Positions 1 through 64,000 of a DNA stretch of 64,000 nt are shown here, piece by piece. Numbering within the stretch: position 1 is the stretch's first letter; every line of letters starts with the position of its first letter. The notes below the pieces were generated by a model. It made no database searches. It had not been told where the DNA came from and saw nothing but the letters and a program-made list of their open reading frames with translations. The translations under genes were made by a program, and so were the position numbers. This DNA comes from Pseudorhodobacter sp. GTDB taxonomy: Bacteria > Pseudomonadota > Alphaproteobacteria > Rhodobacterales > Rhodobacteraceae. The stretch spans positions 582 to 64,581 of the forward strand of contig JANOGW010000049.1 of the NCBI GenBank assembly GCA_031406155.1, in the 5' to 3' direction.

Positions 1-68
1 TCGAGTGTGGGGTTCATGAAGACCAATCTGGAGACACAGGTGAGTTTGCGCCCCGGTGGGATTGACTG

Positions 69-941
69 GTGATGTCGCGGATCGGAATGGCCTCGGAAAC
101 TTTGTATGCGGATTTCTTCGGCCTTGCCGAAAGGCCGTTCACGCTTGTGCCGGATCCCAGCTTTATCTACTGGTCCGAACAGCACAAGCGCGCCTTTGCC
201 GTGCTGGAATTCGGCATCATGTCGCGCGCGCCGATCACTTTGATCACAGGCGAAATCGGGTCGGGTAAGACCACGCTTCTGCAGGAACTTCTGGCCCGCA
301 TGGCGGCATCGGTCACCGTGGGCCTGGTATCCAACGCCCAAGGCGGGCGGGGCGAATTGCTGCAATGGGTGCTGCATTCGCTGGCGGTGGAGTGTAACCC
401 GGCGGCAAGCTATGTGCAGATGTTCCAGAAGCTGCAGGATTTCCTGATCAACGAATATGCCGAAGGCCGCCGCGTCATCCTGATTTTCGATGAGGCGCAG
501 AACCTGTCGACCGAAGGTCTGGAAGAGTTGCGCATGCTGACCAACATCAACGCCAACAAGGATGAGCTGATCCAGCTCATTCTGGTCGGCCAGCCCGAAT
601 TGCGCGAGATTGTCCTGCGCCCCACCATGCGCCAGCTGGCCCAGCGGGTGGCCGCCAGTTTCCATCTGCAAAGGATGGATTCAGACACCGTCACCAAGTA
701 TATAGAGCATCGGCTGCAAAAGGCGGGTGGCAGCGGCGAGGAATTCACCCATGGCGCCTGCGGCGTGGTGCACAAGGCGACGCGCGGGGTGCCGCGTCTG
801 GTGAACCAGCTTTGCGACTTTGCGATGCTTTATGCCTGGAGCGTCGAGGACAAGATCATTACCGCCAGCACGGTCGACAAGGTTCTGGCGGACGGCGTGT
901 TTTTTGGCGGTTATTCGCTGGAAGAGGAGACGACAGTCTGA
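69..941 (+). CDS. ExeA/GspA-like AAA ATPase of the kind found in PEP-CTERM/exosortase EPS loci
   Basis: N-terminal FFGLAERPF...PDPSF motif, Walker A GEIGSGKTTLL, Walker B ILIFDEAQNL. GTG at 69, so ATG 72 or 87 may be the real start. Its stop overlaps the next start (TGATG at 939-943). Confidence 0.8.
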   Translation: MMSRIGMASETLYADFFGLAERPFTLVPDPSFIYWSEQHKRAFAVLEFGIMSRAPITLITGEIGSGKTTLLQELLARMAASVTVGLVSNAQGGRGELLQWVLHSLAVECNPAASYVQMFQKLQDFLINEYAEGRRVILIFDEAQNLSTEGLEELRMLTNINANKDELIQLILVGQPELREIVLRPTMRQLAQRVAASFHLQRMDSDTVTKYIEHRLQKAGGSGEEFTHGACGVVHKATRGVPRLVNQLCDFAMLYAWSVEDKIITASTVDKVLADGVFFGGYSLEEETTV

Positions 942-2479
942 TGGCGAACCTGAGTTATTATTTTTCGATTTTCCTGCGCCGGCTGCCGTATTTTCTGCCC
1001 GTTGCCCTGGTCATCGCGGCGGTGTCGGTCATCGTGGCCCTGTCATTGCCGCCGGCGTTTGTCTCGCGCATGCAACTGATCGTGGAATCACCGCAGATCC
1101 CGGGTGAACTGGCGGCCCCGACTGCGGCGGCCCCCGCGCAAGAGCAGCTTCAGGTGGTCGAACAGCGGCTTCTGACGCGTGCCAACCTGCTGGATATCGC
1201 GAACCGCCTGCAGGTTCTGGACGATCAGGCGACGATGAACCCCGACGAGATTGTGCTGGCGATGCGGGCGCGCACCGTGGTCACCTCCAGTTCCGGACGT
1301 GACGAAGCCTCGCTGATGACGATATCGTTCGAGGCGGGGTCGGGGGAGAAGGCAGCGGGCGTTCTGAACGAATATCTGACGCTGATCCAGCAAGAAGACA
1401 TCGAATCGCGCACCGGGCGTGCCGCCCAGACACTGGAGTTCTTTGATCAGGAAGTGACCCGGCTGAATGCCGAACTGGCCGAGCAGAGCGCCGCCATTCT
1501 GGCTTTCAAGACCGCCAATTCCGATGCGCTGCCCGACAGTCTTGATTACCGGCTGGGTCAGCAATCGCAACTGCAGGAACGTCTGGGCCAACTGGACCGC
1601 GATATCTTCAACCTGACCAGCCAGCGGTTGCGGCTGGTGGAAGTGTTCAAGACGACGGGGCAGGTGGCCGAGGCCCGTGTCGAGGCGCTGACCCCCGAGC
1701 AGCGGCAACTCGAAGAGCTGCGCGTAGAACTGAACGACGCTTTGGCGGTCTATTCCGCCGAAAACCCCCGCGTGAAGATGTTGCAGGCCCGGATTTCCCA
1801 GGTTGAGGCCATCGTGCGGGCGCTGCCGGCAGACCAGCCCGATGATGCGGTGCAGACCGGCAATGCGATGCTGGATTTCCAGTTGACCGAGATCGACACC
1901 CGTCTGGCGTCTTTGAAAGAACAGAAGACAACAGTCGCGGCCGAGCTGAAAAAGCAGGAGGCCACGATCAAGCGCACGCCGGCAAACGCCATTCGCCTGG
2001 ATGAATTGACGCTCAACTATCAGAACATCCAGTTGCAGTACAATTCGGCGGTGGACCGGTTGGCCAAGGCCAGTGCGGGCGAGCGGATCGAGTTCATGTC
2101 GCAAGGGCAGAAAATCTCGGTAATTGAACCGCCGGCAACCCCCAACCAGCCAACCAAGCCGAACCGCCTGCTGATCGCCGGTGGCGGCAGTGTCTTCGGG
2201 ATCATGGTGGGGCTTGGCCTTGTGCTGCTGCTTGAAGTGCTTAACCGGTCGATCCGGCGCCCCGAGGATCTGGTGCGCGCCCTTGGCGTGTCGCCGATCG
2301 CCACCATCCCTTACGTCCAGACCCGTGGCGAGGTATTTGCCCGGCGCGGGCGCAAGCTGGTCCTGACGCTGCTGATCCTGATAGGGGTGCCGGCCATCGT
2401 CTATGCCATCCATACCTATTACCAGCCGCTCGACCTGATCGCAGAGCAGATCATGAACAAGATAGGTGTGCGGTGGTGA
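941..2479 (+). CDS. Polysaccharide co-polymerase / chain-length determinant (Wzz/GumC type)
   Basis: Start taken at the internal ATG 941 (MANLSYYFSIFLRRLPYF), not the track start 812. It has an N-terminal TM helix, a long coiled-coil-like Q/E/L-rich periplasmic region and a C-terminal TM (LLIAGGGSVFGIMVGLGLVLLL). Confidence 0.8.
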   Translation: MANLSYYFSIFLRRLPYFLPVALVIAAVSVIVALSLPPAFVSRMQLIVESPQIPGELAAPTAAAPAQEQLQVVEQRLLTRANLLDIANRLQVLDDQATMNPDEIVLAMRARTVVTSSSGRDEASLMTISFEAGSGEKAAGVLNEYLTLIQQEDIESRTGRAAQTLEFFDQEVTRLNAELAEQSAAILAFKTANSDALPDSLDYRLGQQSQLQERLGQLDRDIFNLTSQRLRLVEVFKTTGQVAEARVEALTPEQRQLEELRVELNDALAVYSAENPRVKMLQARISQVEAIVRALPADQPDDAVQTGNAMLDFQLTEIDTRLASLKEQKTTVAAELKKQEATIKRTPANAIRLDELTLNYQNIQLQYNSAVDRLAKASAGERIEFMSQGQKISVIEPPATPNQPTKPNRLLIAGGGSVFGIMVGLGLVLLLEVLNRSIRRPEDLVRALGVSPIATIPYVQTRGEVFARRGRKLVLTLLILIGVPAIVYAIHTYYQPLDLIAEQIMNKIGVRW

Positions 2480-2517
2480 CCCCTGCCGGACGCAGACAAC
2501 GACAAGGAAACGCGTGA

Positions 2518-3321
2518 ATGGAACGACTGCAAGCGGCGATCGAGAAGGCACGGACCCGGCGCCAGGATACCCGGACGCAAGGATCGGCACCCCGGCCGGA
2601 GGCTCCGGCAACAGGGGTCGAGGCAGCTTGGGCAAGCCTCGCGGCCTTAGAAATCCACAGCAGCAAATTGCGCAAGAACCGTCTCGTTGCCTTCGAGAGC
2701 GGCCCGGACGCCGCCCCCTATGACATGCTGCGCACGCGGATGCTGCAGCAGGCCCGGAAAAACAACTGGCGCCGGGTTGCGATTGTCTCGCCCCATGCAG
2801 GTTGTGGCAAGACCACGACGGCGGCCAATCTGGTGTTCAGCTTCAGCCGGCAAAAAGATCTGCGCTGCATCATTCTTGATCTTGATCTGCGCCGGATCGG
2901 CCTTGGCAAGGCGCTTGATCAGAAACGCACCTACAGCATGGCCGATGTGCTCGAACGGCGCGTCAGCTTTGCCGACCACGGGTTGCGCTATGGCACCAAT
3001 GTTGCGGTCGGGCTGAACAGCACGACGGCAAGCAGTCCGTCCGAGCTGTTGCAAAGCCAGCAGACCCGCGATGTTCTGGCCGAGATTGAAGCCGCCTATC
3101 AGCCAGACCTCATGATCTTCGACATGCCCCCCCTGATGAGCAGTGACGATAACTACGGTTTTCTGAAGAATGTCGATTGCGCGCTGATCCTCGCCGAGGC
3201 CGACACCACCACGATAGAACAGGTGGATGCAGCGGAACGCCAGGTTGCCGACCTGACCAATGTCCTAGGCGTTGTTCTGAACAAATGCCGCTATAATGAA
3301 GGGGCTTACGGGTATGAATAA
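2518..3321 (+). CDS. BY-kinase-like P-loop ATPase (EpsG/CpsD-type tyrosine autokinase partner of the co-polymerase)
   Basis: Walker A SPHAGCGKTTTAANL, Walker A' ILDLDLRR, Walker B LMIFDMPP, and a Tyr-containing C-terminal tail RYNEGAYGYE. RBS-like AAGGAAA lies upstream. Confidence 0.75.
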   Translation: MERLQAAIEKARTRRQDTRTQGSAPRPEAPATGVEAAWASLAALEIHSSKLRKNRLVAFESGPDAAPYDMLRTRMLQQARKNNWRRVAIVSPHAGCGKTTTAANLVFSFSRQKDLRCIILDLDLRRIGLGKALDQKRTYSMADVLERRVSFADHGLRYGTNVAVGLNSTTASSPSELLQSQQTRDVLAEIEAAYQPDLMIFDMPPLMSSDDNYGFLKNVDCALILAEADTTTIEQVDAAERQVADLTNVLGVVLNKCRYNEGAYGYE

Positions 3322-3364
3322 ACACTGCCGCGCCCCATCCCGACCGCACTGAAGGGGGCTGGCC

Positions 3365-4240
3365 ATGTCCGGCACAGACCTGCCCGAGGCGGCGGTCATC
3401 ATTCCGCATTATAATGATGTCATCCGGCTGGAGCGCTGCCTGAAAGCCCTGACGGCGGGTGCTCTGCAGGGGGTCGATATTCTTGTTGTCGATAATGGCT
3501 CGACACAAAGCCTGACCGGGCTGCAGGCGGCCTTTCCCATGGTGCGCGTCCTGACCGAGCCGGAAAAGGGCGCGGCCGCTGCGCGCAACCGCGGTGTGCG
3601 TGAGACGGCGGCCCCGATCCTGATTTTCATCGATTCCGATTGCCTGCCGGCACCCGATTGGCTTGATGTCGCCCGCGCCGTGGCCCCGAAGGCCGATCTG
3701 ATCGGCGGGCGCGTCGATGTGTTTGACGAAACCCCGCCACCCCGTTCAGGGGCCGAGGCGTTCGAGACGGTCTTTGCCTTCAATTTTCGCAATTATATCG
3801 AGGTGCAGGGCTTTACCGGGGCCGGTAATCTGGTCACCCGACGTGATGTGTTTGACGCTGTCGGCGGTTTTGTGAACGGCGTGTCCGAAGATCGCGACTG
3901 GAGCATGCGCGCGGTCGCCAAGGGCTACCGGCTGATCTACGAGGACGGCCTTGTCGTCAGCCATCCGTCGCGGTCGGACTGGCCGGCCTTGCGCCATAAG
4001 TGGCATCGCATGACCCGCGAATTATGCGCCTCGAATGGCACCAGCCCGCGGGCCAGGCTGCGCTGGGGGCTGCGGGCGCTGGCGATGCCGGTCAGCGCCA
4101 TTGCCCATCTGCCCAAAGTGCTGTTCAGCAGCAAGTTGAACGGCATGCCCGAGCGGGTGCGCGCCGTGGCAACCCTGATCCGGCTCAGGCTGTTGCGCAT
4201 GGTATGGATGCTGCGTCAGGCCGCGGGTCTGACGATCTGA
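3365..4240 (+). CDS. Family 2 glycosyltransferase
   Basis: AAVIIPHYND...VVDNGS...ARNRGV...IFIDSDC (DxD) is a typical GT-A/GT2 motif order. Confidence 0.8.
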   Translation: MSGTDLPEAAVIIPHYNDVIRLERCLKALTAGALQGVDILVVDNGSTQSLTGLQAAFPMVRVLTEPEKGAAAARNRGVRETAAPILIFIDSDCLPAPDWLDVARAVAPKADLIGGRVDVFDETPPPRSGAEAFETVFAFNFRNYIEVQGFTGAGNLVTRRDVFDAVGGFVNGVSEDRDWSMRAVAKGYRLIYEDGLVVSHPSRSDWPALRHKWHRMTRELCASNGTSPRARLRWGLRALAMPVSAIAHLPKVLFSSKLNGMPERVRAVATLIRLRLLRMVWMLRQAAGLTI

Positions 4241-4279
4241 CAGTGGCCTTCTGGCCGGACAAGCGTCACGGGCGCGGCT

Positions 4280-4873
4280 TTACGGGCGCGGGCGCAGAAG
4301 TCGCCAGCTGGCGGTGATGATCAAAACCGGGCAAAGCACCTCCAACGTCGTGGTCAGACCATGCAGAAAAATATCTGCAGTCCCTTGATCCGGAACGAAA
4401 ATATGCAGAAGGTGTCCGGCGCGGATCAAAACGAAACCGGCAAGTGCTGCCAGGCCCAAAAGCGGCAGCAGGTTCTGGCGGACGGTGCCGCGCAGGATCC
4501 AGAACATTGCCGCGCACGCCAGCGCTGCCACAACGATCAGGCCAAAAACGAAGTCGCGTTGCACGATGCGGCGGTTTTCGTACCAGCCCTGTTGCTGAGC
4601 AAGGCAGCGGCCAAGGGCGGTCAGCAGCGATTGCAGATCAAGTTGCTTGTTAACGGCCAAAGCCGCCATCAACAGGGCAATCAGGCCCCAGAACACCTGC
4701 GTCTGCCGACGATGCGGGGAGGAGAAAGTCACTCGCCGCAGCACAATCACTGCCGTTGCGAAGGCCAGCGCATAGGCGGCAAAAACCGCCCATCCCGTTA
4801 TGTTCGGGTCCCCTATGACCAGCTGCCAGCGGTCGGATACACAGGCGGAAAAACGATCATGGGAAAAGGCCAT
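4280..4873 (-). CDS. Hypothetical polytopic membrane protein
   Basis: 197-aa ORF with about five hydrophobic helices. It fills the gap between flanking genes. No recognisable catalytic motif. Confidence 0.5.
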   Translation of the reverse strand: MAFSHDRFSACVSDRWQLVIGDPNITGWAVFAAYALAFATAVIVLRRVTFSSPHRRQTQVFWGLIALLMAALAVNKQLDLQSLLTALGRCLAQQQGWYENRRIVQRDFVFGLIVVAALACAAMFWILRGTVRQNLLPLLGLAALAGFVLIRAGHLLHIFVPDQGTADIFLHGLTTTLEVLCPVLIITASWRLLRPRP

Positions 4874-5052
4874 TGGGGGTCTATTCTGGGTCTAATTGTG
4901 CCGGATTGCTGCCCTCATCCGGGCGTCTGGATCGGTTCGGTTTTTTGTTTTATCGCGTATAGCCGCAACGGGCTGGTAATATCAAAGCTTTCCATGGCAG
5001 GAACGCCACGGGTTTTCAGGATGTGGTCTGATCAAGGGTAAACGGGGACAAG

Positions 5053-6294
5053 ATGGCATTGGATGCAGATCGCAAGGCGCAGCAGACCCCCGCTCTGGCG
5101 CGGGTGGAACGGGGTAATATGTGCACTGGTTGTGGCGGCTGTGCGCTGGTAGCCCCTGATGCCGTGCGGATGGAGATGCGTGCCCCCGGCTATCTGCGCC
5201 CGGCGCAAATCGGGGTGCTGACACCAGCCGAGGACGCCCGCATCGCCCGCATCTGCCCCGGTCTCGGGCAGACCGTGCAGGCTGAAGGGCGGACCGATGA
5301 TGTGCTTTGGGGGCCCTATGTCAGCATGCACACCGGATATGCCACCGATGCAGCCTTGCGGCATACCGCGTCCTCTGGTGGCGGGCTGTCGGCGGTGCTG
5401 GTGCATCTGCTGCAAAGCGGTCAGGTCGACGCCGTGATCCAGACCGGTGCCGCCCCCGATGTGGCCGTGGCCAATGTGGCGGTGCTGTCAGACACGGCTG
5501 ACGGTGTGCTGGCGGCCGCCGGATCGCGCTATGCGCCGTCCTCGCCCTTGGCGGGATTGCAGCCGCATCTGGACAGTGATCGGCGCTTTGCCTTTGTCGG
5601 CAAGCCTTGTGATGTTGCCGCGCTGCGCGCGCTTGCCCTGGAAGATCCCCGCGTCGATGCACGAATTCCGGTGATGCTGTCGTTCTTTTGCGCGGGCATC
5701 CCGTCGCAGACCGGTGCCGAGGCGGTATTGGCAGCATTGGGCACCGATCCGGCCCATACGGCGGCGTTTCGCTATCGCGGCAATGGCTGGCCGGGGCAGG
5801 CGACGGCGACCCTGCAAGATGGCAGCACCCGCTCGATGAGCTATAATGACAGTTGGGGCAAGATCCTGTCGCGCCATGTGCAGCACCGCTGCAAGATCTG
5901 CGCCGATGGCACCGGCACGGCCGCCGATCTGGTCTGCGCCGATGCCTGGGTCAGTGATGCGCGCGGCTATCCGGTGTTTGAAGAACAAGATGGCATCAGT
6001 CTGATCGTGGCCCGCAATGCCAAGGGGGCCGATCTTCTGGCGCAGGCCAAAGCCGCGGGGCATCTGGTGACAGAAGGCTTCGATGTGTCCCGGCTGACCG
6101 CGATCCAGCCGGGACAGGTCGGGCGCAGGCGCGCGCTTCTGGCGCGGCTTGCCGGGCTTTGGCTGCTGGGAAGACCGGTTCCACGCTACCGCGGGCTGCA
6201 TCTGCGCAGCGCGGGGGCGCAAAACTCTCTGGCTCGCAATCTGAAGAACTTTCTTGGCATGGTGCGGCGCGGGCTGACGGGGCGGCTTGGCTGA
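5053..6294 (+). CDS. Coenzyme F420 hydrogenase/dehydrogenase beta-subunit-like (FrhB family) Fe-S flavoprotein
   Basis: CTGCGGCALVAP cysteine cluster, FVGKPCDVAALR motif and CKICADGTG. This family commonly accompanies polysaccharide pyruvyl transferases. Confidence 0.7.
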   Translation: MALDADRKAQQTPALARVERGNMCTGCGGCALVAPDAVRMEMRAPGYLRPAQIGVLTPAEDARIARICPGLGQTVQAEGRTDDVLWGPYVSMHTGYATDAALRHTASSGGGLSAVLVHLLQSGQVDAVIQTGAAPDVAVANVAVLSDTADGVLAAAGSRYAPSSPLAGLQPHLDSDRRFAFVGKPCDVAALRALALEDPRVDARIPVMLSFFCAGIPSQTGAEAVLAALGTDPAHTAAFRYRGNGWPGQATATLQDGSTRSMSYNDSWGKILSRHVQHRCKICADGTGTAADLVCADAWVSDARGYPVFEEQDGISLIVARNAKGADLLAQAKAAGHLVTEGFDVSRLTAIQPGQVGRRRALLARLAGLWLLGRPVPRYRGLHLRSAGAQNSLARNLKNFLGMVRRGLTGRLG

Positions 6295-6478
6295 ACCATC
6301 CCCACATTTCGAGGGGGCTGTTTTGCCACACCAGAATTACTTTGCCGTGAACCCTGCAAGGCTTTAAACTTAAACATCAATATTTGAGGCTACTTTCGCA
6401 CCATAACCTAGGAGAAGCCTTTTCTTTGACTGATTGAAGTCCTAGCTACAGTGTTGTCCTTGAACTTCACAATTCACA

Positions 6479-9400
6479 TTGGTTGCCTTTGCGATGCTTA
6501 GAATATTGCCTCTGTTTCAAGATGTTACCCGCGCGTTTCAGGGGGCTGTAAAGAATCACGCGCCCGCCGTTGCGGTGGTGCAGGGATCCGTTCAGATCAG
6601 TTACGCCGATCTGGACCGGCTGTCGGATGTGCTGGCGGACCGCCTGATCAAGGCAGGTGTGGCCTCTGGCAGTTTGGTCGGGCTGGCGGCAACGCAGGAC
6701 CCCGGCACCATCATCAGCATTCTGGCCATCCTGAAGGCGGGGGCAGGCTATGTGCCGCTGCCCGGCTATTACCCTGAGGCGCGGCTGCGCGTGATCGCCC
6801 AGGATGCCGGGCTTGCGCTGATCCTAGGCTCGGTGCCTGCCTTGGTGGAAATGACCATCCCCCAGACCTCGTTTGACTGGCAGTCCTGCACGGAAACCAC
6901 CAGCCCCAGCTTGCCGACGCTGGATGGCGAGGCGGTGGCCTATGTGATGTACACCTCCGGCTCTACCGGCGTGCCCAAGGGCGTCGTCGTGCCGCACCGC
7001 GCCATTCTGCGGCTGGTGCAGGGCCAGAATTTCATGGCGCTGGGGCCGGATGAGCGGATATTGCAGAACTCAGCCATCGCCTTTGATGCCGCCACGCTGG
7101 AGATTTGGGGTGCGCTGCTGAACGGTGGCACCTTGGTCATGCCAGAAGAGACCTCGGGCTCGCTCAGCGCGCTTGGCGAGGTGATCAGGGATCAGCGCAT
7201 CACCTCGATGTGGCTGACAGCAGGGCTGTTTCATGCCATGGCCGACACCCGGCCCGGCGATTTTGCCCCCCTGCGCCAGTTGCTGACCGGGGGCGATGTG
7301 GTGTCGCCTGCCTGCGTTGCAAAGGTGATGGCGGCTTGCCCCGGCCTGACGGTGATCAACGGCTATGGCCCGACCGAGAACACTACCTTCACCTGCTGCC
7401 ATACCATTACCCGCGCCGAGGCGGAACTGGGCATGTCCTTGCCCATCGGCCGCCCTATCAGCGGCACCGATGTGTTCGTGCTGGATGCAAACCTTGCCCC
7501 CGTGCCCGCAGGCGAGCCGGGGGAGTTGTTTGCTGCAGGCGAGGGTCTGGCACTTGGCTATCTGGGCCGGGCTGATCTTACAGCCGAGAAATTTATCGCA
7601 GCCCCGTGGGACGCTGATGTGACGCTGTACCGTACTGGCGATCTGGTGCGGCAAGACGCAAAGGGCGTAGTGCACTATCTAGGCCGGATCGATACGCAGG
7701 TGAAAATTCGCGGCTTCCGGATTGAGCTTGGTGAAGTTGAGGCGGCACTGGAGGCTACCGGCGGCATCAGCCAGGCCGTGGTTGTGGCGCGCGCTGGTGC
7801 CGATCATGCCGACAAAATGCTGGTCGCCTATTGTGTGGCGGGGGACGCACTTGATGAAGGCACCTTGCGGGCCAGCCTTGGCGCACGTCTGCCCGATTAT
7901 GCCGTGCCATCGCGGTTTGTGACGCTGCCCGCGCTGCCGTTGAACAGCAATGGCAAAGTTGATCGGCGCGCGCTGGAGGCACTGGCTTTGCCAAAAGCTG
8001 CCAAACCGGCAAAGCCCGCCACCAGCACGCACAGCCTAGAAGAAATGATTGCAGGCCAGTTGGCGACAGCCCTTGGCATCGATGAAAGTGATCTCGACCG
8101 CAGCGCCAATTTCTTTGATCTTGGCGCCTCGTCATTGCATGTGGCCCGGGTGCATGACGGGCTGCAAACAGCGCTGGACCGGCGCTTTCCGATCTCGGAT
8201 TTCTTTCTGCATTCGACCATCGCTGCCATGGCCACTCACTTGGGCAAACCCGCCAAGGCGGCGGGGCCTGTCATCCTTGCGCCAAAGAAAGATCGCTCTG
8301 ACACCGGACTGATCGCCATCATCGGGTTGGCGGGCAAGTTTCCCGGCGCGCGCTCGGCTGAGGAATTCTGGGACGGCCTGGTGGCGGGCCGCGAGATGAT
8401 TTCGCAGTTCACCCCGGAAGAGCTGGATATCGATCTGTCCAAGGGCGACGCGGGGGCTGGGTTTGTCAATGCGCGCGGCGTGATGCCGGATGCTGACATG
8501 TTCGATGCCAGGCATTTCAACATCCCGCCCCGCGAGGCGGAACGGATGGACCCGCAGCACCGGATTTTGTTGGAAGTGGCGCAGACGGCGCTCGACAGTG
8601 CCGGCCATGATCCCGCACAGTTTGCGGGCAAGATCGGTATCTATGCAGGCTCCAGCCAGAACTCGTATCTGCTGAACAATCTGCTGTCTGCGCCGGGTGC
8701 CTCGCGGGCTTACGCGGCCAGCTATCCGCTGGACGATTTCGCGACGCTGTTTGGCAATGACAAGGATTTCATCGCCACCCGCATCGCCTACAAGCTGAAC
8801 CTGCGCGGGCCTGCGGCGACAGTGCTGTGCGCCTGTTCGACGTCACTGGTGGCGGTGGCGCAAGGCTGCGAAAGCCTGTTGTCTGGCACCTCGGATATGG
8901 TGCTGGCGGGCGGTGTGTCTGTCACCTTCCCGTCAAAGCGCAATTACAAATACATGCCCGACGGCATGGCTTCGGCCGATGGTCATTGCCGGACGTTCGA
9001 TGCTGATGCGACCGGCACGGTGTTTGGCGATGGCGCGGGGCTGGTGGTGCTGCGCCGTCTGGAAGATGCGCTGGCGGATGGCGACACTGTCATCGCGGTG
9101 ATCCGGGGTTATTCGATCAACAACGACGGCTCGGAAAAGGCGGGTTATGCAGCGCCCTCGATCAAGGCGCAGGCGGCGGTCATTCAGGCGGCGCATCTGG
9201 CAGCCGGGGTGAATGCACGTGAGATCGGCTATATCGAGGCGCATGGCACCGCGACGCCGCTGGGTGACCCGATCGAATTTGCGGCATTGCATGCGGCGTT
9301 TTCGGCCAGCACCGATGCGCGCGGGTTTTGTGCCCTGGGGTCTGCCAAGACCAATGTCGGGCACTTGGATATTGCCGCCGGCATCACTGGGCTGATCAAG

Positions 9401-12400
9401 GCGGCACTGACGCTGCAACATGGCGTCATTCCGCCCCTGCTGCATTACAAGGCGCCGAACCCCCGGATGGATTTCGCCAATTCGGCGTTTTACCCGGTGG
9501 CAAAGCTGACCGATTGGCCGCGCGGTGGTGTGCCCCGTTTGGCGGGTGTGTCGGCCTTTGGCGTTGGTGGCACCAATATTCACATGGTGCTGCAAGAAGC
9601 GCCACAAGTGGCTGTGGTGGAAAGTGCCGCGCCACATGGCCCGCAGGTTTACCCGGTATCAGCATCGTCGCCCGAAGCGTTGAAGGCAGCAGTTGCAGAG
9701 CTTGGTGCCTGGGCTGCCGCTAACCCCAAGGCTGACGCTGGCGCTGTGCGTGCGACATTGCGCCGGGGGAGGCATGCTTACAACGAGCGCGCTGTTCTGG
9801 TGGCCGATGGTATGGCTGGTCTAGCCCAAGCCGCACAGGGCTTTGCGGGCAAATCCACCACAGCGGGACGGCGCGATGCAGTGGCCTTTCTGTTTCCGGG
9901 GCAGGGCGCGCAGCATGTCGGCATGGCAAAGGCGCTGTTCGATGCCGAACCAGTATTCCGCGAGGCATTAAGCCTTTGCACCACGCTGCTGAAGCCCGCA
10001 CTTGGGCTTGATTTGCTTGATGTTATCCATGCGCCGGACAACCTGCGCGAGCAGATGACAGCGCGGCTGAAAGATACGTCATTGGCGCAGCCCGCGATCT
10101 TCTCGATCGGCTATGCTTTGGCAAAGCAATGGGATCATTGGGGTATCCGTCCGGACGTGATGGTCGGCCATTCGATCGGCGAATTTGCCGCCGCAACCAT
10201 CGCGGGTGTGATTGATTTGCCCGATGCGCTTGGCCTGATCGCCCTGCGTGGTCGGCTGATGGCCGACTTGCCTGATGGGGTGATGGTATCGGTGCGTGCA
10301 TCCGAACAGGAACTTCAACCCTATCTGGGTGCGGGGCTTGATCTGGCAGCGGTGAATGGCGCAAAAGCCTGTGTTCTGGCCGGGTCGGAAGAGGCGGCAG
10401 CGGCGCTGTTGCCAACGCTGGAGGCGGCAGGGTTTGTAACCTCGCGCCTGCACACCAGTCATGCGTTTCATTCGTACATGATGGAACCGGCCGTTGCCCC
10501 GTTCCGTGCGGCCGTGGCCAAGATCAAGCTTCGCGCCCCGAAAATCCCGATCCTGTCGACGGTAATTGGTGACTGGCTGACCGAACAGGAAGCCACCGAC
10601 CCCGACTATTGGGCGGGCCATATGCGCCGCCCCGTGCGGTTCTATGATGCGATGCAGACGCTGTGGGCCGAGGGGCGGCATATCTTCCTTGAAACCGGCC
10701 CCGGTCGCACGATGGCAACGCTGGCCGGGCAAAACCCGGATCGCCGCCGCGCACAGCCTGCACTGGCGTCGTTGCCACATGCCCAAGCCGAAAACGCCGA
10801 TGCGCATCTGTCGATGCTGGAGGCGTTTGGTGGACTTTGGGCCAGTGGCTACCCGGTGGATTGGTCACGGCTTGAAGGCGACGGGCCAGAGCCGCACCGT
10901 GCCGCGGGCCTTCCGACCACTCCGTTCCAGCGCAAGCGGTTCTGGGTGGAACCCACGGATGTGGGAACCGCACCTGCCGCCGCCATTGCCCTTGAAGCCG
11001 CCCCTGCGGCAGATCAGATCACCGCCCCTGTACCGCAAATTTCCGCCGCCGACGCGCTGCGCGACATGCTGTCCGATCTGTCGGGCGTCGAGCCTGCCGA
11101 GATGGATGGCGGCGCCAGCTTTCTGGAACTGGGCTTTGATTCGCTGCTGCTGACGCAAGCCACGCGCGAGTTGTCTGAACGTTTTGGTGTGACGGTTACT
11201 CTGCGCCAGTTGATCGACGGCTTCCCCACCATTGATACGCTTGCCGCCCATATCGACGCGCATGGCAATCTGGCGGGCCGTGCCCCCGCCGACCGCACGC
11301 CGTTGGCCGAAATGACCCGGATCGAGGGCCGGGAGGAGGAGGCCGAAGCCACGCCATCTTCGGCCCCGATGACCAGGATCAGCCGCGAGACGGAAGAGCT
11401 GACACCCGCACAGCGCGGCCATATCGACGCATTGGTGGCGCGCTACACTGCGAAAACCGCGAAATCCAAGGCGTTGACGGCACAGTACCGGGGTGTGCAT
11501 GCCGATCCGCGCACCGCGTCCGGCTTCAACCGGCTGTGGAAGGAAATCGTCTATCAGATTGTCACCGTCAAATCGAAAGGCTCGCGGCTGATCGATGTCG
11601 ATGGCAATGAATACATCGATATCCTGAACGGTTTTGGCCCCGGTTTTCTGGGCCATGCACCTGAACAGGTGGTCAGCGCCTTGCATAGCCAACTGGATGC
11701 AGGCTTCGAGGTTGGCCCGCAAAGTCTGGCTGCGATGGAAGCTGCTGCCCTGTTCTGCGAAGTGACCGGCAACGACCGCGCCAGTTTCGTGTGCACCGGG
11801 TCGGAAGCGGTTTATGCCGCGATGCGGCTGGCCCGCACCTGCACCGGGCGTGACCGGATCGTGATGTTCGCGCGGGATTATCACGGCAATTTCGACGAAG
11901 TTCTAGTCCGCGGCATCGACGGCAAGGATGGCCCGCGCTCTCTGCCGATGGCCCCCGGCATTCCGCGCGATTCCGTGAAAAACGTGGTGGTGCTGCCCTA
12001 TGGTTCACCGCAGGCGCTGGATTACATTCGCCGCAACGCAGATACCATCGCCGCCGTGATCGTGGAACCGGTGCAAAGCCGCCGCCCCGAGTTCCGCCCC
12101 GCCGAGTTTATCCGCGAGGTGCGGCGGATCACTGAAAATGCAGGCTCGGTGTTCATCTTTGACGAAGTCGTCACCGGTTTCCGCTTTGGCCCGCGCGGCG
12201 CGCAGGGTTATTACGGTGTGGACGCTGACCTCGTGACTTACGGCAAGGTGGTGGGCGGTGGCATGCCGGTGGGCGTGGTGTCGGGCAAGGCCCGCTTCAT
12301 GGACACTTTTGATGGTGGTCCTTGGCAATATGGTGATGACAGCTTCCCGCAAGCGCCCGTAACCTTCTTTGCCGGTACCTTCGTGCGCCATCCGCTGGCG

Positions 12401-15400
12401 ATGGCCGCCCTGAAGGCGATGCTGACGTTCTTTAAAACCCAGCCGGACTTTTTCTGGAAGACCGTCAATGCCAAGGGCGACCGTCTGGCAGGCACGGTGG
12501 ACCGCTGGTTTGCCGATAATGACATGCCGTTCCAGATGCCGAACTGCGGCTCGCTGATGTATCTGCGCATCGGCGAGGATCAGAAATATGGCGGCCTGCT
12601 AGGGGCTGGCTTGCGGGATCGCGGCGTGTTCATGCTGGAGGGGTTCCCCAGCTACATGACGGCGGCGCATGACGACGAAGACATCGATCATGTAATCGAC
12701 GCGGTGAAGGATACCGCGCTTGAAATGCGCGCCGCAGGCCTGCTGGTCGGGCGCGGGGCGGTTGCTTACGATGGCCCGCATCTGCACCTGGCCCCGCCGC
12801 GCCTGACCCTGCCGGGCGGCGAGGCCGCGATTGCCGCCGCAATGCGCGCACCGCTTGGCACCCTGAGCGTGCCCACCACCGAGGCACAGCGTGAAATCTG
12901 GGCCGCGATGATCGTCACCCCCGATCTGGCGCCTGCCTATAATGAAAGCGTCACGCTGAAGCTGCACGGCGTGATCGACAGGGATCTGCTCAGGGCTGCG
13001 GCGCAGACCGTGTTCCGGCGGCATGATGCGCTCAGATCGACCTTCTCGGAGGACGGGATGGAGATGCACATCCAGCCCGACACGGCCATTGATGCAAGCC
13101 TGATCGATCTGTCGGACCTGACCGCCGAAGATCAGGCCGGCACGCTTGCCAGGCTGCTCGCGCAAGAGGTGGAAACCCCGTTCGACATGGTCTCGGGACC
13201 CTTCGTGCGCGCACATCTGGTGGCGTTTGGGCCAACACATCATCACCTGATCATCACCGCCCACCACATCGTCTGTGACGGCTGGTCGATCGACGTGGTG
13301 ATGCGCGACATCGGCAAGGTCTATGCCGCCGGGCTGGAAGGGCGCACGCCCCTGTTGCCGCCCGCGCAAAGCATCGTGGACTATGCGCGGGTCGAGGCGG
13401 AATGGAGCCGCTCTGCGGAGGCAACCGCCGCGCGCGAGTACTGGCTGGGGCAATTCGCAAACCAGCCACCCGTGCTGGATCTGCCAACCGATCATCCGCG
13501 CCCTCCGGTGAAAACCGTGCGTGGCGCACGGGCCGACAGGGTGATCCCGGCAGCACTGGCCGACCAGCTGCGCGCGCTTGGGCGAACGCAGGGCTCAACC
13601 TTCGTCAATCTGCTGCTGGCGGCCTACAAGATTTATGTTGCACGGCAAGCGCAGGTGTCGGACATCGTTATCGGTCTGCCCGCCTCAGGGCAAGCGGCGC
13701 GCGGCATGCCGGGCGTGGTCGGGCACTGCGTCAACCTGCTGCCCATTCGCACGCAAATAGATTGGGACAAGGGCTTTGGCAGCTACCTGACAGTCGTCCG
13801 CCGGGCGATGCTGGATGCGCTGGACCACCAGACTTATACCTACGGCGAGCTGATCCGGTCCTTGCGCATCGCGCGCGATCCGTCCCGCGTCATGCTGGTG
13901 CCGGTGATCTTCAACATCGACAACGGCATTGATCTGTCCACCATGTCCTTTGGTCCGGTGACGACGGACTTCGTGACCAACCCGCGCGCTTATGAACATT
14001 TCGAATTGTATCTGAACGTCACCGATGCACCGGGTGATGTGCACACCGAATGGAGCTATAACGCCGATCTGTTCGATGCGGCCACGATCGAGGCGCATAT
14101 CGACCGCTTCGTGCGACTGCTGGGCGAATTGATCGAAGACCCAGGCCAGCCGCTTGGGGAAATTTCGCTTTTATCGCGGGACGAGCGGCAAAAGCTGCTG
14201 GTCGATTGGCAAGGCAAGCGCGTTGATACCCCGCAAGAGGCAACACTGGCCACACTGTTCGCCGATCGCGTTGCCAAAAACCCCGATGCCATCGCCCTGA
14301 TCGAGGGCGAGACGGGCCTGCGCTATAGCCAGCTGGATGCGATGGTGGGCGATCTGGCAGCACAGTTGCAGGATCGTGGCGTGGGCCGCGGCGATATCGT
14401 CGGTATCTGCATGGAACGGTCGATGCGGATGGTGGCAGCATTGCTGGCCACGATGCGGCTTGGGGCTGCCTATATGCCGCTTGATCCGTCAAACCCGGCA
14501 GACCGCCTGCGCCATATCCTGGCCGACAGCAGCACACGGTTTGTGCTGACCACTGAAGATCTGGCCAACCGCCATGGTTTTGCTGACCCGATTATCCCAA
14601 GTGCCACCGGCAGCCATCCGGCCCCCGTCACGGCTGCCGTGCCGGCAGAGATTGCCTATATCGCCTATACCTCGGGCTCGACCGGCACACCCAAGGGCGT
14701 GATGGGCACGCACCGGGCTACGATCAACCGCTTTGCCTGGATGTGGCGGGAATTTCCCTTCTCGCCGGCTGATGTGATGTGCCAGAAAACTGCCCTGTCC
14801 TTCGTGGATTCGGTCTGGGAGATTTTTGGCCCGCTGCTGGCGGGGGTGCCGCAGGTTATCATCCCGAACGACAAGCTGCGCGATCCTGCGGCGTTTCTGG
14901 CGCTTTTGGGCAAGCATCGGGTCACGCGGCTTCTGGTGGTGCCATCGCTGCTGAAATCCATCCTTGATGTGGGCATTGATCTGGGGGCTGTGGCCCCGTC
15001 GCTGCAGCTGCTTTTCACCTCGGGTGAACGGATACCGGCAACGCTTGCACGGCAGATGCTGGCGGCGGCCCCGCAGGTAACGCTGGTCAATCTTTATGGC
15101 TCGTCCGAAGTGGCGGCGGACGTTACTTGCGAAGTGGTGCACAATGTCAGCACCGAAGAAGTGCCGATCGGGCGCGCAATAGATAATGCCCGGCTTTATG
15201 TGCTGGATGCGGCCCGCCACCTGATGTCACCCGGCGAGGCGGGAGAGCTGTATGTCGGCGGTGATGTGCTGGCGGCGGGCTATCTGCACCGCCCCGATCT
15301 GACGGCCGAGCGGTTCCTGCCCGATCCGTTTGCCGACACCCCCGGGGCGCGGATGTTTGCCACCGGTGACCGGGTGCGCCATCTTGCCGACGGGCGGCTG

Positions 15401-16843
15401 ATCTATCTTGGCCGCGCCGACCATCAGGTCAAGATCCGGGGCGCGCGGGTTGAACTGGGCGAGGTCGAGGCAGCTCTGGCAGCGATGCCAAGCGTTGCCG
15501 AAGCCGTCGCCGTCGCCCGCCCCGATGCGGATGGTGATCTGACATTGCTGGCCTTTGTCACCCTGCGGCCGGGCAGCACTGCTGACCCGCTGGCCCTGCG
15601 TGCGGCACTGGCGCAAAGCCTTCCCGATTACATGGTGCCCTCGCGCGTTCTGGTGCTTGACCAGATGCCGCTGAACCCGAACGGCAAGACTGATCGCATG
15701 GCGCTAAGCCTGCGCCCGGCGGAAGGCCAAGGTGACAGCGCCCGCACCAATTGGCCAGTGACCGCGACCGAGCGGGACTTGCGCGATATCTGGGCGCGGC
15801 TGCTGGATCAGCCCGAGATCGGGATGGAGGACGACTTTTTCGAACTGGGTGGCCATTCGCTGCTGGCGGTCAAGCTGTTCACCCAGCTGCGCCGCAGCTT
15901 TGGCGTGGATTTGCCGATCTCGACCCTGTTTGCCCATCCCACGATCCGCACGCTGGCACGCAAACTCGGCACCAGCAGCGAAACTCCGCCAAATACCAGC
16001 TATTCCGGCACGCCCGAAGACAGCCCCTGGGATACCACGACGGTGATCCACCCCGGGCCCGCGCTTGCAAGACCCCCCCTGTTCATCGTCGGCGGTGTTG
16101 GCGGCAACGTGAACAACCTGATCAGGCTCGGCCGCCTGCTGGGGGCTTACCGCCCAGTCATCGGCCTGCAGACGCGCGGCATCCTAGGCCACCGGATGCA
16201 TGAGACGATCGAGGCCACGGCCGCGGATCATCTGACCAATATCCGCCGCCATCAACCGCAGGGGCCCTATCTGCTGGCCGGTTATTCGGGGGGCGCGTTC
16301 ACTGCGTTCGAGATGGCGCGACAATTGCGGGCCGCGGGCGAAGAGGTGGGCTTTCTTGGCCTCCTTGATACCTTCGCGCCGAAATTCGTCTTCCAGAAAC
16401 ACGGCTCCAAACTGGACCGGGTTCAGTATATGACCAAGCTGGTCCTGCGGCATGGGCCGGGGCCGCTTTGGACCAATGCCATGGCCTGGCTGCACAACAA
16501 GACCACCGCAGGGGCGGTGCTGCAAGCCGGTGTGCCAACCCCGTCCGAGAAATACCGCTATAGCCATCTGGCCCGGCAATGGTGGAAGATATCAACGATT
16601 TATGACCCCGCCCCCTATGCCGGCGATGCGTGGCTGTTCCTGACAGAATCTGAAAAAGATGGCTTTTACGCAACCCAGCTGCGCAAGAGCGATCCGAATT
16701 ACGGCTGGCCAGGGTTCATACGCGGCCAATTGCGGGTCAGCCGGCATACGTCGGATCACCTGAGCATGCTGACCGGAACCGCCGTCCAGGACCTTGCCAA
16801 CATGATCGAGGCCGAGATCCTGCACGCGAAACAAGGGACGTAA
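6479..16843 (+). CDS. Hybrid NRPS-PKS megasynthase: A-T-KS-AT-ACP-AMT-C-A-T-TE
   Basis: 3454-aa ORF; domains are read from core motifs. NRPS start: A (YTSGSTGVPKG ~6950, NGYGPTE), T (FFDLGASSL ~8110). PKS part: KS (CSTSLVAV, HGTATPLGD, GHLDIAAG; ~8310-9600), AT (GQGAQ, GHSIGE, HAFH; ~9880-10800), ACP (LGFDSL ~11130). Then a class-III aminotransferase (~11400-12745). NRPS end: C (HHIVCDG 13262-13282), A (YTSGSTGTPKG ~14670), T (GGHSL ~15850), TE (GYSGG ~16285). Start is TTG 6479 or ATG 6494. Confidence 0.95.
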   Translation: MVAFAMLRILPLFQDVTRAFQGAVKNHAPAVAVVQGSVQISYADLDRLSDVLADRLIKAGVASGSLVGLAATQDPGTIISILAILKAGAGYVPLPGYYPEARLRVIAQDAGLALILGSVPALVEMTIPQTSFDWQSCTETTSPSLPTLDGEAVAYVMYTSGSTGVPKGVVVPHRAILRLVQGQNFMALGPDERILQNSAIAFDAATLEIWGALLNGGTLVMPEETSGSLSALGEVIRDQRITSMWLTAGLFHAMADTRPGDFAPLRQLLTGGDVVSPACVAKVMAACPGLTVINGYGPTENTTFTCCHTITRAEAELGMSLPIGRPISGTDVFVLDANLAPVPAGEPGELFAAGEGLALGYLGRADLTAEKFIAAPWDADVTLYRTGDLVRQDAKGVVHYLGRIDTQVKIRGFRIELGEVEAALEATGGISQAVVVARAGADHADKMLVAYCVAGDALDEGTLRASLGARLPDYAVPSRFVTLPALPLNSNGKVDRRALEALALPKAAKPAKPATSTHSLEEMIAGQLATALGIDESDLDRSANFFDLGASSLHVARVHDGLQTALDRRFPISDFFLHSTIAAMATHLGKPAKAAGPVILAPKKDRSDTGLIAIIGLAGKFPGARSAEEFWDGLVAGREMISQFTPEELDIDLSKGDAGAGFVNARGVMPDADMFDARHFNIPPREAERMDPQHRILLEVAQTALDSAGHDPAQFAGKIGIYAGSSQNSYLLNNLLSAPGASRAYAASYPLDDFATLFGNDKDFIATRIAYKLNLRGPAATVLCACSTSLVAVAQGCESLLSGTSDMVLAGGVSVTFPSKRNYKYMPDGMASADGHCRTFDADATGTVFGDGAGLVVLRRLEDALADGDTVIAVIRGYSINNDGSEKAGYAAPSIKAQAAVIQAAHLAAGVNAREIGYIEAHGTATPLGDPIEFAALHAAFSASTDARGFCALGSAKTNVGHLDIAAGITGLIKAALTLQHGVIPPLLHYKAPNPRMDFANSAFYPVAKLTDWPRGGVPRLAGVSAFGVGGTNIHMVLQEAPQVAVVESAAPHGPQVYPVSASSPEALKAAVAELGAWAAANPKADAGAVRATLRRGRHAYNERAVLVADGMAGLAQAAQGFAGKSTTAGRRDAVAFLFPGQGAQHVGMAKALFDAEPVFREALSLCTTLLKPALGLDLLDVIHAPDNLREQMTARLKDTSLAQPAIFSIGYALAKQWDHWGIRPDVMVGHSIGEFAAATIAGVIDLPDALGLIALRGRLMADLPDGVMVSVRASEQELQPYLGAGLDLAAVNGAKACVLAGSEEAAAALLPTLEAAGFVTSRLHTSHAFHSYMMEPAVAPFRAAVAKIKLRAPKIPILSTVIGDWLTEQEATDPDYWAGHMRRPVRFYDAMQTLWAEGRHIFLETGPGRTMATLAGQNPDRRRAQPALASLPHAQAENADAHLSMLEAFGGLWASGYPVDWSRLEGDGPEPHRAAGLPTTPFQRKRFWVEPTDVGTAPAAAIALEAAPAADQITAPVPQISAADALRDMLSDLSGVEPAEMDGGASFLELGFDSLLLTQATRELSERFGVTVTLRQLIDGFPTIDTLAAHIDAHGNLAGRAPADRTPLAEMTRIEGREEEAEATPSSAPMTRISRETEELTPAQRGHIDALVARYTAKTAKSKALTAQYRGVHADPRTASGFNRLWKEIVYQIVTVKSKGSRLIDVDGNEYIDILNGFGPGFLGHAPEQVVSALHSQLDAGFEVGPQSLAAMEAAALFCEVTGNDRASFVCTGSEAVYAAMRLARTCTGRDRIVMFARDYHGNFDEVLVRGIDGKDGPRSLPMAPGIPRDSVKNVVVLPYGSPQALDYIRRNADTIAAVIVEPVQSRRPEFRPAEFIREVRRITENAGSVFIFDEVVTGFRFGPRGAQGYYGVDADLVTYGKVVGGGMPVGVVSGKARFMDTFDGGPWQYGDDSFPQAPVTFFAGTFVRHPLAMAALKAMLTFFKTQPDFFWKTVNAKGDRLAGTVDRWFADNDMPFQMPNCGSLMYLRIGEDQKYGGLLGAGLRDRGVFMLEGFPSYMTAAHDDEDIDHVIDAVKDTALEMRAAGLLVGRGAVAYDGPHLHLAPPRLTLPGGEAAIAAAMRAPLGTLSVPTTEAQREIWAAMIVTPDLAPAYNESVTLKLHGVIDRDLLRAAAQTVFRRHDALRSTFSEDGMEMHIQPDTAIDASLIDLSDLTAEDQAGTLARLLAQEVETPFDMVSGPFVRAHLVAFGPTHHHLIITAHHIVCDGWSIDVVMRDIGKVYAAGLEGRTPLLPPAQSIVDYARVEAEWSRSAEATAAREYWLGQFANQPPVLDLPTDHPRPPVKTVRGARADRVIPAALADQLRALGRTQGSTFVNLLLAAYKIYVARQAQVSDIVIGLPASGQAARGMPGVVGHCVNLLPIRTQIDWDKGFGSYLTVVRRAMLDALDHQTYTYGELIRSLRIARDPSRVMLVPVIFNIDNGIDLSTMSFGPVTTDFVTNPRAYEHFELYLNVTDAPGDVHTEWSYNADLFDAATIEAHIDRFVRLLGELIEDPGQPLGEISLLSRDERQKLLVDWQGKRVDTPQEATLATLFADRVAKNPDAIALIEGETGLRYSQLDAMVGDLAAQLQDRGVGRGDIVGICMERSMRMVAALLATMRLGAAYMPLDPSNPADRLRHILADSSTRFVLTTEDLANRHGFADPIIPSATGSHPAPVTAAVPAEIAYIAYTSGSTGTPKGVMGTHRATINRFAWMWREFPFSPADVMCQKTALSFVDSVWEIFGPLLAGVPQVIIPNDKLRDPAAFLALLGKHRVTRLLVVPSLLKSILDVGIDLGAVAPSLQLLFTSGERIPATLARQMLAAAPQVTLVNLYGSSEVAADVTCEVVHNVSTEEVPIGRAIDNARLYVLDAARHLMSPGEAGELYVGGDVLAAGYLHRPDLTAERFLPDPFADTPGARMFATGDRVRHLADGRLIYLGRADHQVKIRGARVELGEVEAALAAMPSVAEAVAVARPDADGDLTLLAFVTLRPGSTADPLALRAALAQSLPDYMVPSRVLVLDQMPLNPNGKTDRMALSLRPAEGQGDSARTNWPVTATERDLRDIWARLLDQPEIGMEDDFFELGGHSLLAVKLFTQLRRSFGVDLPISTLFAHPTIRTLARKLGTSSETPPNTSYSGTPEDSPWDTTTVIHPGPALARPPLFIVGGVGGNVNNLIRLGRLLGAYRPVIGLQTRGILGHRMHETIEATAADHLTNIRRHQPQGPYLLAGYSGGAFTAFEMARQLRAAGEEVGFLGLLDTFAPKFVFQKHGSKLDRVQYMTKLVLRHGPGPLWTNAMAWLHNKTTAGAVLQAGVPTPSEKYRYSHLARQWWKISTIYDPAPYAGDAWLFLTESEKDGFYATQLRKSDPNYGWPGFIRGQLRVSRHTSDHLSMLTGTAVQDLANMIEAEILHAKQGT
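11400..12745 (+). other. Integrated PLP-dependent class-III aminotransferase (AMT) domain inside the megasynthase (approximate borders)
   Basis: GSEAVYAAMRLAR, IFDEVVTGFRFG and TYGKVVGGG (putative PLP lysine codon at 12245-12247). This is the same layout as glutamate-1-semialdehyde-aminomutase-like AMT domains of MycA/ItuA-type synthetases. Confidence 0.8.
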
Positions 16844-16847
16844 CACG

Positions 16848-17657
16848 ATGACGGCGATGGGCCCCAGCCGTTTGCCGATCCGTGCCGCAGACATTGGCGT
16901 GGCGCAGTGCCGTCTGGGGGATGACCGCGACATCACCCTGAGTGCTGCCTGGGCGCTGTTGTCGGCGGATGAGATCACACGCGCGCACCGCTTTCATTTT
17001 GACCGTGATCGAACTCGTTATGTGCGGGGGCGGGGGTTTTTACGCCAGATGCTGGGCCAGGTCTGCGGACAGAACCCGGCAAGTTTGATTTTTGGCACGG
17101 GCGCGCGGGGCAAACCGTTTTTGGCAGGCAGCAATCTGGGCAGCGATCTGGCCTTCAACCTGTCGCACAGCCGCGATCTGGCCGTTCTGGCCATCTCGCA
17201 AACCGGGCCTTTGGGGATTGATGTCGAATTTATCGACCGCAGCGCAGATCTGGCCGGGCTGACCCAAAGCTGCATGACCCCCGCCGAGGCCGCGGTTCTG
17301 GCAGCCCTGCCCGCAACCGAACGGCCTGCACGGTTCTTTGCGTTCTGGACGGCAAAAGAGGCCCGCATGAAACTGACCGGTGAGGGGATGTCCCTGGCCC
17401 CGCAGCAAATTGCGCTGGATTTGCGGGACGGTGTTCCAGTAGGCTATCTGCACCCCGGGACACCGGACGTGCAGGCCGTTTTTCTTGATCTGGGACATCC
17501 CCTTGCCCAGTGCTGTCTGGCGTTGGCACGGGGTCCCCAACCCGTTATTATCCCTCTTATTGCCACGACCCCCGTTATTATCATCACCAGTCCCCCTGTT
17601 ACGGAGTATGCGTATTTTGGCTCATTCGAGAGACACCATCAAACTTCTGGCCGGTAA
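16848..17657 (+). CDS. Sfp-type 4'-phosphopantetheinyl transferase
   Basis: GKPFL, FNLSHSRDLAVLA, GIDVEFI and FWTAKEARMKLTGEG motifs. It starts 5 nt after the megasynthase stop. The last ~40 codons look like read-through into an A/T-richer spacer. Confidence 0.85.
   Translation: MTAMGPSRLPIRAADIGVAQCRLGDDRDITLSAAWALLSADEITRAHRFHFDRDRTRYVRGRGFLRQMLGQVCGQNPASLIFGTGARGKPFLAGSNLGSDLAFNLSHSRDLAVLAISQTGPLGIDVEFIDRSADLAGLTQSCMTPAEAAVLAALPATERPARFFAFWTAKEARMKLTGEGMSLAPQQIALDLRDGVPVGYLHPGTPDVQAVFLDLGHPLAQCCLALARGPQPVIIPLIATTPVIIITSPPVTEYAYFGSFERHHQTSGR
17541..17582. repeat. Two perfect 12-bp direct repeats CCCGTTATTATC spaced 30 bp apart
   Basis: Copies at 17541-17552 and 17571-17582, with a degenerate third copy (CCCTGTTACGG) at ~17594. 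They lie just upstream of the GGAG/ATG (17608) of the methyltransferase gene. Confidence 0.9.
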
Positions 17658-18453
17658 CCTGTTGGAGGTTCTGGCCCCCTGGGTTCGGCGCGATCTGGAT
17701 GCAGATCGTCATTCTGGCCGCTTCATAAAGCTGAAGCGCTGGATCCTTTATGCCCGCACCACCCGGGCAAAGGCACGCGGCGATGCCTCTGCGTTGCAAA
17801 AAAGCCTGTTCCAGTTCTGGCGCGCCGACACCGCAGATCCCTATTTTGAGCGATACCAGGATCGCTATGACAAATGGTTTCTGGGGCCGCATCATGAAAT
17901 CGTCGATCAATTGGCAAAGCTTACCCGCAGTGGCGCCTACAACCACCTGGTCGAAGTTGGTTGCGGTTCCGGGCGAGTGCTGGCGCATTGCGCCGAGGCC
18001 ATGCCGCAGATGTCTGATTTCATCGGGGTCGACATCAACCCCGTCATTATCGCCCATGACAGGACCGCTTTCGCGCCGAACCCGCGGCTGCAATTCCTGG
18101 CTGCCGATGCGTCGGTCTGGCTGCAGAAAAACGCCAGACCCGGCACCATTTTGCTGACCTATGGCGGGGTGATGGAGTATTTCTCGGCCGAGACCCTGAG
18201 CGCGATGTTTTGTGGGCTGGCACAACATCACCCGGCCGCAGTGGCCCTGGTGGAACCGGTCGACCCCGACCACGATCTGGCAAATGATCCGGCATCGCAT
18301 GTCTTCGGACAGGAAAACTCGTTCTCGCACAATCATGAAAAATTGCTGCAAAATGCCGGCTACAGGACGCTGTTTCGCAAGGATCTGCGCCTTGGTGGGG
18401 CGTCATGGGTGATGCTTGTGGCCACGGCCGGACGGCAAAATTCCGGGCATTGA
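17608..18453 (+). CDS. Class I SAM-dependent methyltransferase
   Basis: Start taken at ATG 17608, preceded by GGAG (17603-17606). Motif I is VEVGCGSGRVL and post-I is FIGVDINP. It overlaps the PPTase tail by 50 nt. Confidence 0.75.
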   Translation: MRILAHSRDTIKLLAGNLLEVLAPWVRRDLDADRHSGRFIKLKRWILYARTTRAKARGDASALQKSLFQFWRADTADPYFERYQDRYDKWFLGPHHEIVDQLAKLTRSGAYNHLVEVGCGSGRVLAHCAEAMPQMSDFIGVDINPVIIAHDRTAFAPNPRLQFLAADASVWLQKNARPGTILLTYGGVMEYFSAETLSAMFCGLAQHHPAAVALVEPVDPDHDLANDPASHVFGQENSFSHNHEKLLQNAGYRTLFRKDLRLGGASWVMLVATAGRQNSGH

Positions 18454-18528
18454 TCTGACACGCCGTTCTGATGATAAGAGCAACCTGATACCCGCCCCCA
18501 AAGGCCCCCGAAAAGGATTACCCACGCG

Positions 18529-19341
18529 ATGATGTCTGCCTTACGCAACTATGAGGTTTGGTGGTTTTTGGGCCTGATTATCGTGGCCAATGCCGTGTTT
18601 GTGTCGGGGATAGATTTTGGTATTCTGCCGGACAGACTTTATTCCTATGGGCGCTTTGCCTTGCTGGCGGGGGTGTTGGGCGGCATCGTATTGCTTGCCC
18701 GTGGCTGGGAGGGGATTGCAGATCTGTTGCGCCCGATGCTGCAATGGCAACGCTCGGTGGCATGGTATCTGTTCGCCTTTCTATGGAACCCGGTGATTTG
18801 CTTGCTAGTCCTGATGGCACTTCATACCCTGCACCCCAGCTCCATGTCGGAATTCAAGCCTAACTTTGCCATCGCATTACGGCCCGACATCATCAGAACC
18901 GTGCTCATCGGATCTTTCATCGGTGAAATCGTCTGGATCAGCTATGCAATCCGGCGTCTGTCGATCAGCTTCACCCCCTATGTTTCAGCCCTGATCGTCG
19001 GTGTTGTCTGGACGGCATGGTGGGTGCCGATGGTGTTTTACAATATCGGCATCGTGCCTGACCTGCCGATAGCAGCGCTTTTGTTCAACCAGATCGGCAT
19101 CGCTGCAATGTGCACCTTTGTTTACATGCACACCAGAAGCGGATTGCTGGTGTTGTGCCTGCAGGTAACGTTCAACTTTACGATCCTGGTGTTGCCCGTC
19201 ACCCCGGCGGTGGGCGGTTTCACCACCTATTGGACTTTTGCCGTCACCTATTTCATCGCAGCGCTGTTGCTTTTTGTGGTTTTCGGGCCAAAACCGCTGT
19301 TCACCGCACCGGTGCGCAGTGGCAGCCCGACACAGGCCTGA
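18529..19341 (+). CDS. Polytopic membrane protein, possibly a degenerate CPBP/Abi-family (CAAX-protease-like) protein
   Basis: 270 aa with ~7 hydrophobic helices. FVYMH (FxxxH-like) is followed by LQVTFNF where CPBP proteins have HxxxN, and only a single E appears in the GEIVW segment. The gene is visibly A/T-richer than its neighbours. Confidence 0.5.
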   Translation: MMSALRNYEVWWFLGLIIVANAVFVSGIDFGILPDRLYSYGRFALLAGVLGGIVLLARGWEGIADLLRPMLQWQRSVAWYLFAFLWNPVICLLVLMALHTLHPSSMSEFKPNFAIALRPDIIRTVLIGSFIGEIVWISYAIRRLSISFTPYVSALIVGVVWTAWWVPMVFYNIGIVPDLPIAALLFNQIGIAAMCTFVYMHTRSGLLVLCLQVTFNFTILVLPVTPAVGGFTTYWTFAVTYFIAALLLFVVFGPKPLFTAPVRSGSPTQA

Positions 19342-19418
19342 GCAGGCTTTTGGGGCCAGGTGCGCTTGCAGGAGTATCTCAATGAGGCACGCTGCTTGTA
19401 TCAATAGAATGAGCTGCC

Positions 19419-19600
19419 GTGCCCGCCCAAACTTCGGTGCTGCATATCCACGTTGATGATCACCTCAAAGCCAAGGCGGCGCTGGCCTTGGGAAGGGGTG
19501 GGCCTGACCCTGTAGGATGCCGTTCGCATTCTGCTTGCCCATGTAGCCGCCGACGGGGGAATGCCCGCTGGGCTAACCGCCAATCCGGATGCATATGACA
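19419..19600 (+). pseudogene. Decayed RelB/DinJ-family antitoxin gene (frameshift plus in-frame stop)
   Basis: From GTG 19419 it reads VPAQTSVLHIHVDDHLKAKAALALGRG. After a +1 shift in the G-run ~19495-19501 it reads GLTL*DAVRILLAHVAADGGMPAGLTANPDAYD, with a TAG at 19513-19515. The 3' border is approximate. Confidence 0.5.
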
Positions 19601-19888
19601 GCCGGGCCCGTTCTTCAGGGACGCTCAACTGCAATTGCCGACCTTCTGGCTACTGTCGATTACATCGCGGACGATGATCAGGCCACCGCACAAGCGTTGA
19701 GAGCCGATGTGGCTGCCAAGGCATCTTGTCTGGCTGACAGCCGCGGGCTTGCCCGTACAGGGCGGATAGACGGCAGGCGGGAAATGGTGGTGCGGCACAA
19801 CTACATTGTTTACATTGTTGTTAGCGCCGAGGATGACAGCACTTTAACCATCCTTCAGGTGCTGCACGCAGCGCAACAATGGCCATAA
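19589..19888 (+). CDS. parE: ParE/RelE-superfamily type II toxin
   Basis: 99-aa ORF with AIADLLATVDYIADDD near the N-terminus and the C-terminal LTILQVLHAAQQWP signature typical of ParE toxins. It appears uninterrupted. Confidence 0.7.
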   Translation: MHMTAGPVLQGRSTAIADLLATVDYIADDDQATAQALRADVAAKASCLADSRGLARTGRIDGRREMVVRHNYIVYIVVSAEDDSTLTILQVLHAAQQWP

Positions 19889-19979
19889 GCGCTAAAGAGC
19901 TAGTATTGCTGCCCGGACCCAAGCCATGAACCATTGCCAAGGCCCGTGGACGCAGCGATAGCCCGCCTTAATATTGTCG

Positions 19980-20050
19980 CCTTGGTGCGTTTCTAAAACC
20001 TACTCCTTTTACCTTGGTTCAGTAGGCTCTATTGGTCTTCCTTGGTGCGT
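19980..20050. promoter_or_regulatory. Candidate operator/promoter repeats: CCTTGGTGCGT x2 plus a CCTTGGT half copy
   Basis: Perfect 11-mers at 19980-19990 and 20040-20050, 60 bp apart, with CCTTGGT at 20012-20018. The last copy ends 24 nt before ATG 20074. Confidence 0.4.
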
Positions 20051-20073
20051 CCTCTCAGTCCAGAAGTGTTGCA

Positions 20074-23000
20074 ATGAAGTCCATATTTTGCGGGAACGGA
20101 TCGCTTCTCATTCAATGTGCAGAGGCGTTTTTGCAGGCTGGCGGGCAGCTGCTTGGCGTGATCACTGCCGATGCGCAGATCGCGGCCTGGGCGGCGGCGC
20201 AGGGTATACCGCATCTCGGGCCGCCTGAGGCGCCCGATCTGGATGGCGTCCACTTTGACTGGCTGTTTTCTGTCGCCAACCTGACGGTTCTGCCAGCGGC
20301 GCTGATTGCAAAGGCCACGCGGGGGGCGATCAACTTTCATGACGGTCCGTTGCCCGAGCGCGCCGGTCTGAACGTGCCGGTCTGGGCGATACTGGACGGG
20401 GCTACGACCCACGCCATCACCTGGCATGACATGCTGGCGGCGGTGGATGCGGGCGCTGCCCTGAAGGTGCGAACGTTTGATATTCGGGATACCGACACCG
20501 CCTTCAGTCTGAACGCCAGTTGCTACGAGGCGGGGTTGGACAGTTTCCGCGACCTGCTGGCCGAGATGCAGGCGGGCCAGGTGGTACGCCAGCCCCTGAC
20601 CGGCCCTCGCGGCTGGTACGGTCGTGCCAAGCGGCCCGAGGCGCTGGCGACATTGAATTTCAGCCACACCATGGCGGGTCTGGACCGGGTGATGCGGGCG
20701 CTTGATTTTGGCGGTTATGCCAACCCGCTGGCTATCCCGAAACTATGGACCGGGCAGGCGCTGTTGGCGGTTGCGCGGCTGGACATGGTGCCGGGTATGC
20801 CGGGGCCTGCAGGGCAGGTGCTGCGGGTTGACGGCGCTGGCCTGCTGGTCGGCACCGCCGATGGTGCAGTGCGGCTGTCCGGGCTGATGGATATGGCTGG
20901 CCGGGCGGTGGATGTGGCGACCCTTGGTCTTGCGCGCGGGCAGACCCTGCCTGAAATCCCGACAACAGATACAACAGCCATCGGCAAGGCCGAACCTGTC
21001 TGGGAAGCAGCTCTGCTGGCTGCCACCCCCGCCATACCACCCTATCCGGTGGAGCATGCCGCAGGCCATGGCACCGTGTCCGCCCCGTTCGATGCGCATG
21101 GTGCCAGCCAAGACACCGTGCTCGCCGCCTATATGGCGTGGGTGTGCGGGCTGACCGGGCAGGATCATGCAACGATTGCCCTGAAGGGCCCGGAGCCAAC
21201 CGCGCCCTATCTATCCGCGCTGCGCCCGATCAGCTTGGGCGTGGATGCGGCAGCCATCCCGCGCAGCCTGACGGCCATGTTGGCCACAACCCGTGATGCC
21301 GCCCTTGGCCTGGCCCCGATGGCCGCCGATCTGGCCTTGCGCATTGCCCATCCGGAAACCCGCGCCCACGCCCTGCGGGCGTTAAGCGTCGTCCACGCCG
21401 GGAATAACGGTGATGATGCCCTGGCCTTGGGCAGTGCCGATCTGGCAATAGCCGCTGACCCCACTCGCCTGATCACCCGGACAGGGGTTTTCGCCCCGGC
21501 GACACTGCAAGCCATGGCAGCGGCGTTTGAGGCCTATCTTGCCGCCTTCACCGCCGCCCCTGATACGCCCCTTGCCGACCTGCCACTCGGGACGGGTACA
21601 GTATTGCAAGGGCCAGCCCTGCCGATTTCCCCCTCGCGCATCCATGAGGCGATTGCCGCCATGGCGGCCAGAACCCCCGACGCCCCGGCGCTGGAGGCGG
21701 GGTCAGTCCGGCTGAGTTATGCCGAGCTGGATGCACGCGTCAATGATCTGGCGGGGGCGCTGGTCGCACGCGGTGCCGGCCCCGGCAAGGTTGTCGGCCT
21801 GTGTCTGGAACGATCTGCCGATCTGATCATCGCGATGCTGGCGATCCTGAAAACCGGGGCTGCCTATCTGCCGCTGGACCCCGCCTATCCGGTGGACCGG
21901 CTGACCTATATGGTGGAAGACGCTGGTGCGCCTTTGATCGTGGCCAGCCGCAAGGCGGCGGCTGATCTGGGTCTGGACCCCAGCAAAGTGGTATTCCCCG
22001 ATGCAACCGGAGCATTGCCCGCCAACCTGACCGGCAGCCCTGATGATCTGGCCTATCTGATCTATACCTCCGGCTCCACCGGCAGGCCGAAGGGCGTGAT
22101 GATCCCGCACCGCGCGGTCAGCAATTTCTTTGTCGGCATGGACGCGGTGGTGCCTTTGGAACCCGGCGCGCGACTGCTGGCGGTGACATCGGTGTCGTTC
22201 GACATCTCGGTGCTGGAAATTCTGTGGGTCTTGGCGCGCGGGGCGACGCTGGTCTTGCAGACCGACGGGCCGCAAACAGGCACCATGCCCGATTTCTCGC
22301 TGTTCTATTTCTCGTCCGAGGCGTCAGGCAGCGGGCATCATGCCTACCGGCTGCTGCTGGAAGGGGCGAAGTTCGCCGATGCCAATGGCTTTGCCGCGAT
22401 CTGGACGCCGGAACGGCATTTCCATGCTTTTGGCGGGTTATATCCCAATCCCGCAATCAGTTCGGCAGCACTGGCGGGCATCACCAAGAATGTAAAACTG
22501 CGGGCGGGATCGTCCGTCGCACCGTTGCACCACCCGGTGCAAGTGGCCGAAGATTGGGCGCTGGTCGATAACCTGTCGAACGGGCGGGCCGGCATGGCGA
22601 TTGCGTCGGGCTGGCAGCCCAATGATTTCGTGCTGCGGCCTGAGGCGTTTGCCAAGCGCAAGGATATCATGCTGGAGACAGTCACCACCCTGCGCCGCCT
22701 GTGGGCGGGGGAATCCCTGCCGTTCCCCGGCCCGGATGGCAAGCCGGTGATGGTGGAAATTCACCCCAAACCGATGCAAAAGCCCATTCCTTTGTGGCTG
22801 ACAGCCGCAGGCAACCCCGAAACCTTTGCCGCCGCCGCGCGTCTTGGCTGCGGGGTACTGACGCACCTTCTGGGCCAGACCTTCGAGGAAGTGGAAACCA
22901 AGATCGCCGCCTACCGCGCGGCATGGCGGGCCGCGGGCCATGCCGGCCAAGGCCATGTCGTGCTGATGCTGCATACCTTTGTGGGCCAGGATGAGGAACA

Positions 23001-24507
23001 AGTGCGCAGCGTCGCGCGCGGGCCGATGAAAGGCTATCTGAAAAGTGCCGTCGATCTGGTGCGCCGCGCTGCCTGGACCTTCCCGACGATTGTGAACCGC
23101 GCCGATAGTGCCGGGGTAACGCCGCAGGAAATGTTCGAGAAAGAGGCGCTGTCACCGCAAGATCTGGATCAGTTGCTCGATCACGCGTTTGAGCGGTATT
23201 ACCAGACCTCGGGTCTGTTCGGCACGCCGGACTCGGCGAAAGACATCGTGCGCCGGGTGACGGAAATTGGCGTCGATGAAGTGGCCTGCCTGATCGATTT
23301 TGGCATTGATACCGATCTGGTACTGGAAAACCTGCCCAATATCAAAGCCTTGATGGATGGTTTGCAGGCAGAGGGCGGCGTTGCCCGCAAGGTCAGCGTG
23401 GCCGATGATGTGGTCATCAAGGCGATTACGCATCTGCAATGCACGCCCTCGATGGCAACGTTTCTGCCCGGCACCGGGGCTTTGGCGCAACTCGATTGCC
23501 TGATGGTGGGCGGTGAGGCGTTTCCGCCCGATCTGGCGGCAGAGATGCGCGCAGGCCTGAAGGGGCGGCTGCTGAATATGTATGGGCCGACCGAAACCAC
23601 GATCTGGTCATCGGTGGCAAACCTTGATGCGGTGGGGGATAAAATCCCGCTGGGCGCACCGATTGCCAATACTGTGCTATCGGTACGATCCCCCGATGGC
23701 CGTGCCGTGCCCAACATGGTCGAAGGCGAGTTGTGGATTGGCGGGGCAGGGGTGGCGGATGGCTATTGGCAGCGCCCCGATCTGACTGCCGAGCGCTTTG
23801 TAATGGCGGATGGCATGCGGTTCTACCGCACGGGTGATCTGGTGCGCCGCGCGTCGGGTGGCACGCTGGAATTTCTGGGCCGCATCGACAACCAAGTGAA
23901 AATCCGCGGCCACCGGATTGAGCTGGGCGAGATTGAAGCCGCCTTGCGTGCCACTGATGGCATCCGTGACGGCGTGGTGCATCCTGTCACCTTTGGCCCC
24001 GGCGATGTGCGGCTGATCGGCTATGTCACCGGCAAAGGCACCGACCCTGTGGCCTTGCGCGCCAAACTGGCCGAAACCCTGCCCGAGATCATGGTCCCTG
24101 CGCAGATCGTCGTGCTGGACCGCATGCCGCTGACGCCGAATGGCAAGATCGACCGCAAGGCGCTGCCGAAACCGCTGGCCGAGGCCGCCGCGGATGTGGT
24201 TGCCGCCGCCGATGATACCGAAGCCACCATTGCCGGCATCTGGGCCGCGGCTTTGGGGGTGAAAACAGTCTCTACCACTGCCAATTTCTTTGATCTGGGC
24301 GGCCATTCGCTGCTGGTGGTGCAAGTGCAACGCCAGATGCGCGATGCGCTGTCGCGTGACATCGCGATTACCGATATCTTCCGCTTCCCAACTGTACGCG
24401 CACTTGCCGCTCATCTGGGCGATACAGGGGCAGAGGGCCGCCCTGATGCCGCCAGTCGCGGTGTTGCAAGGGCCGCAGCACGACTAGCGCGAATGGGGCG
24501 GCGGTGA
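20074..24507 (+). CDS. NRPS module: formyltransferase-like domain, partial C-like region, A domain interrupted by a luciferase-like monooxygenase, T
   Basis: Start taken at ATG 20074 (MKSIFCGNG). Fmt-fold motif NFHDGPLPERAG (20332-20367) plus VDAG. A ~190-aa stretch (~21050-21620) resembles only the C-terminal half of a C domain and has no HHxxxDG. A cores are YTSGSTGRPKG (~22066) and FDISVLE. The LLM insert follows (~22285-23360), then NMYGPTE (~23575) and GRIDNQVKIRG. T has GGHSL (~24300). Confidence 0.9.
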   Translation: MKSIFCGNGSLLIQCAEAFLQAGGQLLGVITADAQIAAWAAAQGIPHLGPPEAPDLDGVHFDWLFSVANLTVLPAALIAKATRGAINFHDGPLPERAGLNVPVWAILDGATTHAITWHDMLAAVDAGAALKVRTFDIRDTDTAFSLNASCYEAGLDSFRDLLAEMQAGQVVRQPLTGPRGWYGRAKRPEALATLNFSHTMAGLDRVMRALDFGGYANPLAIPKLWTGQALLAVARLDMVPGMPGPAGQVLRVDGAGLLVGTADGAVRLSGLMDMAGRAVDVATLGLARGQTLPEIPTTDTTAIGKAEPVWEAALLAATPAIPPYPVEHAAGHGTVSAPFDAHGASQDTVLAAYMAWVCGLTGQDHATIALKGPEPTAPYLSALRPISLGVDAAAIPRSLTAMLATTRDAALGLAPMAADLALRIAHPETRAHALRALSVVHAGNNGDDALALGSADLAIAADPTRLITRTGVFAPATLQAMAAAFEAYLAAFTAAPDTPLADLPLGTGTVLQGPALPISPSRIHEAIAAMAARTPDAPALEAGSVRLSYAELDARVNDLAGALVARGAGPGKVVGLCLERSADLIIAMLAILKTGAAYLPLDPAYPVDRLTYMVEDAGAPLIVASRKAAADLGLDPSKVVFPDATGALPANLTGSPDDLAYLIYTSGSTGRPKGVMIPHRAVSNFFVGMDAVVPLEPGARLLAVTSVSFDISVLEILWVLARGATLVLQTDGPQTGTMPDFSLFYFSSEASGSGHHAYRLLLEGAKFADANGFAAIWTPERHFHAFGGLYPNPAISSAALAGITKNVKLRAGSSVAPLHHPVQVAEDWALVDNLSNGRAGMAIASGWQPNDFVLRPEAFAKRKDIMLETVTTLRRLWAGESLPFPGPDGKPVMVEIHPKPMQKPIPLWLTAAGNPETFAAAARLGCGVLTHLLGQTFEEVETKIAAYRAAWRAAGHAGQGHVVLMLHTFVGQDEEQVRSVARGPMKGYLKSAVDLVRRAAWTFPTIVNRADSAGVTPQEMFEKEALSPQDLDQLLDHAFERYYQTSGLFGTPDSAKDIVRRVTEIGVDEVACLIDFGIDTDLVLENLPNIKALMDGLQAEGGVARKVSVADDVVIKAITHLQCTPSMATFLPGTGALAQLDCLMVGGEAFPPDLAAEMRAGLKGRLLNMYGPTETTIWSSVANLDAVGDKIPLGAPIANTVLSVRSPDGRAVPNMVEGELWIGGAGVADGYWQRPDLTAERFVMADGMRFYRTGDLVRRASGGTLEFLGRIDNQVKIRGHRIELGEIEAALRATDGIRDGVVHPVTFGPGDVRLIGYVTGKGTDPVALRAKLAETLPEIMVPAQIVVLDRMPLTPNGKIDRKALPKPLAEAAADVVAAADDTEATIAGIWAAALGVKTVSTTANFFDLGGHSLLVVQVQRQMRDALSRDIAITDIFRFPTVRALAAHLGDTGAEGRPDAASRGVARAAARLARMGRR
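22285..23360 (+). other. Luciferase-like FMN monooxygenase (MOx/LLM) domain inserted between A-domain cores A4 and A5 (approximate borders)
   Basis: FSLFYFSSE...YRLLLEGAKFADANGFAAIWTPERHF...LRAGSSVAPLHHPV...GRAGMAIASGW is typical of the LLM fold. It sits between FDISVLE (A4) and NMYGPTE (A5). Confidence 0.8.
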
Positions 24508-24548
24508 TACGCAATGAAGATACAGCACCAAGGTATTAAGACCTGTCG

Positions 24549-27500
24549 ATGAGTGACGATTTTACAGACACTGGGGCGCCCGACAACCGCATCGCCATCA
24601 TCGGCCGTGCCGGGCGTTTTCCCGCCGCGCGCAATGTGGCCGAGTATTGGGATATGCTGCAATCGGGGCGGCGGGCGGCGTCGAAATTAAACGAGGCTGA
24701 CCTATTGGCGGCGGGCGTCAGCCGCAAAATGCTGGCCGACCCGACCTATGTGCGCGAAGCCAATATCCTGCCCGATATGGAATGCTTTGATGCGGGCTTC
24801 TTTGGCTTTTCGCCACGCGAAGCCTCGATCCTCGACCCCCAGCACCGGCACTTTCTGGAAACCGCGTGGGAGGCGTTTGAGGACGCAGGCCACATGCCCG
24901 AAAACTTTGATGGCCGAATCGGGGTTTATGCAGGATCAGGCATGCAGGCCTATTTGCCGTTCAACCTGCTGTCGAACCCTGCGCTGGTTGAAGAAATCGG
25001 CCTGTTCCTGCTGCGCCACACGGGCAATGACAAGGATTTTCTCACCACCCGGCTGTCGTACCTCATGAACCTGACTGGCCCGTCGGTGGCCGTGCAAACC
25101 GCCTGTTCCACCTCGCTTGTCGCCGTGCATATGGCCGTCAATTCGCTGCTGAACATGGAATGCGAAATGGCGATTGCGGGGGGCGTCACCATCGAGCTGC
25201 CGCACCGCGTCGGCTACCGCTTTGCCGAAGGTGAGATCCTGTCGCCCGATGGTCTGTGCCGGGCGTTTGATGACGAAAGCCAAGGCACCGTGTTCGGGTC
25301 TGGCGCCGCCCTTGTGGTGCTGCGTCGTTACGCCGATGCGGTTGCTGACGGCGATGATATCAAGGCGGTGATCCTTGGCACGGCCATCAACAACGACGGC
25401 GCGGGCAAGGCAAGCTATCTGGCCCCGTCCGTCGATGGCCAGGCCGAAGCGGCAGCCGAAGCTGTGGCGCTGGCAGGTGTGACGCCGCAATCCATCAGCT
25501 ATATCGAAGCACATGGCACCGGCACGCCGATCGGCGATCCGATCGAACTGGCCGCCCTGCAGCAGGTCTATGGCAAGGCCCCGAAAGGCAGCATCGGCAT
25601 CGGGTCGGTGAAAACCAATATCGGGCATCTGGATACTGCCGCTGGCGGTGCCAGCCTGATCAAGGTGATCGAGGCGATGCGGCACAAGCATCTGCCTGCC
25701 AGCCTGAATTTCAAGACCCCTAACAGCCGCTTTGATTTTGCCAAAAGCCCGTTCGAAGTGGTGTCCAAAGGTCGTGATTGGCCTGCAGGCCCCACCCCAC
25801 GCCGTGCTGCGGTTAATTCGCTGGGTGTCGGCGGTACCAATGCGCATGTGATTGTCGAAGAAGCGCCCGCGCGCGCCAAAACTAACAGCACCGACGGCTG
25901 GAGGGTCTTCCCGTTCTCGGCCAAGACACCATCTGCACTGGCCCGCACAGGTGACAAATGGGCGCCGTTCCTGGCCTCTGATACGCCCGATCCTGCCGAC
26001 ATCGCCTTCACTCTGCGGACTGGACGCCGGGCGTTTCCCGAACGTATGGCCGTTGCCGCACGTGGCCCCGATGATCTGGCCGCAGCGCTTACCGCCAAAG
26101 CCTCGGCCTATCTGCAAAAGGGCAAGGCTGGGGCCACACCCCCCAGCATCGTATTCCTGTTCCCCGGTGGTGGTGCGCAATATCCCGGTGCCGGGGCTGG
26201 CATGCTGGCGCAGTCCCCCGCCTTTGCCAAAGCGGTGGCCGATTGCTTTGCGGCGCTACCCAAAGACGCCCCCGCCGATCTGCACGAGGTGATGTTCGCC
26301 CGCACGCTGGAAGATGCCGAGGCGCGCGGCAAACTGGGGCAGTCCGGCTATGCCATCCCGGCGCTGTTCATTCTGGAATATGCTTACGCCAAGCATTGGC
26401 AAAGCTGGGGCATCACCCCCGATGCGATCCTTGCCCATAGTGTCGGCGAATATGCGGGCGCTGTCACGGCGGGTGCGATGAACCTGTCGGATGCGCTGCG
26501 CATCGTCACCCTGCGCGGTCAGGTGATGGATGCCGCGCCAGCGGGTGCGATGACCACTGTGCCGAAATGCGCGCCAGCCGTGCAGGAAATGCTGGGCGAG
26601 CACTTGGACATCGCCGCCATCAACATGGCCGAGGCAACCGTTGTGTCCGGCCCCTTGGCCGTGATCGAGGCGCTAGAGGCACGGCTGGCAGATACTGATC
26701 ACGCCGCACGCCGCATTCATATTGATGTGGCAGCACACTCGCGCCAGTTGGACGGGCAGTTGGACCGGTTCCGCGCCGGATTTGACGGCGTGCGCTTTGG
26801 CAAACTGACAGTGCCGATGGTGTCGTCCTTGCGCGGTGACTGGGCGCAGGATGATGACATTACCTCGGCTGACTACTGGGTGCGCCATCTGCGCCATACC
26901 GTGCGCTTTACCGATGCCATCGCGGCCACCTTTGCGACCGACAACCGGATCGTGATCGAAGTCGGTCCCGGCCAGACGCTTGGGCCGCTGGTCGATATGG
27001 CAAGTCTGACCCATCGCCCGGTGGCGATCCTGCCCTCAGCCCCGCGTCCGCGCGATGGAACGGATGAAATGGGCGTTGTCAGTGCCGCTTTTGGTGGGCT
27101 TTGGGCCAACGGCGTGCCCGTGGATTGGGCTCTGCTGCACGGTGCCGAGGGCCAGCGCGTATCGCTGCCTACCTATGCCTTTGAAAAAGAGCGGCACTGG
27201 GTGGAACCCGGTCGCGGCGCTGTGTCCGAAGACGCAGCAGAAGCGACCCCTGATCTGACCCGGATCCCGGATATGGCGGATTGGGTCGAAGTGCTGGACT
27301 GGGATATCGCAGCACGGTCCGGGGCAAGCCCTGATCTGCGCGGCAATTGGTTGGTTCTGGCAGGCGCGGAGGCGTTGTCATCCGCTGTATTGGCCAGGTT
27401 GGAGCGCGCCGGAGCATCAGTGACCGTGCTGCGTGCGGGCGCTGGTTTTTCGGCCACATCTGACGGCTTTACCCTGCGCCCCGATGCCACCGAAGATTTT

Positions 27501-30500
27501 GAGGCACTGGCAGCAGCCCTGCCTGCCATTCCGGCCCGTGTCCTGTCACTTTGGGCGCTCGATCCGGCCTTGTCAGACACTGTTTTCGATGCGGGCTATC
27601 TGCTGGCGCGCATGCTGCAGCAAGTGGATGCAGGCGCTGATACGCATCTGGTATTTGCTGCATCAGGGACTGTTTCAGCAGCGGGCGAAGCCATTAACAA
27701 CCCCCTTGCCGCAAGCCTGCTAGGGCCAGTGCGTGTTGGCCCGCGTGAAATTCCGGGGCTGACAGCGGCGCTGGTTGATCTGGCAGGTTTTGAGGGCGAT
27801 GCCCAAGCGGCCGAAGCCCTACTGGCCGAGGCGGCTGGCCCAACCGGCAATGATCATGTGGCGTTGCGCGGTGCCGATCGGTACATCCGGGCCCGTACTG
27901 CAGTGGCGGCACCGCTTCCAGACACGCTGCCACCCCGGCTGCGGCAAGGTGGCGTCTATGTGATCACCGGTGGAGTGGGCGGCATCGGGCGGCAAATGGC
28001 GCTGTGGTTGGCGCAAGCCGCCAGGGCGCGACTGGCGCTGATCTCGCGCAGCGCCAAACCTGATACCAGCTTTGAAGCCGCGATTATAGACGCCGGGGGT
28101 GAGGTGATCTTCCTCGCCGCTGATGTCACCGACTCTGCCGCGATGGAAACGGCGCTGGCTGCTGTGCGCAGCCGCTTTGGCGCCATCCACGGCGTGATCC
28201 ATGCGGCAGGCCTTTTGCACGATGCACCGCTGTCGGTAAAGCCGCTGGCCGAAGCGCAGGCAGGCATGGCCCCCAAGGTGAAGGGTGCCCGGGTGCTGCA
28301 CGGATTGCTGGCCGAGGGCACAGTTGATTTCTTCGCCGTCATCTCGTCGTCCTCCGTGATCATCGGCGGGGCGGGGCAGACCGATTATGTCGCCGCCAAT
28401 GCGGTGCTGGAGGCAGTTGCAGCCTCGCGCCGCGACGGGCTGTCCATCGCCTGGGGGGTGTGGCGCGATACCGGCATGGCGGCCCGGATGTACGGCGCAG
28501 GCGACAGTGTTGCCCCCTTGGGCAGTGATAGCCTGCTTGGCATGCGCCATGACGCTGCCGATGGCACCACGCATTTCGAGACGGTGATCGACCCCGATAG
28601 TGACTGGCGTGTCGCCGAACATGTGGTTGCAGGCCAACCTGTGCTGCCCGGCACGGCTTACGTGGAAATGGCCTATGCCGCCGCGGTTGCTGTGCTGGGT
28701 CAGGCGACATTCGAAATTCACGCCTTGTCGCTGGCCATACCGATGGTCTTTGACACTGGCCTGCCGCGCCGGGTTCTGGTGCATCTGAGCCCGGTGCATA
28801 ATGGGTTTGAATTGACCATCGAAAGCATATCCGGCCCAGCAGATGAGCCGCTGGAACATGCCCGTGCCCAGATCAAGATATTCCGCTATGAAGATCGCCA
28901 ACTGCCCGAAGGTATGGCCGATCCGGTTGCACTGGCTCCGGCCCCGCGATCTGGCCATGCCCCGCAAGAGGTGTTGATCGCCTTTGGCCCGCGCTGGAAA
29001 AATGTGGGTGCTGTGCGGATTAACGGCGATATTGCCGAAGGCGTGTTCACTCTGGCCCCGGATTTTGCCAGTGATCTGGCTGATCATCCGCTGCATCCGG
29101 CCCTGCTTGACATGGCCGCCACAGTGGGGCTGCATTGCCTGGCTGATGGCGGCGCAGGCGACGCGGTTTATGTTCCGATGTCAGTGGACCGGATTCGGGT
29201 GTTGCACCCTTTGCCGATGTCACTTGTCGCGCGCGCCCGGCGGGTGGCAGGCGAAGAGGGCAAGTTTACCGCCTTTGATGTGGTGATTTCCACACCTGAT
29301 GGCATTGATCTGATGGTGCTTGAACATCTGGCGCTGCGGGCCGTGTCGGGCGGGACATTGCAGACCGAACCGACCCCTGTCAGCCTGACCGGTCAGTTAC
29401 TGGCAACAGGCATTCGCACCACCGAGGCCGCGGATCTGCTGGCCCGGGTCTTCGCCCACCCGGCACGCGCCCTTGTGGTATCGCCAGTGCCGCTTGATCT
29501 GGTGCGTCTGGCGATGACAGAAGGCCTCCGTCCGGTGGTTGTGGGGCAAAAACGCCAAGGCGGCAGTGGTGGGGCCATCGCTGATCCGGTCAGTGCACGC
29601 GTGGCCGCGATCTGGGGCGAAATTCTGGGTATTGACGCCGTTGGAGCGGACGATGATTTCTTCGCGCTTGGGGGTCATTCGCTGAATGCCGTGCGGATGT
29701 TTGGCCGGATCCGCAAGGAATTTGGCCATAACCTGCCGCTGGCAACCCTGTTCGAGGCGCCACGCGTCAGGGATCTGGCAGCTGTTTTGAAAGATCACGG
29801 CGTCAGCATTGCTGTACCTGCCGAAGTGGCAGCCCCGCTCGCAGCACTGCCCCCGCTGGTGCCCGCCACCCCAACCAGCCCACAGATCCTGACGGCCCCG
29901 CGCCAGATCGAGATGACTGAGGCGCAACGCGAAATTGCAACCGCGATCCTGATAAACCCCGACAGCTCGTTGTCCTACAATCTGTCCTTCAGCCTGCATA
30001 TCAAGGGCAAGCCAGACCCCAAGGCTCTGCAAGCAGCCCTTGACGGGGTCATTGCTCGGCATGACAGCCTGCGCGCTGGTTTCGATGTGGAACGGTTTAT
30101 CCTGACCATCCGGCCCACAGCCGAAGTGCCGTTGCAACTGGCCGATCTGATCGGCCTCCCTGCGAGCGAACAGTCCGTCAAACGGCACAACTTGCATGAA
30201 ACCATCGCTGGACAGGCCTTTGATCTGATCCAGGGGCCGGTAATCCGGGCTGTGCTGGTGCACCTGTCGGAAACCCGCCATGAACTGATGCTGTTCGTGC
30301 ATCACATAGCTTGCGATGGCTGGTCGATGGGCGTCGTAATGCAGGATCTGGCCGCGCTTTATTCTACCGCAGCGGGCGGATCAGCCGCCCCGCTAGACCC
30401 TCCGGGCAGCATCGCAGACCTGCTGGCGGCAGAAACCACCTGGGCAGGATCGCACGACGCTGCGGCGCATCGCGATTACTGGCTTCAGACCTTTGCAGAT

Positions 30501-33500
30501 GGCATCCCAGCCATGGATCTGCCGACCGATCGGCCGCACTCGCAGGTCATGACAACCCATGCCGACCGGGTCACCAGCCTGCTGGATCCCGCCCTTGAAC
30601 GCAGCCTGCGCGCGCGCGCGGCCGAGGCCGAAACTTCGCTGCGCACCCTGATCTTCGGGGCATTCCAGCTATATCTGTCGCGGCTGACGGGGGCACGCGA
30701 TGTGGTGGTGGGTCTGCCCGCATCAGGGCAGTTGTCACATGGGCTGGAAGGGGTGGTCGGGCACGGCGTGAACTTCCTGCCGATCCGGGCCAGGATCGAC
30801 ACCGGGGCAAGCCTCGCAGCCTTTCTTGCCCAGACCCGGCACAGCATCCTGGAAGCGATGGACCATCAGAATTACACCTATGGGTCGCTGATGCGCGATA
30901 TGAACGTGGCGCGAGATCCGTCCCGGGTTGCCATTGTGCCGGTGGTCATCAACATCGACAATCTGGCGGACGTTCTGCACTTCAAAGGCCTGGAAACCGA
31001 ACTGGTCGCCAATTCAACGGGGCATGAGCATTTCGAGTTGTTCTTCAATCTGCTGGATGCGGCGGGCAGGGTAACATTCGCCTGGAATTACAATACGGAT
31101 CTTTTCGACCGCGAGACGGTGGAACTGCATGCCGAGAATTTCCTGCGTCTTCTGCGTGCAATTGTGCGGCCGGAAAACGGCTTGAACACGCCACTGGGAA
31201 CATTCCTGATCGGCGATACCCGGCGCCCCGCCAGCGGGACACATGAAGATCCCGGGGCCAAGGGTCCACAGACCATCACCGAAGTGTTCGGTGCCGTCGC
31301 CGCCCGTATGCCGGACCGCATTGCCCTGCGCTTTGGCAGCCAGACAATGGATTATGCCACTTTGAATGCCCGGTCAGACGTGCTGGCGGCACATCTGGCG
31401 GCTGAGGGTATCGAGGCGGGTGATCTGGTCGGGATTTCCTCGCAGCGATCTCTTGCACTTCTGGTGGCTGTGCTGGGGGTGCTGAAGGCGGGGGCGGGCT
31501 ATGTGCCCTTCGATGCGGCCCTGCCCGCCGCGCGGCTGGAGTTCATGGCAAAAGATACCGGGATCAAGATTTTGCTCGGGTCTTGTCCACCGGTGACGGC
31601 GGCTGGCGTGAAAACACTGCCCCATGAGGCATTCCCCGCCAAAGCGGCGCCCGCCCCAAACCCACAGATCACCGGGGCGTCGATTGCCTATGTGATGTTC
31701 ACCTCAGGGACCACTGGCACGCCCAAAGGGGTTGTGCTGCCGCACAGGTCCGTGATCCGGATGCTGTGCGATACAGACTGGCTTCGGCTTGGTCCGGATA
31801 CGGTGACGCTGCATTCATCGGCCTTCGCCTTTGACACCTCTATCATTGATATCTTCGGGGCCCTTCTGCATGGCGGGACGGTGGTGATCCCCAAGGATGG
31901 CGCGCTGTCCATCGCCGATCTGGCGGACGCCGTGGCAAACCACGGGGTGAACACGCTCTGGCTGACATCGGGGCTGTTTCATGCTGTGGCCGACAGCCGG
32001 CCATCCGCCTTCGAAAAGGTGGATCAGGTGATTGTGGGGGGGGATATCGTGTCGCCCGGTCATGTGGCCCGGGTCAAAGCCGCTTGCCCGGATGTGGCCG
32101 TGATCAACGGTTATGGCCCGACCGAAAGCAATGTGACCAACGCCCATGTGATTGAAGCCGCCGATCTTGCCCTGGGCCAGGCGTTGCCGATCGGGCGCGC
32201 CGTGCCGGGCACGCAGATCTATATTCTGGACGAGTATCTGCAACCGGTGCCGACGGGTGTGATGGGCGAGTTGTGCATCGCGGGCCGGGGGCTGGCGCTG
32301 GGGTATTGGAACCGGCCTGACCTCACGGCCGAGAAATTCATCACTGTGCCGTGGCAGCCTGGATTGCGGCTGTACCGATCCGGTGATCTGGCGTTGGACC
32401 CGGGCAACGGAGTGCTGCGCTTTTTTGGCAGGATGGACACACAGGTGAAAATCCGAGGGTTCCGCGTCGAGTTGTCGGAAGTGGAAGCCGCCATTGAAAG
32501 CCATCCGAACGTGCAGCAGGCCGTGGTAATAGCCACTGTGCCAGACGGGCAGACCGACAAGATCCTTGTCGCCTATTTTGTGATGAAAGACCCCAAGGCC
32601 AGGACCGTCACCCCTGCAGCCCTGGCCGACCATGTCAGATCGCGCCTGCCCGACTTTGCACGACCCACTTTCTTTGTCGCCGTGGACGCGATACCGCTGA
32701 ACCCCAATGGCAAGGTAGATCGCCGACGGCTGCCGCCGGTGTCAGCCGGCACCCCCGATCCGCAAGGCGATGCGTCCCTGACCACGATGGAACGGCGCTT
32801 GGCCATGATCTGGGGCGATGTTCTGGGACATCGCAAGATTGGTGCGGCCTCAAATTTCTTTGCGCTTGGCGGGCATTCGCTGTTAGCGGTGCGGCTGTTC
32901 GACCGGATCCGTAACGAACTTGGGGTGGATCTGCCGATTTCGACCCTTTTCCAGCATCAGACCCTGCGCGATCTGGCCACGATCATCCCCGACCCCGCAG
33001 GAGCCGCTGCCGGGCAGGCAGCGCAGCACGGCGCTGACCCGGAAGCTGACTGGGATACCAGCACGGTGATCCATTCTGGCCCCGATACAGGGGGTGGACG
33101 GGCGTTGTTCATCGTCGGCGGGGTCGGCGGTAATGTGAACAATCTGGTAGAGCTTGGCCGGCTGCTCGGGCGCCGCCGGCGTGTCATCGGGTTCCAGACA
33201 CGTGGCGTGCTGGGCCACCGCCCGCGCGGATCAATTGAAGAGATGGCGCAGGAAAACATCCGCTATCTGCGCCAGCATCAGGCACGGGGCCCCTATCTTC
33301 TGGCCGGATATTCGGGCGGCGCTTTAACGGCCCTGGAAATGGCTCGACAGCTTGAAGTGGCGGGTGACGAGATCCTGCAGCTTTTCATTCTTGACACTTT
33401 TGCGCCGGGTTTTGCTGTTGATTTTGTGCCCAAGGTGCGGACCAGCCTGAAACGACGCTTGCAGCATGAGGTGGCCTCGCTTCAGGATGAAGGGGTTGGC

Positions 33501-33863
33501 TATCTGTTCGAGCGGATTTGGCACAAGATCAACCACGCCGTGATGCGGGGCCCAATTCTGACGGCGATGCGCCGGATCAGCCTGTCACACTACCGCTATC
33601 AGGTGATGGAGAAGGCATGGCGCGCGGCGGCGCGGGGCTACATGGGTGGCCCGCTTCGTGGTCAGATCACCTTGTTCAGATCGCGCCCGGTGCGGCTGAT
33701 GCAAAAGCTGTCGCTGGAAGCTGATCCCAGTCTGGGTTGGGCTGAGGTGGCCGAAGGGACCGCACCCGAACTGATCCCGATTACCGGCGATCACCTGAGT
33801 ATGCTGAAGGGTGAGAATGTGCAAAATCTGGCGCATCTTATTGAGCAGCGTGCCGGGGACTGA
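24549..33863 (+). CDS. Hybrid PKS-NRPS megasynthase: KS-AT-KR-DH-T-C-A-T-TE
   Basis: 3104-aa ORF; domains are read from core motifs. KS (TACSTSLVAV, HGTGTPIGD, GHLDTAAG; ~24590-25860). AT (FPGGGAQY, AHSVGE, VAAHS; ~26140-27050). KR (GGVYVITGGVGGIG from ~27948, YVAAN; ~27300-28480 including the structural half). DH (HVVAGQPVLP, His codon 28620-28622; ~28540-29350). T (GGHSL ~29670). C (HHIACDG 30300-30320). A (FTSGTTGTPKG ~31700). T (GGHSL ~32870). TE (GYSGG; ~33050-33863). Confidence 0.95.
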   Translation: MSDDFTDTGAPDNRIAIIGRAGRFPAARNVAEYWDMLQSGRRAASKLNEADLLAAGVSRKMLADPTYVREANILPDMECFDAGFFGFSPREASILDPQHRHFLETAWEAFEDAGHMPENFDGRIGVYAGSGMQAYLPFNLLSNPALVEEIGLFLLRHTGNDKDFLTTRLSYLMNLTGPSVAVQTACSTSLVAVHMAVNSLLNMECEMAIAGGVTIELPHRVGYRFAEGEILSPDGLCRAFDDESQGTVFGSGAALVVLRRYADAVADGDDIKAVILGTAINNDGAGKASYLAPSVDGQAEAAAEAVALAGVTPQSISYIEAHGTGTPIGDPIELAALQQVYGKAPKGSIGIGSVKTNIGHLDTAAGGASLIKVIEAMRHKHLPASLNFKTPNSRFDFAKSPFEVVSKGRDWPAGPTPRRAAVNSLGVGGTNAHVIVEEAPARAKTNSTDGWRVFPFSAKTPSALARTGDKWAPFLASDTPDPADIAFTLRTGRRAFPERMAVAARGPDDLAAALTAKASAYLQKGKAGATPPSIVFLFPGGGAQYPGAGAGMLAQSPAFAKAVADCFAALPKDAPADLHEVMFARTLEDAEARGKLGQSGYAIPALFILEYAYAKHWQSWGITPDAILAHSVGEYAGAVTAGAMNLSDALRIVTLRGQVMDAAPAGAMTTVPKCAPAVQEMLGEHLDIAAINMAEATVVSGPLAVIEALEARLADTDHAARRIHIDVAAHSRQLDGQLDRFRAGFDGVRFGKLTVPMVSSLRGDWAQDDDITSADYWVRHLRHTVRFTDAIAATFATDNRIVIEVGPGQTLGPLVDMASLTHRPVAILPSAPRPRDGTDEMGVVSAAFGGLWANGVPVDWALLHGAEGQRVSLPTYAFEKERHWVEPGRGAVSEDAAEATPDLTRIPDMADWVEVLDWDIAARSGASPDLRGNWLVLAGAEALSSAVLARLERAGASVTVLRAGAGFSATSDGFTLRPDATEDFEALAAALPAIPARVLSLWALDPALSDTVFDAGYLLARMLQQVDAGADTHLVFAASGTVSAAGEAINNPLAASLLGPVRVGPREIPGLTAALVDLAGFEGDAQAAEALLAEAAGPTGNDHVALRGADRYIRARTAVAAPLPDTLPPRLRQGGVYVITGGVGGIGRQMALWLAQAARARLALISRSAKPDTSFEAAIIDAGGEVIFLAADVTDSAAMETALAAVRSRFGAIHGVIHAAGLLHDAPLSVKPLAEAQAGMAPKVKGARVLHGLLAEGTVDFFAVISSSSVIIGGAGQTDYVAANAVLEAVAASRRDGLSIAWGVWRDTGMAARMYGAGDSVAPLGSDSLLGMRHDAADGTTHFETVIDPDSDWRVAEHVVAGQPVLPGTAYVEMAYAAAVAVLGQATFEIHALSLAIPMVFDTGLPRRVLVHLSPVHNGFELTIESISGPADEPLEHARAQIKIFRYEDRQLPEGMADPVALAPAPRSGHAPQEVLIAFGPRWKNVGAVRINGDIAEGVFTLAPDFASDLADHPLHPALLDMAATVGLHCLADGGAGDAVYVPMSVDRIRVLHPLPMSLVARARRVAGEEGKFTAFDVVISTPDGIDLMVLEHLALRAVSGGTLQTEPTPVSLTGQLLATGIRTTEAADLLARVFAHPARALVVSPVPLDLVRLAMTEGLRPVVVGQKRQGGSGGAIADPVSARVAAIWGEILGIDAVGADDDFFALGGHSLNAVRMFGRIRKEFGHNLPLATLFEAPRVRDLAAVLKDHGVSIAVPAEVAAPLAALPPLVPATPTSPQILTAPRQIEMTEAQREIATAILINPDSSLSYNLSFSLHIKGKPDPKALQAALDGVIARHDSLRAGFDVERFILTIRPTAEVPLQLADLIGLPASEQSVKRHNLHETIAGQAFDLIQGPVIRAVLVHLSETRHELMLFVHHIACDGWSMGVVMQDLAALYSTAAGGSAAPLDPPGSIADLLAAETTWAGSHDAAAHRDYWLQTFADGIPAMDLPTDRPHSQVMTTHADRVTSLLDPALERSLRARAAEAETSLRTLIFGAFQLYLSRLTGARDVVVGLPASGQLSHGLEGVVGHGVNFLPIRARIDTGASLAAFLAQTRHSILEAMDHQNYTYGSLMRDMNVARDPSRVAIVPVVINIDNLADVLHFKGLETELVANSTGHEHFELFFNLLDAAGRVTFAWNYNTDLFDRETVELHAENFLRLLRAIVRPENGLNTPLGTFLIGDTRRPASGTHEDPGAKGPQTITEVFGAVAARMPDRIALRFGSQTMDYATLNARSDVLAAHLAAEGIEAGDLVGISSQRSLALLVAVLGVLKAGAGYVPFDAALPAARLEFMAKDTGIKILLGSCPPVTAAGVKTLPHEAFPAKAAPAPNPQITGASIAYVMFTSGTTGTPKGVVLPHRSVIRMLCDTDWLRLGPDTVTLHSSAFAFDTSIIDIFGALLHGGTVVIPKDGALSIADLADAVANHGVNTLWLTSGLFHAVADSRPSAFEKVDQVIVGGDIVSPGHVARVKAACPDVAVINGYGPTESNVTNAHVIEAADLALGQALPIGRAVPGTQIYILDEYLQPVPTGVMGELCIAGRGLALGYWNRPDLTAEKFITVPWQPGLRLYRSGDLALDPGNGVLRFFGRMDTQVKIRGFRVELSEVEAAIESHPNVQQAVVIATVPDGQTDKILVAYFVMKDPKARTVTPAALADHVRSRLPDFARPTFFVAVDAIPLNPNGKVDRRRLPPVSAGTPDPQGDASLTTMERRLAMIWGDVLGHRKIGAASNFFALGGHSLLAVRLFDRIRNELGVDLPISTLFQHQTLRDLATIIPDPAGAAAGQAAQHGADPEADWDTSTVIHSGPDTGGGRALFIVGGVGGNVNNLVELGRLLGRRRRVIGFQTRGVLGHRPRGSIEEMAQENIRYLRQHQARGPYLLAGYSGGALTALEMARQLEVAGDEILQLFILDTFAPGFAVDFVPKVRTSLKRRLQHEVASLQDEGVGYLFERIWHKINHAVMRGPILTAMRRISLSHYRYQVMEKAWRAAARGYMGGPLRGQITLFRSRPVRLMQKLSLEADPSLGWAEVAEGTAPELIPITGDHLSMLKGENVQNLAHLIEQRAGD

Positions 33864-33891
33864 ACCTGGTGGCGCATGGAGGCGGTTCACA

Positions 33892-34710
33892 TCACTCGAC
33901 CTGGTTGTCGAGGAAATCTTTCATCACCCCAATCAGGCCATGCGCCGCCAGATTGGCATGGCCCCCGCCGGGAAGGGCTGCAAAGGCCTTTGGGGCAGGG
34001 GCGACAGCAAAAAGCTGTTGCCCCCAGGCAAGCGGCACATCCATGTCCGCCGTGCCGTGAACAAACAGTTTTGGTGCAGAAATCCGTTCTACCCGGTCAA
34101 TCACATCATAGCGTTCCGCCCACATCAGGGCACAGAATGGAAGGCCGCGATAGCGCCTTTGATAGTAGACACAGGCACGTGGAAAACTGGCTTCCAGCAC
34201 CACGGCGGCAAAAGGCCGCTCGACCGCCAGACGACTGCCAACGCCGACCCCCAGACTGAAGCCATGCACAGCCCGACGGCTTTGCGCAATTGTCTGCCCG
34301 GCCAGCACGTCCAGTTGATCATAAAGCGCGCGCGCATCGCGGGCGAAGTTTTCCTCGGAGGGACGGCCCGGCATACCGCCACCACCCCGATAGTGCAGCA
34401 TGACGATGCCGGTGCCATCCGCGATCAGCGGGGCAAGCCGCTGCATTGACGGACCTATGGCAGAAAAATTTCCGTAAAAGCTGAACAGCATCGGCTTTCC
34501 CGGGGCTGGCACCGACAACCAGGCCTGCACCGGAGCACCGTCTTCCGAACTAAAGCCCACCACCTTGACCCCAGCCAAGCCAACGGCTTCGGGCGATTGC
34601 GCGGTCTGGTCAAAGCGATAGATCCCGTAAGTCTGAAAGGCCCAGATGCCGCCCGACAACAGCGCCAAGGCAAGGGAAAAGGCCGCAAGGCTGATTTGAA
34701 AGCTCGTCAT
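33892..34710 (-). CDS. Alpha/beta-fold hydrolase with N-terminal signal/anchor helix
   Basis: N-terminal hydrophobic LAAFSLALALLSGGIWAF and nucleophile elbow HGFSLGVG (GxSxG). A C-terminal HGTADMDVP...GGGH fits an Asp/His triad arrangement. It is convergent with the PKS-NRPS gene across a 28-nt gap. Confidence 0.7.
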   Translation of the reverse strand: MTSFQISLAAFSLALALLSGGIWAFQTYGIYRFDQTAQSPEAVGLAGVKVVGFSSEDGAPVQAWLSVPAPGKPMLFSFYGNFSAIGPSMQRLAPLIADGTGIVMLHYRGGGGMPGRPSEENFARDARALYDQLDVLAGQTIAQSRRAVHGFSLGVGVGSRLAVERPFAAVVLEASFPRACVYYQRRYRGLPFCALMWAERYDVIDRVERISAPKLFVHGTADMDVPLAWGQQLFAVAPAPKAFAALPGGGHANLAAHGLIGVMKDFLDNQVE

Positions 34711-35198
34711 AGGGATACCTCTGGTTAGCGAATTTCAAACTCTGTTTTACATAATTACTATTATCAGGCTATTTTTCCTGGCTGGGGCGGTGGAATCCTC
34801 TTGCCACCCTACACGGGTTTTCCGAGGGAATGGCAGGCCTGCCCGGTTTCGTTACGATGGGCTACTTTGCAAAACAAACGATGGTTCAACACTGCCGCGC
34901 TGCCTGCCGATTCGCAGGCTTGATCAGGGTATGCAGCGCTCTTGTCCGGGGCTCTTGTGTCTTGACCCACCCCGCAACAGCGCGTTTACAAGCCTGCGTG
35001 GCAAGATCGGCGGCGGTGCGCCGACACCGCAGCGAAGACACGGCAAAGAGCCGCCTAGCAAAATGCCCCGCAGTGAAACCGCGATGGTTTGCACCATCAT
35101 GAGGCGTAACACTTGCAATCACCAAGCAACCGTTACGCCGACCAGGCATCAATACACCTTTCGCAGCATGCCAAATTTCACGCCATGCCAAAGCCCGC

Positions 35199-35230
35199 CA
35201 GTCTGACAGTCTGACAGTCTGACAGTCTGG
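35199..35230. repeat. Tandem octanucleotide repeat (CAGTCTGA)x3 plus CAGTCTGG
   Basis: Read directly: units at 35199-35206, 35207-35214 and 35215-35222, with an imperfect fourth at 35223-35230. Confidence 0.95.
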
Positions 35231-35404
35231 CAGGCAAGCGATCCCAGGCAATCAGGCGCAGTTAACCGGGCATAAAGAAAGATGGGCGAAAACGATGTAC
35301 CGGGCCTGCGCCGGAACAGACCATCAGATTTTACTTGCCTAGAGAGACACAAAGCGTAAGTCTTCTACCTATAGTTGTATTTCACCCCTTCAGAGGAAAT
35401 CACC

Positions 35405-35629
35405 ATGATCCTTGTTTTCGCATTGGCTGGTACCGTTACGGCGACCATCGCTGGTGTCACGGCATTGATCATGGGGCAATCCTGGTGGATCGGGCTGCTC
35501 AGCTATATCGCTGCGGGGATGCTAACCGTCCTTGTTCTGGCGGTTTTCACGGGCTTTGCCCTGAAGGTCGCCCCGCGCAAGGCAGACGGACAGGCGCTGC
35601 GCGTGCGCATGCCGGTGGCGGAACACTAA
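35405..35629 (+). CDS. Small hypothetical two-helix membrane protein
   Basis: ATG 35405 is preceded by AGAGGA. The 74-aa product has two hydrophobic helices and a basic tail. No homology was recognised. Confidence 0.35.
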   Translation: MILVFALAGTVTATIAGVTALIMGQSWWIGLLSYIAAGMLTVLVLAVFTGFALKVAPRKADGQALRVRMPVAEH

Positions 35630-35807
35630 AGCTCTTTCAGGTCTGGGGCAGACGCGTGGCACACCTGCGAATCTGGCGGTTTGCTCTGGGCGGTCATGCC
35701 TGATCGCTCTTTTGCCTGTTTCTATTTCGTGAACAAAGGTCGCTGTCCACCAGACACGGGCCAATGACAGAAACAGCACTCCACCGCGGCCTCGAAAAAA
35801 AATCTGA

Positions 35808-36878
35808 TCACTCAGCCCCCTGCCCCACCCTTGCGCGCACATAGCCCAGATAGGCCCGATCGACAGCACGTAGCCGCGGCCTGCCAGAAGCCGCCCAGTA
35901 GGCGCGCCAATCGGCCTCCAGCGCGTAGATATCCCAACCCGGGGCCAGGCTGCGGGCCGTGTCATGGGTGGCACTGGCCAGCGGTGGCAGTTGCAGCCCC
36001 TGCCCAGCCCCTGTTTCCAGAACGGTCACGCGGTTGACAAAGCGGATGATGTCGCCGGGGTCTTCGGCCATGGTATAGTCGGGCAGGTGATCGGCCGTGA
36101 TCATCTCGCGCAGCATGGCGCGGAATACCCGGCGCGGACTGGCAGAGCCGGATTTCTTCAACAACGTGTCGACCGAAACGCGCCAGCTGTCCTGCCGGCC
36201 GCAATGCTTGCGCGCCAGTTCATAGATGCGCCGCTCCAGCGGTTTGCGCAGCCGGAAATAATCGCGGCTCAGCGTCAGCACCGCCGACGACATCACCGCG
36301 CGGTAAAGCCAGTCCGACAGCGTGACCGACACCGATATCATCCGCCCGCTCCGGGTCTTGCGGGCAATTTCCCAGCCCTCGATCAGGCCAAAGCCGCGGG
36401 TAACCTCGATCCCGTCCCCACCCTGCCCCTCAATTGCCAGGTTGGTGGTGATCCGGGTGCCAGCCAAGCGTTCAAACGCCTCACGCAGCCGCCGGTACGC
36501 ATCGCCCGAGGTTTCGCGGTTGGTAGCCACCAGCAGATCATGCGCGCGCAGGGTCAGAGTGCGGCTGACGCTGCGGCCCGTGTTCAGCGCCGCCATCAAC
36601 TGACTGATGCAGTAGATCAGAATGTCCTTGTCATGGATGGTGGCAAGCCCACGCACCGACGGGGTCACGGTGATATCAACGCCGTTATGGACATAGGCAA
36701 GGATGCGCAGATCGGGCTTCGTCGCCAATGAAAACACCGGGTGTTCCATGGTCGCCATATCGTCCTTGGGCAGCGCATCTAGGATATCGCAAACGAAAAA
36801 ATCGCCCGTCGGGTGCCTATGCGGCACCAACCCCCCTGCCCTGCCTGTGCTCACCACTGTCACTGTCGTTGCCTGCAT
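35808..36878 (-). CDS. repA: Plasmid replication initiator protein (RPA / Replication initiator protein A family)
   Basis: DFFVCDILDALPKDDMATMEHPVFSLATKPD...GLATIHDKDILIYCISQL matches the conserved N-terminal core of RPA-type initiators. The longest ORF starts at GTG 36962, but that codon lies inside a perfect DnaA box, so ATG 36878 is preferred. Confidence 0.85.
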   Translation of the reverse strand: MQATTVTVVSTGRAGGLVPHRHPTGDFFVCDILDALPKDDMATMEHPVFSLATKPDLRILAYVHNGVDITVTPSVRGLATIHDKDILIYCISQLMAALNTGRSVSRTLTLRAHDLLVATNRETSGDAYRRLREAFERLAGTRITTNLAIEGQGGDGIEVTRGFGLIEGWEIARKTRSGRMISVSVTLSDWLYRAVMSSAVLTLSRDYFRLRKPLERRIYELARKHCGRQDSWRVSVDTLLKKSGSASPRRVFRAMLREMITADHLPDYTMAEDPGDIIRFVNRVTVLETGAGQGLQLPPLASATHDTARSLAPGWDIYALEADWRAYWAASGRPRLRAVDRAYLGYVRARVGQGAE

Positions 36879-36954
36879 TCCGCCCCGGTTCCCGCTGGAT
36901 ATCCCCCAAACAGCCCGAGATTCGTTTCGTGGTTTTAGTGACACCACGCTAGAG

Positions 36955-36963
36955 TTATCCACA
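36955..36963 (+). promoter_or_regulatory. Perfect consensus DnaA box TTATCCACA
   Basis: Read directly. It lies 23 bp from the first iteron, upstream of the initiator gene. Confidence 0.6.
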
Positions 36964-36985
36964 GCGTCGGTCCAGCCCGGCTTTC

Positions 36986-37044
36986 GGGGGTTCAGAGTCA
37001 GACGAACGGGGGATCAGAGTCGCATCATCGGGGGTTCAGAGTCA
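36986..37044. repeat. Three iteron-like direct repeats GGGGG(T/A)TCAGAGTC(A/G) on an exact 22-bp register (candidate oriV)
   Basis: Copies at 36986-37000, 37008-37022 and 37030-37044. They are followed by an A8 tract and a ~230-bp A/T-rich stretch up to parA. Confidence 0.7.
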
Positions 37045-37288
37045 TGCAATCTAAAAAAAAGCCCGATTTGTACATAAGACACAGCGGCTTACGGACGGGG
37101 CTTTTCTACTTAACTGATTCAATAACTCCGATTATAACTGCAAAAAGATGAGGACATCTTTGCCAAACGCAGAAAACAACCCCAAAATCCCAGAAATTGC
37201 TTAGAATAAAAAGGTTTTGTGCGCCCTTTGCTTCCATATGCTGCGTTTTGTGGTATATGTTTAAAAACAGCATACATGGGGTCAACCG

Positions 37289-38677
37289 ATGTCCAAAGAC
37301 GGTGACGAGCAGCCGCCCTATTTCAACATCAACCCCGAGACGGCTTTGGCTGATCTGGGGCCTGCGACCGGCACCGCGGACTTTGCCGCCCTTGCCGATG
37401 CCTGTGCGCGGGGCCGGGCCGATCTTGCCAGTCGCGGGATCAAGGAAGAAGGCCGCAAAACGCTGCGGCTGTTTTCGACGTGGGAGATTACGCGCTACCT
37501 GATCCCGGTGGCGCCTGCGCATTTTCGCCGCGTGCTGAAGGCCAATCCCGATTTGCCGCAGGGCCGATCCGAAACCGAAACCGGCGCCAGGTGGTTCATG
37601 CTGGATGAAGTGCTGCGCCTGCGCGCGCATTTCGCCGCCGAAGGATCCCGTGCCAAGGAATACCTGCCTTACCGCCCCAAGGGATTGCCGGCAAAAATCG
37701 TCGCTGTGGCCAATTTCAAGGGCGGTGTCGGCAAGACCTCGACTGCGGCGCATCTGGCGATGTCGGCAGCACTTGATGGCTACAAGGTGCTGGTGATCGA
37801 TCTGGACAGCCAAGGCTCGATGACCTCGATCTTTGGCGGCCGGGTGGCGGATGAATGGCAGACTGTATTCCCGCTGATCGCGCGGCATTATGCCGGGCAT
37901 CTGCGGGCCGAAAATCAGATGCGGCTGGCGCGGGGTGAGGCGCCGTTGCCGCTGGACGAGACGATGACCGAGGCGCTGAGGATCACGGCGCAGGATGTCA
38001 TCCAGAAAACCCATTGGCCGAACATCGATCTGATCGGGGCGCAGTTGAACCTATACTGGGCCGAGTTCCAGATCCCCGTCTGGCGCATGCAGGCGCGTGG
38101 CTGGAAGCTGTGGGATGCGCTGACCGACATGCTGGACGCCGACGGCGTGCTGGATGCCTATGACATCGTGCTTTTGGATACGCCCCCTGCCCTTGGGTAC
38201 CTCACGATCAACGGGCTGGCGGCGTCGGATATCCTGCTGGTACCGGTGGGGGCCTCGTTTCTGGAGTTTGACTCTACGGGACGGTTCTTTGACATGCTGC
38301 ATTCGACATTCTCGTCAATCGAAACCGGGGAAAACATGGCCGCACGGGCCTTGGGACGGCCGGAGCTGGCGTTTGAGTGGGATGCGGTGCGCGCGGTCAT
38401 CACCCGCTATGACGGCGCGCAGCAGGCCGAACTGGCGGGGCTGATGCAGGCCTATCTGGGGCGCAGCCTCAGCCCCTACCGGCAGGATTTCACCGCGCTG
38501 ATCGGTCAGGCGGGCGAACGGATATCGGGCATCTACGAGGCGGATTACCGCGATTTCAACCGCGATACCTATACCCGGGGTCGCGAAACCTTTGATCAGA
38601 CCTATGCCGCCTTCAAGCGCCTGCTGCTGGGGGTCTGGCGACGGGATGAATTGAAAGCGCAGGGCAATTTGATTTAG
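37289..38677 (+). CDS. parA: ParA-family partition ATPase with long N-terminal (HTH-like) extension
   Basis: Deviant Walker A KIVAVANFKGGVGKTSTAAHLA, then VLVIDLDSQGS and DIVLLDTPPALG. It is divergent from the initiator gene. Confidence 0.9.
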   Translation: MSKDGDEQPPYFNINPETALADLGPATGTADFAALADACARGRADLASRGIKEEGRKTLRLFSTWEITRYLIPVAPAHFRRVLKANPDLPQGRSETETGARWFMLDEVLRLRAHFAAEGSRAKEYLPYRPKGLPAKIVAVANFKGGVGKTSTAAHLAMSAALDGYKVLVIDLDSQGSMTSIFGGRVADEWQTVFPLIARHYAGHLRAENQMRLARGEAPLPLDETMTEALRITAQDVIQKTHWPNIDLIGAQLNLYWAEFQIPVWRMQARGWKLWDALTDMLDADGVLDAYDIVLLDTPPALGYLTINGLAASDILLVPVGASFLEFDSTGRFFDMLHSTFSSIETGENMAARALGRPELAFEWDAVRAVITRYDGAQQAELAGLMQAYLGRSLSPYRQDFTALIGQAGERISGIYEADYRDFNRDTYTRGRETFDQTYAAFKRLLLGVWRRDELKAQGNLI

Positions 38678-38747
38678 GTGCCCTGCCCTACGGAAAAGGC
38701 TCTAACATGGCTGAAACTATGTATGGTTGGCGGTAAGGAGGCAAAGA

Positions 38748-39758
38748 ATGGCAAAACGCAAGCGATTAACACCGCCACAAGAGACCTATCTTGCCCCGGT
38801 TACGGCCGAAAATAAGGCTCTGAACGGCCCTTTCGGGTCTGTTGTGCGTAGCCCTGCCCCGATTGCCCAGATGGCCGGCGATGCCGCTGCGGTGGCGGCC
38901 CTGCGTGAAGTTACGGAAGAGCTGCACTCGGCCCGCGCTGAAGGGCGGTTGGTGCAGCAAGTACCGCTTACCGCGATCGAGGTGGAACACCTGCTGCGCG
39001 ACCGCATCCATCACGACGACGAAGACATGGCGGCGCTGAGGGCAAGCCTGCGGGCGCGCGGCCAGCAGACGCCGATCGATCTGGTTGATCTTGGCAGTGG
39101 GCGTTACGGCCTGATCTCGGGCTGGCGTCGGTTGATGGCGCTAAGCGATCTGCACGCCGAGACGGGAGAGGCTCGTTTTTCCACGATTCAGGCTCTGTTA
39201 CGGCGGCCCGACGGGTCTGCGGATGCCTATCTGGCCATGGTCGAGGAAAACGAAATTCGCGTGGGCCTTGGCCATTACGAACGCGCCCGCATTGCGGCAA
39301 AAGCAGCAGAAGCGGGTGTTTATCCGGATCTGCACGCAGCATTACGGCATCTTTTTTCGGCGGCAAGCCGGGCGAAACGATCAAAAATCGGCACGTTCGT
39401 GTCGATCTACAAAGCCCTTGATGGCGCGCTGCAATTTCCCGGCGCAATTTCTGAACGCCTTGGCCTTGCACTGGCCGCAGCCCTGGAGGCCGATGCGACA
39501 CTTGGCGCGCGTTTGGTGCGGATGCTGGACGATGCGAATCCGAAATCCCCACCCGAGGAGCAATCGCTGCTGGCCAGAGCGCTGCGGCCTGCGAGGCCAG
39601 ACAAAGGTTCGCCTCGGAAAACAGGGAAAAACATCGCGCCCGGCATCACGTTGCGTGTTTCGGGGAAGGGTGTGCAGGCGCAATATACTTTGTCGGGTCC
39701 CGGCCTTGGCGGGGATTTCGAGGCGAGGTTGGTGGGTTGGCTGAAATTATCCAGCTAG
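38748..39758 (+). CDS. parB: ParB-family partition protein
   Basis: Start taken at ATG 38748, behind AAGGAGG (38735-38741). The ParB N-terminal domain region is RGQQTPIDLVDLGSGRYGLISGWRRLMAL. Confidence 0.85.
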   Translation: MAKRKRLTPPQETYLAPVTAENKALNGPFGSVVRSPAPIAQMAGDAAAVAALREVTEELHSARAEGRLVQQVPLTAIEVEHLLRDRIHHDDEDMAALRASLRARGQQTPIDLVDLGSGRYGLISGWRRLMALSDLHAETGEARFSTIQALLRRPDGSADAYLAMVEENEIRVGLGHYERARIAAKAAEAGVYPDLHAALRHLFSAASRAKRSKIGTFVSIYKALDGALQFPGAISERLGLALAAALEADATLGARLVRMLDDANPKSPPEEQSLLARALRPARPDKGSPRKTGKNIAPGITLRVSGKGVQAQYTLSGPGLGGDFEARLVGWLKLSS

Positions 39759-39789
39759 GGCAGCGATTGCTTGCTGTGGTGGCCTTACC

Positions 39790-40782
39790 ATGGAAGAAGG
39801 GCCTGAACCGGTCCAATGCGGCCCTTTCTACGGTAGTTCACACGTGACCGAAACGCGCCCAAAAACCTCCATCCTCATCATCAGCTACAACACAAGAGAG
39901 ATGACACTGGCCTGCTTGCGGTCGGTCATCGCCGAAACGCGGTCGTCGCATGAGGTGATTGTACTTGATAACAACTCTGCGGATGGTTCGGCGGCGGCCA
40001 TAGCGGTGGAGTTTCCCGATCTGCTGCTGATAGCCGAGAAAGATAATCATGGCTTTGCAATGGGCAACAACCTTGCGGCCAAGCGGGCGCAGGGCGAGTA
40101 TATCTTGCTGCTAAACCCCGATACCATCGTTCTGGATGGCGCAATCGACCGTCTTGTGGCCTTTGCCGACAGCCTGCCACAGGCCAGAATCTGGGGTGGT
40201 CGCACGCTTTTTGGCGATAACAGTCTCAATACCTCGTCTTGCTGGCGCAAAATGAGCCTGTGGAACATCTTCTGCCGAACGGCTGGTCTGACGGGGGTCT
40301 TTGCGCGCAGCGCGCTGTTCAATTCCGAAGCCTATGGCGGTTGGGATCGTAACTCGATGCGGCATGTCGATATCGTCTCTGGGTGTTTTTTCCTGATCAA
40401 GCGGGCGGATTGGGAGGCGTTGGATGGCTTTGACCCTGTTTTCGTGATGTACGGCGAGGAAGCCGATCTTTGCCTGCGCGCAACGCGCGATTTGCACGCA
40501 GCGCCGCATGTCACGCCGGATGCAACGATCATCCACTATGGTGGCGCGTCGGAACGGGTTCGGGCGGACCGGGTCATCCGGGTACTGCGCGCCAAGGCCG
40601 AACTGCTGCGCCGGCACATCCCGGCCTGGCAGCGGCCCCTCGCGTGGGGGCTGTTTTTGCTGTTTCCGCTATCGCGGCGCATCGCAGCAAGTGTCGGATT
40701 GCGCAAAGGCGGTGGCGAAAGCTCCAATGTCTGGCGCGAGGTCTGGCAGCGGCGCGCAGAATGGGGAAATGGGTTTACCTGA
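39790..40782 (+). CDS. Family 2 glycosyltransferase (rhamnosyltransferase-like layout)
   Basis: TSILIISYNTREMTLACLRSV...VLDNNSADGS...GFAMGNN...LLLNPDT. Confidence 0.8.
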   Translation: MEEGPEPVQCGPFYGSSHVTETRPKTSILIISYNTREMTLACLRSVIAETRSSHEVIVLDNNSADGSAAAIAVEFPDLLLIAEKDNHGFAMGNNLAAKRAQGEYILLLNPDTIVLDGAIDRLVAFADSLPQARIWGGRTLFGDNSLNTSSCWRKMSLWNIFCRTAGLTGVFARSALFNSEAYGGWDRNSMRHVDIVSGCFFLIKRADWEALDGFDPVFVMYGEEADLCLRATRDLHAAPHVTPDATIIHYGGASERVRADRVIRVLRAKAELLRRHIPAWQRPLAWGLFLLFPLSRRIAASVGLRKGGGESSNVWREVWQRRAEWGNGFT

Positions 40783-40843
40783 ATGATAGGGTGGCGGGAA
40801 ATTGCCGTATCCCAATCGCCGGGGTACTAAGGCGCCACCCCCT

Positions 40844-40932
40844 GATGTAGTCACGCCGATGTATTTGGGATGTAGTAGGTTCAGATGTGTTTCGCACGCG
40901 AAACGACGTGTACACAGCCTTGTAACACGTCG
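40844..40932. promoter_or_regulatory. Cluster of GATGT(A/G) direct repeats and two short palindromes upstream of the T1SS operon
   Basis: GATGTA at 40844, 40858 and 40869, and GATGTG at 40884. Palindrome GTTTCGC-AC-GCGAAAC at 40889-40904. CGACGTGT (40904-40911) pairs with ACACGTCG (40925-40932). Confidence 0.3.
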
Positions 40933-41056
40933 CGTGAAAGGTCAGGGGCAGGGTTTTCTCGGAAGCTCATACTTTGAAAGAAGACAGAAATTCGGTGGTA
41001 TGGTTAGCCCGTAGCGGCTTCCGACGCCGCAATGACCGAATAGTGACAGGACCAAG

Positions 41057-42811
41057 ATGCAAGACGCCCTGAACAAGATGAACAACCCCTATCGCAAAGT
41101 GCTGCGCGAGTTGAGGCGAACCTTCATTCAGGTCGGGTTGTTCAGCGCTGCGATCAACATCCTGATGCTGACCGGGCCGATCTACATGTTGCAGGTCTAT
41201 GACCGGGTGCTGTCAAGCGGGTCTGTGGCCACGCTGCAGGGTCTGTTTGTCATCGTGGTGGTGCTTTACGCATTTCTGGGCGTCTACGAATTTTTGCGTG
41301 CACGACTGCTGTCGCGGGCCGGCTACCGGATGGATGCGCTGCTGGGCAACAAGGTTTTCGATTTCTGGATGTATCTGGGGGCGACCCAGGACCGTAGCGG
41401 CGACAACCCGCTGCGCGATCTGGATGTCGTGCGCGGCTTTCTGGCGAGCCCAGCGATTCTGGGCATCTTTGATGTGCCCTGGATCCCGTTCTTTCTGGTC
41501 ATCGTGTTTTTCATTCATCCCTGGCTTGGCTATCTGACCCTTGCCGGGGCGCTGGTCGTGGCAGTTGCCGCCCTTCTGAACCAGCTGGTCACCCGCAATG
41601 CCATTTCACGGGCTGTCGGCATCGACAGTGGCGAGCGTGGCTTTATCGAGAAGAGCCGGCGCAATGCCGAGGTGGTGCTGGCTCTTGGCATGCAACGCCG
41701 GATCGTTGACCGCTGGCGTGGCATGCATGACCAAAGCCTGGCCTATTTTCAGCTAAGCGGTGAGCGGAGCGAGGGGTTTTCCGCCTTTTCCAAGGCGTTC
41801 CGGCTGCTGTTGCAATCCATGCTGCTGACGCTGGGGGCCTATCTTGCGATCAAGCAGGAAGTCTCTGCCGGGGCGATTATTGCCACATCCATCATTGCGG
41901 GGCGGGCGCTGGCCCCGGTGGATCAGGTGATCGGGCAATGGAAATCCATCGGGCGCACCTTGCAGGCGCATCGCAGTCTGCTGGCAACGCTAGACCGGAT
42001 GCCCCCCGACCAGCGCCATATCACGCTGCCTGAACCCAAAGGCAACATTCAGGTCACCAACCTGACCAAATACGCGCCCACACAAATGCAAGCCGGGCCG
42101 CGGCAGAAAATCCTCAGCCAGTTGAACTTTTCCCTGACCCCGGGCGATGGCCTGGGCGTGATCGGCAATTCGGCTGCGGGCAAATCCAGCCTGGCCAAGG
42201 TGCTGGTGGGTGCCTGGCGGCCCGAGGGGGGGGAAATTCGACTGGACGGCGCGACGCTGGATCAATGGCATCCCGAAGATCTGGGGCGTCATATCGGCTA
42301 CCTGCCGCAGACGCTGGAAATGCTGCCGGGCACGATTGCCGAAAACATCGCGCGCTTCAATCCGCAGGCGCAGGACAAGGTGATAATCGAAGCGGCCCAG
42401 ATCGCCGGCGTGCATGAGATGATCCTGGCGCTGCCGGGGGGCTATGGCACGCCGATCGGCATGGCGGGGCAGCCCCTGTCGGGGGGTCAGATCCAGCGGA
42501 TTGGCCTGGCGCGGGCGATCTACGGCATTCCGCGGCTGATCGTGCTGGATGAGCCGAACTCCAACCTTGATGGCGGTGGCGATGATGCGCTGTCGGCGGC
42601 TATTCTGACGCTGCGCGCGCGCGGCTGCGTGGTGGTGGTGATGGCGCATCGGCCAAGCGTCATTCATGCGGTGAACAAGGTGATGATCCTGCACAAAGGC
42701 ACGATCGCGCATTTCGGCAACAAGGAAGAGATCATTCAAATGGCCATGCGCCCGGTTGATACCGAAGATGATCGCCCCGCCGAAGACCCTGTTGCACAGA
42801 GGATCGGATAG
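41057..42811 (+). CDS. Type I secretion system ABC permease/ATPase (PrtD-type, no C39 peptidase domain)
   Basis: N-terminal 6-TM region, Walker A GNSAAGKSSL, ABC signature LSGGQIQRIGLARA and Walker B LIVLDEPNSNLD. Confidence 0.9.
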   Translation: MQDALNKMNNPYRKVLRELRRTFIQVGLFSAAINILMLTGPIYMLQVYDRVLSSGSVATLQGLFVIVVVLYAFLGVYEFLRARLLSRAGYRMDALLGNKVFDFWMYLGATQDRSGDNPLRDLDVVRGFLASPAILGIFDVPWIPFFLVIVFFIHPWLGYLTLAGALVVAVAALLNQLVTRNAISRAVGIDSGERGFIEKSRRNAEVVLALGMQRRIVDRWRGMHDQSLAYFQLSGERSEGFSAFSKAFRLLLQSMLLTLGAYLAIKQEVSAGAIIATSIIAGRALAPVDQVIGQWKSIGRTLQAHRSLLATLDRMPPDQRHITLPEPKGNIQVTNLTKYAPTQMQAGPRQKILSQLNFSLTPGDGLGVIGNSAAGKSSLAKVLVGAWRPEGGEIRLDGATLDQWHPEDLGRHIGYLPQTLEMLPGTIAENIARFNPQAQDKVIIEAAQIAGVHEMILALPGGYGTPIGMAGQPLSGGQIQRIGLARAIYGIPRLIVLDEPNSNLDGGGDDALSAAILTLRARGCVVVVMAHRPSVIHAVNKVMILHKGTIAHFGNKEEIIQMAMRPVDTEDDRPAEDPVAQRIG

Positions 42812-42814
42812 ATC

Positions 42815-44128
42815 ATGACCCGCCGCCCGGAACCTGAGGTCAAATTGAAAACCAGCCTTGCCGCCACGACACGGTTTGGGGTTTTTGCCAGCCTTGCCTT
42901 GCTGATCATTGGCTTTGTCTGGATGCAAAGCACGATGATCGCGGGTGCGGTCATCGCCTCGGGGCAGGCGGTGGTCAGCGGCAAGCCAAAGGTGGTGCAA
43001 AGCCTTGATGGCGGTGTCGTGGCCGAGATCTTTGTCGAAGACGGCGATGTGGTGCGCGCGGGCGATGTGCTGTTGAAGCTGGATCCGACGCTGTTGAAGA
43101 TCAACCTCGATATCTATCGCAACCGGCTGGCCGAGGTCACGGCGCGGGAAAGCCGTCTGGAGGCCGAATATACCGGTGAGCCATCGATCACCCGCCTGCC
43201 AGTGCCCGTACAATTGGACGGTGTCGTCATTGAGCGGCATTACGTTGGCCAGCAGGCGGTGTTTCAGGCCCGCCGCGAGGTGTTGGAGGGCAAGAAGGAA
43301 CAGCTGGATGAACGCATCTTGCAGTTCGGCAACCAGACTGACGGGGTGAACGGGCAGATATCGTCGGTGCGCGATCAGCTGGAGTATGTGAAGCGCGAGC
43401 TGGACGGCCTGCAGGCGCTGAACAAGGAAGGTCTGGCCCGCGAAAGCCAGGTGCTGGAATTGCAGCGCGCACAGGCCGGCCTGCTGGGGCAGATGTCACA
43501 GTTGCAGTCGGAACTGGCGCGCATCAAGAACTCGATCCGCGATACCGAACTGGAGATCCTGCAATCCGAGCGCACCTTCAAGGAAGAGGTGGTGACCGAA
43601 CTGCGCGATGCGACCGCGACGCGCGAAGAGTTGATCCTTGATATCACCACCGTCGAAAAACAACTGGAACGGGTCGATATTCTGGCCCCCACTGATGGCA
43701 TCATCCACGAAATGCAGGTCTATACCGTGGGCGGCGTGGTTCCGCCCGAGGCGACCATCGTGCAGATCATCCCGCAAGCCGAAGGCGTGGAGTTCGAGTT
43801 GCGCATCGATCCCAAGGCGATTGACCAGATCTTTGTCGGCCAGAAGGCCAAGGTGTCCTTTCCGGCCTTCGACATGCGCACGATCCCGGAAATCTTCGGC
43901 ACGCTGTCCGAGGTGCCGCCCAGTTCGGTGACCGATCCGACCACCGGGCAATCCTATTACCGGGTGGGCTTGTCGGTGCCGCCTGCGGGGTTGGCGCTGC
44001 TGGGCAATGTCGATCTGATCCCCGGAATGCCGATCGAGGCGTTCTTGGAAACCGGCGAACGGTCGGTGCTGAGCTACCTTACAAAGCCCTTGATGGACCA
44101 GTTGTCGCGCGCGTTCCGCGAGGGATGA
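42815..44128 (+). CDS. HlyD-family type I secretion periplasmic adaptor
   Basis: Single N-terminal TM, a lipoyl-like VVQSLDGGVVAEIFVEDGDVV region, long coiled coils and a C-terminal beta-barrel region. It starts 4 nt after the ABC gene stop. Confidence 0.9.
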   Translation: MTRRPEPEVKLKTSLAATTRFGVFASLALLIIGFVWMQSTMIAGAVIASGQAVVSGKPKVVQSLDGGVVAEIFVEDGDVVRAGDVLLKLDPTLLKINLDIYRNRLAEVTARESRLEAEYTGEPSITRLPVPVQLDGVVIERHYVGQQAVFQARREVLEGKKEQLDERILQFGNQTDGVNGQISSVRDQLEYVKRELDGLQALNKEGLARESQVLELQRAQAGLLGQMSQLQSELARIKNSIRDTELEILQSERTFKEEVVTELRDATATREELILDITTVEKQLERVDILAPTDGIIHEMQVYTVGGVVPPEATIVQIIPQAEGVEFELRIDPKAIDQIFVGQKAKVSFPAFDMRTIPEIFGTLSEVPPSSVTDPTTGQSYYRVGLSVPPAGLALLGNVDLIPGMPIEAFLETGERSVLSYLTKPLMDQLSRAFREG

Positions 44129-44301
44129 TTGCCGCCAAACCCCTGCGTCCGAGCAGGGCAGGGGTGATGCAGCAGGGGCACAATGCGCATCCAATGCCCG
44201 CCTGTCGTCTGGGCAAGATTGCCTAAACACCCCGCTTGCCGCAGAATCATCCCTGAGGCGATAACCGTCAAACAAAACCGCAAAAGCGGTGCATGGAACG
44301 G

Positions 44302-44329
44302 GCAGGCAGTAGTATGCAGGCAGTAGTAT
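44302..44329. repeat. Perfect 14-bp tandem duplication GCAGGCAGTAGTAT x2 ending in the start codon of the OMF gene
   Basis: Copies at 44302-44315 and 44316-44329. ATG 44328 is formed by the end of copy 2. The equivalent ATG of copy 1 (44314) is out of frame. Confidence 0.95.
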
Positions 44330-45740
44330 GATGACCCCAATTTGGCGCAAAATGCGCCCGATCTGCGTTTTTGCGGTTGCATTGGGCGCCCTTGCCGGTT
44401 GTGCCAGGGACACGCCCTATACCGCCCCCGCCTTTGCCTTCCAGCACTCGTATCTTGGCCACAAAAGCGGCGTGCCGGTGCTTTTGGAAAACACAGCCTG
44501 GTGGAAAGGCTTCAAGGACCCCACACTTGACCGTCTTGTTGACCGCGCGTTGCGCGACAACCTGAGCCTTGCCGCCGCCAAGGAACGCATCGTGGAGGCG
44601 CAGGCAACGCTGACCGCCGTTCCAAGCAATGCCACCCTGAGCCCGAGCCTGGGCGTCCGGCGATCGGAAAGCCTGGGCGGTGCGCCACAGACCCGCAGCG
44701 AAGCCTCGCTCGGGCTGTCGTGGCTGCTTGATCCGTCCGGCGCGCGGCGCCAGCAGATCAAGGCGGCCCGTGCCCGCATCGAAGTTGCCGACGCCGAGAC
44801 GGATGCAGCACAGTTGCTGGTCCTGCTCAATCTGGCCAATGCCTATGTCGATCTGCGCTTCAGCCAGCAGGTGCTGCGTATTCGCCATCAAGAGATCAGG
44901 GCTCGCAACAGGACGCTGGATCTGACCCAGACGCTGTTTGACCGAAGTGCGGCGACCCGGCTTGATCTGGTCCGCGCCGAGGCCCGCCTGAGCGAGGCCG
45001 AGGCCGCATTGCCAACCGCACGCGCCGCCATTCAAAGCCAGAAATATCAGATTGCCGTTTTGCTGGGCACCGCCCCCGGCACCCTGGACATCAGCCTCGA
45101 GGATGGCCTGATGCCACATCCGGGTATGTCGGCCAATGTGGGCATCCCTGCGGATATCTTGCGCAATCGCCCCGATATCAGGATTGCCGAGCGGGTCTAT
45201 TATGCAAGTGTCGCCGAAACCGGCGTGGCGCGGGCGCAGCTGTACCCCCAGTTATCGCTTGGCGGTGCCATCACGCTGGCCTCGATTGCCAGCGGTATAC
45301 GGGGGGCGGAATACTTCTTCGGCCCGACCCTGACCCTGCCATCCTTGCCCAACGGGCCGCGCAGAGGCGCGCTTGCCGCTCAGGAATCGCGCGTGCGCCA
45401 GGCGCATACGGCGTGGCAATCCACCGTTCTGGATGCCATCCGCGAGGTTGAAACGGCCATCACGAACTATTCCGCCAGCGCCGCCGCAGCGCGCGCCGCA
45501 GAAAAAACGGTACGACTGTACCGCGAGGCGGCCGATCTGACGCGCGATCTGGTGCTGCGCGACAGTGCCACGCTGAATGATCTGCTGGATGATGAAGAAT
45601 CAATCACCAGTGCTGAATTGACGCTGGCGCAGAATCAGCGCCAGCAAAGTCTGGGCTTTATCAATCTGAACGTGAGCCTTGGATCGGGGCACGCCTCTGG
45701 GCAGATGTCTGGGCAGGATGTCGCCCTTGGTTCCAACTGA
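44328..45740 (+). CDS. Outer-membrane factor lipoprotein (TolC/NodT family)
   Basis: Lipobox ALGALAGC, followed by the two-repeat alpha/beta OMF pattern (WWKGFKDPTLDRLV..., LYPQLSLGG...). Confidence 0.85.
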   Translation: MMTPIWRKMRPICVFAVALGALAGCARDTPYTAPAFAFQHSYLGHKSGVPVLLENTAWWKGFKDPTLDRLVDRALRDNLSLAAAKERIVEAQATLTAVPSNATLSPSLGVRRSESLGGAPQTRSEASLGLSWLLDPSGARRQQIKAARARIEVADAETDAAQLLVLLNLANAYVDLRFSQQVLRIRHQEIRARNRTLDLTQTLFDRSAATRLDLVRAEARLSEAEAALPTARAAIQSQKYQIAVLLGTAPGTLDISLEDGLMPHPGMSANVGIPADILRNRPDIRIAERVYYASVAETGVARAQLYPQLSLGGAITLASIASGIRGAEYFFGPTLTLPSLPNGPRRGALAAQESRVRQAHTAWQSTVLDAIREVETAITNYSASAAAARAAEKTVRLYREAADLTRDLVLRDSATLNDLLDDEESITSAELTLAQNQRQQSLGFINLNVSLGSGHASGQMSGQDVALGSN

Positions 45741-46036
45741 TTGAGCGGCGTTCCGCGCAGCTTTTCTCACATTGCTACCTGATTGTTGCCATCCCTGAGA
45801 GGGGATGCGATTAAATTGGCACAGGCGACAATAATCTTAAACTCCTGATTTGTAACGAAAGATGATGACGGATTGGAAACAATCCGAAGGAAGAGGCATG
45901 TCTTTCCAGACAATGAACACGCCTTTGCCTTAATCCAGTCGCGATGCTGCCGCGAAAGACTGGAGATTGTCGGATCAGGGAAAACGACATCAAAAACTGT
46001 GTGTTTCTGCACGCAAAAACTCGGAAGGTACTCTGA

Positions 46037-47905
46037 ATGGCAAACTTCATGGTTTCAAATAGCGCGCAGCTGACTGCGGCACTTAATCAAGCCTCCGGGG
46101 GGGACAAGATTCTCCTGGCGACGGGGAATTACGGCGACTTTTCATTTTCCGGAAAAAGTTTCGCATCTGATGTGACGATTGTTTCACAGAATGTGGATAA
46201 ACCGGCGACTTTCAACACGATATCGATGACCAACGTTGGTCATGTGAAAATTGACAGTGTGTTTGTTGACTTCAAGCCCACCGCGCAAACCCTCGATCAC
46301 CATGCTGGTCTGAGCGTGCGTGACGGCACCAATATCACCATCACCAATTCCGTTTTCGAGGGGGGTGTTTCGCCCAATGATGGTCTGCTGATTGGCCGCG
46401 GAATTGCTGTGCTTGGCGGTCAGAATATCGACATCACCAATAACGATGTCTCGCAGTTCCGCCGCGGCATTCTGACCTCTGATATCAACGATTTGAATGT
46501 CAGCTACAACCACGTGCACAACAACCGCACCACCACGCTGAGCGGTGGCGATGTCAGCAATGCGGTGATCGAGGGCAATCATCTGGAAAGCTCGAAGCCA
46601 AACAACTTTGGCGGGGCCGGCGATCACGGCGACTTCATTCATTACTGGACGATGCCCGATCAGACCGGAGCGAGCACGAATTTCGTGATCCGCAACAACT
46701 TCATCGAGCAGGGCACCGGGACCGGGCTGCTGGGGATCTATCTGGATAACAACAGCAATCCACAGGGCTTCACCAAGGTTCTGATCGAGAATAACGTGAT
46801 CCACAACAGCAACGGCCAAGGCATCCGTCTGGAAGACGTGAATGGTGGAACCGTGCGCAACAACACGCTTTTGCAGTCAAACGGTGACTATCACACAGCA
46901 CCGCGCATCCGGGTGGAAGATGGCAGCAAGAACATCGTGCTTGAGAACAATATTGTCTCGAACACCACCGTGGGTAAGGGGTTTGACAATGCCGCTGCCA
47001 ACAACATCGTGGAACGGGGCACCATCGTTGTTCAGCATGACAGCGCGTCAGAGCCCAACTATGTCGGCAAGCTGTTTGCGAATCTGCCGATCAGCAACGG
47101 CAATCTTGCGGATCTTCAGAAAATCCCGGGCGCATTGCCTGCCAATGCTGGTGCCAACCTGACACCCGGCATGCTGGATGCGGGCAATGATACCGGCGGC
47201 GCCACGGGTGGCGGAGGCAGCGCCGGTGGCGGTGTGGTCGGTGGCGGTGTGGTCGGTGGCGGTACGGGCGGCGGAGGCAGCGCTGGTGGCGGTACGGGCG
47301 GTGGAGGCGTTGTGACGCCCCCGGTCCTGGACGACTATGTGCTTGATTTCGTCAAGCTGATCGGAACACAGCAGCTTATTGGCAATGCCAACGTGGTCAC
47401 GACCACTGACGGCCCTGTACTGCGCTTTGACGGAGCCGGAGATTATGCCAAGCTGGGCCGCCTGACGCAGTTCGAGAAAAGCCAGGAACTTTCCGTCTCG
47501 ATCGACTACGAAAAGGATGCCGCTGGCGGTGGTGAGGACCGTTTGTTCTGGAATCACAAGAAGCTTGGCGTTTCAGTGGTCGATGATGGTCTGGTGGTTT
47601 ATGTCGGGACTGCGGATGGAAAGTTTACACCGATCTCAATCAAGAACCTGGGCCTGAATGATGCGGACAAGCACAGCATCTCTGTCATCGTGGATGCGAC
47701 GGCTGACAGGCTTCAGGTCGTGGTTGATAATAAGCTGGTGCTGGATAATGACGATCTTGATTTCCAGCTTGCTGGTTCTGGTGGCCGCGAATGGGGCTGG
47801 TCGCTGGGCACCGCTTGGGGCCGCGACCTTGATGGCGACATCAGTGATTTCAGCATTGAGGCCAATGCAGACTTTGTGGATGGCCCAGTGGCCTTGATGG
47901 GCTAA
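46037..47905 (+). CDS. Secreted right-handed parallel beta-helix protein with Gly-rich linker and C-terminal LamG/concanavalin-like domain; likely a T1SS substrate and polysaccharide-active enzyme
   Basis: At least eight PbH1-like turns (NITITNSVFEGG, NIDITNNDVSQF, LNVSYNHVHNN, AVIEGNHLES, FVIRNNFIEQG, VLIENNVIHNS, TVRNNTLLQS, IVLENNIVSNT). No N-terminal signal peptide. It sits immediately downstream of the T1SS genes and is visibly A/T-richer than the window. Confidence 0.7.
   Translation: MANFMVSNSAQLTAALNQASGGDKILLATGNYGDFSFSGKSFASDVTIVSQNVDKPATFNTISMTNVGHVKIDSVFVDFKPTAQTLDHHAGLSVRDGTNITITNSVFEGGVSPNDGLLIGRGIAVLGGQNIDITNNDVSQFRRGILTSDINDLNVSYNHVHNNRTTTLSGGDVSNAVIEGNHLESSKPNNFGGAGDHGDFIHYWTMPDQTGASTNFVIRNNFIEQGTGTGLLGIYLDNNSNPQGFTKVLIENNVIHNSNGQGIRLEDVNGGTVRNNTLLQSNGDYHTAPRIRVEDGSKNIVLENNIVSNTTVGKGFDNAAANNIVERGTIVVQHDSASEPNYVGKLFANLPISNGNLADLQKIPGALPANAGANLTPGMLDAGNDTGGATGGGGSAGGGVVGGGVVGGGTGGGGSAGGGTGGGGVVTPPVLDDYVLDFVKLIGTQQLIGNANVVTTTDGPVLRFDGAGDYAKLGRLTQFEKSQELSVSIDYEKDAAGGGEDRLFWNHKKLGVSVVDDGLVVYVGTADGKFTPISIKNLGLNDADKHSISVIVDATADRLQVVVDNKLVLDNDDLDFQLAGSGGREWGWSLGTAWGRDLDGDISDFSIEANADFVDGPVALMG
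47195..47315 (+). repeat. Coding tandem/dispersed GGN repeats giving a ~40-aa Gly-rich linker
   Basis: It encodes GGATGGGGSAGGGVVGGGVVGGGTGGGGSAGGGTGGGGVV. The 15-nt unit GGTGTGGTCGGTGGC is duplicated at 47231-47260. GG(T/C)GGCGGAGGCAGCGC(C/T)GGTGGCGGT occurs at ~47208 and ~47268. Confidence 0.85.
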
Positions 47906-47929
47906 CGCCTAACAAGACACGAAAAGCAG

Positions 47930-47963
47930 TTGGGCAGCCTTCAGGGGCTGCCCAATGTTTTTT
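47930..47963 (+). terminator. Rho-independent terminator
   Basis: 10-bp perfect stem TTGGGCAGCC / GGCTGCCCAA (47930-47939 / 47946-47955), 6-nt loop, then TGTTTTTT. It lies 25 nt after the stop of the beta-helix gene. Confidence 0.75.
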
Positions 47964-48091
47964 GATCTTTGGTTTTATTGACGTCGGTTAAGATCACTTC
48001 AGGCGATGAAAGAAGCACCGGAGCCGATCTAATCTTGTGAAGATATGCCTGTCTTTCGAAAAAACAGGTGTTTGCTTCTGTCGGACAAACT

Positions 48092-49546
48092 TTACCGGAA
48101 CGGCTTCAGCCAGCGTTTTACCGAAGACGGGATTCGGCGTGTTATTTCCCGCCGTAAAAACCGCAACTTGTCCAGCCCAATGGCGCGGTTGACCGGAACG
48201 TTTAGAAGTTCTGGCCAGAGGCTTCCCATATAGTCACGGTAAAACCGGGCTTCGAGCCGGTAGGAGGTCGGAAGCGAAAGTGATATCTCACTCAGCCTCT
48301 GGCCGGAAAAGGGATAGAGGGATGGCAGATCAACCGGATGGCCGTAAATCGCCGCACCTGCCCAACAGCCATGGATCTGTTCGATCTTTGCCAGATCAAG
48401 AACCATGACGGCGTCCGCGCCAGCGGGAATGCCGTCGAGCCAGGCCTGGCCCGCGGCCCGCACCGCCGGAGAGTCGGGAACCCGGATGCGTTTCAGAAGG
48501 CTTGTGATATCAATCCTGGGTGCAGTGGTATCGTCCTGCGTCCAGTTTGTCGCGCGTGGCAGCTCTGATCCGGTGCCGCTGATCGGGTTGTTCACCGGGG
48601 CATTGGCGATGGTGGTCGCGACCAGTTCGGCGACAGGATCGTACATCGAATATCCGGTCCGCCGCAGCCAGGCGTTCACCTGCTCCCGACTTGACGGCAG
48701 GAAGGTGACATTTCGATGGGCGACCCCCGCAAGTTTGGTCACCCGGCTGCTGACATACATATCAAGGCTGTTCGGTTCACCGAACGTCTCGCAGCGCAGA
48801 TTTTGGGCATGGTCACGCCCTGCTGCAAGCACCATGCGCGAATCATGTCCGCCGCTGAGGTAAAGCACGGTTTCCCCCTGCGCGAGAATGGCGCGCATGT
48901 GGCGCTTCACGATGCGCCCGGCCTCTTCCGCCAGGGCGCGGGCCTCGGCTTGGGTCATCTCCGGCCTGCGGCAGAACTCTGCCGTGGGCCAGATCCGGCG
49001 TGCCGAAAAATCTGTCAGGTCAAGTGCGTGGTTGGGCATAAGCCGGTGCGCGCCCTGACGGGAGGTCAGACCGAAGGGCAGAAAGCCGCGCCGCTTGGGA
49101 AAATCGAAGATCGCATTCACATCAGTCGCCTGGGCCAGCGGCGAGACGGCATCAAGAAGCGTCACCGAAGAGGCAATGGCCCGGTCCACCGGGCAATAGG
49201 AGGCGGGCAGATTGCCGGAACTGTCTTCGCGAAACAGCAGCCGGCCATCAGCGGCCTTCCACAGCATGACGAACCGGCCCGCAAGGCTTGTGAAAAGATC
49301 CTCCACCCTGGTCCCTGGCGGCAGATCGATATCGCCGTTCTTGCGATGAAAGGTCTCTCCGCTGATCACCCAACCGATCAGACGCCCATTGTCCGTGCCG
49401 TCAGGCCCAAGCAGACGCAGAACCGGCACGGCAGATGCCGTCTGGATATGCACGCTTTCGTAGGCGCAGGACTGCCCGGCGATGACGGGCCCCGGTGCGA
49501 CATGGCTGATCCGCCACTGCTTCGGGAAATCGCTAAAATCAACCAA
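48092..49546 (-). CDS. Asparagine-synthetase-like PP-loop ATP pyrophosphatase lacking the N-terminal catalytic Cys
   Basis: PP-loop YLSGGHDSRMV. The N-terminal half keeps the AsnB-like FREDSSGNLPASY (RD..G..P.Y) motif. The protein starts MVDFSD, not MCG. Confidence 0.6.
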   Translation of the reverse strand: MVDFSDFPKQWRISHVAPGPVIAGQSCAYESVHIQTASAVPVLRLLGPDGTDNGRLIGWVISGETFHRKNGDIDLPPGTRVEDLFTSLAGRFVMLWKAADGRLLFREDSSGNLPASYCPVDRAIASSVTLLDAVSPLAQATDVNAIFDFPKRRGFLPFGLTSRQGAHRLMPNHALDLTDFSARRIWPTAEFCRRPEMTQAEARALAEEAGRIVKRHMRAILAQGETVLYLSGGHDSRMVLAAGRDHAQNLRCETFGEPNSLDMYVSSRVTKLAGVAHRNVTFLPSSREQVNAWLRRTGYSMYDPVAELVATTIANAPVNNPISGTGSELPRATNWTQDDTTAPRIDITSLLKRIRVPDSPAVRAAGQAWLDGIPAGADAVMVLDLAKIEQIHGCWAGAAIYGHPVDLPSLYPFSGQRLSEISLSLPTSYRLEARFYRDYMGSLWPELLNVPVNRAIGLDKLRFLRREITRRIPSSVKRWLKPFR

Positions 49547-49701
49547 TTACAGCTCCACAGTTCTTACTTTGGATCGTTTGTCCGTTGTCGGCCCAAATTT
49601 TTACCGACTTTTCCGGTCCATGTGATGGGCTGGGGATAACATTTTGTCCATCACAGAAATGCAGCCTGTCGCGGTTTCCTGCCACCCCGGGGGCACACGT
49701 G

Positions 49702-51204
49702 TTATGGGTCATCCGCTGTGTGCCGGGGCGGTGTTGGCGTGCGGGCATAGGTAGTATTCTTGCCCGGCTGATGTCTGGGGGCGGGGGCCTTGCGCGCAAG
49801 GACGGGGCGTTGTTCGACATCCCGGCTGTGGGGGGTGAGTGTCCTGTCGGCAAAGTCGCGGCTGTAGCTGATCTTTGGCCGCAACGCAGTCTGTCCGGCT
49901 GGGCCGGATTGTGCGCCGGTGTCGGCTTTCGCGGTCAGGAACCACATGCCGGCCCCAAACAGGAAGAACACAAAGGAATAGATCGATGTCCACACATGCA
50001 CGGTACACAGCGTCAGCGTCAGGCCGGCGAATGTGATGACCCAGGCGCGGCGCAACTGCCACAGGCGGGGGTCGGCATCAAAGTTGCGCCGCCCGACCTT
50101 CCACAATGCAGGAAGGTAGCCCAGGATCAGCAGGAAGAACCCGGGAACTCCATAGCGCACGGCATTGACCAGCCAGAAATTATCCATGCTGCCCGAGCGC
50201 ATGAAGAAAGGCCGCACCCAATCATTCAGACCGATGCCGAAAATCGGGTTCGCGCGCACATTGACCATGCCCCATTCGAAGATGATGCTGCGCCAATAGG
50301 CGTTATGCGCCGAGAATGTCGCGTAGGTCATGAACACCTTGATCGGCGTGCGGTTCGACAGAAGGTCGATCGTCACATAGGCCATGACGAACAGGCCAAA
50401 CAGGATCAGCCAGCGCTGCCGCACGCTGCTCAGTGAAAAGGCCCAGAAGATCAGGAAGAACTGCAACAGGATCGGCAGCAGGGCGCCACTGGAAAGGGAT
50501 ACGAAAACGCAAAAGCAAATGATGCCGCCGGCAATGTAGCGGGTGGCCGTGCTTGCAATGCCTTTCATCCCCACGAACAGAAGCGAGAAAGCCGTTCCGC
50601 AGAAAAGCCCGTAATGGATGGGATGCGCGAACAGGGCCTGAACCCGCTCCAGACCCATGCGAGGGTCGATATTGACGATGCCGACGCTGGTGATGCCCGG
50701 AATTTTCCGGATCCACTCCAGAACAATGGGGCGCCCGGTCATCGTCTCGAACAAGGCAAGCGGCAGCGTGCAACAGACCATGATGACAAAAACCCGGATC
50801 AGGGCCAGAAAATCATCAGCCGACCGGATATAGGCTCTGCCGACCAGATAACCGCCCAGAAATTCCACACTTGTCGATCCGGCATTCTGGATCACACGGT
50901 CGGGATTATTGACTGCGATCGCGATCGCTGCCCAACCAATATGGAGAAAAAAGAAAAGATCCGTCCAGATCAGCCGCCCGTATTTTCCGCGCGCCAGATT
51001 GATGGACAACGGGATGACCATCAGCAAAAGCAGCACCCGCTGCGCCGACAGCGCAAGAGTTCCCGCATTGAACAGAACTGGCAGGATGACCGTCAGCAGA
51101 TAAAGCTTGACGGGAAACGCAAGGCGCGCGCCAGCAGCCGGATCCAGGCTTTGCTTTGCCGCGCGACCCATGGGACGGGCTTCGTTATACGCAGTCAGGG
51201 TCAA
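49702..51204 (-). CDS. O-antigen ligase/Wzy-like polytopic membrane protein (EPS polymerase or ligase)
   Basis: About 10-12 TM helices with a large loop, the usual Wzy_C-type layout. A ~70-aa Pro/Arg-rich C-terminal tail follows. Confidence 0.65.
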   Translation of the reverse strand: MTLTAYNEARPMGRAAKQSLDPAAGARLAFPVKLYLLTVILPVLFNAGTLALSAQRVLLLLMVIPLSINLARGKYGRLIWTDLFFFLHIGWAAIAIAVNNPDRVIQNAGSTSVEFLGGYLVGRAYIRSADDFLALIRVFVIMVCCTLPLALFETMTGRPIVLEWIRKIPGITSVGIVNIDPRMGLERVQALFAHPIHYGLFCGTAFSLLFVGMKGIASTATRYIAGGIICFCVFVSLSSGALLPILLQFFLIFWAFSLSSVRQRWLILFGLFVMAYVTIDLLSNRTPIKVFMTYATFSAHNAYWRSIIFEWGMVNVRANPIFGIGLNDWVRPFFMRSGSMDNFWLVNAVRYGVPGFFLLILGYLPALWKVGRRNFDADPRLWQLRRAWVITFAGLTLTLCTVHVWTSIYSFVFFLFGAGMWFLTAKADTGAQSGPAGQTALRPKISYSRDFADRTLTPHSRDVEQRPVLARKAPAPRHQPGKNTTYARTPTPPRHTADDP

Positions 51205-51381
51205 GGTGGTTCCGTACTCCGGTTAGTCATGGGCGTCAGGATGCCTGAGCCGAGGGTCAAATCCAACTGCTCAAGTGGGGGCGGGGGTTTATCTCCCATT
51301 TCGCCTTGTTTGGCGAAAGAGGCAAGGATAGGGTTTACGGTCTGTAACAGTGATATAAGTCAAGATTATGTGAGACCTCTG

Positions 51382-51885
51382 ATGTCTGAAAATGTGGCGA
51401 CCTACAAAAAGGCAAAACGCCGGGGGTTGAATCGCCTGTCGTGGTTGCGCAATGGTCTCGTTTCGCTTTACCGCCTCTATTACACGCGGATGTGGGGGAT
51501 GGATATCCACCCCACGGCCCAGTTTTCGCTGTCGGCGAAATTTGACCGGACGTTTCCGAAGGGCGTGCATGTGGGGCGGGCCAGCTATGTGGCCTTTGAC
51601 GCCCGCATTTTGACCCATGACCGCACCCGCGGGCTTTATGTGCACACAAGGATTGGCGAGAACTGCTTTATTGGTGGCTGCAGCCTGATCCTGCCGGGGG
51701 TCGAAATTGGCAATAACAGTGTCGTGGGTGCCGGATCTGTAGTGACGAAATCCGTGCCGCCCCGGTCTTTGGTGGCAGGCAATCCGGCGCGGATCTTGCG
51801 GTCCGATATCGAGGTTACCGAATACGGGCGTTTCCTTTCGGCGGACGCGACCGAAAGCACATTGGCAGAACAAGGGCTGACGTGA
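51382..51885 (+). CDS. Hexapeptide-repeat (LbH) acyl/acetyltransferase
   Basis: Only the last 167 codons of the 423-aa track ORF are used (ATG 51382). The repeat region is IGENCFIGGCSLILPGVEIGNNSVVGAGSVVTKSVPPRSLVAGNPARIL. Confidence 0.8.
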   Translation: MSENVATYKKAKRRGLNRLSWLRNGLVSLYRLYYTRMWGMDIHPTAQFSLSAKFDRTFPKGVHVGRASYVAFDARILTHDRTRGLYVHTRIGENCFIGGCSLILPGVEIGNNSVVGAGSVVTKSVPPRSLVAGNPARILRSDIEVTEYGRFLSADATESTLAEQGLT

Positions 51886-52586
51886 ACGGGACGTGGCGCC
51901 GGGGGCTTGCCGTTGTCGTAATTGCGGGGCTCGGCAGCCTGTTTCTGATCTCATCCCCGCCGAAAGGCGCCGCAGACCGGCCGCTTTTGCCGCTTTTTAT
52001 TGCAGCTAACGCCCCGGTAACAGTTATTTTCATTGGTACCAGCCTGACGGCGGGCGATCCCTGGCCTGATCTGGTGATAGAACGGCTGCGGGATTGTGTT
52101 GCTCATCCGCTGCGCGCCCGGCAAATTGCCGAAGGCGGCGTCACCTCGGCCTGGGGTCTGTCGCAGACTCAGGCGGTAATTGCCGCCGTCCCCGATCTGG
52201 TTGTGCTGGAATTTGCCATCAACGATGCGGATCTGCGGCGCGGCCTGTCTTTAAGCGACAGCCGGGATAATCATCGCACCCTGCTTGCCCGCCTGAAACA
52301 GGGTCTGCCAAAGGCGCGGATCATCTTGATGACCACAAATCCGGCCACCGGACTGCGCCGGCTGCTGCGCCCGCGCCTTGCCGCCTATTACGCGCAATAC
52401 CGCACCCTTGCCGCCGAGATGGATGTCGGGCTGATCGATCTTTACCCGCGCTGGCTGGCCTTGCCGCGTGCGGCGCAGGGGCTGACGGACGGCGTCCATC
52501 CCGCACCTGACAGTGCCGCCCTAGTGATTGTTCCCGTCGTTACCGCCTATCTTGGCGGCCTTCTCGGGCAGACCTGCACGCCCTGA
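51882..52586 (+). CDS. SGNH/GDSL-family hydrolase
   Basis: Block I FIGTSLTAG, block III EFAINDA and block V DGVHP. GTG 51882 overlaps the upstream TGA (GTGA). Confidence 0.75.
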   Translation: MNGTWRRGLAVVVIAGLGSLFLISSPPKGAADRPLLPLFIAANAPVTVIFIGTSLTAGDPWPDLVIERLRDCVAHPLRARQIAEGGVTSAWGLSQTQAVIAAVPDLVVLEFAINDADLRRGLSLSDSRDNHRTLLARLKQGLPKARIILMTTNPATGLRRLLRPRLAAYYAQYRTLAAEMDVGLIDLYPRWLALPRAAQGLTDGVHPAPDSAALVIVPVVTAYLGGLLGQTCTP

Positions 52587-52591
52587 TGGGG

Positions 52592-53509
52592 TCAGGTATA
52601 TCTTGACAGATCCAAGCCGCCGCCGGTCAGGGTCGCAAGACGCGCGTTGCTGTCGGTATAGCGCCCGGCAAAGTGTTGGCGCACATAGTCGGTGACAGGC
52701 CGATAATCTTTCAGCCGCCTTGCAATGACAGGTGCTTTAAGCACATAGCCCAAGGCCTGATACAGACCGCCAGGCGTTTCGCCCAAGCTGACAATCGGGT
52801 TGGGGCCAAGAATGCTGCGCTGGACATGGTTTGCCCGGCGTAGGAAGGGGGCCGCATGTTCGGGGTAGCTTGCCATGCGGATCTGATGCGCTTCGGGGGC
52901 AAGAGTATGGAAATCGGCATTGCCGCTGAACTCTGCCAACTGCCGGGCCGCGGCTGCCATGTCGTCCTTGATGCTTTCCTGGGTCATCACGCAGACATTT
53001 TCAGCGCCAAACAGGCTCTGATACCGCGCAATCAGATGGTCATATTCGAAATGGCCCGCATCAAAGGTGAAATATCCGCGCCAAGGCTGCCCGTCGAAGA
53101 ACTGCTTGCATGACATCGTGCCGCCGCGCGACAGGTATTGCATGTAGATCGAGGGCAGGGTCTGCAACTGCGCGCGGATCGAGATCAGGATGCGCGCATC
53201 GGGGGCGATGGCTTTCAGGCGCTCGGCGTAAACCTCGCTTTCGCGGCCCCCGAAAAACGGATTGCCGCACAGAAGTTCGGACGACAGCACCGGCACGCCC
53301 GAAGGCGGCACCTTTTCCAGCCCTGCCGCGATGATCCGGCGCATCGGGCCGGGATCAAAGCGCAGGCCGTGCGGTGCGATGATCTGGTCGAAAATCTGAT
53401 CATGGTTGGCCAGCGGGTGATAGCCATGCCCCGGCACGAACAGCAGGCGCTGCATCCAGGTTGTTGCCGTCTTGTGATAGCCGATATGGATGAACAGCCG
53501 GTCTGTCAT
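52592..53509 (-). CDS. Sulfotransferase-like protein
   Basis: Start taken at ATG 53509 (MTDRLFIHIGYHKTATTWMQ). HKTATTW resembles the 5'-PSB loop (PKxGTTW), and ILISIRAQLQTLPS resembles the 3'-PB RxxxxxxS element. Confidence 0.5.
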   Translation of the reverse strand: MTDRLFIHIGYHKTATTWMQRLLFVPGHGYHPLANHDQIFDQIIAPHGLRFDPGPMRRIIAAGLEKVPPSGVPVLSSELLCGNPFFGGRESEVYAERLKAIAPDARILISIRAQLQTLPSIYMQYLSRGGTMSCKQFFDGQPWRGYFTFDAGHFEYDHLIARYQSLFGAENVCVMTQESIKDDMAAAARQLAEFSGNADFHTLAPEAHQIRMASYPEHAAPFLRRANHVQRSILGPNPIVSLGETPGGLYQALGYVLKAPVIARRLKDYRPVTDYVRQHFAGRYTDSNARLATLTGGGLDLSRYT

Positions 53510-53522
53510 AGGATAAAGACCT

Positions 53523-54932
53523 TCACTCGGAATACTTGCTGAGGGTGCGTTTGGCGATGTAGTGCCGAAGATCACGCATGGTGACAAGGCTGAGGCAGAG
53601 CAGCACGATCATGCCCGCAAGCACCCAACCCTGATGGGTTTCCCCGGTATTGGCAAGATGCGCATGCAGCCCGGCGGCACCAAGCGTGGCCACGCTGAAC
53701 AGGATCGGCAGCCGCATCGGTTTCAGCGGCAGCTTCAGGCGGAAATAGACCAGCGCCAGCGACACCGGATAGCCAACCGCCTCGCCCGCAATGGCGATCC
53801 AGATGATGGCGTAAAGATCGCCACCCTGGGCTGCCACATACCAGGCCACCCCAAGCGAGACCACCCGGCAAAGATTGGCGATCATGGCGTTGCTGGTCTG
53901 GCCCTGGGCAAGGGCCACGACGGAACTGCCGGCCTTGAACACCCGCAGCGCCTGCAAAATCGCAAGCCAGGTCAGATAAGGCACCAGGGCCGCGTATTTC
54001 TGCCCCAGCAGGAAAAGAACAACCGGCCCGCCGATCAGCACGACGACAAGCACCACGAGCAGCCCGTTGGCGACACTTGTCTGCAGCGTGGCCATCGACA
54101 GATGCAAAAGCCGCTCGGGGTTGGCTTTGCTTGCCGAAAGCTGCGGCAGAAAGAACGACTGCGCCGACTTGGCAGCCACCAGCGTGGGCGTCAGGGTCAG
54201 GGTGAACCCCATGGCGAAAATGCCCAGTGCGACCAGACCCAATTCATGCCCCACAACCAGCTTGTCGCCCTGAAAGACCGCGAAAAGCAGGACATTGTTC
54301 AGCAAAAGCGGCCAGCCAAACTGCAGCGCCCGCTGCATGATCTGGGGGCTCAGGGACAGCCGGTAGGATCGTTCTGCCAACAGATGCGAGGCGGCAATGC
54401 CGAACAGACCCTGCGCCAGCACAGAAAACAGCATGATCCGGTAATCGCCAAACAGGGTGTACAGCGGCCAGATCAGCAAGACCGACAGAAAGGCGGGAAC
54501 AGACGAGCTGAGGATGGAGGGCAGATATTTCATCTGCCGTTGCAGCCGGTAAATGTCAAAATGCATCAGGCCGTTCATTGCCGGCAGCAATGCCAGCATC
54601 TGATAGGCCCAGCTGACCTCGGGGATGCCCAGAAAGCGCGCAATCGGCCCGGCCAGCAGAAAAAGCATTGCGCTGGAAAAAAGCCCGCGCAGCAGGTGAA
54701 AGCCCTGCAGTCCCGCCTGCAGGTCGGGATCGTTGCCCTTGCTGTCCTGCACGATCATCTGGTGCAGGCCAAGGGCGGTGATCATCTCGACGATGGCCAT
54801 GCTGATGGCGAAGGTGGCGGCGATACCGTAATCCTCGACGCTGATCAGGCGGGCCACCACAAGGTTGCGCACCAGCAGCATAGCCGAACCAAAGGCGTTT
54901 CCTGACAGGATCAGCAACGCGGACTTGAACAT
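53523..54932 (-). CDS. Wzx-type oligosaccharide flippase (MOP superfamily polysaccharide biosynthesis protein)
   Basis: Start taken at ATG 54932 (MFKSALLILSGNAFGS...ARLISVEDYGI). It has ~12-14 TM helices. Confidence 0.8.
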   Translation of the reverse strand: MFKSALLILSGNAFGSAMLLVRNLVVARLISVEDYGIAATFAISMAIVEMITALGLHQMIVQDSKGNDPDLQAGLQGFHLLRGLFSSAMLFLLAGPIARFLGIPEVSWAYQMLALLPAMNGLMHFDIYRLQRQMKYLPSILSSSVPAFLSVLLIWPLYTLFGDYRIMLFSVLAQGLFGIAASHLLAERSYRLSLSPQIMQRALQFGWPLLLNNVLLFAVFQGDKLVVGHELGLVALGIFAMGFTLTLTPTLVAAKSAQSFFLPQLSASKANPERLLHLSMATLQTSVANGLLVVLVVVLIGGPVVLFLLGQKYAALVPYLTWLAILQALRVFKAGSSVVALAQGQTSNAMIANLCRVVSLGVAWYVAAQGGDLYAIIWIAIAGEAVGYPVSLALVYFRLKLPLKPMRLPILFSVATLGAAGLHAHLANTGETHQGWVLAGMIVLLCLSLVTMRDLRHYIAKRTLSKYSE

Positions 54933-55241
54933 GAACCATCCTTTCGCACCCGATCCCAGGCAGGTGCGCGGCCTGCCCCCCCAACGGCAAACGCACCCTG
55001 ATCGCGCGCCACTCTTTGTCCGGGAACGCGCACGGGTCAAGGCGGATTGAGCGGTTTACCCCCGTCATAGATGTCTGATCGCGCCTGCGGTGTGGCCCAA
55101 AAGTGCCAAAGCCCGCGCTTTGCCGCAGAGGCGGGGCGAAAACAGATATAAGCTTTTGGTAGAAAAGGGATTGTGCTAAAGGCGTCGTGCCGTGCTTCAG
55201 ACGTTATTCCTCCCGCAACGTGACGAAATTACGAGTGTTCC

Positions 55242-56423
55242 ATGCTTAAGATTGCCTTGATTTTCCATTCCGCCAGAAATGCCAATCTGGGGGTGGGCGC
55301 GCTGACGGTGTCCGAGGTTGAAATCATCCGCCGGATTGCCGCTGCGCGCGGGATCAAGGTGCATATCGATGTGATCGACAGCATCGCAGAAGGCCCGATC
55401 TGTGTGTCCGGCCCCGATGTGACGGTGCGCGAAACCCGGATCTTGCGGCGGCCGCTTCAGGTGTTCGCGATCATTCGCAAGGCGGATCTGGTCATCGATA
55501 TCGGCGCGGGCGACAGCTTTGCCGACATCTATGGCAGCGGGCGTCTGGTCCGGCTGTTCATGATGAAATACATGGCCCATCTGGCGGGCCGGCCGCTGGT
55601 TCTGGCGCCGCAGACGTTTGGCCCTTTCGTGAAACGCCTGTCGCGGTTTTTTGCCGTCCAATCCATCAAGCGCGCCGCCATTGTCGCCACCCGTGACCGG
55701 CTTTCCACCGATTGCGCCCGCGATCTTGGCTACCGGGGCACGGTGATCGAGGCGTCGGATGTGGCGCTGCGGTTGCCCTACACGGTGCCCGCCCCGCGTG
55801 CAGCGGGGGCACGGGTCCGGGTTGGTATCAACGTCTCGGGCCTGCTGATGGCCGGGGGCTATGACGGGCGCAACATGTTCGGCCTGCAGATGGACTATCC
55901 CGCCCTGATGCGCGAGATCATCCGGCGCTTTCAGGCCCATCCTGACGGCTGCGAGGTGCATCTGGTGGCGCACGTCATTTTGCGCGAAGCATCGCGTGAA
56001 GGCTTGGGCGGGGTGGAGGATGATTATTCCGCCAGTCTTGATCTGGCAAAGGAATTTCCCGGCGTGCAGGTTGCCCCCGCTTTTGCCACCCCGTCGGAGG
56101 CGAAAAACTATATCGCCGGGCTCGATTTTTTCATGGGGGCCCGCATGCACGCCTGTATCGCGGCGTTTTCGTCAGGTGTGCCCGTGGTACCAATGGCCTA
56201 TAGCCGCAAGTTTGCCGGGCTTTTCGGCAGCCTTGGCTATGCAAAGACGGTGGATTGCACCACGGAAAGCAGTGACGCGATCATCACGCAGATCTTCAGC
56301 GCCTATGAAGACCGTGCCGGACTGGCCGAAGAGGTGCGGGTGGCCCTTGGCCATGGGCTTGAAAAGCTCGGGGCTTATGAAGCCGCCCTTGGCGATCTGA
56401 TGAGCCGCCTCGCGAAGCGATAA
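55242..56423 (+). CDS. Polysaccharide pyruvyl transferase family protein
   Basis: KIALIFHSARNANLGVGALT...DIGAGDSFADIYG...ARMHACI is the typical PS_pyruv_trans layout. Confidence 0.8.
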   Translation: MLKIALIFHSARNANLGVGALTVSEVEIIRRIAAARGIKVHIDVIDSIAEGPICVSGPDVTVRETRILRRPLQVFAIIRKADLVIDIGAGDSFADIYGSGRLVRLFMMKYMAHLAGRPLVLAPQTFGPFVKRLSRFFAVQSIKRAAIVATRDRLSTDCARDLGYRGTVIEASDVALRLPYTVPAPRAAGARVRVGINVSGLLMAGGYDGRNMFGLQMDYPALMREIIRRFQAHPDGCEVHLVAHVILREASREGLGGVEDDYSASLDLAKEFPGVQVAPAFATPSEAKNYIAGLDFFMGARMHACIAAFSSGVPVVPMAYSRKFAGLFGSLGYAKTVDCTTESSDAIITQIFSAYEDRAGLAEEVRVALGHGLEKLGAYEAALGDLMSRLAKR

Positions 56424-56512
56424 CAGGGGCTGGTTCCAGGCACGCAGGCGCCGTCTTGAAATGGTCATGATCCTTTGATTTTCACCGCCTGCGCCACCAG
56501 ATGAGGAAAAAG

Positions 56513-57736
56513 ATGCACGAAGCCGCAAAACAGGGCAGCGACGCCCGGCGCGTATTGATCGTGGTTGAAAACCTGCCGGTACCGCTGGATCGCCGGGTCT
56601 GGCTTGAAGCGACGACGCTGGTGGCAAATGGCTACAGCGTCAGCGTGATCTGCCCCACCGGGCGCGGCTGGGACAAGACCTACGAGGAAATTGACGGCGT
56701 TCATATCTACCGCTACCCCGAGCCGCCCGAAGCCCATTCCGGTGCCCTTGCCTATGCGCGCGAATATGGCCAAGCGCTTTGGCACATGTTCCGGCTGGCC
56801 AGACTGGTGCGGCGCGAGCATGGCTTTGATGTGATCCATGGTTGCAATCCGCCCGACCTGATCTTTCTTCTGGCCTGGCGCTACCGGCTGTCGGGCGTGC
56901 GCTATCTGTTTGATCATCATGATGTCTGCCCGGAACTGTTCGAGGCCAAGTTCGGCAAGAAGGGTCTGCTTTACCGGATCATGCTGATCTGGGAACGTTT
57001 GACCTTTGCAACGGCCGATGTTTCGATCGCCACCAACGAAAGCTTTCGCGACATTGCCATCCGGCGCGGCAAGATGGCGCCGGAGGATGTCTTTGTCGTG
57101 CGCTCTGCCCCCCGGATCGAGAAATTCGAGATCCGTCCCGGCGAGGTTGCGCTGAAAAAGGGGGCCAAGACCTTGCTGGGTTATGTCGGTGTGATCGGCC
57201 AGCAAGAGGGGATGGATCTTCTGGTCGCCGCCGCCGACCATCTGATCCGGGATCTGGGCTATAATGATGTGCATTTCGCCATTGTCGGCTTCGGCCCGCA
57301 GGTGCCGCAGGTGCAAAGAGACGTGACATCGCGTGGCCTTGATGCCTGGTTCACCTTCACTGGCGCGCTGTACAGCGATGACCTGCTGGCGGTGCTGAAT
57401 GCGGCAGATATCGGTGTCTCACCCGATCCGAAAAATACGATGAACGACATCTCGACCATGAACAAAATCATGGAATACATGACGCTGGAAAAGCCTGCGG
57501 TGCAGTTTGATCTGAAAGAGGGGCGCGCCTCGGCGGGGGAGGCGTCACTTTATGCAAAGGCGAATGATCCGAAAGATTTTGCTGCAAAAATTGCCTGGCT
57601 GATCGACCATCCCGACGAGGGGCGCAAGATGGGGCAGCTTGGCCGCAAACGCGTCCTTGAAAATCTAAGCTGGGATCATTCGGTACCACATCTTCTGGCG
57701 GCCTATACGCGGGTCTTTGCCAAGCGCAAACGGTGA
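56513..57736 (+). CDS. Group 1 (GT4) glycosyltransferase
   Basis: ATG 56513 lies behind AGGAAAAAG; the alternative is ATG 56501. The N-terminus is RVLIVVENLPVPLDRRVW. The C-terminal Ex7E-like motif is MEYMTLEKPAV. Confidence 0.85.
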   Translation: MHEAAKQGSDARRVLIVVENLPVPLDRRVWLEATTLVANGYSVSVICPTGRGWDKTYEEIDGVHIYRYPEPPEAHSGALAYAREYGQALWHMFRLARLVRREHGFDVIHGCNPPDLIFLLAWRYRLSGVRYLFDHHDVCPELFEAKFGKKGLLYRIMLIWERLTFATADVSIATNESFRDIAIRRGKMAPEDVFVVRSAPRIEKFEIRPGEVALKKGAKTLLGYVGVIGQQEGMDLLVAAADHLIRDLGYNDVHFAIVGFGPQVPQVQRDVTSRGLDAWFTFTGALYSDDLLAVLNAADIGVSPDPKNTMNDISTMNKIMEYMTLEKPAVQFDLKEGRASAGEASLYAKANDPKDFAAKIAWLIDHPDEGRKMGQLGRKRVLENLSWDHSVPHLLAAYTRVFAKRKR

Positions 57737-57746
57737 AATGCAGGCG

Positions 57747-59372
57747 CTACATCGGCACGAAACGGGGCAGGGGCGGCAGGCTTTGGCCGATGAACCGCAT
57801 CAGGCGTGCCTCGGCGTCCGCCTCGGTTTCGCCTTCCCAGATTGGCGTGACATAGCGGATCAGCGCGCCATCGGTGCGCCCGGTGGTCAGCCCGTCATAA
57901 ACCACGCTTAGCTTGGCGCGAAAATCATTGACCATGCGTTTGCCGCGCTGTTCGAACCAGTAATAGACCAGTTGTTTTGACAGGCCTTTCTGGATCACGG
58001 CGCGGTTGACCTCGAACACGCCATAGCCCGTGGCGCTGAAATCCACCATGTGGGGGACGAGGCTGAAGATTTCCCAGCCGCCGACCGGCAGGCAGACCTC
58101 GGGCGAATGGATGCCGGTTCCTTCGGTCTGCTTGTCATAAAAAGCCACGAACATGTTGACGATGCCGGGGTCCTGCGGGGTGGCATAGGTGGCGTTCAGA
58201 TAATCGCTGGCCCCCAGCACCCGTTCGACATCCGTGTCTAACAAGGCCGTAGACCCCGACCAATCGCCGATCTGGCGCGGAAACAGCGCAAAGGGATCGC
58301 GCGCAATGGCCACAGTTTCGGCCGGGCGCTGGATCACCCAAACCAGCGAAACGGCCAGGGTCAGGGCCGCCGCCAGTGCCAGCATCGTCGATCCGCGAAT
58401 GGCAAGAATGCGGCCCAGGATCGGGGCAAAGCCATCGACATCCAGATCGATCGCCTGCGACAGCGGCAGCGGGTCCGGCGTCAGCCGTTGCAAGGCAATG
58501 GCCAGCCCGAACAGGATGGAAATGCAGGCCAGAAAAATCACCCAGCCTTCGAAGAAATGCAAGAACCCCTCGGCCTGTTCGATGCCGTAGCGATCGACCA
58601 GAACGCCGATCACCCCGATGCGAAACGAATTCATCAGCACGGTCAGCGGTGCCGCCGACAACAAGAGCACCGCCTTGTGCCACAGCGGCCCGCGATACAG
58701 GATCGAGAACAGATAGGAAAACGACAGGATCGGAAACAGATAGCGCAGGCCCGAACAGGCCTCTGCCACCTGCAACTTGTAAACACCCAGATCGATCACA
58801 TTGCCTTCAAGGTAAACCGACACCCCGGCAAGGCTGATGAACCAGACCCCGATTTCCGATGAATAGCCCTGCAACAGGACCGTCAGCTTCCAATACAGGA
58901 ACTGCGGCAAAGGCAGCATGAACACCAGATGCACAACCGGCAACTGGTGCCGGATGCCGCGATGCCAGCCAAACACCACCAGCACCACGCCCGCCACCCA
59001 CAGGATCATCGCATAGGTCACGATGTCGGGGATCCGCGCCAGATTGCCCAAGGCGGCCACCATCAAAGCGAGGGCAATCACCACGAGCCCCGGCCAACGC
59101 GTGACAGAGCCTGCGTCCGCAATTGGTGCCCGGCGCAATTCGCGCAAGAACAGATACAGCGAGATCAGCGGGATCAGCGGCCCGTGGCTATATTCCGGCG
59201 TGGCCCAGGCCCGGCCCAGCGACACGATCCCGATCCAGAAAATCGGCACGGATCCCGCCAAAAGCAGGGCAAACGCCGCCAGCCCCCCGATGTTGAGGGC
59301 AGGGCTATCTGCTAATGGTGGATCAACATCCTTGGTCGAAGACATTCGATATTGGTCCTTGGGCGGTCTCAT
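57747..59372 (-). CDS. Exosortase fused to a C-terminal EpsI-family domain (XrtA/XrtD-like)
   Basis: Exosortase catalytic motifs [13 protein letters not shown] (Cys), [13 protein letters not shown] (Arg) and [12 protein letters not shown] (His). The C-terminal ~200 aa carry the EpsI-like PRQIGDWSG. Confidence 0.9.
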
Positions 59373-59535
59373 GGGGCGTTACGCGAGCTACCCCGGGTAC
59401 CACGACATAGCTGTGAATTATGCAAAAACAGACACCAAACAAGGGTATTTTACAGCGCTTGCGTCTTGCGGCCTGATTACAGTGTATTCCGAAAATTGTG
59501 AACCGGCTTCCGGAAAAACCGCGCGTCAGCCAGCA

Positions 59536-60936
59536 TTACCTGCGGATCGAAAATTCACGCCCCAAGGTCATGAAGACGGTGTTCGAATTTGCAGTGCCGC
59601 TGCCGTCGGTAACTTCGCGTTGATATTCGTAGCCTGCGGAAAGGTCCCAGTCGGGGGTCAGTTCATGACTATAGGTGGCCCGCAGGGAACTGCGGTTGGT
59701 ATTGACGAAAGTTCCCGTTCCAACCTCTTCGACCTCGACATAATCAAAGTCGAACGACAGGCTCGATACGGCTGTCGTGGGCACGGTGTACCCCAGTGCG
59801 GCTTCGGTGGTCAGCACGTTGTTGCCTGACGAGGAACTGACGACACGACGTTCCAGAGAGGCCGTGATTGCCCCCCTTGCCAGGGTCTGCGTGTAGTCGA
59901 TCGACCCTACGACCCCTGCATTCCCAATTTCACCCTCTGTGACGCCGATGCTGAAGGCCAGCGTGCCGCTTGGCAGATCCATGGCGCGATTGACGCTGAG
60001 TGTGGTGCGGCCACCCTCGATGCCAAAGCTGCGATCAAGCGTCACCCCGACGCTGCCGTTGGGAAGGGCGCGGGTCAGCTCAACAGTGCCAAAGGCACCC
60101 ACATCATCGCCCGTCTCGGTATCCTCGATGTCTTCCACCCCAAGCGTGGCATCCAGAAACAGGATGGGGGAAATTTCATAGGCCGCCCCAAAGCTCAGCG
60201 CCCGGGTGGTGCGTTCGGTCTGCACCAGATCTTCGGCAGAGTAATCCTCGTATGACAGCCGTGCGCGGCCTTCCAGCACGGGGGAAAGTCGCAGCCGTGC
60301 GGTCAGGGCAATGTCATCGGTCTGGTTGTCGAACAGGCCGGTATCGGTGGTGTCGCGGTAGTCGAGGGCTTCATGCCCCAGTTCAACGCCAAACCCCAGC
60401 GGGTCACTCGTGCCAGTCTCGAAGATCAGCCGGGCCGAGCGGGTTTCGCGGATGCCAGCCCCTTCGGTCAGAATGCCGTCATCGACAAATTCGAAAGGAT
60501 CGATGAAATCAAGGTTGGTTTCGCCATAATCCGCCTCAATGCTGAAGCGGCTGTTGGCGCCTTCGCGGGCATAGCTCAGCGCCACATCGGGATCGTCAAA
60601 GCGAAAATCCCCCCCGGCGCCCGGCAACTCGGACGCCCGGAGCACGCCATCCACATCAAAGGCGAAACGATCGACCGCGGTTTCGCTCAGATAGCCAAAG
60701 GACAGCACGGTATCGAGGATCGTGCTGGTGCCGGGTGCATCGACCTCAAGACTGTAATTGTCGCTGACGCTGAGCGTGGTTTCCACACCAAAGGTAAGGA
60801 CAGTGCCGCCAACAACAGCCTCGTCTGCCTCCACATCCTGCGCGAGGGCAGGGGCCACCAGCCCGCCCAGCACACAGATGATGCCCGCAAGAGCCCTGGA
60901 ATGGCCAATACGTTGTTTCTTCACTGCCCCACCCAT
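59536..60936 (-). CDS. Putative outer-membrane beta-barrel protein of the EPS/exosortase locus
   Basis: Signal peptide ending APALA-QD. The body is D/T/S/G-rich with alternating beta-strand-like segments and frequent aromatic-terminated strands. Confidence 0.55.
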   Translation of the reverse strand: MGGAVKKQRIGHSRALAGIICVLGGLVAPALAQDVEADEAVVGGTVLTFGVETTLSVSDNYSLEVDAPGTSTILDTVLSFGYLSETAVDRFAFDVDGVLRASELPGAGGDFRFDDPDVALSYAREGANSRFSIEADYGETNLDFIDPFEFVDDGILTEGAGIRETRSARLIFETGTSDPLGFGVELGHEALDYRDTTDTGLFDNQTDDIALTARLRLSPVLEGRARLSYEDYSAEDLVQTERTTRALSFGAAYEISPILFLDATLGVEDIEDTETGDDVGAFGTVELTRALPNGSVGVTLDRSFGIEGGRTTLSVNRAMDLPSGTLAFSIGVTEGEIGNAGVVGSIDYTQTLARGAITASLERRVVSSSSGNNVLTTEAALGYTVPTTAVSSLSFDFDYVEVEEVGTGTFVNTNRSSLRATYSHELTPDWDLSAGYEYQREVTDGSGTANSNTVFMTLGREFSIRR

Positions 60937-61023
60937 TATCGGCCCACCCTTATACGGACGTGTCGCCGTAGCTTACCTGTCGTATGGCCCGCCGTCTATT
61001 CGGAGACGCCTGTTTGAAGGCGT

Positions 61024-61623
61024 CTATTCGAACAGCCTGCGCTGCGGAACCACAATTACGTCACCCGATTGCAGGCGTGTACTGCCAGCAATGCCGGATG
61101 TGCCTGTGCCATCATAGTTGAAAAGATAGACCTGTTCTGCCCCACCTTTGACGGTGCGGCGCAACTGAACCCGTTTTTGTGCGGCAAAGCGGGTAAATCC
61201 GCCAGCCTGTGCCAGAAACTGCAGAACCGTCGTGCCGGGTGTTACATCCGCCTTGCCCGGCGCATTGACCTCACCCATGGCATAGACGCTGATGGTGGCT
61301 GCGGCGCCGGCAGCCCGCGGAGTTACCACGGCCAGCGTGCCGACACCGACAAAGACGGTTGGTGCAGCGGCAAAGTTCGAGGCAAGGGCCGCCGACAGAT
61401 CCGCGCGCACATCATTGACCGACCGGCCTGCTGCGGGAATGGTGCCGACCAACGGAAAATTGATGGACCCGTCCGGCAACACCAGAACAGACCGGTTCAG
61501 CGCCGGATCTTCCAGCACTTCCACCTGCAGGCTGTCGCCGCTTCTGATCTTGTAAGAGCTTTGTGCAAAAGCCCCAGTTGCAAGTGTGGCGGCAATCAGC
61601 GCGCCGAGGATGATTCTGATCAT
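61024..61623 (-). CDS. Periplasmic polysaccharide export protein (Wza/EpsE-like: Poly_export + SLBB)
   Basis: Signal peptide ATGAFA-QS. YKIRSGDSLQVEVLEDP...VLPDGSINFPLVGTIPAAGRSVNDV is the hallmark motif run. Confidence 0.85.
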   Translation of the reverse strand: MIRIILGALIAATLATGAFAQSSYKIRSGDSLQVEVLEDPALNRSVLVLPDGSINFPLVGTIPAAGRSVNDVRADLSAALASNFAAAPTVFVGVGTLAVVTPRAAGAAATISVYAMGEVNAPGKADVTPGTTVLQFLAQAGGFTRFAAQKRVQLRRTVKGGAEQVYLFNYDGTGTSGIAGSTRLQSGDVIVVPQRRLFE

Positions 61624-61748
61624 GTTAGTTCCCCATATTCTTATTTGTTAACATCACTATATTCCCGTTCAGGCAATCTTGCAAAACCGATAAGTGGCAG
61701 GAAAGTCGCCAGTGCAGCCGAATTGCCGCGTTTTTTGGGCAAAACGGG

Positions 61749-64000
61749 TCAGTTTGCGGCCTCCAGACGCGCCAGCTCTGCGGTGACCACTGCCATGAAG
61801 GGCGGCGGATTGGCAGGATCCACCATTTTTTCCACGACTCGGAACTGCGCCAGCGCCTGCGGGCCCCGCCCAAGGGCTGCGTAGGTCGCGGCCAGATGGT
61901 ATTGCACGGCTGCGTCATCTTGCAGGGCTGCGGCAGCGGGTTCAAGGTATCGCAGCGCCTCGTCATGATTGCCAAGACGGTGCGCGATCCAGCCATAGGT
62001 ATCCTGGAAGGCGGGCACTTGCGTGCCGCGCAGGCGCCGGGCGATCACCTCGGCGCGGGCCAGACTGGCGGCATCTTCGCGGTGGCTGACCAGCAACGAG
62101 GCCAGGTTGTTGGCCACAAGGGGCCTGCTGCTGTCGCGGGCATAAAGCGTCTCGTAGATCGCAATGGCCCCGTCGATATCGCCGCCCTGTTCCAGCACGC
62201 CGGCTTTGCGCAGATTGAGCGCAAGACTGTCGGGCAGGGCGGCAATCGCTGCGTCCAGCACGGTATTTGCCCCGGCACTGTCGCCCCGGCGCAGGCCAAG
62301 CTCGAACAGTGCCGTCCAGGCCCGTTCGTCCTTGCCATCCTCGGTCACAAGTGCGCGGTAGACGGCTTCGGCCTCGTCGAACCTGTCATCCGTGGCCAGT
62401 ACTGCGGCGCGCAAAAAGCGCAGATCCGGGTCGTCCGGTGCAGCTTTCAGGGCGGTGTCGACATGGCCAAGGGCGGCGGCGAAGTCGCCCCGGTCGATGT
62501 GCGACTGCACGATGGCGGCATCGACGGCGATGCCATTCGCAGAACCGGCATCGCGCTTCATCGCATCAAGAAACGCCAGCAGATCCTCGGTGCGGTTCTG
62601 GCCTGCCAGACGCTGTGCGGTCAATTCATCCGCCGATCTGCGGGCATCTTCAGTGTCGAAACTTCGCAGGGTTTCAACCACCCGGTCAACCCGGCTCCAG
62701 TCTTGCAGGCGCAGATAAATGCCCGCCAGCGTTGTCAGCAAAACGGTGTTCTGCGGCTGCTGGCGCAGGGCGGCAAGCACGGCATCCTCGGCCGGCAAAA
62801 GCCGGTCATTGGCGGCCAGAAACGCCGCATAGCGCAATGCCTCGGGTGGGGCATAGCCAGAGGCATCGGCCGCCAGCGCCAGCATTTCACCCACCAGCTC
62901 GCGGTTGCCGTCGCGTTCATGCGCCTGCGCCATCAGCGTCATCAGGTCCGGATCACGCGGGGCGACGCCAAGGCCACTGCGCAGGGTTGCGATGGCATCC
63001 CCGGTCTTGTCTTCCCGGATCAGCCAGTCGGCTTTCAGCTTCAGCGCGGCCACCTCGGTCGGGTTCTCGACCAGCACCTCTTCGATGCGCGCCCGTGCCC
63101 GCGCGGTATCGCCGGTCTGCAGCAGCATCCGGGCCAGTGTCACCTTCAGATCACGGGTTTGCTGGCCAGCCCCGGCCCCCTTGATAAGCGCCTCCATATC
63201 GGCAATGGCGGCGTCCTGCTGACCGGCATCGAAATCAAGCCCGGTCCGGATGCCGCGCAAAAGCACCGTATCCGCCCCTCCCGCCGCAATCATCCGGTCA
63301 AGTTCGGCCCGTGCCGCGGGAAGCCCGCGCATGTCGCCCAGAAACCGGATCAGCTGGATCCTGGCATCCGGGCCCTCAGTGGCAGGGTCTATCTGACGGC
63401 GCAGATGCGCCTCGGCGCCATCAAGATTGCCCTGATCAACATACCAGCGCACCAGCGCCTGATGCATGTTGGCATCCTCGGGGTAGCGTGCCACCAGATC
63501 AATCAGCTGCGCCTCGACGCCGGCACTGTCGCCAAGCTGCTGCAACAAACCCAGCCGCACGGTATAAAGATCGCGCGCCTCCGGGTTGGCGGCAAGCCCG
63601 GCATTGGTCTGCGCCAATGCGCCGGCCCAGTCATTGGTGCGCAACAGATCGCGGATCACGATTCTGCGGGCCAGGATCAGGTCGGGCTGGGCGGCCACCA
63701 GCGCCTCGGCAGAAGTGCGCGCGGCGGTCTGTCCGACGGTGTCTTCAGCCTCCAGCGCCAGCTGATAGGCAAGCGTGGCGCTGACGGCCTGCACCCGCGG
63801 GTCGGTGGGGGCAAGATCTGCCGCCGCCATCCCATGGCGCATCGCCTCTTCGCGATTGCCGGTTTCCAGCGCCATTTCGACCAGCGCAAGACGGCCCTCA
63901 AGATCATCGGGGTATTGTTCGATCAGCCGCAGATACTGGCCGTAAGCTTCCTCCAGAAAACCACGGTCGCGCTGCAGCCCGGCATAGGTCTGGCGGGCCT
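61749..64000 (-). CDS. TPR-repeat protein, PrsT-like (5' end outside the window)
   Basis: Continuous TPR-like A/L/D/R-rich repeats. The reading frame stays open from the track start (63875) to the window edge, so the gene is N-terminally truncated here. Confidence 0.75.
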   Translation of the reverse strand, partial: ARQTYAGLQRDRGFLEEAYGQYLRLIEQYPDDLEGRLALVEMALETGNREEAMRHGMAAADLAPTDPRVQAVSATLAYQLALEAEDTVGQTAARTSAEALVAAQPDLILARRIVIRDLLRTNDWAGALAQTNAGLAANPEARDLYTVRLGLLQQLGDSAGVEAQLIDLVARYPEDANMHQALVRWYVDQGNLDGAEAHLRRQIDPATEGPDARIQLIRFLGDMRGLPAARAELDRMIAAGGADTVLLRGIRTGLDFDAGQQDAAIADMEALIKGAGAGQQTRDLKVTLARMLLQTGDTARARARIEEVLVENPTEVAALKLKADWLIREDKTGDAIATLRSGLGVAPRDPDLMTLMAQAHERDGNRELVGEMLALAADASGYAPPEALRYAAFLAANDRLLPAEDAVLAALRQQPQNTVLLTTLAGIYLRLQDWSRVDRVVETLRSFDTEDARRSADELTAQRLAGQNRTEDLLAFLDAMKRDAGSANGIAVDAAIVQSHIDRGDFAAALGHVDTALKAAPDDPDLRFLRAAVLATDDRFDEAEAVYRALVTEDGKDERAWTALFELGLRRGDSAGANTVLDAAIAALPDSLALNLRKAGVLEQGGDIDGAIAIYETLYARDSSRPLVANNLASLLVSHREDAASLARAEVIARRLRGTQVPAFQDTYGWIAHRLGNHDEALRYLEPAAAALQDDAAVQYHLAATYAALGRGPQALAQFRVVEKMVDPANPPPFMAVVTAELARLEAAN

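What the first reader, a model, noticed from the sequence alone, without database searches (positions are those of the whole stretch)
6479..34710. Plasmid-borne orphan NRPS/PKS assembly line with an architecture I cannot map to a characterised pathway
Seen: three co-directional megasynthase genes of 3454, ~1477 and 3104 aa. With them are an Sfp-type PPTase, a SAM methyltransferase, a polytopic membrane protein and a convergent secreted-looking alpha/beta hydrolase. My hand-extracted A-domain specificity residues suggest Val-like, beta-amino-acid-like, Gly-like and one unassigned substrate. I saw no MbtH-like ORF, no regulator and no dedicated exporter inside the block. Inference: the product is a small mixed peptide-polyketide, or two related ones. 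It would carry an aminated ketide unit and an enoyl ketide unit, possibly N-formylated or oxidatively tailored. Its location next to the replicon and inside an EPS locus makes it horizontally mobile accessory chemistry.
Basis: partly seen in the sequence, partly recalled or inferred. Interest (0 to 1): 0.8.

Follow-up and report, generated by a model that had tools for sequence, protein, structure and literature searches.

The report
Two adjacent orphan NRPS–PKS units
The block is real and intact, but it is two separable hybrid peptide–polyketide gene units placed side by side, each belonging to a widespread family with no known product, one of them related to the Roseobacter NRPS/PKS cluster that has been uncharacterised since about 2007.

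Summary
Three co-directional synthetase genes (3454, 1491/1477 and 3104 aa) lie with an Sfp-type PPTase, a SAM methyltransferase, a 7-TM protein and a convergent signal-anchored serine hydrolase. They sit 1.1 kb from a RepA/ParAB plasmid replicon, inside an exosortase-type EPS locus. All catalytic motifs are intact.

The interpretation needs revision in two ways.

1. The block is two separable units.
- Unit A: g1 (A-PCP-KS-AT-ACP-AmT-C-A-PCP-TE), PPTase, MT, membrane protein.
- Unit B: g2 (F-halfC-A[MOx]-PCP, Gly), g3 (KS-AT-ψKR-KR-DH-ACP-C-A-PCP-TE), hydrolase.
- Each unit occurs alone in other genomes. A decayed ParE/RelB module marks the seam here.

2. It is not a singleton. The same A+B arrangement recurs in at least six other Rhodobacterales loci. 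The g2-type loader defines about 1,100 protein clusters across phyla. A sister version is probably the conserved Roseobacter NRPS/PKS/GT/PPTase cluster, whose product is unknown.

Each part follows known logic: iturin/puwainaphycin β-amination, formylglycine loading, MtaG/PuwE-type α-hydroxylation. The combinations are undescribed, and both units recur beside polysaccharide genes. Verdict: new variant of a known kind, product unknown, moderate interest.

The parts
6479..16843 (+). g1, Unit A synthetase (3454 aa): A1(Val-like) 6539-7957, PCP 8054-8242, KS 8312-9448, AT(malonyl, HAFH) 9887-10783, ACP 11051-11254, class III aminotransferase 11555-12640, C 12869-14200, A2(beta-Ala-like) 14258-15688, PCP 15776-15961, TE 16076-16813
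   Evidence: Pfam/NCBIfam. Motifs: KS Cys/His/His, GHSIG+HAFH, HHIVCDG, GYSGG. PLP-Lys motif YGKVVGGG at aa 1923. Codes.
16848..17657 (+). Sfp/HetI-type 4'-phosphopantetheinyl transferase (Unit A)
   Evidence: PF01648 + PF22624. NCBIfam HetI best hit. Follows g1 in L057, L059, L060 and the syntenic loci.
17608..18453 (+). Class I SAM-dependent methyltransferase (Unit A); probable ATG start overlaps the PPTase stop by 50 nt
   Evidence: Methyltransf_25/12/11. Start analysis. Conserved next to the PPTase in L059 and L060.
18529..19341 (+). 7-TM membrane protein, 270 aa, weak Rce1/CPBP-like signal with an FxxxH motif; function unknown
   Evidence: Hydropathy. PF02517 E=0.005, below cut-off. Orthologues at 42-77% identity in syntenic loci. 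258-275-aa counterparts in L057, L059, L060.
19595..19888 (+). ParE-family toxin ORF (97 aa), preceded by a frameshifted and stop-interrupted RelB/DinJ-like antitoxin remnant (~19440-19590); marks the seam between Unit A and Unit B
   Evidence: Six-frame reading. PF05016 35.8 bits versus cut-off 23. The mem-to-g2 spacer is about 730 nt here versus about 150-380 nt in L001/L004.
20074..24507 (+). g2, Unit B loading module (1477 aa from ATG; ORF opens at TTG 20032): formyltransferase N+C lobes 20074-20976, relic half condensation domain 20959-21573, A domain (Gly) N-part 21661-22272, luciferase-like monooxygenase (TIGR04020) 22294-23352, A C-part 23395-24147, PCP 24226-24417
   Evidence: TIGR04020 489 bits. 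PDB phmmer. AF2 pLDDT 92.4 and Foldseek ArnA/Fmt hits. Half-C: AF2 pLDDT 90.5 and Foldseek C-domain hits. MOx versus PuwE 6ket, 2.7e-106. Asn87/His89 invariant and Asp125 nearly invariant. Code.
24549..33863 (+). g3, Unit B PKS-NRPS (3104 aa): KS 24585-25712, AT (atypical AHSVG...VAAH) 26151-26972, psiKR+KR 27309-28469, DH 28533-29360, ACP 29598-29786, C 29907-31169, A (DTIWIGGVTK) 31296-32714, PCP 32796-32981, TE 33102-33848
   Evidence: Pfam. psiKR assignment from PDB phmmer. Motifs. Code.
33892..34710 (-). Convergent alpha/beta serine hydrolase with an N-terminal signal anchor (Unit B)
   Evidence: Weak Hydrolase_4/Peptidase_S9. GFSLG motif. Conserved convergent partner of g3 in L002-L013, L027, L056, L058, where it is annotated 'acetylxylan esterase'.
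35808..39758 (.). Plasmid replicon: RepA (35808-36962, -), ParA (37289-38677, +), ParB-position ORF (38727-39758, +)
   Evidence: PF10134 2.8e-97 and ParA-type AAA_31/CbiA. 77-80% nt identity to Rhodobacteraceae plasmids annotated 'replication initiator protein A', 'AAA family ATPase' and, in one record, 'ParB N-terminal domain-containing protein'.
69..6294 (+). Left EPS flank: AAA ATPase, GNVR/Wzz-like, CpsD/CapB-type kinase, GT2, unassigned ORF, FrhB-like protein
   Evidence: Pfam. The same gene series lies upstream of Unit A in L057 and L060 and upstream of mt-mem-g2 in L005/L008/L014.
39790..63875 (.). Right EPS flank of exosortase type: GT2, ABC-HlyD-TolC secretion system, beta-helix protein, Wzy-like, sulfotransferase-like, flippase, pyruvyl transferase, GT4, exosortase EpsH+DUF3485 (57747-59372, -), TPR protein (61749-63875, -)
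   Evidence: Pfam.

Best explanation
The 28-kb block is two intact hybrid assembly-line units that are inherited separately and lie side by side on a RepA-type Rhodobacteraceae plasmid. Each belongs to a conserved family with no known product.

Unit A (g1, PPTase, MT, membrane protein).
- Shown: domain order A-PCP-KS-AT-ACP-AmT-C-A-PCP-TE with all catalytic residues present.
- Inferred chemistry: a Val-type amino acid is loaded and extended once with malonate. The beta-keto group is transaminated, as in iturin/mycosubtilin and puwainaphycin. This would give a 3,4-diamino-5-methylhexanoyl unit, an amino analogue of a statine residue. That unit is condensed with a beta-Ala-type residue and released by the TE. 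The MT may methylate the product.

Unit B (g2, g3, periplasmic hydrolase).
- Shown: g2 is F-halfC-A(Gly)[MOx]-PCP and g3 is KS-AT-psiKR-KR-DH-ACP-C-A-PCP-TE.
- Inferred chemistry: glycine is loaded and N-formylated by the Fmt/ArnA-type domain. The embedded PuwE/MtaG-type flavin monooxygenase hydroxylates its alpha-carbon. The unit is passed to the g3 KS, extended with one malonyl-type unit, reduced and dehydrated to an enoyl C4 unit. It is then condensed with an aliphatic amino acid and released.
- g2 looks like an MtaG-type C-A-MOX-A-T module in which the catalytic lobe of the C domain was replaced by a formyltransferase. The formyl group would then supply the N-acyl cap that the monooxygenase normally finds on a peptidyl-glycine.

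The units probably share the Unit A PPTase, which may explain why they are so often adjacent.
For: Architecture and integrity.
Specificity codes. The Gly code is invariant across Rhodobacterales and Phenylobacterium.
F domain: PDB sequence hits; AF2 pLDDT 92 with Foldseek ArnA/Fmt hits, TM 0.74-0.81 on the target; Asn87/His89 invariant and Asp125 nearly invariant in 33 homologues.
Half-C relic. No HHxxxDG in g2.
MOx: TIGR04020; PuwE 6ket 2.7e-106; PuwE AmT+MOx credited with the 3-amino-2-hydroxy-acyl unit (PMC4219810); MtaG/MelG Gly alpha-hydroxylation (PMC11411415).
F-A(Gly)-PCP feeding a KS: PMC4504003.
Separability: Unit A alone in Roseovarius L059, metagenome L060 and M344 L057. Unit B alone in Phenylobacterium L056, with its own PPTase, and in M344 L058, 57 kb from Unit A. 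TA remnant at the seam.
A+B adjacency in L001, L004, L006, L009, L012, L013.
Family size: 1,095 representatives at E<=1e-30.
Against: No product, transcript or enzyme assay exists, so every chemical step is inferred from domain homology. The g3 A-domain code and the g3 AT motif (AHSVG...VAAH) do not match standard signatures, so two building blocks are unknown. The DH sits after the KR, which is unusual for cis-AT modules. Iterative use of the PKS, or beta,gamma rather than alpha,beta dehydration, cannot be excluded. The fate of an N-formyl-alpha-hydroxyglycyl thioester is open: it could be retained, cyclised, or collapse to glyoxylyl plus formamide. The roles of the MT, the membrane protein and the hydrolase are unassigned. 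Frequent A+B adjacency could mean that they cooperate on one product.
Confidence: 0.6

Rival explanations
1. One pathway, one product. The two lines cooperate: the amine-rich Unit A product is acylated by the Unit B chain, through the g3 TE or after release. MT, membrane protein and hydrolase serve the joint product.
For: A and B are adjacent in the same order in at least seven loci of different genera. Unit B has no PPTase of its own in Rhodobacterales. MT and the membrane protein are found with Unit A alone (L059, L060) and directly upstream of g2 without g1 (L005, L008, L014). g3 variants lacking C-A-PCP co-occur with g1 in L006, L012 and L013.
Against: Each unit occurs alone in other genomes. 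Each line has its own loading module and its own TE. No docking or condensation domain links them. A toxin-antitoxin remnant separates them here. g3-core variants also occur with no g1 within 8-10 kb (L005, L008).
Confidence: 0.2
2. Cryptic formylation in Unit B. The formyl group is only a transient N-acyl cap. After MOx hydroxylation the carbinolamide collapses, as in MtaG/MelG, to formamide plus glyoxylyl-S-PCP. The true PKS starter is then glyoxylate, and the product carries a 4-oxo-but-2-enoyl (fumaraldehyde-type) electrophile on an amino acid.
For: MtaG/MelG precedent for N-acyl-Gly hydroxylation followed by C-N cleavage that leaves the alpha-keto acid on the carrier (PMC11411415). g2 retains the C-terminal lobe of a C domain, consistent with descent from a C-A-MOX-A-T module. 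F and MOx are strictly co-conserved across the family.
Against: No glyoxylyl-primed PKS turned up in my literature search. From general knowledge, N-acyl-alpha-hydroxyglycines are fairly stable without a lyase. This would be a costly route to a common metabolite. Nothing in the sequence distinguishes retention from loss of the formamide.
Confidence: 0.15
3. Unit B starts an oxazole, as in oxazolomycin, conglobatin, inthomycin and phthoxazolin. N-formylglycine is extended by malonate and cyclodehydrated to a 5-substituted oxazole.
For: The same F-A(Gly)-PCP-to-KS logic (PMC4504003; PMC5764310 listed).
Against: Those pathways have an OzmP/CongE PP-loop ATPase, to which oxazole closure is attributed. 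None is present in the block or conserved with the cassette. The only SGGxDS motif in the window is in an unrelated ORF at 48.1-49.5 kb. The oxazole route needs the beta-ketone, whereas g3 has active KR and DH. The MOx has no role in that chemistry.
Confidence: 0.05
4. The cluster is a decaying, non-functional passenger on the plasmid.
For: A broken toxin-antitoxin module lies inside the block. In L060 the g1 orthologue is called as several ORFs, and in M344 IS3 elements abut Unit A.
Against: There are no internal stops in about 24 kb of coding sequence, and every catalytic motif checked is intact. Orthologues are conserved at 60-95% per domain across genera.
Confidence: 0.03

Closest known systems
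Conserved Roseobacter NRPS/PKS/glycosyltransferase/PPTase cluster (Martens et al.; Collins et al. 2015, PMC4337385), product unknown
   Same: The sister loci (Tritonibacter horizontis L037; Paracoccus, Shimia, Albidovulum, others) encode the same two proteins as Unit B. These are F-halfC-A[MOx]-PCP with the same Gly code, and KS-AT-psiKR-KR-DH-ACP-TE, at 40-50% identity.
   Different: The gene order is reversed, with a GT2 gene between PKS and NRPS. The PKS ends in ACP-TE without C-A-PCP. There is no convergent hydrolase and no Unit A. That L037-type loci are the Martens cluster is inferred from gene composition and taxonomy, not from sequence comparison with the published loci.
MtaG / MelG (myxothiazol, melithiazol) terminal module C-A-MOX-A-T-TE
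   Same: A Gly-type A domain is interrupted between core motifs A4 and A5 by a luciferase-like monooxygenase. For MtaG the insertion site is from memory. The expected reaction is alpha-hydroxylation of an N-acyl-glycyl thioester.
   Different: g2 is a loading module, not a terminal one. The catalytic C lobe is replaced by a formyltransferase. There is no TE. The product is passed on to a KS.
F-A-PCP formyl-amino-acid loading modules: OzmO (oxazolomycin), CongA (conglobatin), rhizopodin loader, LgrA (linear gramicidin)
   Same: An N-terminal formyltransferase with the Asn/His/Asp triad, a Gly-specific A domain (OzmO, CongA) and hand-over to a PKS KS.
   Different: g2's F domain is a two-lobed Fmt/ArnA-type (about 300 aa) followed by a half C domain. 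LgrA chains are only marginal sequence hits (E 0.1-0.5). The A domain carries a monooxygenase. There is no OzmP/CongE cyclodehydratase.
Iturin/mycosubtilin MycA and puwainaphycin PuwE / microginin-type beta-aminating PKS-NRPS
   Same: KS-AT-ACP-AmT-C-A-PCP order with a class III aminotransferase that would convert the beta-keto thioester to a beta-amino acyl unit. g2's MOx is closest to the PuwE MOx.
   Different: g1 starts with an amino-acid A domain (Asp235 and Lys517 present) instead of a fatty acyl-AMP ligase. The predicted unit is therefore a beta,gamma-diamino acid, not a beta-amino fatty acid. Only one NRPS module follows before the TE. AmT and MOx are on different assembly lines.
Statine / vinylogous-amino-acid forming modules (didemnin or pepstatin-type A-PCP-KS-AT-KR-ACP; syringolin/glidobactin A-PCP-KS-AT-DH-KR-ACP-TE)
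   Same: An amino acid is extended by one malonate on a single PKS module and the beta-position is then modified. This comparison rests on my own knowledge and was not tested here.
   Different: Unit A aminates instead of reducing. Unit B has the DH after the KR, and its starter is N-formylated and probably hydroxylated.

Membership tests
Type I hybrid NRPS-PKS assembly line | Carrier domains with the Ser attachment site, KS Cys-His-His, AT nucleophile Ser, A-domain core motifs, C-domain HHxxxDG, TE GxSxG, and a cognate Sfp-type PPTase | tested here: met
   All are present in g1-g3. The PPTase is at 16848-17657.
MtaG/MelG-type monooxygenase-interrupted A domain | TIGR04020-type luciferase-like monooxygenase inserted in the A domain between A4 and A5 | tested here: met
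   TIGR04020 489 bits at aa 755-1107. The AMP-binding model is split at positions 241/247. The GrsA alignment places the insert between residues 239 and 278.
MtaG/MelG-type monooxygenase-interrupted A domain | Glycine specificity | tested here: met
   DILQMGMIWK versus the Gly code DILQLGLIWK, 8/10. Invariant across orthologues.
MtaG/MelG-type monooxygenase-interrupted A domain | Catalytic upstream C domain and a terminal TE on the same protein (C-A-MOX-A-T-TE), releasing a terminal amide | tested here: not met
   Only one lobe of a C domain is present and there is no HHxxxDG. g2 ends in PCP and is followed by a KS.
MtaG/MelG-type monooxygenase-interrupted A domain | Alpha-hydroxylation of carrier-bound N-acyl-glycine | not testable with these tools
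   Inferred from the 2.7e-106 match to the PuwE MOx and from the literature.
Formyl-amino-acid loading module (LgrA, OzmO, CongA) | N-terminal formyltransferase fold with the catalytic Asn, His and Asp | tested here: met
   Foldseek ArnA/Fmt E 1e-22, TM on target 0.74-0.81. Asn87 and His89 invariant, Asp125 at least 90% conserved.
Formyl-amino-acid loading module (LgrA, OzmO, CongA) | Formyl transfer from formyl-THF to the carrier-bound amino acid | not testable with these tools
   Needs an in vitro assay.
Oxazole-forming formylglycine pathways (oxazolomycin, conglobatin) | OzmP/CongE-type PP-loop (SGGKDS) cyclodehydratase encoded with the loader | tested here: not met
   No such ORF is in the block. 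The single SGGHDS motif is at about 48.86 kb in an ORF with no Pfam hit. There is none among the conserved neighbours.
Iturin/puwainaphycin-type beta-aminating hybrid synthetase | KS-AT-ACP-AmT-C order with a class III aminotransferase carrying the PLP lysine | tested here: met
   (Aminotran_3 6.7e-47). YGKVVGGG at aa 1923. 2,298 homologues of the ACP-AmT-C unit, some named 'iturin family lipopeptide synthetase A'.
Iturin/puwainaphycin-type beta-aminating hybrid synthetase | Fatty acyl-AMP ligase starter giving a beta-amino fatty acid lipopeptide | tested here: not met
   The g1 N-terminus is an amino-acid adenylation domain. TIGR01733 matches two stretches of g1, and the code DALWLGGTCK has Asp235 and Lys517.
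Conserved Roseobacter NRPS/PKS/GT/PPTase cluster | Four-gene set with a glycosyltransferase gene accompanying the NRPS and PKS genes | tested here: not met
   There is no GT between or beside g2 and g3 in the window. A GT2 lies between them in L020, L021, L023, L032, L033, L037 and L049. Protein identity to those loci is only 40-50%, so Unit B is a sister, not a member.

The most novel reading that the evidence does not exclude
The NRPS-PKS units are not free-standing antibiotic chemistry. They are functionally tied to exosortase-type exopolysaccharide or glycoconjugate biosynthesis. They might make a small formylated or aminated acyl-peptide that decorates, primes or anchors a polysaccharide, or a signal that controls it. 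The alpha-hydroxyglycine hemiaminal or the diamine could be the attachment point. If so, this would also suggest a function for the conserved Roseobacter NRPS/PKS/GT cluster, which has no known product.
Probability: 0.2. Interest if true: 0.8.

Novelty: new variant of a known kind. Interest (0 to 1): 0.48.

Why it matters
A four-gene NRPS/PKS/GT/PPTase cluster is present in about half of sequenced Roseobacter genomes and has had no product or function since it was first noted (PMC4337385). This window carries a divergent relative, plus a second assembly line, on a small plasmid of about 65 kb together with its own PPTase. That makes it a compact target for heterologous expression.

The analysis yields concrete, testable chemistry. 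One loader is predicted to make N-formyl-alpha-hydroxyglycine. I found no description of the F-halfC-A[MOx]-PCP combination in the literature I could search. A second line is predicted to make a beta,gamma-diamino ('amino-statine') pseudo-dipeptide.

The analysis also shows module swapping between close relatives: the second A domain of g1 varies, and the C-A-PCP of g3 is present or absent. Both units recur beside polysaccharide genes, which suggests where to look for a phenotype.

Tried and rejected
1. Megablast of the block against PLSDB gave no close relative. The best hit was 73% over 1.2 kb of KS.
2. An exact look-up of the window's own g2 protein found no contig on record, and the cluster look-up returned no names. 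The organism therefore remains unnamed. The closest relatives are Pseudorhodobacter MAGs at 81%.
3. A literature search for 'Atu3671' found nothing. The Paracoccus marcusii paper only lists a related hybrid cluster as uncharacterised.
4. The idea that KR-before-DH marks a PUFA- or enediyne-like iterative PKS was dropped. The 'mid'+KR segment aligns end to end with modular-PKS KR domains (EryAI KR1, AmphB KR). Iteration is still not excluded.
5. Pfam found nothing in g2 aa 300-535 even at E<=5. Only structure prediction identified it as half a C domain.
6. My first strict regexes suggested missing KS Cys, KR Tyr and carrier Ser residues. Direct alignment showed that all are present.
7. The oxazole route was rejected for lack of an OzmP/CongE homologue and because KR and DH are present.
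8. Exosortase genes were not detectable within the 10-kb flanks of the other loci. The exosortase link therefore rests on the window and the M344 plasmid only. The broader link is to GT and EPS genes.
9. The large word-indexed protein search did not return full-length g1 orthologues. Unit A contexts come from only four loci.

Full report
OBSERVATION. None has an internal stop. Domain matches reach E = 1e-147, so chance is not an issue. Between and after them lie four accessory genes:
- an Sfp/HetI-type PPTase at 16848-17657;
- a class I SAM methyltransferase, probable start 17608, ending at 18453;
- a 270-aa protein with about seven TM segments at 18529-19341;
- a convergent 272-aa serine hydrolase with an N-terminal hydrophobic anchor at 33892-34710(-).
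The block ends 1.1 kb from a RepA/ParA/ParB replicon (35808-39758). That replicon is 77-80% identical at the DNA level to Phaeobacter, Tritonibacter and Leisingera plasmids. No MbtH motif occurs in any frame, and no regulator or transporter family is recognisable between 6.4 and 35.8 kb.

DOMAIN ANATOMY. Scanning overlapping pieces gave every domain.
- g1 is A-PCP-KS-AT-ACP-AmT-C-A-PCP-TE.
- g2 is an N-terminal region of about 530 aa, then an A domain split by a TIGR04020 (MupA/Atu3671) luciferase-like monooxygenase, then a PCP.
- g3 is KS-AT-(about 320 aa)-KR-DH-ACP-C-A-PCP-TE.
All catalytic residues are present: both KS Cys/His/His sets, the carrier serines, HHIVCDG and HHIACDG, KR GGVGGIG...YVAAN, DH HVVAGQPVLP, both TE GYSGG motifs, and the AmT PLP lysine. 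The g1 AT has the malonyl signature (GHSIG...HAFH). The g3 AT is atypical (AHSVG...VAAH). The 320-aa segment plus KR aligns end to end with complete modular-PKS KR domains such as EryAI KR1 and AmphB KR. It is therefore the psiKR structural subdomain, and the DH unusually follows the KR.
Specificity codes were read against a GrsA reference that reproduces DAWTIAAICK:
- g1-A1: DALWLGGTCK (Val-type);
- g1-A2: VDWLFSLADK (beta-Ala / beta-amino type);
- g2: DILQMGMIWK (Gly, 8/10);
- g3: DTIWIGGVTK (unassigned).

THE g2 N-TERMINUS. Residues ~70-300 match Fmt/ArnA/sugar N-formyltransferases by sequence. An AlphaFold model of residues 1-539 (pLDDT 92.4) superposes on ArnA and Fmt over about 310 residues (E to 1e-22, TM 0.74-0.81 on the target). 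Asn87 and His89 are invariant and Asp125 is nearly invariant in 33 diverse homologues, so an active formyltransferase is likely. Pfam saw nothing in the remaining ~200 residues. Modelled alone (pLDDT 90.5), this segment hits only NRPS condensation domains: McyB-C1, Txo1, TomB and the RzmA starter C. It covers about half of each (TM 0.55-0.60 on the query, about 0.35 on the target). g2 has no HHxxxDG motif. g2 is therefore F-halfC-A[MOx]-PCP. The monooxygenase is closest to PuwE (PDB 6ket, E = 2.7e-106). PuwE's AmT and MOx domains are credited with making the 3-amino-2-hydroxy-acyl unit of puwainaphycins (PMC4219810). In MtaG/MelG the same kind of Gly-A-MOX domain hydroxylates the alpha-carbon of N-acyl-glycine (PMC11411415). 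The simplest reading is that g2 descends from an MtaG-like C-A-MOX-A-T module whose catalytic C lobe was replaced by a formyltransferase.

NOT A SINGLETON. A scan of one genome per species with g2 found 55 loci. tblastn tiling shows the full order g1-PPTase-MT-membrane protein-g2-g3-hydrolase(-) in two Pseudorhodobacter MAGs (g2 81% identical), in Rhodobacterales HKCCE3408 and HKCCE2091, and in a Paracoccaceae MAG. The Roseicyclus locus has the same order but no methyltransferase hit. At 40-50% identity the g2 + KS-AT-KR-DH-ACP-TE pair occurs in Paracoccus, Tritonibacter, Shimia, Albidovulum, Planctomycetota, Myxococcota and Chloroflexota. An exhaustive search with the F-halfC region found 1,095 representatives of 50%-identity clusters at E <= 1e-30. 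The full-length ones are about 1,500-1,600 aa, like g2. Sources give only generic names.

TWO UNITS, NOT ONE.
- Unit A (g1, PPTase, MT, membrane protein) stands alone among housekeeping genes in Roseovarius sp. S1116L3 (L059). It also stands alone in an EPS locus on a metagenome contig (L060) and on the Aliiroseovarius sp. M344 plasmid (L057).
- Unit B (g2, g3, hydrolase) stands alone with its own PPTase in a Phenylobacterium chromosome (L056). On the same M344 plasmid it lies 57 kb from Unit A (L058).
- In the window the seam between the units holds a ParE toxin ORF (19595-19888; 35.8 bits) and a frameshifted RelB/DinJ-like antitoxin.
- The modules are shuffled between close relatives. The second A domain of g1 varies: beta-Ala-type in the window and L006, Val-type in L012 and L057, and other codes in L004 and L013. 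g3 lacks C-A-PCP in L005, L006, L008, L011, L012 and L013. The Gly code of g2 is invariant.

MECHANISM (inferred).
- Unit A: a Val-type residue is extended by malonate. The beta-ketone is transaminated, giving a 3,4-diamino acid (an amino analogue of a statine unit). This is joined to a beta-Ala-type residue and released.
- Unit B: glycine is loaded, N-formylated and alpha-hydroxylated. It is passed to the g3 KS, extended, reduced and dehydrated, joined to an aliphatic amino acid and released.
- Alternatives for Unit B: collapse of the hydroxyglycine to a glyoxylyl starter (cryptic formylation); beta,gamma-dehydration to an N-vinylformamide; or lactonisation. The sequence cannot discriminate among these.
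- The oxazole route of oxazolomycin and conglobatin is unlikely. The OzmP/CongE PP-loop enzyme credited with ring closure (PMC4504003) is absent from the block and from the conserved neighbours, and KR and DH are active.

POLYSACCHARIDE CONTEXT. The flanking locus is of the exosortase type. It contains EpsH+DUF3485, a TPR protein, a flippase, a pyruvyl transferase, GT4, GT2, a Wzy-like protein, the AAA-Wzz-kinase trio, and a type I secretion system with a beta-helix protein. This context is not unique to this plasmid.
- The same AAA-Wzz-kinase-GT2 series (55-70% identity) precedes Unit A in M344. A partial series (GNVR, kinase, GT2) precedes it in L060.
- That series directly precedes MT-membrane protein-g2-g3core in L005, L008 and L014.
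- The FrhB-like gene immediately upstream of g1 is conserved in L060.
- In M344, Unit B is followed by a VPLPA-CTERM sorting-domain protein and a TPR protein 46-47% identical to the window's.
- In seven sister-family loci a GT2 gene sits between the PKS and NRPS genes, with GT2 or WecG neighbours. Planctomycetota loci also carry a GT2 after the PKS.
- Counter-examples exist: Roseovarius L059 and Phenylobacterium L056. The link is therefore a lead, not a result.

RELATION TO WHAT IS KNOWN. Collins et al. 2015 (PMC4337385) describe a cluster of NRPS, PKS, glycosyltransferase and PPTase. It is conserved in 28 of 57 Roseobacter genomes, was first noted by Martens et al., and its product is uncharacterised. 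The L037-type sister loci have that composition, so Unit B is best seen as a divergent relative of that orphan. This rests on gene content, not on direct sequence comparison with the published loci. Unit A is a variant of the iturin/puwainaphycin beta-aminating logic with an amino-acid starter in place of a fatty acid. I found no paper describing the F-halfC-A[MOx]-PCP loader or a product for any member. The related Paracoccus plasmid cluster is also uncharacterised (PMC8273931).

VERDICT. The finding is a new variant of known kinds of assembly line. It is widespread and of unknown product, with a plausible but unproven tie to exopolysaccharide biology. antiSMASH/MIBiG comparison and any experiment were outside the tools available.

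Noticed in passing
window 19440-19888: A type II toxin-antitoxin remnant lies inside the biosynthetic block. There is an apparently intact ParE toxin ORF (19595-19888, 97 aa). It is preceded by a RelB/DinJ-like antitoxin broken by a frameshift and a stop. It sits exactly between the two biosynthetic units.
   Followed up: partly
window 39790-63875: The polysaccharide locus is of the exosortase/PEP-CTERM type (EpsH+DUF3485 at 57747-59372(-), TPR protein 61749-63875(-), flippase, pyruvyl transferase, GT4, Wzy-like). It also includes an ABC-HlyD-TolC type I secretion system (41057-45740) followed by a 622-aa beta-helix/NosD-like protein (46037-47905), which could be its secreted substrate.
   Followed up: partly
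window 48092-49546 (-): A 484-aa ORF with a PP-loop-like SGGHDS motif but no Pfam family at E<=1e-4. It lies in the EPS part of the plasmid, about 14 kb from the synthetases. Its function was not assigned.
   Followed up: no
window 26151-26972 (g3 AT domain): The AT has non-canonical motifs: AHSVG instead of GHSxG, and VAAH where malonyl and methylmalonyl ATs have HAFH and YASH. The extender unit is therefore uncertain. No extender-unit biosynthesis genes are nearby.
   Followed up: no
L001 versus L006 (two Pseudorhodobacter MAGs); also L004, L012, L013, L057: Close relatives differ by whole modules. The second A domain of g1 is swapped (beta-Ala-type, Val-type, others). The C-A-PCP of g3 is present in L001 but absent in L006. 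This points to recent combinatorial exchange within the family.
   Followed up: partly
window 5053-6294; L060 8515-9759: An FrhB/FdhB-like (F420 hydrogenase beta-type) gene lies immediately upstream of g1 in the window and in an independent metagenome contig. Such proteins often accompany polysaccharide pyruvyl transferases, and one of those is at 55242-56423.
   Followed up: no
L057 (Aliiroseovarius sp. M344 plasmid NZ_CP081154, record 73775-76271): Two IS3 transposase genes abut the methyltransferase of Unit A, at the place where Unit B follows in the window. Unit B sits 57 kb away on the same plasmid. IS-mediated rearrangement may have separated the two units there.
   Followed up: no
window 34790-35703: The two ORFs between the hydrolase and repA (138 and 122 aa) have no family match and odd composition. 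They are probably non-coding, and the 1.1-kb spacer may hold the replication origin or iterons. This was not examined.
   Followed up: no

Follow-up and report, generated by a model that had tools for sequence, protein, structure and literature searches.

Can a bacterial assembly line start from an amino acid, extend it by one malonyl unit and then aminate the resulting β-ketone, so that a vicinal diamine is made? The question is raised by a megasynthase gene of Pseudorhodobacter sp. (6479–16843, forward strand), which lies in a 64-kb window, the whole stretch of DNA that we analysed. The gene is a single uninterrupted ORF of 3,454 codons (3,454 aa), although translation may in fact begin at the ATG at 6494. 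A preliminary description had proposed that it builds a 3,4-diamino acyl unit, a rare building block; here we weigh that proposal.

Domain layout and specificity codes of the megasynthase

We took the domain order from Pfam and NCBIfam. Pfam placed an adenylation (A) domain at residues ~20–500, a KS at 612–990, an AT at 1137–1435, Aminotran_3 at 1693–2054, a C domain at 2131–2574, a second A domain at 2594–3070 and a TE at 3200–3322, along with three PP-binding matches. This reproduces exactly the order proposed earlier, A-T-KS-AT-ACP-AMT-C-A-T-TE, in which the AMT sits right after the ACP of the KS-AT-ACP segment and ahead of the C domain. Pfam found no N-acylating C domain ahead of the first A domain, A1.

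By motif inspection, all catalytic residues are intact along the forward strand. The first carrier, T1 (8021–8218), has Ser552 in GASSL, and the KS (8312–9448) has Cys786 in CACSTS together with the histidines of AHGTAT and NVGHLD, completing the Cys-His-His set. The AT (9887–10783) is malonyl-type, with GHSIGE at residue 1230 (Ser1232) and HAFH, which the preliminary description had also read, at 1328–1331; the ACP (11051–11248, boundaries approximate) has Ser1555 in GFDSL. Farther along, the C domain (12869–14200) carries its HHxxxDG motif as HHIVCDG at residue 2262, the second carrier module's T2 (15776–15961) has Ser3127 in GGHSL, and the TE (16076–16843) has Ser3270 in GYSGG. The TE is an ordinary type I TE; neither for it nor for the C domain did PDB matches discriminate subtype or release mode.

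In NCBIfam, A1 (6536–7978) hits TIGR01733 (amino acid adenylation) as well as DltA-type models, and it carries both D235 and K517, in agreement with the earlier view that the primer domain is a genuine amino-acid A domain and not a fatty-acyl ligase. Extraction in GrsA numbering gave the code DALWLGGTFK, that is, the nine residues previously read by manual alignment, with K517 as the tenth. Of its 10 positions, 8 are identical and two conservatively changed relative to DAFWIGGTFK, which we take to be the canonical valine code (Stachelhaus-type tables). DALWLGGTFK or DAFWLGGTFK also occurs in 20 of 25 colinear homologues, and the latter code agrees with the valine code at 9 of 10 positions. The earlier Val-type assignment is thus supported, and this valine-like code predicts L-valine, or a small branched amino acid closely resembling it, as the most likely substrate. 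A literature search for the A1 code as a string returned no match. The valine module of LgrA is the best PDB match of A1, but we dropped it as support for valine because the aligned LgrA A1 code, DGLYIGGIMK, is quite different.

The second adenylation domain, A2 (14258–15688), has the code VDWLFSLADK, with the V235/D236 register confirmed by HMMER alignment to LgrA. It equals the published β-alanine code VDATVSIADK (PMC3777966 Table 1) at positions 235, 236, 301, 330, 331 and 517, with L for I at 322. We predict from this code that A2 is of the β-alanine type, which the preliminary description had not noticed. Because it departs from known β-alanine codes at 239, 278 and 299, however, A2 may take another β- or ω-amino acid.

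The AMT (11453–12745) is a class-III PLP aminotransferase with an FDEV aspartate and a GSEA motif, and the codon earlier named for the PLP lysine (12245–12247) is AAG, encoding K1923 within TYGK. Its best solved relative is the MycA AMT structure 6KFM (E 2.7e-111, 431 aligned residues), in which a TYGK aligns opposite that of our AMT. With close homology to this characterised enzyme and an intact PLP lysine, the domain is predicted to be of the MycA/ItuA type, as had been claimed. AMT domains of this type convert a β-ketothioester to a β-aminothioester (PMC3870968; PMC13291983).

An orphan family with two kinds of loader

We found 25 full-length colinear homologues, in Rhodobacterales, Verrucomicrobiales, Cellvibrionaceae, Sneathiella and Thiotrichales. 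Since every catalytic residue is kept in 25/25, the megasynthase is not a chance ORF; judged by sequence, it is a member of a conserved, widespread orphan family, and literature searches returned no product or intermediate for any member. Every sequence-level premise of the preliminary description held, but the module type itself is common enough among genomes, with related genes in many aquatic bacteria. Among the 25 homologues, the A2 code varies in the way usual for functionally diversifying domains. A homology search with the AMT alone gave mostly unnamed fragments, which were uninformative on architecture. A Val-type A-T-KS-AT-ACP-AMT is present in Variovorax too, and a DNA-level plasmid search found only one weak relative, from Aliiroseovarius at 73%. 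Cultured carriers include Aliiroseovarius M344 and Z3, A. conchicola 2305UL8-7, Paramylibacter ulvae KCTC 32465, Ruegeria sp. HKCCA6707 and a Roseovarius, so the prediction is directly testable.

In 27 Verrucomicrobial relatives, A1 is replaced by an FkbH domain (TIGR01686, E 6.6e-95), a family that loads glyceryl units, on the same T-KS-AT-ACP-AMT-C-A-T-TE chassis. The unit predicted for these lines is therefore a 3-amino-4,5-dihydroxy acid and not a diamine. Their AMTs share 55–69% identity with those of the Rhodobacterales A-primed group, which includes the megasynthase, and only two group-specific columns, both conservative, separate the A-primed from the FkbH-primed AMTs. The same AMT chemistry is accordingly to be expected whatever the γ substituent. 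The family thus offers natural chassis variants, with valine or glyceryl loaders and with β-alanine, valine or glycine as second residues.

Two of the genes that follow the megasynthase on the forward strand also separate the two groups. Directly downstream lies an Sfp/HetI-type 4′-phosphopantetheinyl transferase (PPTase; 16848–17657), a homologue of which is found within ~5 kb in most A-type loci, usually directly downstream. Next come a class I SAM methyltransferase (17485–18453, likely start ATG 17608), which gave no informative family or PDB match, and a polytopic membrane protein with a weak CPBP/Rce1-like match (18529–19341). The methyltransferase occurs near 17/31 A-primed homologues and the membrane protein near 13/31, whereas neither was seen near FkbH-primed homologues (0/27 each). 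The membrane protein may serve in immunity or processing. An F420-dehydrogenase-like gene upstream (5053–6294) was rejected as a partner, as in our neighbourhood comparison it adjoins no homologue.

Proposed pathway and rival explanations

Together, the A1 type, the intact KS, AT and carriers, the MycA-like AMT and the published role of such AMTs lead us to infer a 3,4-diamino acyl intermediate. The megasynthase would act as a self-contained NRPS-PKS-NRPS assembly line with three carriers, T1, ACP and T2, presumably made holo by the adjacent PPTase. A1 would adenylate L-valine (or a small branched amino acid much like it) for loading on T1, and the AT would place malonyl on the ACP. The KS would then take the valyl group and, by decarboxylative Claisen condensation, yield 4-amino-5-methyl-3-oxohexanoyl-S-ACP, an α-amino ketone. 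Transamination at C3 by the MycA-type AMT in its PMP form, with glutamine probably the amino donor by analogy with MycA, would give 3,4-diamino-5-methylhexanoyl-S-ACP. The C domain would couple this diamino acyl group to a β-alanine-type residue loaded on T2 by A2, and the TE would free the pseudo-dipeptide, for which we calculated C10H21N3O3 and an [M+H]+ of 232.166 in linear form or 214.155 as the lactam. We hold this whole scheme, from valine through the amino ketone and the 3,4-diamino acyl unit to condensation with β-alanine and TE release, with moderate confidence.

An unmasked valine primer would be unusual, because a free γ-amino (β-keto) thioester tends to close to a five-membered lactam or a tetramic acid. 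The tendency of the free γ-amine to lactamise is a point absent from the preliminary description. The neighbouring methyltransferase possibly masks this reactive amine by N-methylation; that it lies near only 17 of the 31 A-primed loci counts against the scheme.

Two alternatives place the departure from this scheme in the chemistry on the ACP. Given the established reactivity of γ-amino thioesters and the fact that A1 is not preceded by an N-acylating C domain, the free γ-amine might attack the ACP thioester before condensation, releasing 4-amino-5-isopropyl-pyrrolidin-2-one, or a tetramic acid if attack came before amination, and leaving the C-A-T-TE part with another role or none. That the catalytic residues of C, A2, T2 and TE are kept in 25/25 homologues, and that the A2 code shows diversification typical of functional domains, argues that this module is in use, and we regard early off-loading as very unlikely. 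The AMT might instead act as a glutamate-1-semialdehyde (GSA) aminomutase, passing through the 3,4-diamine and then removing the C4 amine, so that a net 1,2-amino shift would give 3-amino-4-oxo-acyl-ACP with no external donor. Its class III fold is GSA-aminomutase-like and its substrate would be an α-amino carbonyl, as for the aminomutase, whose intermediate is likewise a vicinal diamine. However, the AMT scored 254.9 bits against the NCBIfam model for glutamate-1-semialdehyde 2,1-aminomutase (PRK00062), below the cut-off of 398; its closest characterised relative, the MycA AMT, is a true transaminase; and the FkbH-primed AMTs, which would have no amine to shift, differ from the A-primed ones at only the two conservative group-specific columns. 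We consider a mutase extremely improbable.

Two further alternatives concern the locus rather than the chemistry. A second pair of genes follows on the same strand ~0.7 kb past the membrane-protein gene, encoding formyltransferase-like-A(monooxygenase insert)-T (20032–24507) and KS-AT-KR-DH-ACP-C-A-T-TE (24549–33863), and in five other loci, too, the pair comes after the megasynthase block with its gene order kept. It could thus work with the megasynthase toward one larger product, but both lines are equipped with a separate loading module and a separate TE, and the pair is missing from most homologous loci, including a complete Aliiroseovarius plasmid, which makes a joint product improbable in our judgement. 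The other alternative keeps the same on-line chemistry but has the acyl-dipeptide handed on to, or made for, a polysaccharide or glycoconjugate of the cell surface. The window is on a plasmid, within an exosortase-type exopolysaccharide (EPS) locus, a setting that the preliminary description did not mention: upstream of the megasynthase are a Wzz/GNVR protein, a tyrosine-kinase-like ATPase and a GT2, and downstream are an exosortase EpsH+DUF3485, a flippase, a GT4, a Wzy-like protein and an acetyltransferase. In Aliiroseovarius, Ruegeria and Tabrizicola, the homologue is bordered by the same EPS genes; across 18 loci, the neighbours repeatedly include glycosyltransferases and sugar-nucleotide enzymes; and the distant Loktanella and Variovorax relatives lie amid tyrosine autokinase, flippase, export and glycosyltransferase genes, with the Loktanella line having an extra protein in which a C-like domain is followed by a TE-like region. 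This co-location, however, may only mirror variable plasmid or surface islands. We identified no acceptor-specific transferase, the type I TE at the end of the megasynthase is an ordinary one, and we know of no precedent for NRPS-made decoration of EPS. Transfer to a polysaccharide therefore seems unlikely to us.

Even so, recurrent placement in polysaccharide loci hints at a role at the cell surface or in biofilms more than at antibiosis of the classical kind. A broader reading, which we offer as quite doubtful speculation, is that a family often in or next to surface-polysaccharide loci makes β-amino acids with a γ heteroatom (a diamine from valine in Rhodobacterales, an amino-diol from glyceryl in Verrucomicrobia) as EPS decorations or regulators, possibly exosortase-linked, and not as free antibiotics.

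Comparison with known systems

Our searches of the literature for the specificity codes, on AMT-module architectures, on vicinal or γ-diamino units with PKS and on Roseobacter AMT clusters found no characterised counterpart of the megasynthase. A conserved Roseobacter cluster (Martens et al.; PMC4337385) is described as a four-gene set of separate NRPS and PKS genes with a glycosyltransferase and a PPTase, and has no product assigned to it. Compared by that description, it shares with our locus its Rhodobacterales hosts and the presence of a PPTase (here adjacent) and glycosyltransferases (here nearby), but its NRPS and PKS are separate, whereas the megasynthase fuses both in one ORF with a TE. 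A split version of the megasynthase line in Loktanella (A-T / KS-AT-ACP-AMT-C-A-T / C-like plus TE-like protein) is 38–42% identical to the megasynthase. The coralinone-type pyrazinone pathway (A-T-C-A-T-KS-AT-ACP-TE) was set aside as unrelated in architecture.

The first module of MycA/ItuA (mycosubtilin/iturin; AL-ACP-KS-AT-ACP-AMT-C-A-T) has in common with the megasynthase the KS-AT-ACP, the integrated class-III AMT and the C-A-T that follows. As in MycA/ItuA, the KS is of the condensing kind (Cys-His-His) and the AT of the malonyl type (GHSxGE, HAFH), and the expected reaction, β-ketoacyl-ACP to β-aminoacyl-ACP, would be the same. The primer differs, being supplied by a fatty-acyl-AMP ligase in MycA/ItuA and by a Val-type amino-acid A domain here. 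The megasynthase also stops after one NRPS module and a TE, and it is predicted to give a diamino pseudo-dipeptide that is small and polar, in place of a lipopeptide. In its mode of working it would thus resemble MycA, but it is no MycA-type lipo-initiation module.

McyE and NdaF (microcystin, nodularin; KS-AT-ACP-AMT-C-A-T) also have an AMT at a PKS-to-NRPS junction, and their β-amino acid, Adda, is condensed by the next C domain. The AMT role in modules of this type has been described (PMC13291983). McyE/NdaF modules are supplied by PKS modules upstream of them with a long polyketide chain, whereas the megasynthase takes an aminoacyl starter. In biotin synthesis, BioF condenses an amino acid to an α-amino ketone (KAPA), from which the class-III aminotransferase BioA makes a vicinal diamine (7,8-diaminopelargonate). 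BioF/BioA share this chemical logic with the megasynthase but no membership relation: they are free-standing, act on free acids and use PLP-dependent condensation (BioF) and SAM as amino donor, in contrast to KS condensation on an assembly line.

The pathways to statine-type units (pepstatin, didemnin, tubuvaline) share with the proposed scheme the use of a T-bound amino acid and one malonyl on a cis KS-AT-ACP to give a γ-amino-β-functionalised acid. There, a KR yields a β-hydroxyl; in the megasynthase, an AMT stands instead of the KR, which predicts the amino analogue, to our knowledge familiar only as a synthetic "aminostatine"-type isostere. Vicinal diamines are transition-state-like, metal-binding motifs and useful building blocks. 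We know of no other assembly-line route to a β,γ-diamino acid; if the scheme is true, the megasynthase would provide the first, an "amino-statine"-type unit that arises simply by an aminotransferase in place of the ketoreductase of the statine pathway.

Domain organization and substrate codes of the megasynthase

The megasynthase occupies an uninterrupted reading frame of 3,454 codons at 6479-16843 on the forward strand. Within it, Pfam placed two AMP-binding domains (the second at residues 2594-2936, with AMP-binding_C), three PP-binding domains, ketoacyl-synt (residues 612-864, with its C-terminal half at 873-990), Acyl_transf_1 (1137-1435), Aminotran_3 (1693-2054), Condensation (2131-2574) and Thioesterase (3200-3322). 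NCBIfam yielded two TIGR01733 amino-acid-adenylation stretches, with residues 23-499 also DltA-like. These matches bear out the order A-T-KS-AT-ACP-AMT-C-A-T-TE given in a preliminary description, and all unassigned stretches measure about 100 residues or less. A motif scan located the KS Cys786 in CACSTS, along with AHGTAT and NVGHLD, the AT GHSIGE at residue 1230, carrier serines in GASSL, GFDSL and GGHSL, the C-domain HHIVCDG at residue 2262 and the TE GYSGG at residue 3268. The HAFH motif noted earlier for the AT lies at residues 1328-1331, and the PLP lysine is K1923, encoded by the same AAG codon (12245-12247) that had been picked out before.

We read the codes of the two adenylation domains, A1 and A2, by GrsA-PheA numbering anchored on core motifs. 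For A1, this recovered the string originally read by eye (D235, A236, L239, W278, L299, G301, G322, T330 and F331), followed by K517. Because the alpha-amino-binding Asp235 and Lys517 are both present, A1 is assigned as an amino-acid domain, as had been proposed, rather than a ligase of fatty or aryl acids. Its code, DALWLGGTFK, differs only by F239L and I299L from DAFWIGGTFK, which Stachelhaus and colleagues reportedly gave in 1999 as the canonical valine code. The A1 code strings had no text match in the literature. A PDB match of A1 to the LgrA valine domain was dropped as support for valine, as the LgrA code differs.

The second module lay outside the preliminary description. Its A2 code is VDWLFSLADK, and the unusual Val235-Asp236 register was confirmed by HMMER alignment to LgrA A2. 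With the bleomycin-like beta-alanine domain of Alteromonas pAMDE1 (VDATVSIADK; PMC3777966 Table 1), A2 shares V235, D236, S301, A330, D331 and K517, and it has L instead of I at 322. Our best prediction for the A2 substrate is a beta-alanine-type, or at least a beta- or omega-amino, acid.

The aminotransferase domain and its family

Among all PDB sequences, the AMT (residues 1659-2089) best matched the excised AMT of MycA, the mycosubtilin synthase (6KFM/6KFU, E 2.7e-111), with glutamate-1-semialdehyde aminomutases (GSAMs) far behind at about 1e-57. Against the NCBIfam GSAM model it scored 254.9 bits, under the 398-bit cut-off. Alignment with MycA showed that the lysine motif is kept (TYGKVVGGGMPVG in the window, TYGKIIGGGQPLG in MycA), as are the FDEV/MDEI aspartate and the GSEA/GTEA loop. 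The published role of such domains is to aminate an ACP-bound beta-ketothioester, with glutamine as the MycA donor (PMC3870968), and proposals for zeamine, microcystin and chitinimine follow that logic too (PMC13291983). Architectures of the form A-CP-KS-AT-CP-PLP were listed in silico, with no products given, by a survey as early as 2013.

An AMT-domain scan using one genome per species returned 80 loci, headed by two Pseudorhodobacter MAGs (96% and 95%), so a Pseudorhodobacter-like plasmid is the probable source of the window. Colinearity with the entire megasynthase in a single HSP was found for 25 ORFs, which belong to many Rhodobacterales, several Verrucomicrobiales, Sneathiella and one MAG each of Cellvibrionaceae and Thiotrichales. 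When aligned with MAFFT, none of the 25 has lost a catalytic residue or HAFH, and 20 have DALWLGGTFK or DAFWLGGTFK as the A1 code, while A2 is of beta-Ala type (VDW.FSLADK, VDAVVSLADK), Val type or Gly type (DILQ-GMVWK). Conserved residues alongside a varied A2 are typical of a functional family that is diversifying. The nearest plasmid record, from Aliiroseovarius sp. M344, is 71% identical across the first 2,100 residues; its homologue is followed by genes for a PPTase, a hypothetical protein and a methyltransferase, all within a capsule/EPS locus. More distant relatives (38-48% identity) share the front end, with a Val-type A1 in Variovorax (DALWIGGTF) and a division among three genes in Loktanella. 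Behind the Loktanella assembly-line genes comes a separate 944-aa protein, C-like at its N-terminus and TE-like at its C-terminus.

At eight homologous loci (L001, L003, L014, L024, L025, L031, L032 and L034) the A2 code equals the A1 code, the Val-type DALWLGGTFK. The window's A1 is also 52-58% identical to A2 of three truncated homologues (L012, L013 and L018), compared with about 32-41% for the majority of FkbH-type and other relatives. The identical codes and raised identity suggest that intragenic recombination copied A1 into the A2 position.

In 27 Verrucomicrobial homologues, T-KS-AT-ACP-AMT-C-A-T-TE is kept, and Pfam found no match in the ~580-830 N-terminal residues. NCBIfam identified this region as FkbH (TIGR01686, E 6.6e-95 and 8.2e-93, above cut-off), replacing the valine A domain at L037:4556-6292, L074:4454-6271 and 25 further Verrucomicrobial loci. 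FkbH proteins place a glyceryl unit on a carrier, and the resulting assembly line predicts a 3-amino-4,5-dihydroxy acyl unit.

Neighboring genes and plasmid context

Of the 31 A-primed loci, 23 have a PPTase homologue within ~5 kb, in most cases directly 3' of the megasynthase. Homologues of the methyltransferase (17485-18453) occur at 17/31 A-primed loci (within ~5 kb) against 0/27 FkbH-primed loci (Fisher 1.4e-6, uncorrected for phylogeny) and, in Verrucomicrobia only, at 3/7 against 0/27 (p 0.006). For the membrane protein (18529-19341), the counts are 13/31 (within ~5 kb) and 0/27. This polytopic protein matches CPBP/Rce1 only weakly (E 0.005), and family and PDB searches gave no informative match for the methyltransferase. 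We weakly infer that both are tied to the valine-derived amine; the methyltransferase could, for example, N-methylate the gamma-amine and keep it from lactamizing onto the thioester, and the membrane protein could act in immunity or processing. As listed, the methyltransferase ORF overlaps the PPTase gene by ~170 nt (17485-17657); its first 41 codons look non-coding, and ATG 17608 is the likely start. Directly upstream of the megasynthase is an F420-hydrogenase-beta-like protein (5053-6294), preceded by a 226-aa protein without family match (4361-5041) that is conserved in the two Pseudorhodobacter MAGs only; neither is conserved beside the remaining homologues.

RepA (PF10134, reverse strand) and ParA/ParB (forward strand) at 35808-39758 point to the window being a plasmid segment, probably from a Pseudorhodobacter-like member of the Rhodobacterales. 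The rest is an exosortase-type EPS locus (69-4240 and 46037-63875). Upstream of the megasynthase (69-4240) are an AAA ATPase, a GNVR chain-length protein, a tyrosine-kinase-like ATPase and a GT2; downstream, 46037-63875 holds a beta-helix protein, a Wzy-like protein, a hexapeptide acyltransferase, a GDSL hydrolase, a flippase and a GT4, together with an exosortase EpsH fused to DUF3485 (57747-59372) and a large TPR protein (61749-63875), both on the reverse strand. A downstream type I secretion set (ABC transporter, HlyD-family adaptor and TolC-like outer-membrane protein, 41057-45740) might serve to export either what the assembly line makes or a protein associated with the EPS. The same EPS genes flank the Aliiroseovarius, Ruegeria and Tabrizicola homologues, glycosyltransferases and sugar-nucleotide enzymes recur among the neighbors of 18 loci, and the Loktanella and Variovorax relatives sit amid tyrosine autokinase, export, flippase and GT genes. 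The distant A-T-KS-AT-ACP-AMT front ends of Loktanella salsilacus plas1 (L082) and a Variovorax paradoxus plasmid (L083) adjoin a 'methyltransferase, TIGR04325 family' gene, a PPTase gene and polysaccharide export/tyrosine-autokinase genes. An NRPS/PKS/GT/PPTase cluster that is conserved in Roseobacter and whose product is unknown is on record (PMC4337385).

Downstream of the megasynthase lies a second assembly line. Its first gene (20032-24507) encodes a formyltransferase-like N-terminus, ~240 residues that match no family, an A domain interrupted by a luciferase-like monooxygenase, and a T domain; its second (24549-33863) encodes KS-AT-KR-DH-ACP-C-A-T-TE, with the KR unusually ahead of the DH.

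Proposed chemistry and comparison with known systems

The best-supported mechanism, all of whose chemical steps we infer, is the scheme of amino-acid-primed beta-amination proposed earlier plus one further module. Val-S-T1 and malonyl-S-ACP would give 4-amino-5-methyl-3-oxohexanoyl-S-ACP, which the AMT would convert to 3,4-diamino-5-methylhexanoyl-S-ACP; the C domain would couple this acyl unit to beta-alanyl-S-T2, and the TE would release the coupled product. The logic parallels the BioF/BioA steps of biotin synthesis and also statine formation, with the AMT standing where the KR is. Our analysis confirms the original observation and supports its interpretation at the level reachable from sequence.

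Other outcomes appear less probable. The acyl product might be passed to a glycan rather than freed, which we regard as possible but unlikely. Cooperation with the second line, whose gene pair follows the megasynthase block at L002, L003, L004, L014 and L016 and is absent at most loci, is more doubtful. Lactam off-loading could occur prematurely, though this is improbable. A GSAM-like amino shift by the AMT, peculiar to an amino-ketone substrate, is very improbable: only two group-specific columns, both conservative, differ between A-primed and FkbH-primed AMT domains, so the AMT most likely performs one and the same reaction in both groups. This likeness across loader types supports plain beta-transamination.

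No characterized counterpart of the megasynthase was found in the searchable literature. It combines known domains predictably and belongs to a broad orphan family whose polysaccharide context is suggestive; the megasynthase would give a new building block and lends itself to testing in cultured strains. MycA uses a fatty-acid primer, whereas the megasynthase has an amino-acid primer. Because it lacks the fatty-acid primer, it does not count as a lipo-initiation module of the MycA type, though it would work like one with an amino acid in that place.

Follow-up and report, generated by a model that had tools for sequence, protein, structure and literature searches.

A predicted glycine loader combining a formyltransferase, half a condensation domain and an oxygenase-split adenylation domain in Pseudorhodobacter sp.

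MtaG and MelG are C-A-MOX-A-T-TE modules in which glycine undergoes Calpha-hydroxylation, and the N-acyl-alpha-hydroxyglycine has been proposed to dealkylate to an amide and a TE-released alpha-keto acid (PMC11411415). Loaders of the type F-A(Gly)-PCP, which pass N-formylglycine to a KS, have been characterized or assigned for conglobatin, oxazolomycin and rhizopodin (PMC4504003). In LgrA, the initiation module begins with an Fmt-family F domain whose substrate is the aminoacyl group on the carrier (PMC4504003, PMC8949500). Separately, a conserved cluster with NRPS, PKS, glycosyltransferase and PPTase genes has been found in 28 of 57 Roseobacter genomes (PMC4337385) and is the commonest unknown biosynthetic gene cluster in Rhodobacteraceae, being present in 18 of 37 (PMC10584327). 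Its product was still uncharacterized in these 2015 and 2023 papers (PMC4337385, PMC10584327).

Here, a gene from Pseudorhodobacter sp. was compared with these systems. It lies in a stretch of 64,000 nucleotides, referred to as the window. The gene occupies window positions 20074-24507 (+) and encodes a protein of 1477 aa, hereafter the loader. Its open reading frame spans 20032-24507 (+) and the first ATG, at 20074, agrees with the N-termini of homologues. The layout is a formyltransferase-like domain (F), the C-terminal lobe of a condensation domain (Cc), an A domain with a glycine code that is split by a TIGR04020 luciferase-like monooxygenase (LLM), and a T domain, with no TE. All catalytic and cofactor-attachment motifs are present according to sequence and structure prediction. 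The gene is read as a real and intact gene for a glycine-loading enzyme with a predicted formyltransferase and a predicted flavin oxygenase. All five domain observations of the original prediction held, and each domain assignment survived testing.

Domains of the loader

The F domain covers aa 1-295 (20074..20958, +) and comprises a catalytic N subdomain and an OB-like C subdomain. Pfam Formyl_trans_N (PF00551) matched the loader at 30.3 bits against a cut-off of 26.1, with only half of the profile covered. A phmmer search of the PDB matched the domain to WbkC, Fmt and ArnA (E 1e-9 to 1e-8), and in these alignments the Asn, His and Asp residues coincide. An AF2 model of aa 1-539 (pLDDT 92) was matched by Foldseek to Fmt and ArnA at E 1e-21 over about 305-320 columns and, therefore, both the N and C subdomains of F are present. 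The proposal that NFHDGPLPERAG (aa 87-98) and VDAG (aa 124-127) supply the Asn/His/Asp triad of an Fmt fold is borne out by the agreement of Pfam, the phmmer alignment and Foldseek. The triad residues are Asn87 (nt 20332-20334, +), His89 (nt 20338-20340, +) and Asp125 (nt 20446-20448, +).

Conservation was followed in 76 family members spanning Alpha- and Betaproteobacteria, Acidobacteria, Chloroflexi and Bacteroidota. The triad Asn was found in 76/76, the His in 72/76 and the Asp in 76/76. Across these several phyla, Asn87, Asp90, Pro94, Gly98, Asp125 and Gly127 are invariant (76/76). His89 is replaced by Phe in all four members from Sneathiella, so this clade may do without formyl transfer or carry it out differently. 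In the loader, the canonical SLLP...RG motif reads GPLP...AG. LgrA had been named as the precedent for F, and here the original prediction has to be corrected. The phmmer match to LgrA (E 0.1-0.5 in the PDB, 0.11 at best) is far weaker than those to WbkC, Fmt and ArnA, and F and A are not directly fused, since a C-lobe of 220 aa intervenes. The F sequence is nearer to Fmt, ArnA and sugar N-formyltransferases, and OzmO/CongA-type F-A(Gly)-PCP loaders are the nearer precedent.

Cc covers aa 296-515 (20959..21618, +) and was assigned with AF2, Foldseek and hhalign. A model of aa 296-539 folded as a C-family half domain with a pLDDT of 93, and its top 50 Foldseek matches were all condensation-family domains (best E 8.5e-9). 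The TM score was about 0.6 on the query compared to about 0.35 on whole C domains, indicating about half a C domain. By hhalign, Cc falls downstream of HHxxxDG, within the C-terminal lobe, and a motif search found no HHxxxD anywhere in the 1477 aa. The predicted identity and the missing motif were thus both confirmed, while the length is about 220 aa and not the 190 aa first estimated. The Pfam Condensation model did not match the loader at E<=0.01, and with the Cc segment as tblastn query, matches came from only 5/84 related loci. Structure prediction was needed to identify Cc. In one relative (P0270), the Pfam model does match the C-terminal end of Cc (profile 402-456), directly before A. 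Cc is the least conserved region among the 76 members, at 0.37 compared to 0.52-0.69 elsewhere, and probably has a scaffolding rather than a catalytic role between F and A. The half C domain is not a peculiarity of the loader, as F-loaders without an LLM carry it too; one of these is P0184, an uncharacterized F-Cc-A-T-KS fusion.

The N-terminal part of the A domain, with cores A1-A4, covers aa 516-730 (21619..22263, +) and was placed by Pfam AMP-binding (aa 530-733) and alignment to GrsA. The C-terminal part, with cores A5-A10, covers aa 1107-1375 (23392..24198, +). Aligning the A domain to GrsA with the LLM insert excised gave the specificity code DILQMGMIWK. The canonical glycine code is DILQLGLIWK. 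The loader is identical to it at 8 of 10 positions and relatives with DILQLGMIWK at 9 of 10. The form DILQ[M/L]GM[I/V]WK was found in 69/76 members; the other seven carry single substitutions, at the fifth position only. Dimodular LgrA headed the list of PDB matches and was set aside as evidence for glycine specificity because its score sums two A domains.

The LLM is a predicted FMN monooxygenase inside the A domain, at aa 731-1106 (22264..23391, +), between FDIS of A4 (aa 709-712) and NMYGPTE of A5 (about aa 1164-1170). The insert in MtaG also lies between A4 and A5. The TIGR04020 model matched at 489 bits against a cut-off of 244, covering profile positions 1-340 of 341, which makes the insert a full-length member and upholds its proposed identity. 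Pfam Bac_luciferase matched at E 2e-48 and the closest solved structure in the PDB was PuwE (6ket, 358 bits). No part of the loader is better conserved among the 76 members than the LLM, at 0.69. A literature search for TIGR04020 or Atu3671 found no paper. In fabrubactin, a related LLM acts on glycine; this was not used as evidence. Enzymes of the TIGR04020 family have been described as alpha-hydroxylases of PKS/NRPS-bound intermediates (PMC8739492).

The remainder (24199..24507, +) consists of the T domain and an Arg-rich C-terminal tail that is conserved among relatives. PP-binding matched aa 1385-1448, which includes an LGGHSL motif, and the phosphopantetheine serine is S1412 (nt 24307-24309, +), a Ser in 76/76 members. 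The protein stops at aa 1477 after PP-binding, in agreement with the terminal T domain and lack of a TE originally described.

Neighboring genes and the Roseobacter cluster

A KS-first gene begins 41 nt downstream of the loader gene (24549..33863, +). By Pfam, its product of 3104 aa is KS-AT-KR-DH-ACP-C-A-T-TE. The KS Cys/His/His residues are intact, the DH HxxxGxxxxP motif is present, the KR has an LHD motif and the code of the A domain is DTIWIGGVTK. The order of loader and PKS is the same in loci L001-L004, and a partner KS-AT-KR-DH adjoins the loader homologue in 67-68 of the 84 related loci. The idea that the protein loads the downstream KS fits this conserved gene order (68/84).

Upstream of the loader gene lies a gene for an Sfp-type phosphopantetheinyl transferase (16848..17657, +; Pfam ACPS/AASDHPPT_N). 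A PPTase stands beside the homologue in 52/84 loci, and the subtype found in the window in 17/84. A conserved 270-aa protein of unknown function (18529..19341, +), which is also beside the NRPS in L004 and L005, had no Pfam match and only a faint likeness to CPBP/Rce1 membrane proteases (NCBIfam E 0.008; PDB 4cad E 0.1). A convergent alpha/beta hydrolase gene (33892..34710, -) accompanies the long form of the line described below and has the same position in L002 and L003; it occurs in 6/84 loci overall. The window also holds a second TE-terminated hybrid line upstream. A megablast of the loader gene against PLSDB plasmids returned only patches of 42-173 nt in other NRPS/LLM genes, and Rfam at gathering thresholds gave no match anywhere in the window.

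The colinear layout of the loader is common to all 84 related loci that were retrieved, and 1,099 clusters (50% identity) were matched by its N-terminal half at E<=1e-30. Among named relatives, those from Pikeienuella and Rhizobium sp. GN54 come nearest (about 63-64% identity). Homologues from Ramlibacter have been named 'MelG-like' by NCBI submitters. The F-Cc-A<LLM>-T fusion also occurs in Comamonadaceae, Rhizobiales, Caulobacterales, Acidobacteria and Chloroflexi. The cassette is portable: in P0129 it is joined to a KS, in P0165 to a C domain and in P0202 to T-TE. In P0197 and P0190, F is preceded by a complete C domain. P0202 is F-Cc-A<LLM>-T-T-TE, and the only genes adjoining it encode a radical-SAM protein and a hexapeptide transferase. 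There was no PKS or NRPS on its single 10.8-kb metagenomic contig, which ends in an IS element. The original prediction, which knew of no module combining both devices with a vestigial C domain, has to be corrected here: the combination is not rare. Formyl-glycine loaders and oxygenase-split glycine A domains are each known; literature searches found no paper on their fusion with a half C domain in an NRPS/PKS.

The loader is colinear with the NRPS of Roseovarius sp. 217 (L024), with 45-53% identity per region, and the partner PKS in the Roseobacter cluster has the same KS-AT-KR-DH-ACP...TE layout. This sequence comparison identifies the loader as the NRPS of the conserved Roseobacter NRPS/PKS/glycosyltransferase/PPTase cluster. 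In most relatives the PKS ends KS-AT-KR-DH-ACP-TE and is linked to a GT2 gene. The long form seen in the window, with an extra C-A-T module, was found in only 6/84 loci. GT2 genes occur in 41/84 loci and, in Roseovarius sp. 217, between the PKS and NRPS genes. In the window the NRPS and PKS genes have no GT2 gene between or beside them, the closest being at 3365-4240 and 39790-40782.

A proposed initiation cassette and its alternatives

We propose, with a probability of about one half, that the loader serves as initiation cassette for a small NRPS-PKS line, with glycine being loaded, N-formylated, oxygenated and passed to the KS. The A domain would adenylate glycine and load it onto Ser1412 of T. 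The F domain would then transfer the formyl group of N10-formyl-tetrahydrofolate to the glycyl amine, by analogy with LgrA, where this has been shown, and with CongA/OzmO, where it has been proposed. In an ancestral C domain like that of MtaG, F may have taken the place of the catalytic N-lobe, and the retained C-lobe may keep the C-A platform and a carrier docking surface. The embedded FMN monooxygenase would oxygenate the N-acyl-glycyl thioester at Calpha to N-formyl-alpha-hydroxyglycyl-S-T, as modelled on the proposals for MtaG/MelG and for TIGR04020-family LLMs in PKS lines. This starter could pass to the KS intact, as the hemiaminal, or as glyoxylyl-S-T after loss of formamide. The KS line would extend it by one malonate and then, by reduction and dehydration, form an enoyl thioester. 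In the window, where the line has the long form, a single aliphatic amino acid would be joined to the enoyl unit before release by the TE. The linkage to GT2 in most relatives suggests that the final product is probably glycosylated or tied to a cell-surface glycan.

Several observations count against this mechanism. F is only distantly related to LgrA, which has the sole biochemically proven NRPS F domain. The Phe in place of His89 in Sneathiella also counts against it, and the full C domain before F in P0197 and P0190 is hard to reconcile with simple alpha-N-formylation there. The Sneathiella substitution would also suit a relic, in which F is a mere structural cap for the missing C-lobe, or the LLM is inactive, and the starter is plain, formylated or oxidized glycine. 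The weak Pfam match to F (30 bits, half of the profile) and the degenerate GPLP...AG motif point the same way. However, six F residues are invariant in all 76 members, the F region (0.60 and 0.52) is much better conserved than Cc, and the strongly conserved LLM spans the whole of its family model with a score twice the cut-off. We consider a relic very improbable.

The main rival concerns regiochemistry, which is not readable from sequence. The LLM might hydroxylate the glycyl nitrogen and F formylate the hydroxylamine, giving carrier-bound N-formyl-N-hydroxyglycine. This is the hadacidin unit, a fosmidomycin-like retro-hydroxamate, and its extension by the PKS could give a small acid that binds metals or acts as an antimetabolite. 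The standard route to formyl-hydroxamates pairs N-hydroxylation with a subsequent N-formylation, as in N5-formyl-N5-hydroxyornithine siderophores and fungal hadacidin. Also, P0202 makes sense if the cassette's own product is stable: under MtaG chemistry it would give only formamide and glyoxylate, so a stable N-hydroxy product fits better. However, the P0202 context comes from one short metagenomic contig that ends in an IS element, we know of no LLM-fold (class C) flavoenzyme that acts as an N-hydroxylase, and the closest structure is the PuwE LLM. By analogy, Calpha-hydroxylation is favored over this N-hydroxylation, which we regard as unlikely. Within the Calpha reading, and sharing its evidence, is a sub-case in which the formyl group serves only to make glycine an oxygenase substrate. 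The hemiaminal would collapse with expulsion of formamide, and the KS would extend a glyoxylyl (2-oxoacetyl) starter to a 4-oxo-2-enoyl electrophile. The dealkylation proposed for MtaG/MelG (PMC11411415) speaks for such a traceless handle, as the loader has the same architecture from the C-lobe onward. It looks wasteful, however, to spend formyl-THF just to discard formamide, and the linkage to GT2 in 41/84 loci suggests that the hydroxyl is retained for glycosylation. N-acyl-alpha-hydroxyglycines are also fairly stable at neutral pH, and we doubt that this collapse takes place.

Taking the preferred Calpha reading and the N-hydroxy alternative together, we suggest tentatively that the cassette makes a starter with no characterized precedent: an N-formyl-alpha-hydroxyglycyl hemiaminal, a glyoxylyl thioester or an N-formyl-N-hydroxyglycyl hydroxamate. 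The cassette would have been born when a formyltransferase replaced the catalytic lobe of an MtaG-like C domain. If so, its product would be the long-sought metabolite of a cluster present in about half of the sequenced Roseobacter genomes and hundreds of other species, and this metabolite is probably glycosylated or linked to the cell surface. The domain reading turns the question of the Roseobacter NRPS/PKS product into a short list of testable masses and labelling outcomes. The loader may also offer a clean natural case of module evolution, in which half a C domain was swapped for another acyl-transfer catalyst. The orphan cluster defined by the fusion is ecologically widespread and common in marine Roseobacter.

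Comparison with known systems

The window shares the NRPS-PKS pair and the adjacent PPTase with the Roseobacter cluster. It differs in the extra C-A-T before the TE, in the convergent hydrolase and in having no GT2 between the genes. Like LgrA, the loader is an initiation module that begins with an Fmt-family domain, but its C-lobe separates F from A and its predicted substrate is Gly, compared to Val in LgrA.

With the OzmO, CongA and rhizopodin loaders it has in common the N-terminal F, the Gly A domain, the carrier and a KS that adds malonate next (PMC4504003). In contrast to the loader, no A-domain oxygenase has been reported for them. They are also coupled to an OzmP/CongE cyclodehydratase that leads to an oxazole. 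An oxazole pathway of this type was rejected, since no PP-loop-type ATPase was found among the ORFs scanned in the window, Ramlibacter and Roseovarius clusters and since KR and DH are present. Oxazole closure is disfavored because these domains would remove the ketone that it requires.

Compared to MtaG/MelG, the loader keeps only the C-lobe, with no functional upstream C domain (HHxxxDG), and has an Fmt-type domain in the place of the catalytic lobe. It also has no terminal TE and starts a line that feeds a KS, whereas MtaG and MelG end a line. The analogy drawn in the original prediction is upheld by three features: the glycine code, the family of the LLM and the interrupted A domain. In both systems a Gly-specific A domain, judged by its code in the loader, is split by a natural-product LLM and followed by T, and the oxygenase of either system has been proposed to act on an N-acyl-glycyl thioester (PMC11411415).

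Domain anatomy of the split-glycine module

The target gene lies in an open reading frame at window 20032-24507 (+), and the first ATG, at 20074, gives a protein of 1477 aa. Pfam detected Formyl_trans_N at aa 67-153 (30.3 bits, cut-off 26.1), a divided AMP-binding domain (aa 530-733, resuming at about aa 1107, a boundary taken from NCBIfam and an alignment to GrsA), Bac_luciferase at aa 748-1069, AMP-binding_C, and PP-binding at aa 1385-1448. No thioesterase was found in the protein by Pfam. The Ppant serine, S1412, was invariant in 76 full-length family members.

PDB phmmer aligned aa 59-285 with WbkC, Met-tRNA formyltransferase, and ArnA at E 1e-9 to 1e-8, placing the catalytic Asn/His/Asp at Asn87, His89, and Asp125; LgrA chains reached only E 0.1-0.5. 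Residues 1-539, modeled in AlphaFold2 with 38 homologues as input (pLDDT 92, pTM 0.85), matched Fmt/ArnA over about 305-320 columns in Foldseek (E 1e-21), which indicates that both subdomains of the formyltransferase (F) domain are present. Asn87, Asp90, Pro94, Gly98, Asp125, and Gly127 were invariant in the 76 members and His89 was kept in 72. The four exceptions were all Sneathiella spp. (loci L008, L009, L011, and L012), which read NFFDGPLP, with Phe for the catalytic His and the Asn and Asp retained. This substitution is clade-specific, and formyl transfer could be lost or altered there.

The region that follows was modeled separately (aa 296-539, pLDDT 93.4). Its top 50 PDB matches were condensation-family structures only, namely Txo1, TomB, LgrA, the RzmA starter C domain, and a glycopeptide X domain (best E 8.5e-9). 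Taken on the query the TM-score was about 0.6, and taken on stand-alone C domains it was about 0.35, so the region, Cc, amounts to roughly half of a C domain. With hhalign, aa 348-417 paired with columns 254-330 of the C domains encoded elsewhere in the window, past their HHxxxDG motif (column 138), and a motif search found no HHxxxD anywhere in the target protein. In a homologous protein, P0270, Pfam Condensation profile positions 402-456 matched directly before the A domain. Conservation of Cc was the lowest in the protein (mean major-residue frequency 0.37 versus 0.52-0.69 elsewhere, 76 members), which fits a putative scaffold rather than a catalyst.

The A-domain code was read from the GrsA alignment after excision of the luciferase-like monooxygenase (LLM). 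The GrsA sequence used gave DAWTIAAICK at the Stachelhaus positions, which validated the numbering. The target's code was DILQMGMIWK. In 69 of the 76 members the code was DILQ[M/L]GM[I/V]WK, which differs from the canonical Gly code, DILQLGLIWK, by one or two residues; the other seven members deviated at the fifth residue only. The LLM insert occupies aa 731-1106, between FDIS (A4) and NMYGPTE (A5). It matched TIGR04020, the MupA/Atu3671 natural-product LLM family, end to end (NCBIfam, 489 bits, cut-off 244), and the nearest solved structure was the PuwE LLM (6ket, 358 bits). Thus, the original prediction was correct on domain anatomy: the Fmt fold with its triad, a C-terminal half of a C domain, the near-Gly code, the A4-A5 insertion, and a carrier end without a TE.

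A widespread family and its variants

A protein search with the target gave 653 scored matches. The 120 listed were 1460-1535 aa, except for one fragment of 1002 aa, and nearly all covered 97-100% of the query. All but two carried Formyl_trans_N, AMP-binding, Bac_luciferase, and PP-binding. They came from Rhizobium, Phenylobacterium, Rhodobacterales, Ramlibacter, Caenimonas, and Bryobacterales. When one genome per species was scanned with two patterns, which may have counted some loci twice, at least 517 stretches were confirmed; the best 80 included many Roseobacter-group genera, Sneathiella, Hyphomonas, Methylobacterium, Comamonadaceae, Acidobacteria, Chloroflexi, and Salinivenus. The claim that the combination is unique was overstated, since the order F, A_N, LLM, A_C, T was colinear in 84/84 related loci and aa 1-515 retrieved 1,099 proteins at E<=1e-30 (phmmer, 1.84 billion cluster representatives). 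By these sequence comparisons, the target is a family member, not a singleton. The distance from F start to A start was constant at 520-590 aa in the 84 loci.

Homologous proteins vary around this cassette. The carrier is followed by KS in P0129 (F-Cc-A<LLM>-T-KS), C in P0165 (F-Cc-A<LLM>-T-C), and a second carrier and TE in P0202 (F-Cc-A<LLM>-T-T-TE), so the cassette can feed any of the three. The only neighbors of P0202 on its 10.8-kb contig are genes for a radical-SAM protein and a hexapeptide transferase. P0270 adds a methyltransferase, and the LLM is missing from P0184 (F-Cc-A-T-KS...) and P0190 (C-F-Cc-A-T-C-A-T-TE). It follows from these variants that F-Cc is a broader loader design to which the LLM is an add-on. 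In metagenomic P0190 and P0197 (C-F-Cc-A<LLM>-T), a complete condensation domain precedes F, so the F-Cc unit is not always first in line.

Genomic context

A gene for a 3104-aa protein with KS first (KS-AT-KR-DH-ACP-C-A-T-TE by Pfam) starts 41 nt 3' of the target. Its KS Cys/His/His, DH HxxxGxxxxP, and KR LHD motifs are intact. The target's C-terminal tail (window 24400-24507) is conserved and Arg-rich, RGxARAAARLARxGRR, and the KS protein begins with an acidic stretch, MSDDFTDTGAPD (window 24549-24590); the two may be an inter-protein docking pair.

Neighbors in the 84 related loci included KS-AT (68), KR-DH (67), TE (60-66), PPTase (52), and an inter-gene GT2 (41), with an extra C domain in only six. 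Ramlibacter tataouinensis has the order PPTase, homologue, KS-AT-KR-DH-ACP-TE, FtsX permease. Phenylobacterium and Rhizobium sp. GN54 share the window's long form, a 3.1-kaa KS...C-A-T-TE protein, with a convergent hydrolase. Roseovarius sp. 217 has GT2, Wzx-like flippase, PKS, GT2, NRPS, PPTase, Wzz, and a BY-kinase-like gene. A four-gene cluster of NRPS, PKS, glycosyltransferase, and PPTase was previously described as a conserved feature of 28/57 Roseobacter genomes, its product uncharacterised (PMC4337385), and was again the commonest unknown BGC in 2023, in 18/37 Rhodobacteraceae (PMC10584327). The target family is the NRPS of this cluster, and the target is a long-form member of a large, recognised, chemically uncharacterised cluster family.

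The genes on either side of the cluster are reminiscent of those near the Roseobacter homologues (GT2, Wzx, Wzz, and kinase). Polysaccharide-type genes at 812-6294 (+), which are of EPS type, and at 39790-47905 (+) encode a GNVR/Wzz-like protein, a BY-kinase-like ATPase, GT2, an FrhB-like protein, and a second GT2. These flanks also hold a beta-helix (NosD-like) protein and an export set of the ABC/HlyD/OEP kind. Another hybrid line that ends in a TE lies at 6479-16843 (+), A-T-KS-AT-T-aminotransferase-C-A-T-TE. Its first code is Val-like (DALWLGGTCK) and its second beta-Ala-like (VDWLFSLADK), and genes for a PPTase and a methyltransferase come after it. This entire upstream block is shared with a 90%-identical metagenomic relative (L004). 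A 270-aa protein at 18529-19341 (+), kept beside the NRPS in L004 and one other locus (L005), matches no Pfam family and resembles intramembrane proteases of the CPBP/Rce1 type only faintly (NCBIfam E 0.008; PDB 4cad E 0.1). It may serve in immunity or processing. The 733-nt gap 5' of the target holds a 99-aa ParE-family toxin ORF at 19589-19888 (+) (PF05016, 35.7 bits), preceded at 19419-19600 by a RelB/DinJ-type antitoxin-like sequence broken by a stop codon. Since the gap in L004 is only 294 nt, this module looks like a recent insertion. An RPA-family replication initiator at 35808-36962 (-) and a ParA-like ATPase at 37289-38677 (+) directly follow the cluster, so the window is probably on a plasmid or chromid.

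Proposed chemistry and known systems

The anatomy and the conservation of each catalytic motif, those of the partner included, are established. In the mechanism we propose, Gly would be loaded onto the target's carrier and N-formylated there by F, the amine being expected because glycine has no other nucleophile. The F domain of LgrA works on a tethered amino acid, and formylation of tethered Gly has been proposed for CongA/OzmO (PMC4504003). The LLM would then oxygenate the unit. Oxygenation at Calpha is favoured, because Calpha-hydroxylation of N-acyl-Gly has been proposed for MtaG/MelG (PMC11411415) and alpha-hydroxylations are assigned to TIGR04020-family LLMs in PKS lines (PMC8739492). 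F may thus provide the N-acyl group formerly given by the lost C-domain lobe of an MtaG-like ancestor.

In the main rival scheme, the nitrogen would be hydroxylated first and formylated afterwards, to yield a formyl-hydroxamate of the hadacidin type. The stand-alone T-T-TE variant, P0202, makes this reading attractive, but no enzyme with an LLM fold is known to us to act as an N-hydroxylase, which argues against it. With Calpha-hydroxylation, the hemiaminal may be retained, possibly as a glycosylation site, or may collapse to glyoxylyl-S-T and formamide. The window's line would next add one malonate, with reduction and dehydration, and one amino acid (the partner PKS's A-domain code, DTIWIGGVTK, is Val-like) before TE release.

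MtaG/MelG have the order C-A-MOX-A-T-TE, whereas the target has F and Cc in front and no TE. The original prediction held as an observation and in its anatomy; it erred on uniqueness and overlooked OzmO/CongA, a precedent for Gly formylation on a loader. Compared with characterised systems, the target joins two known devices in a new variant.
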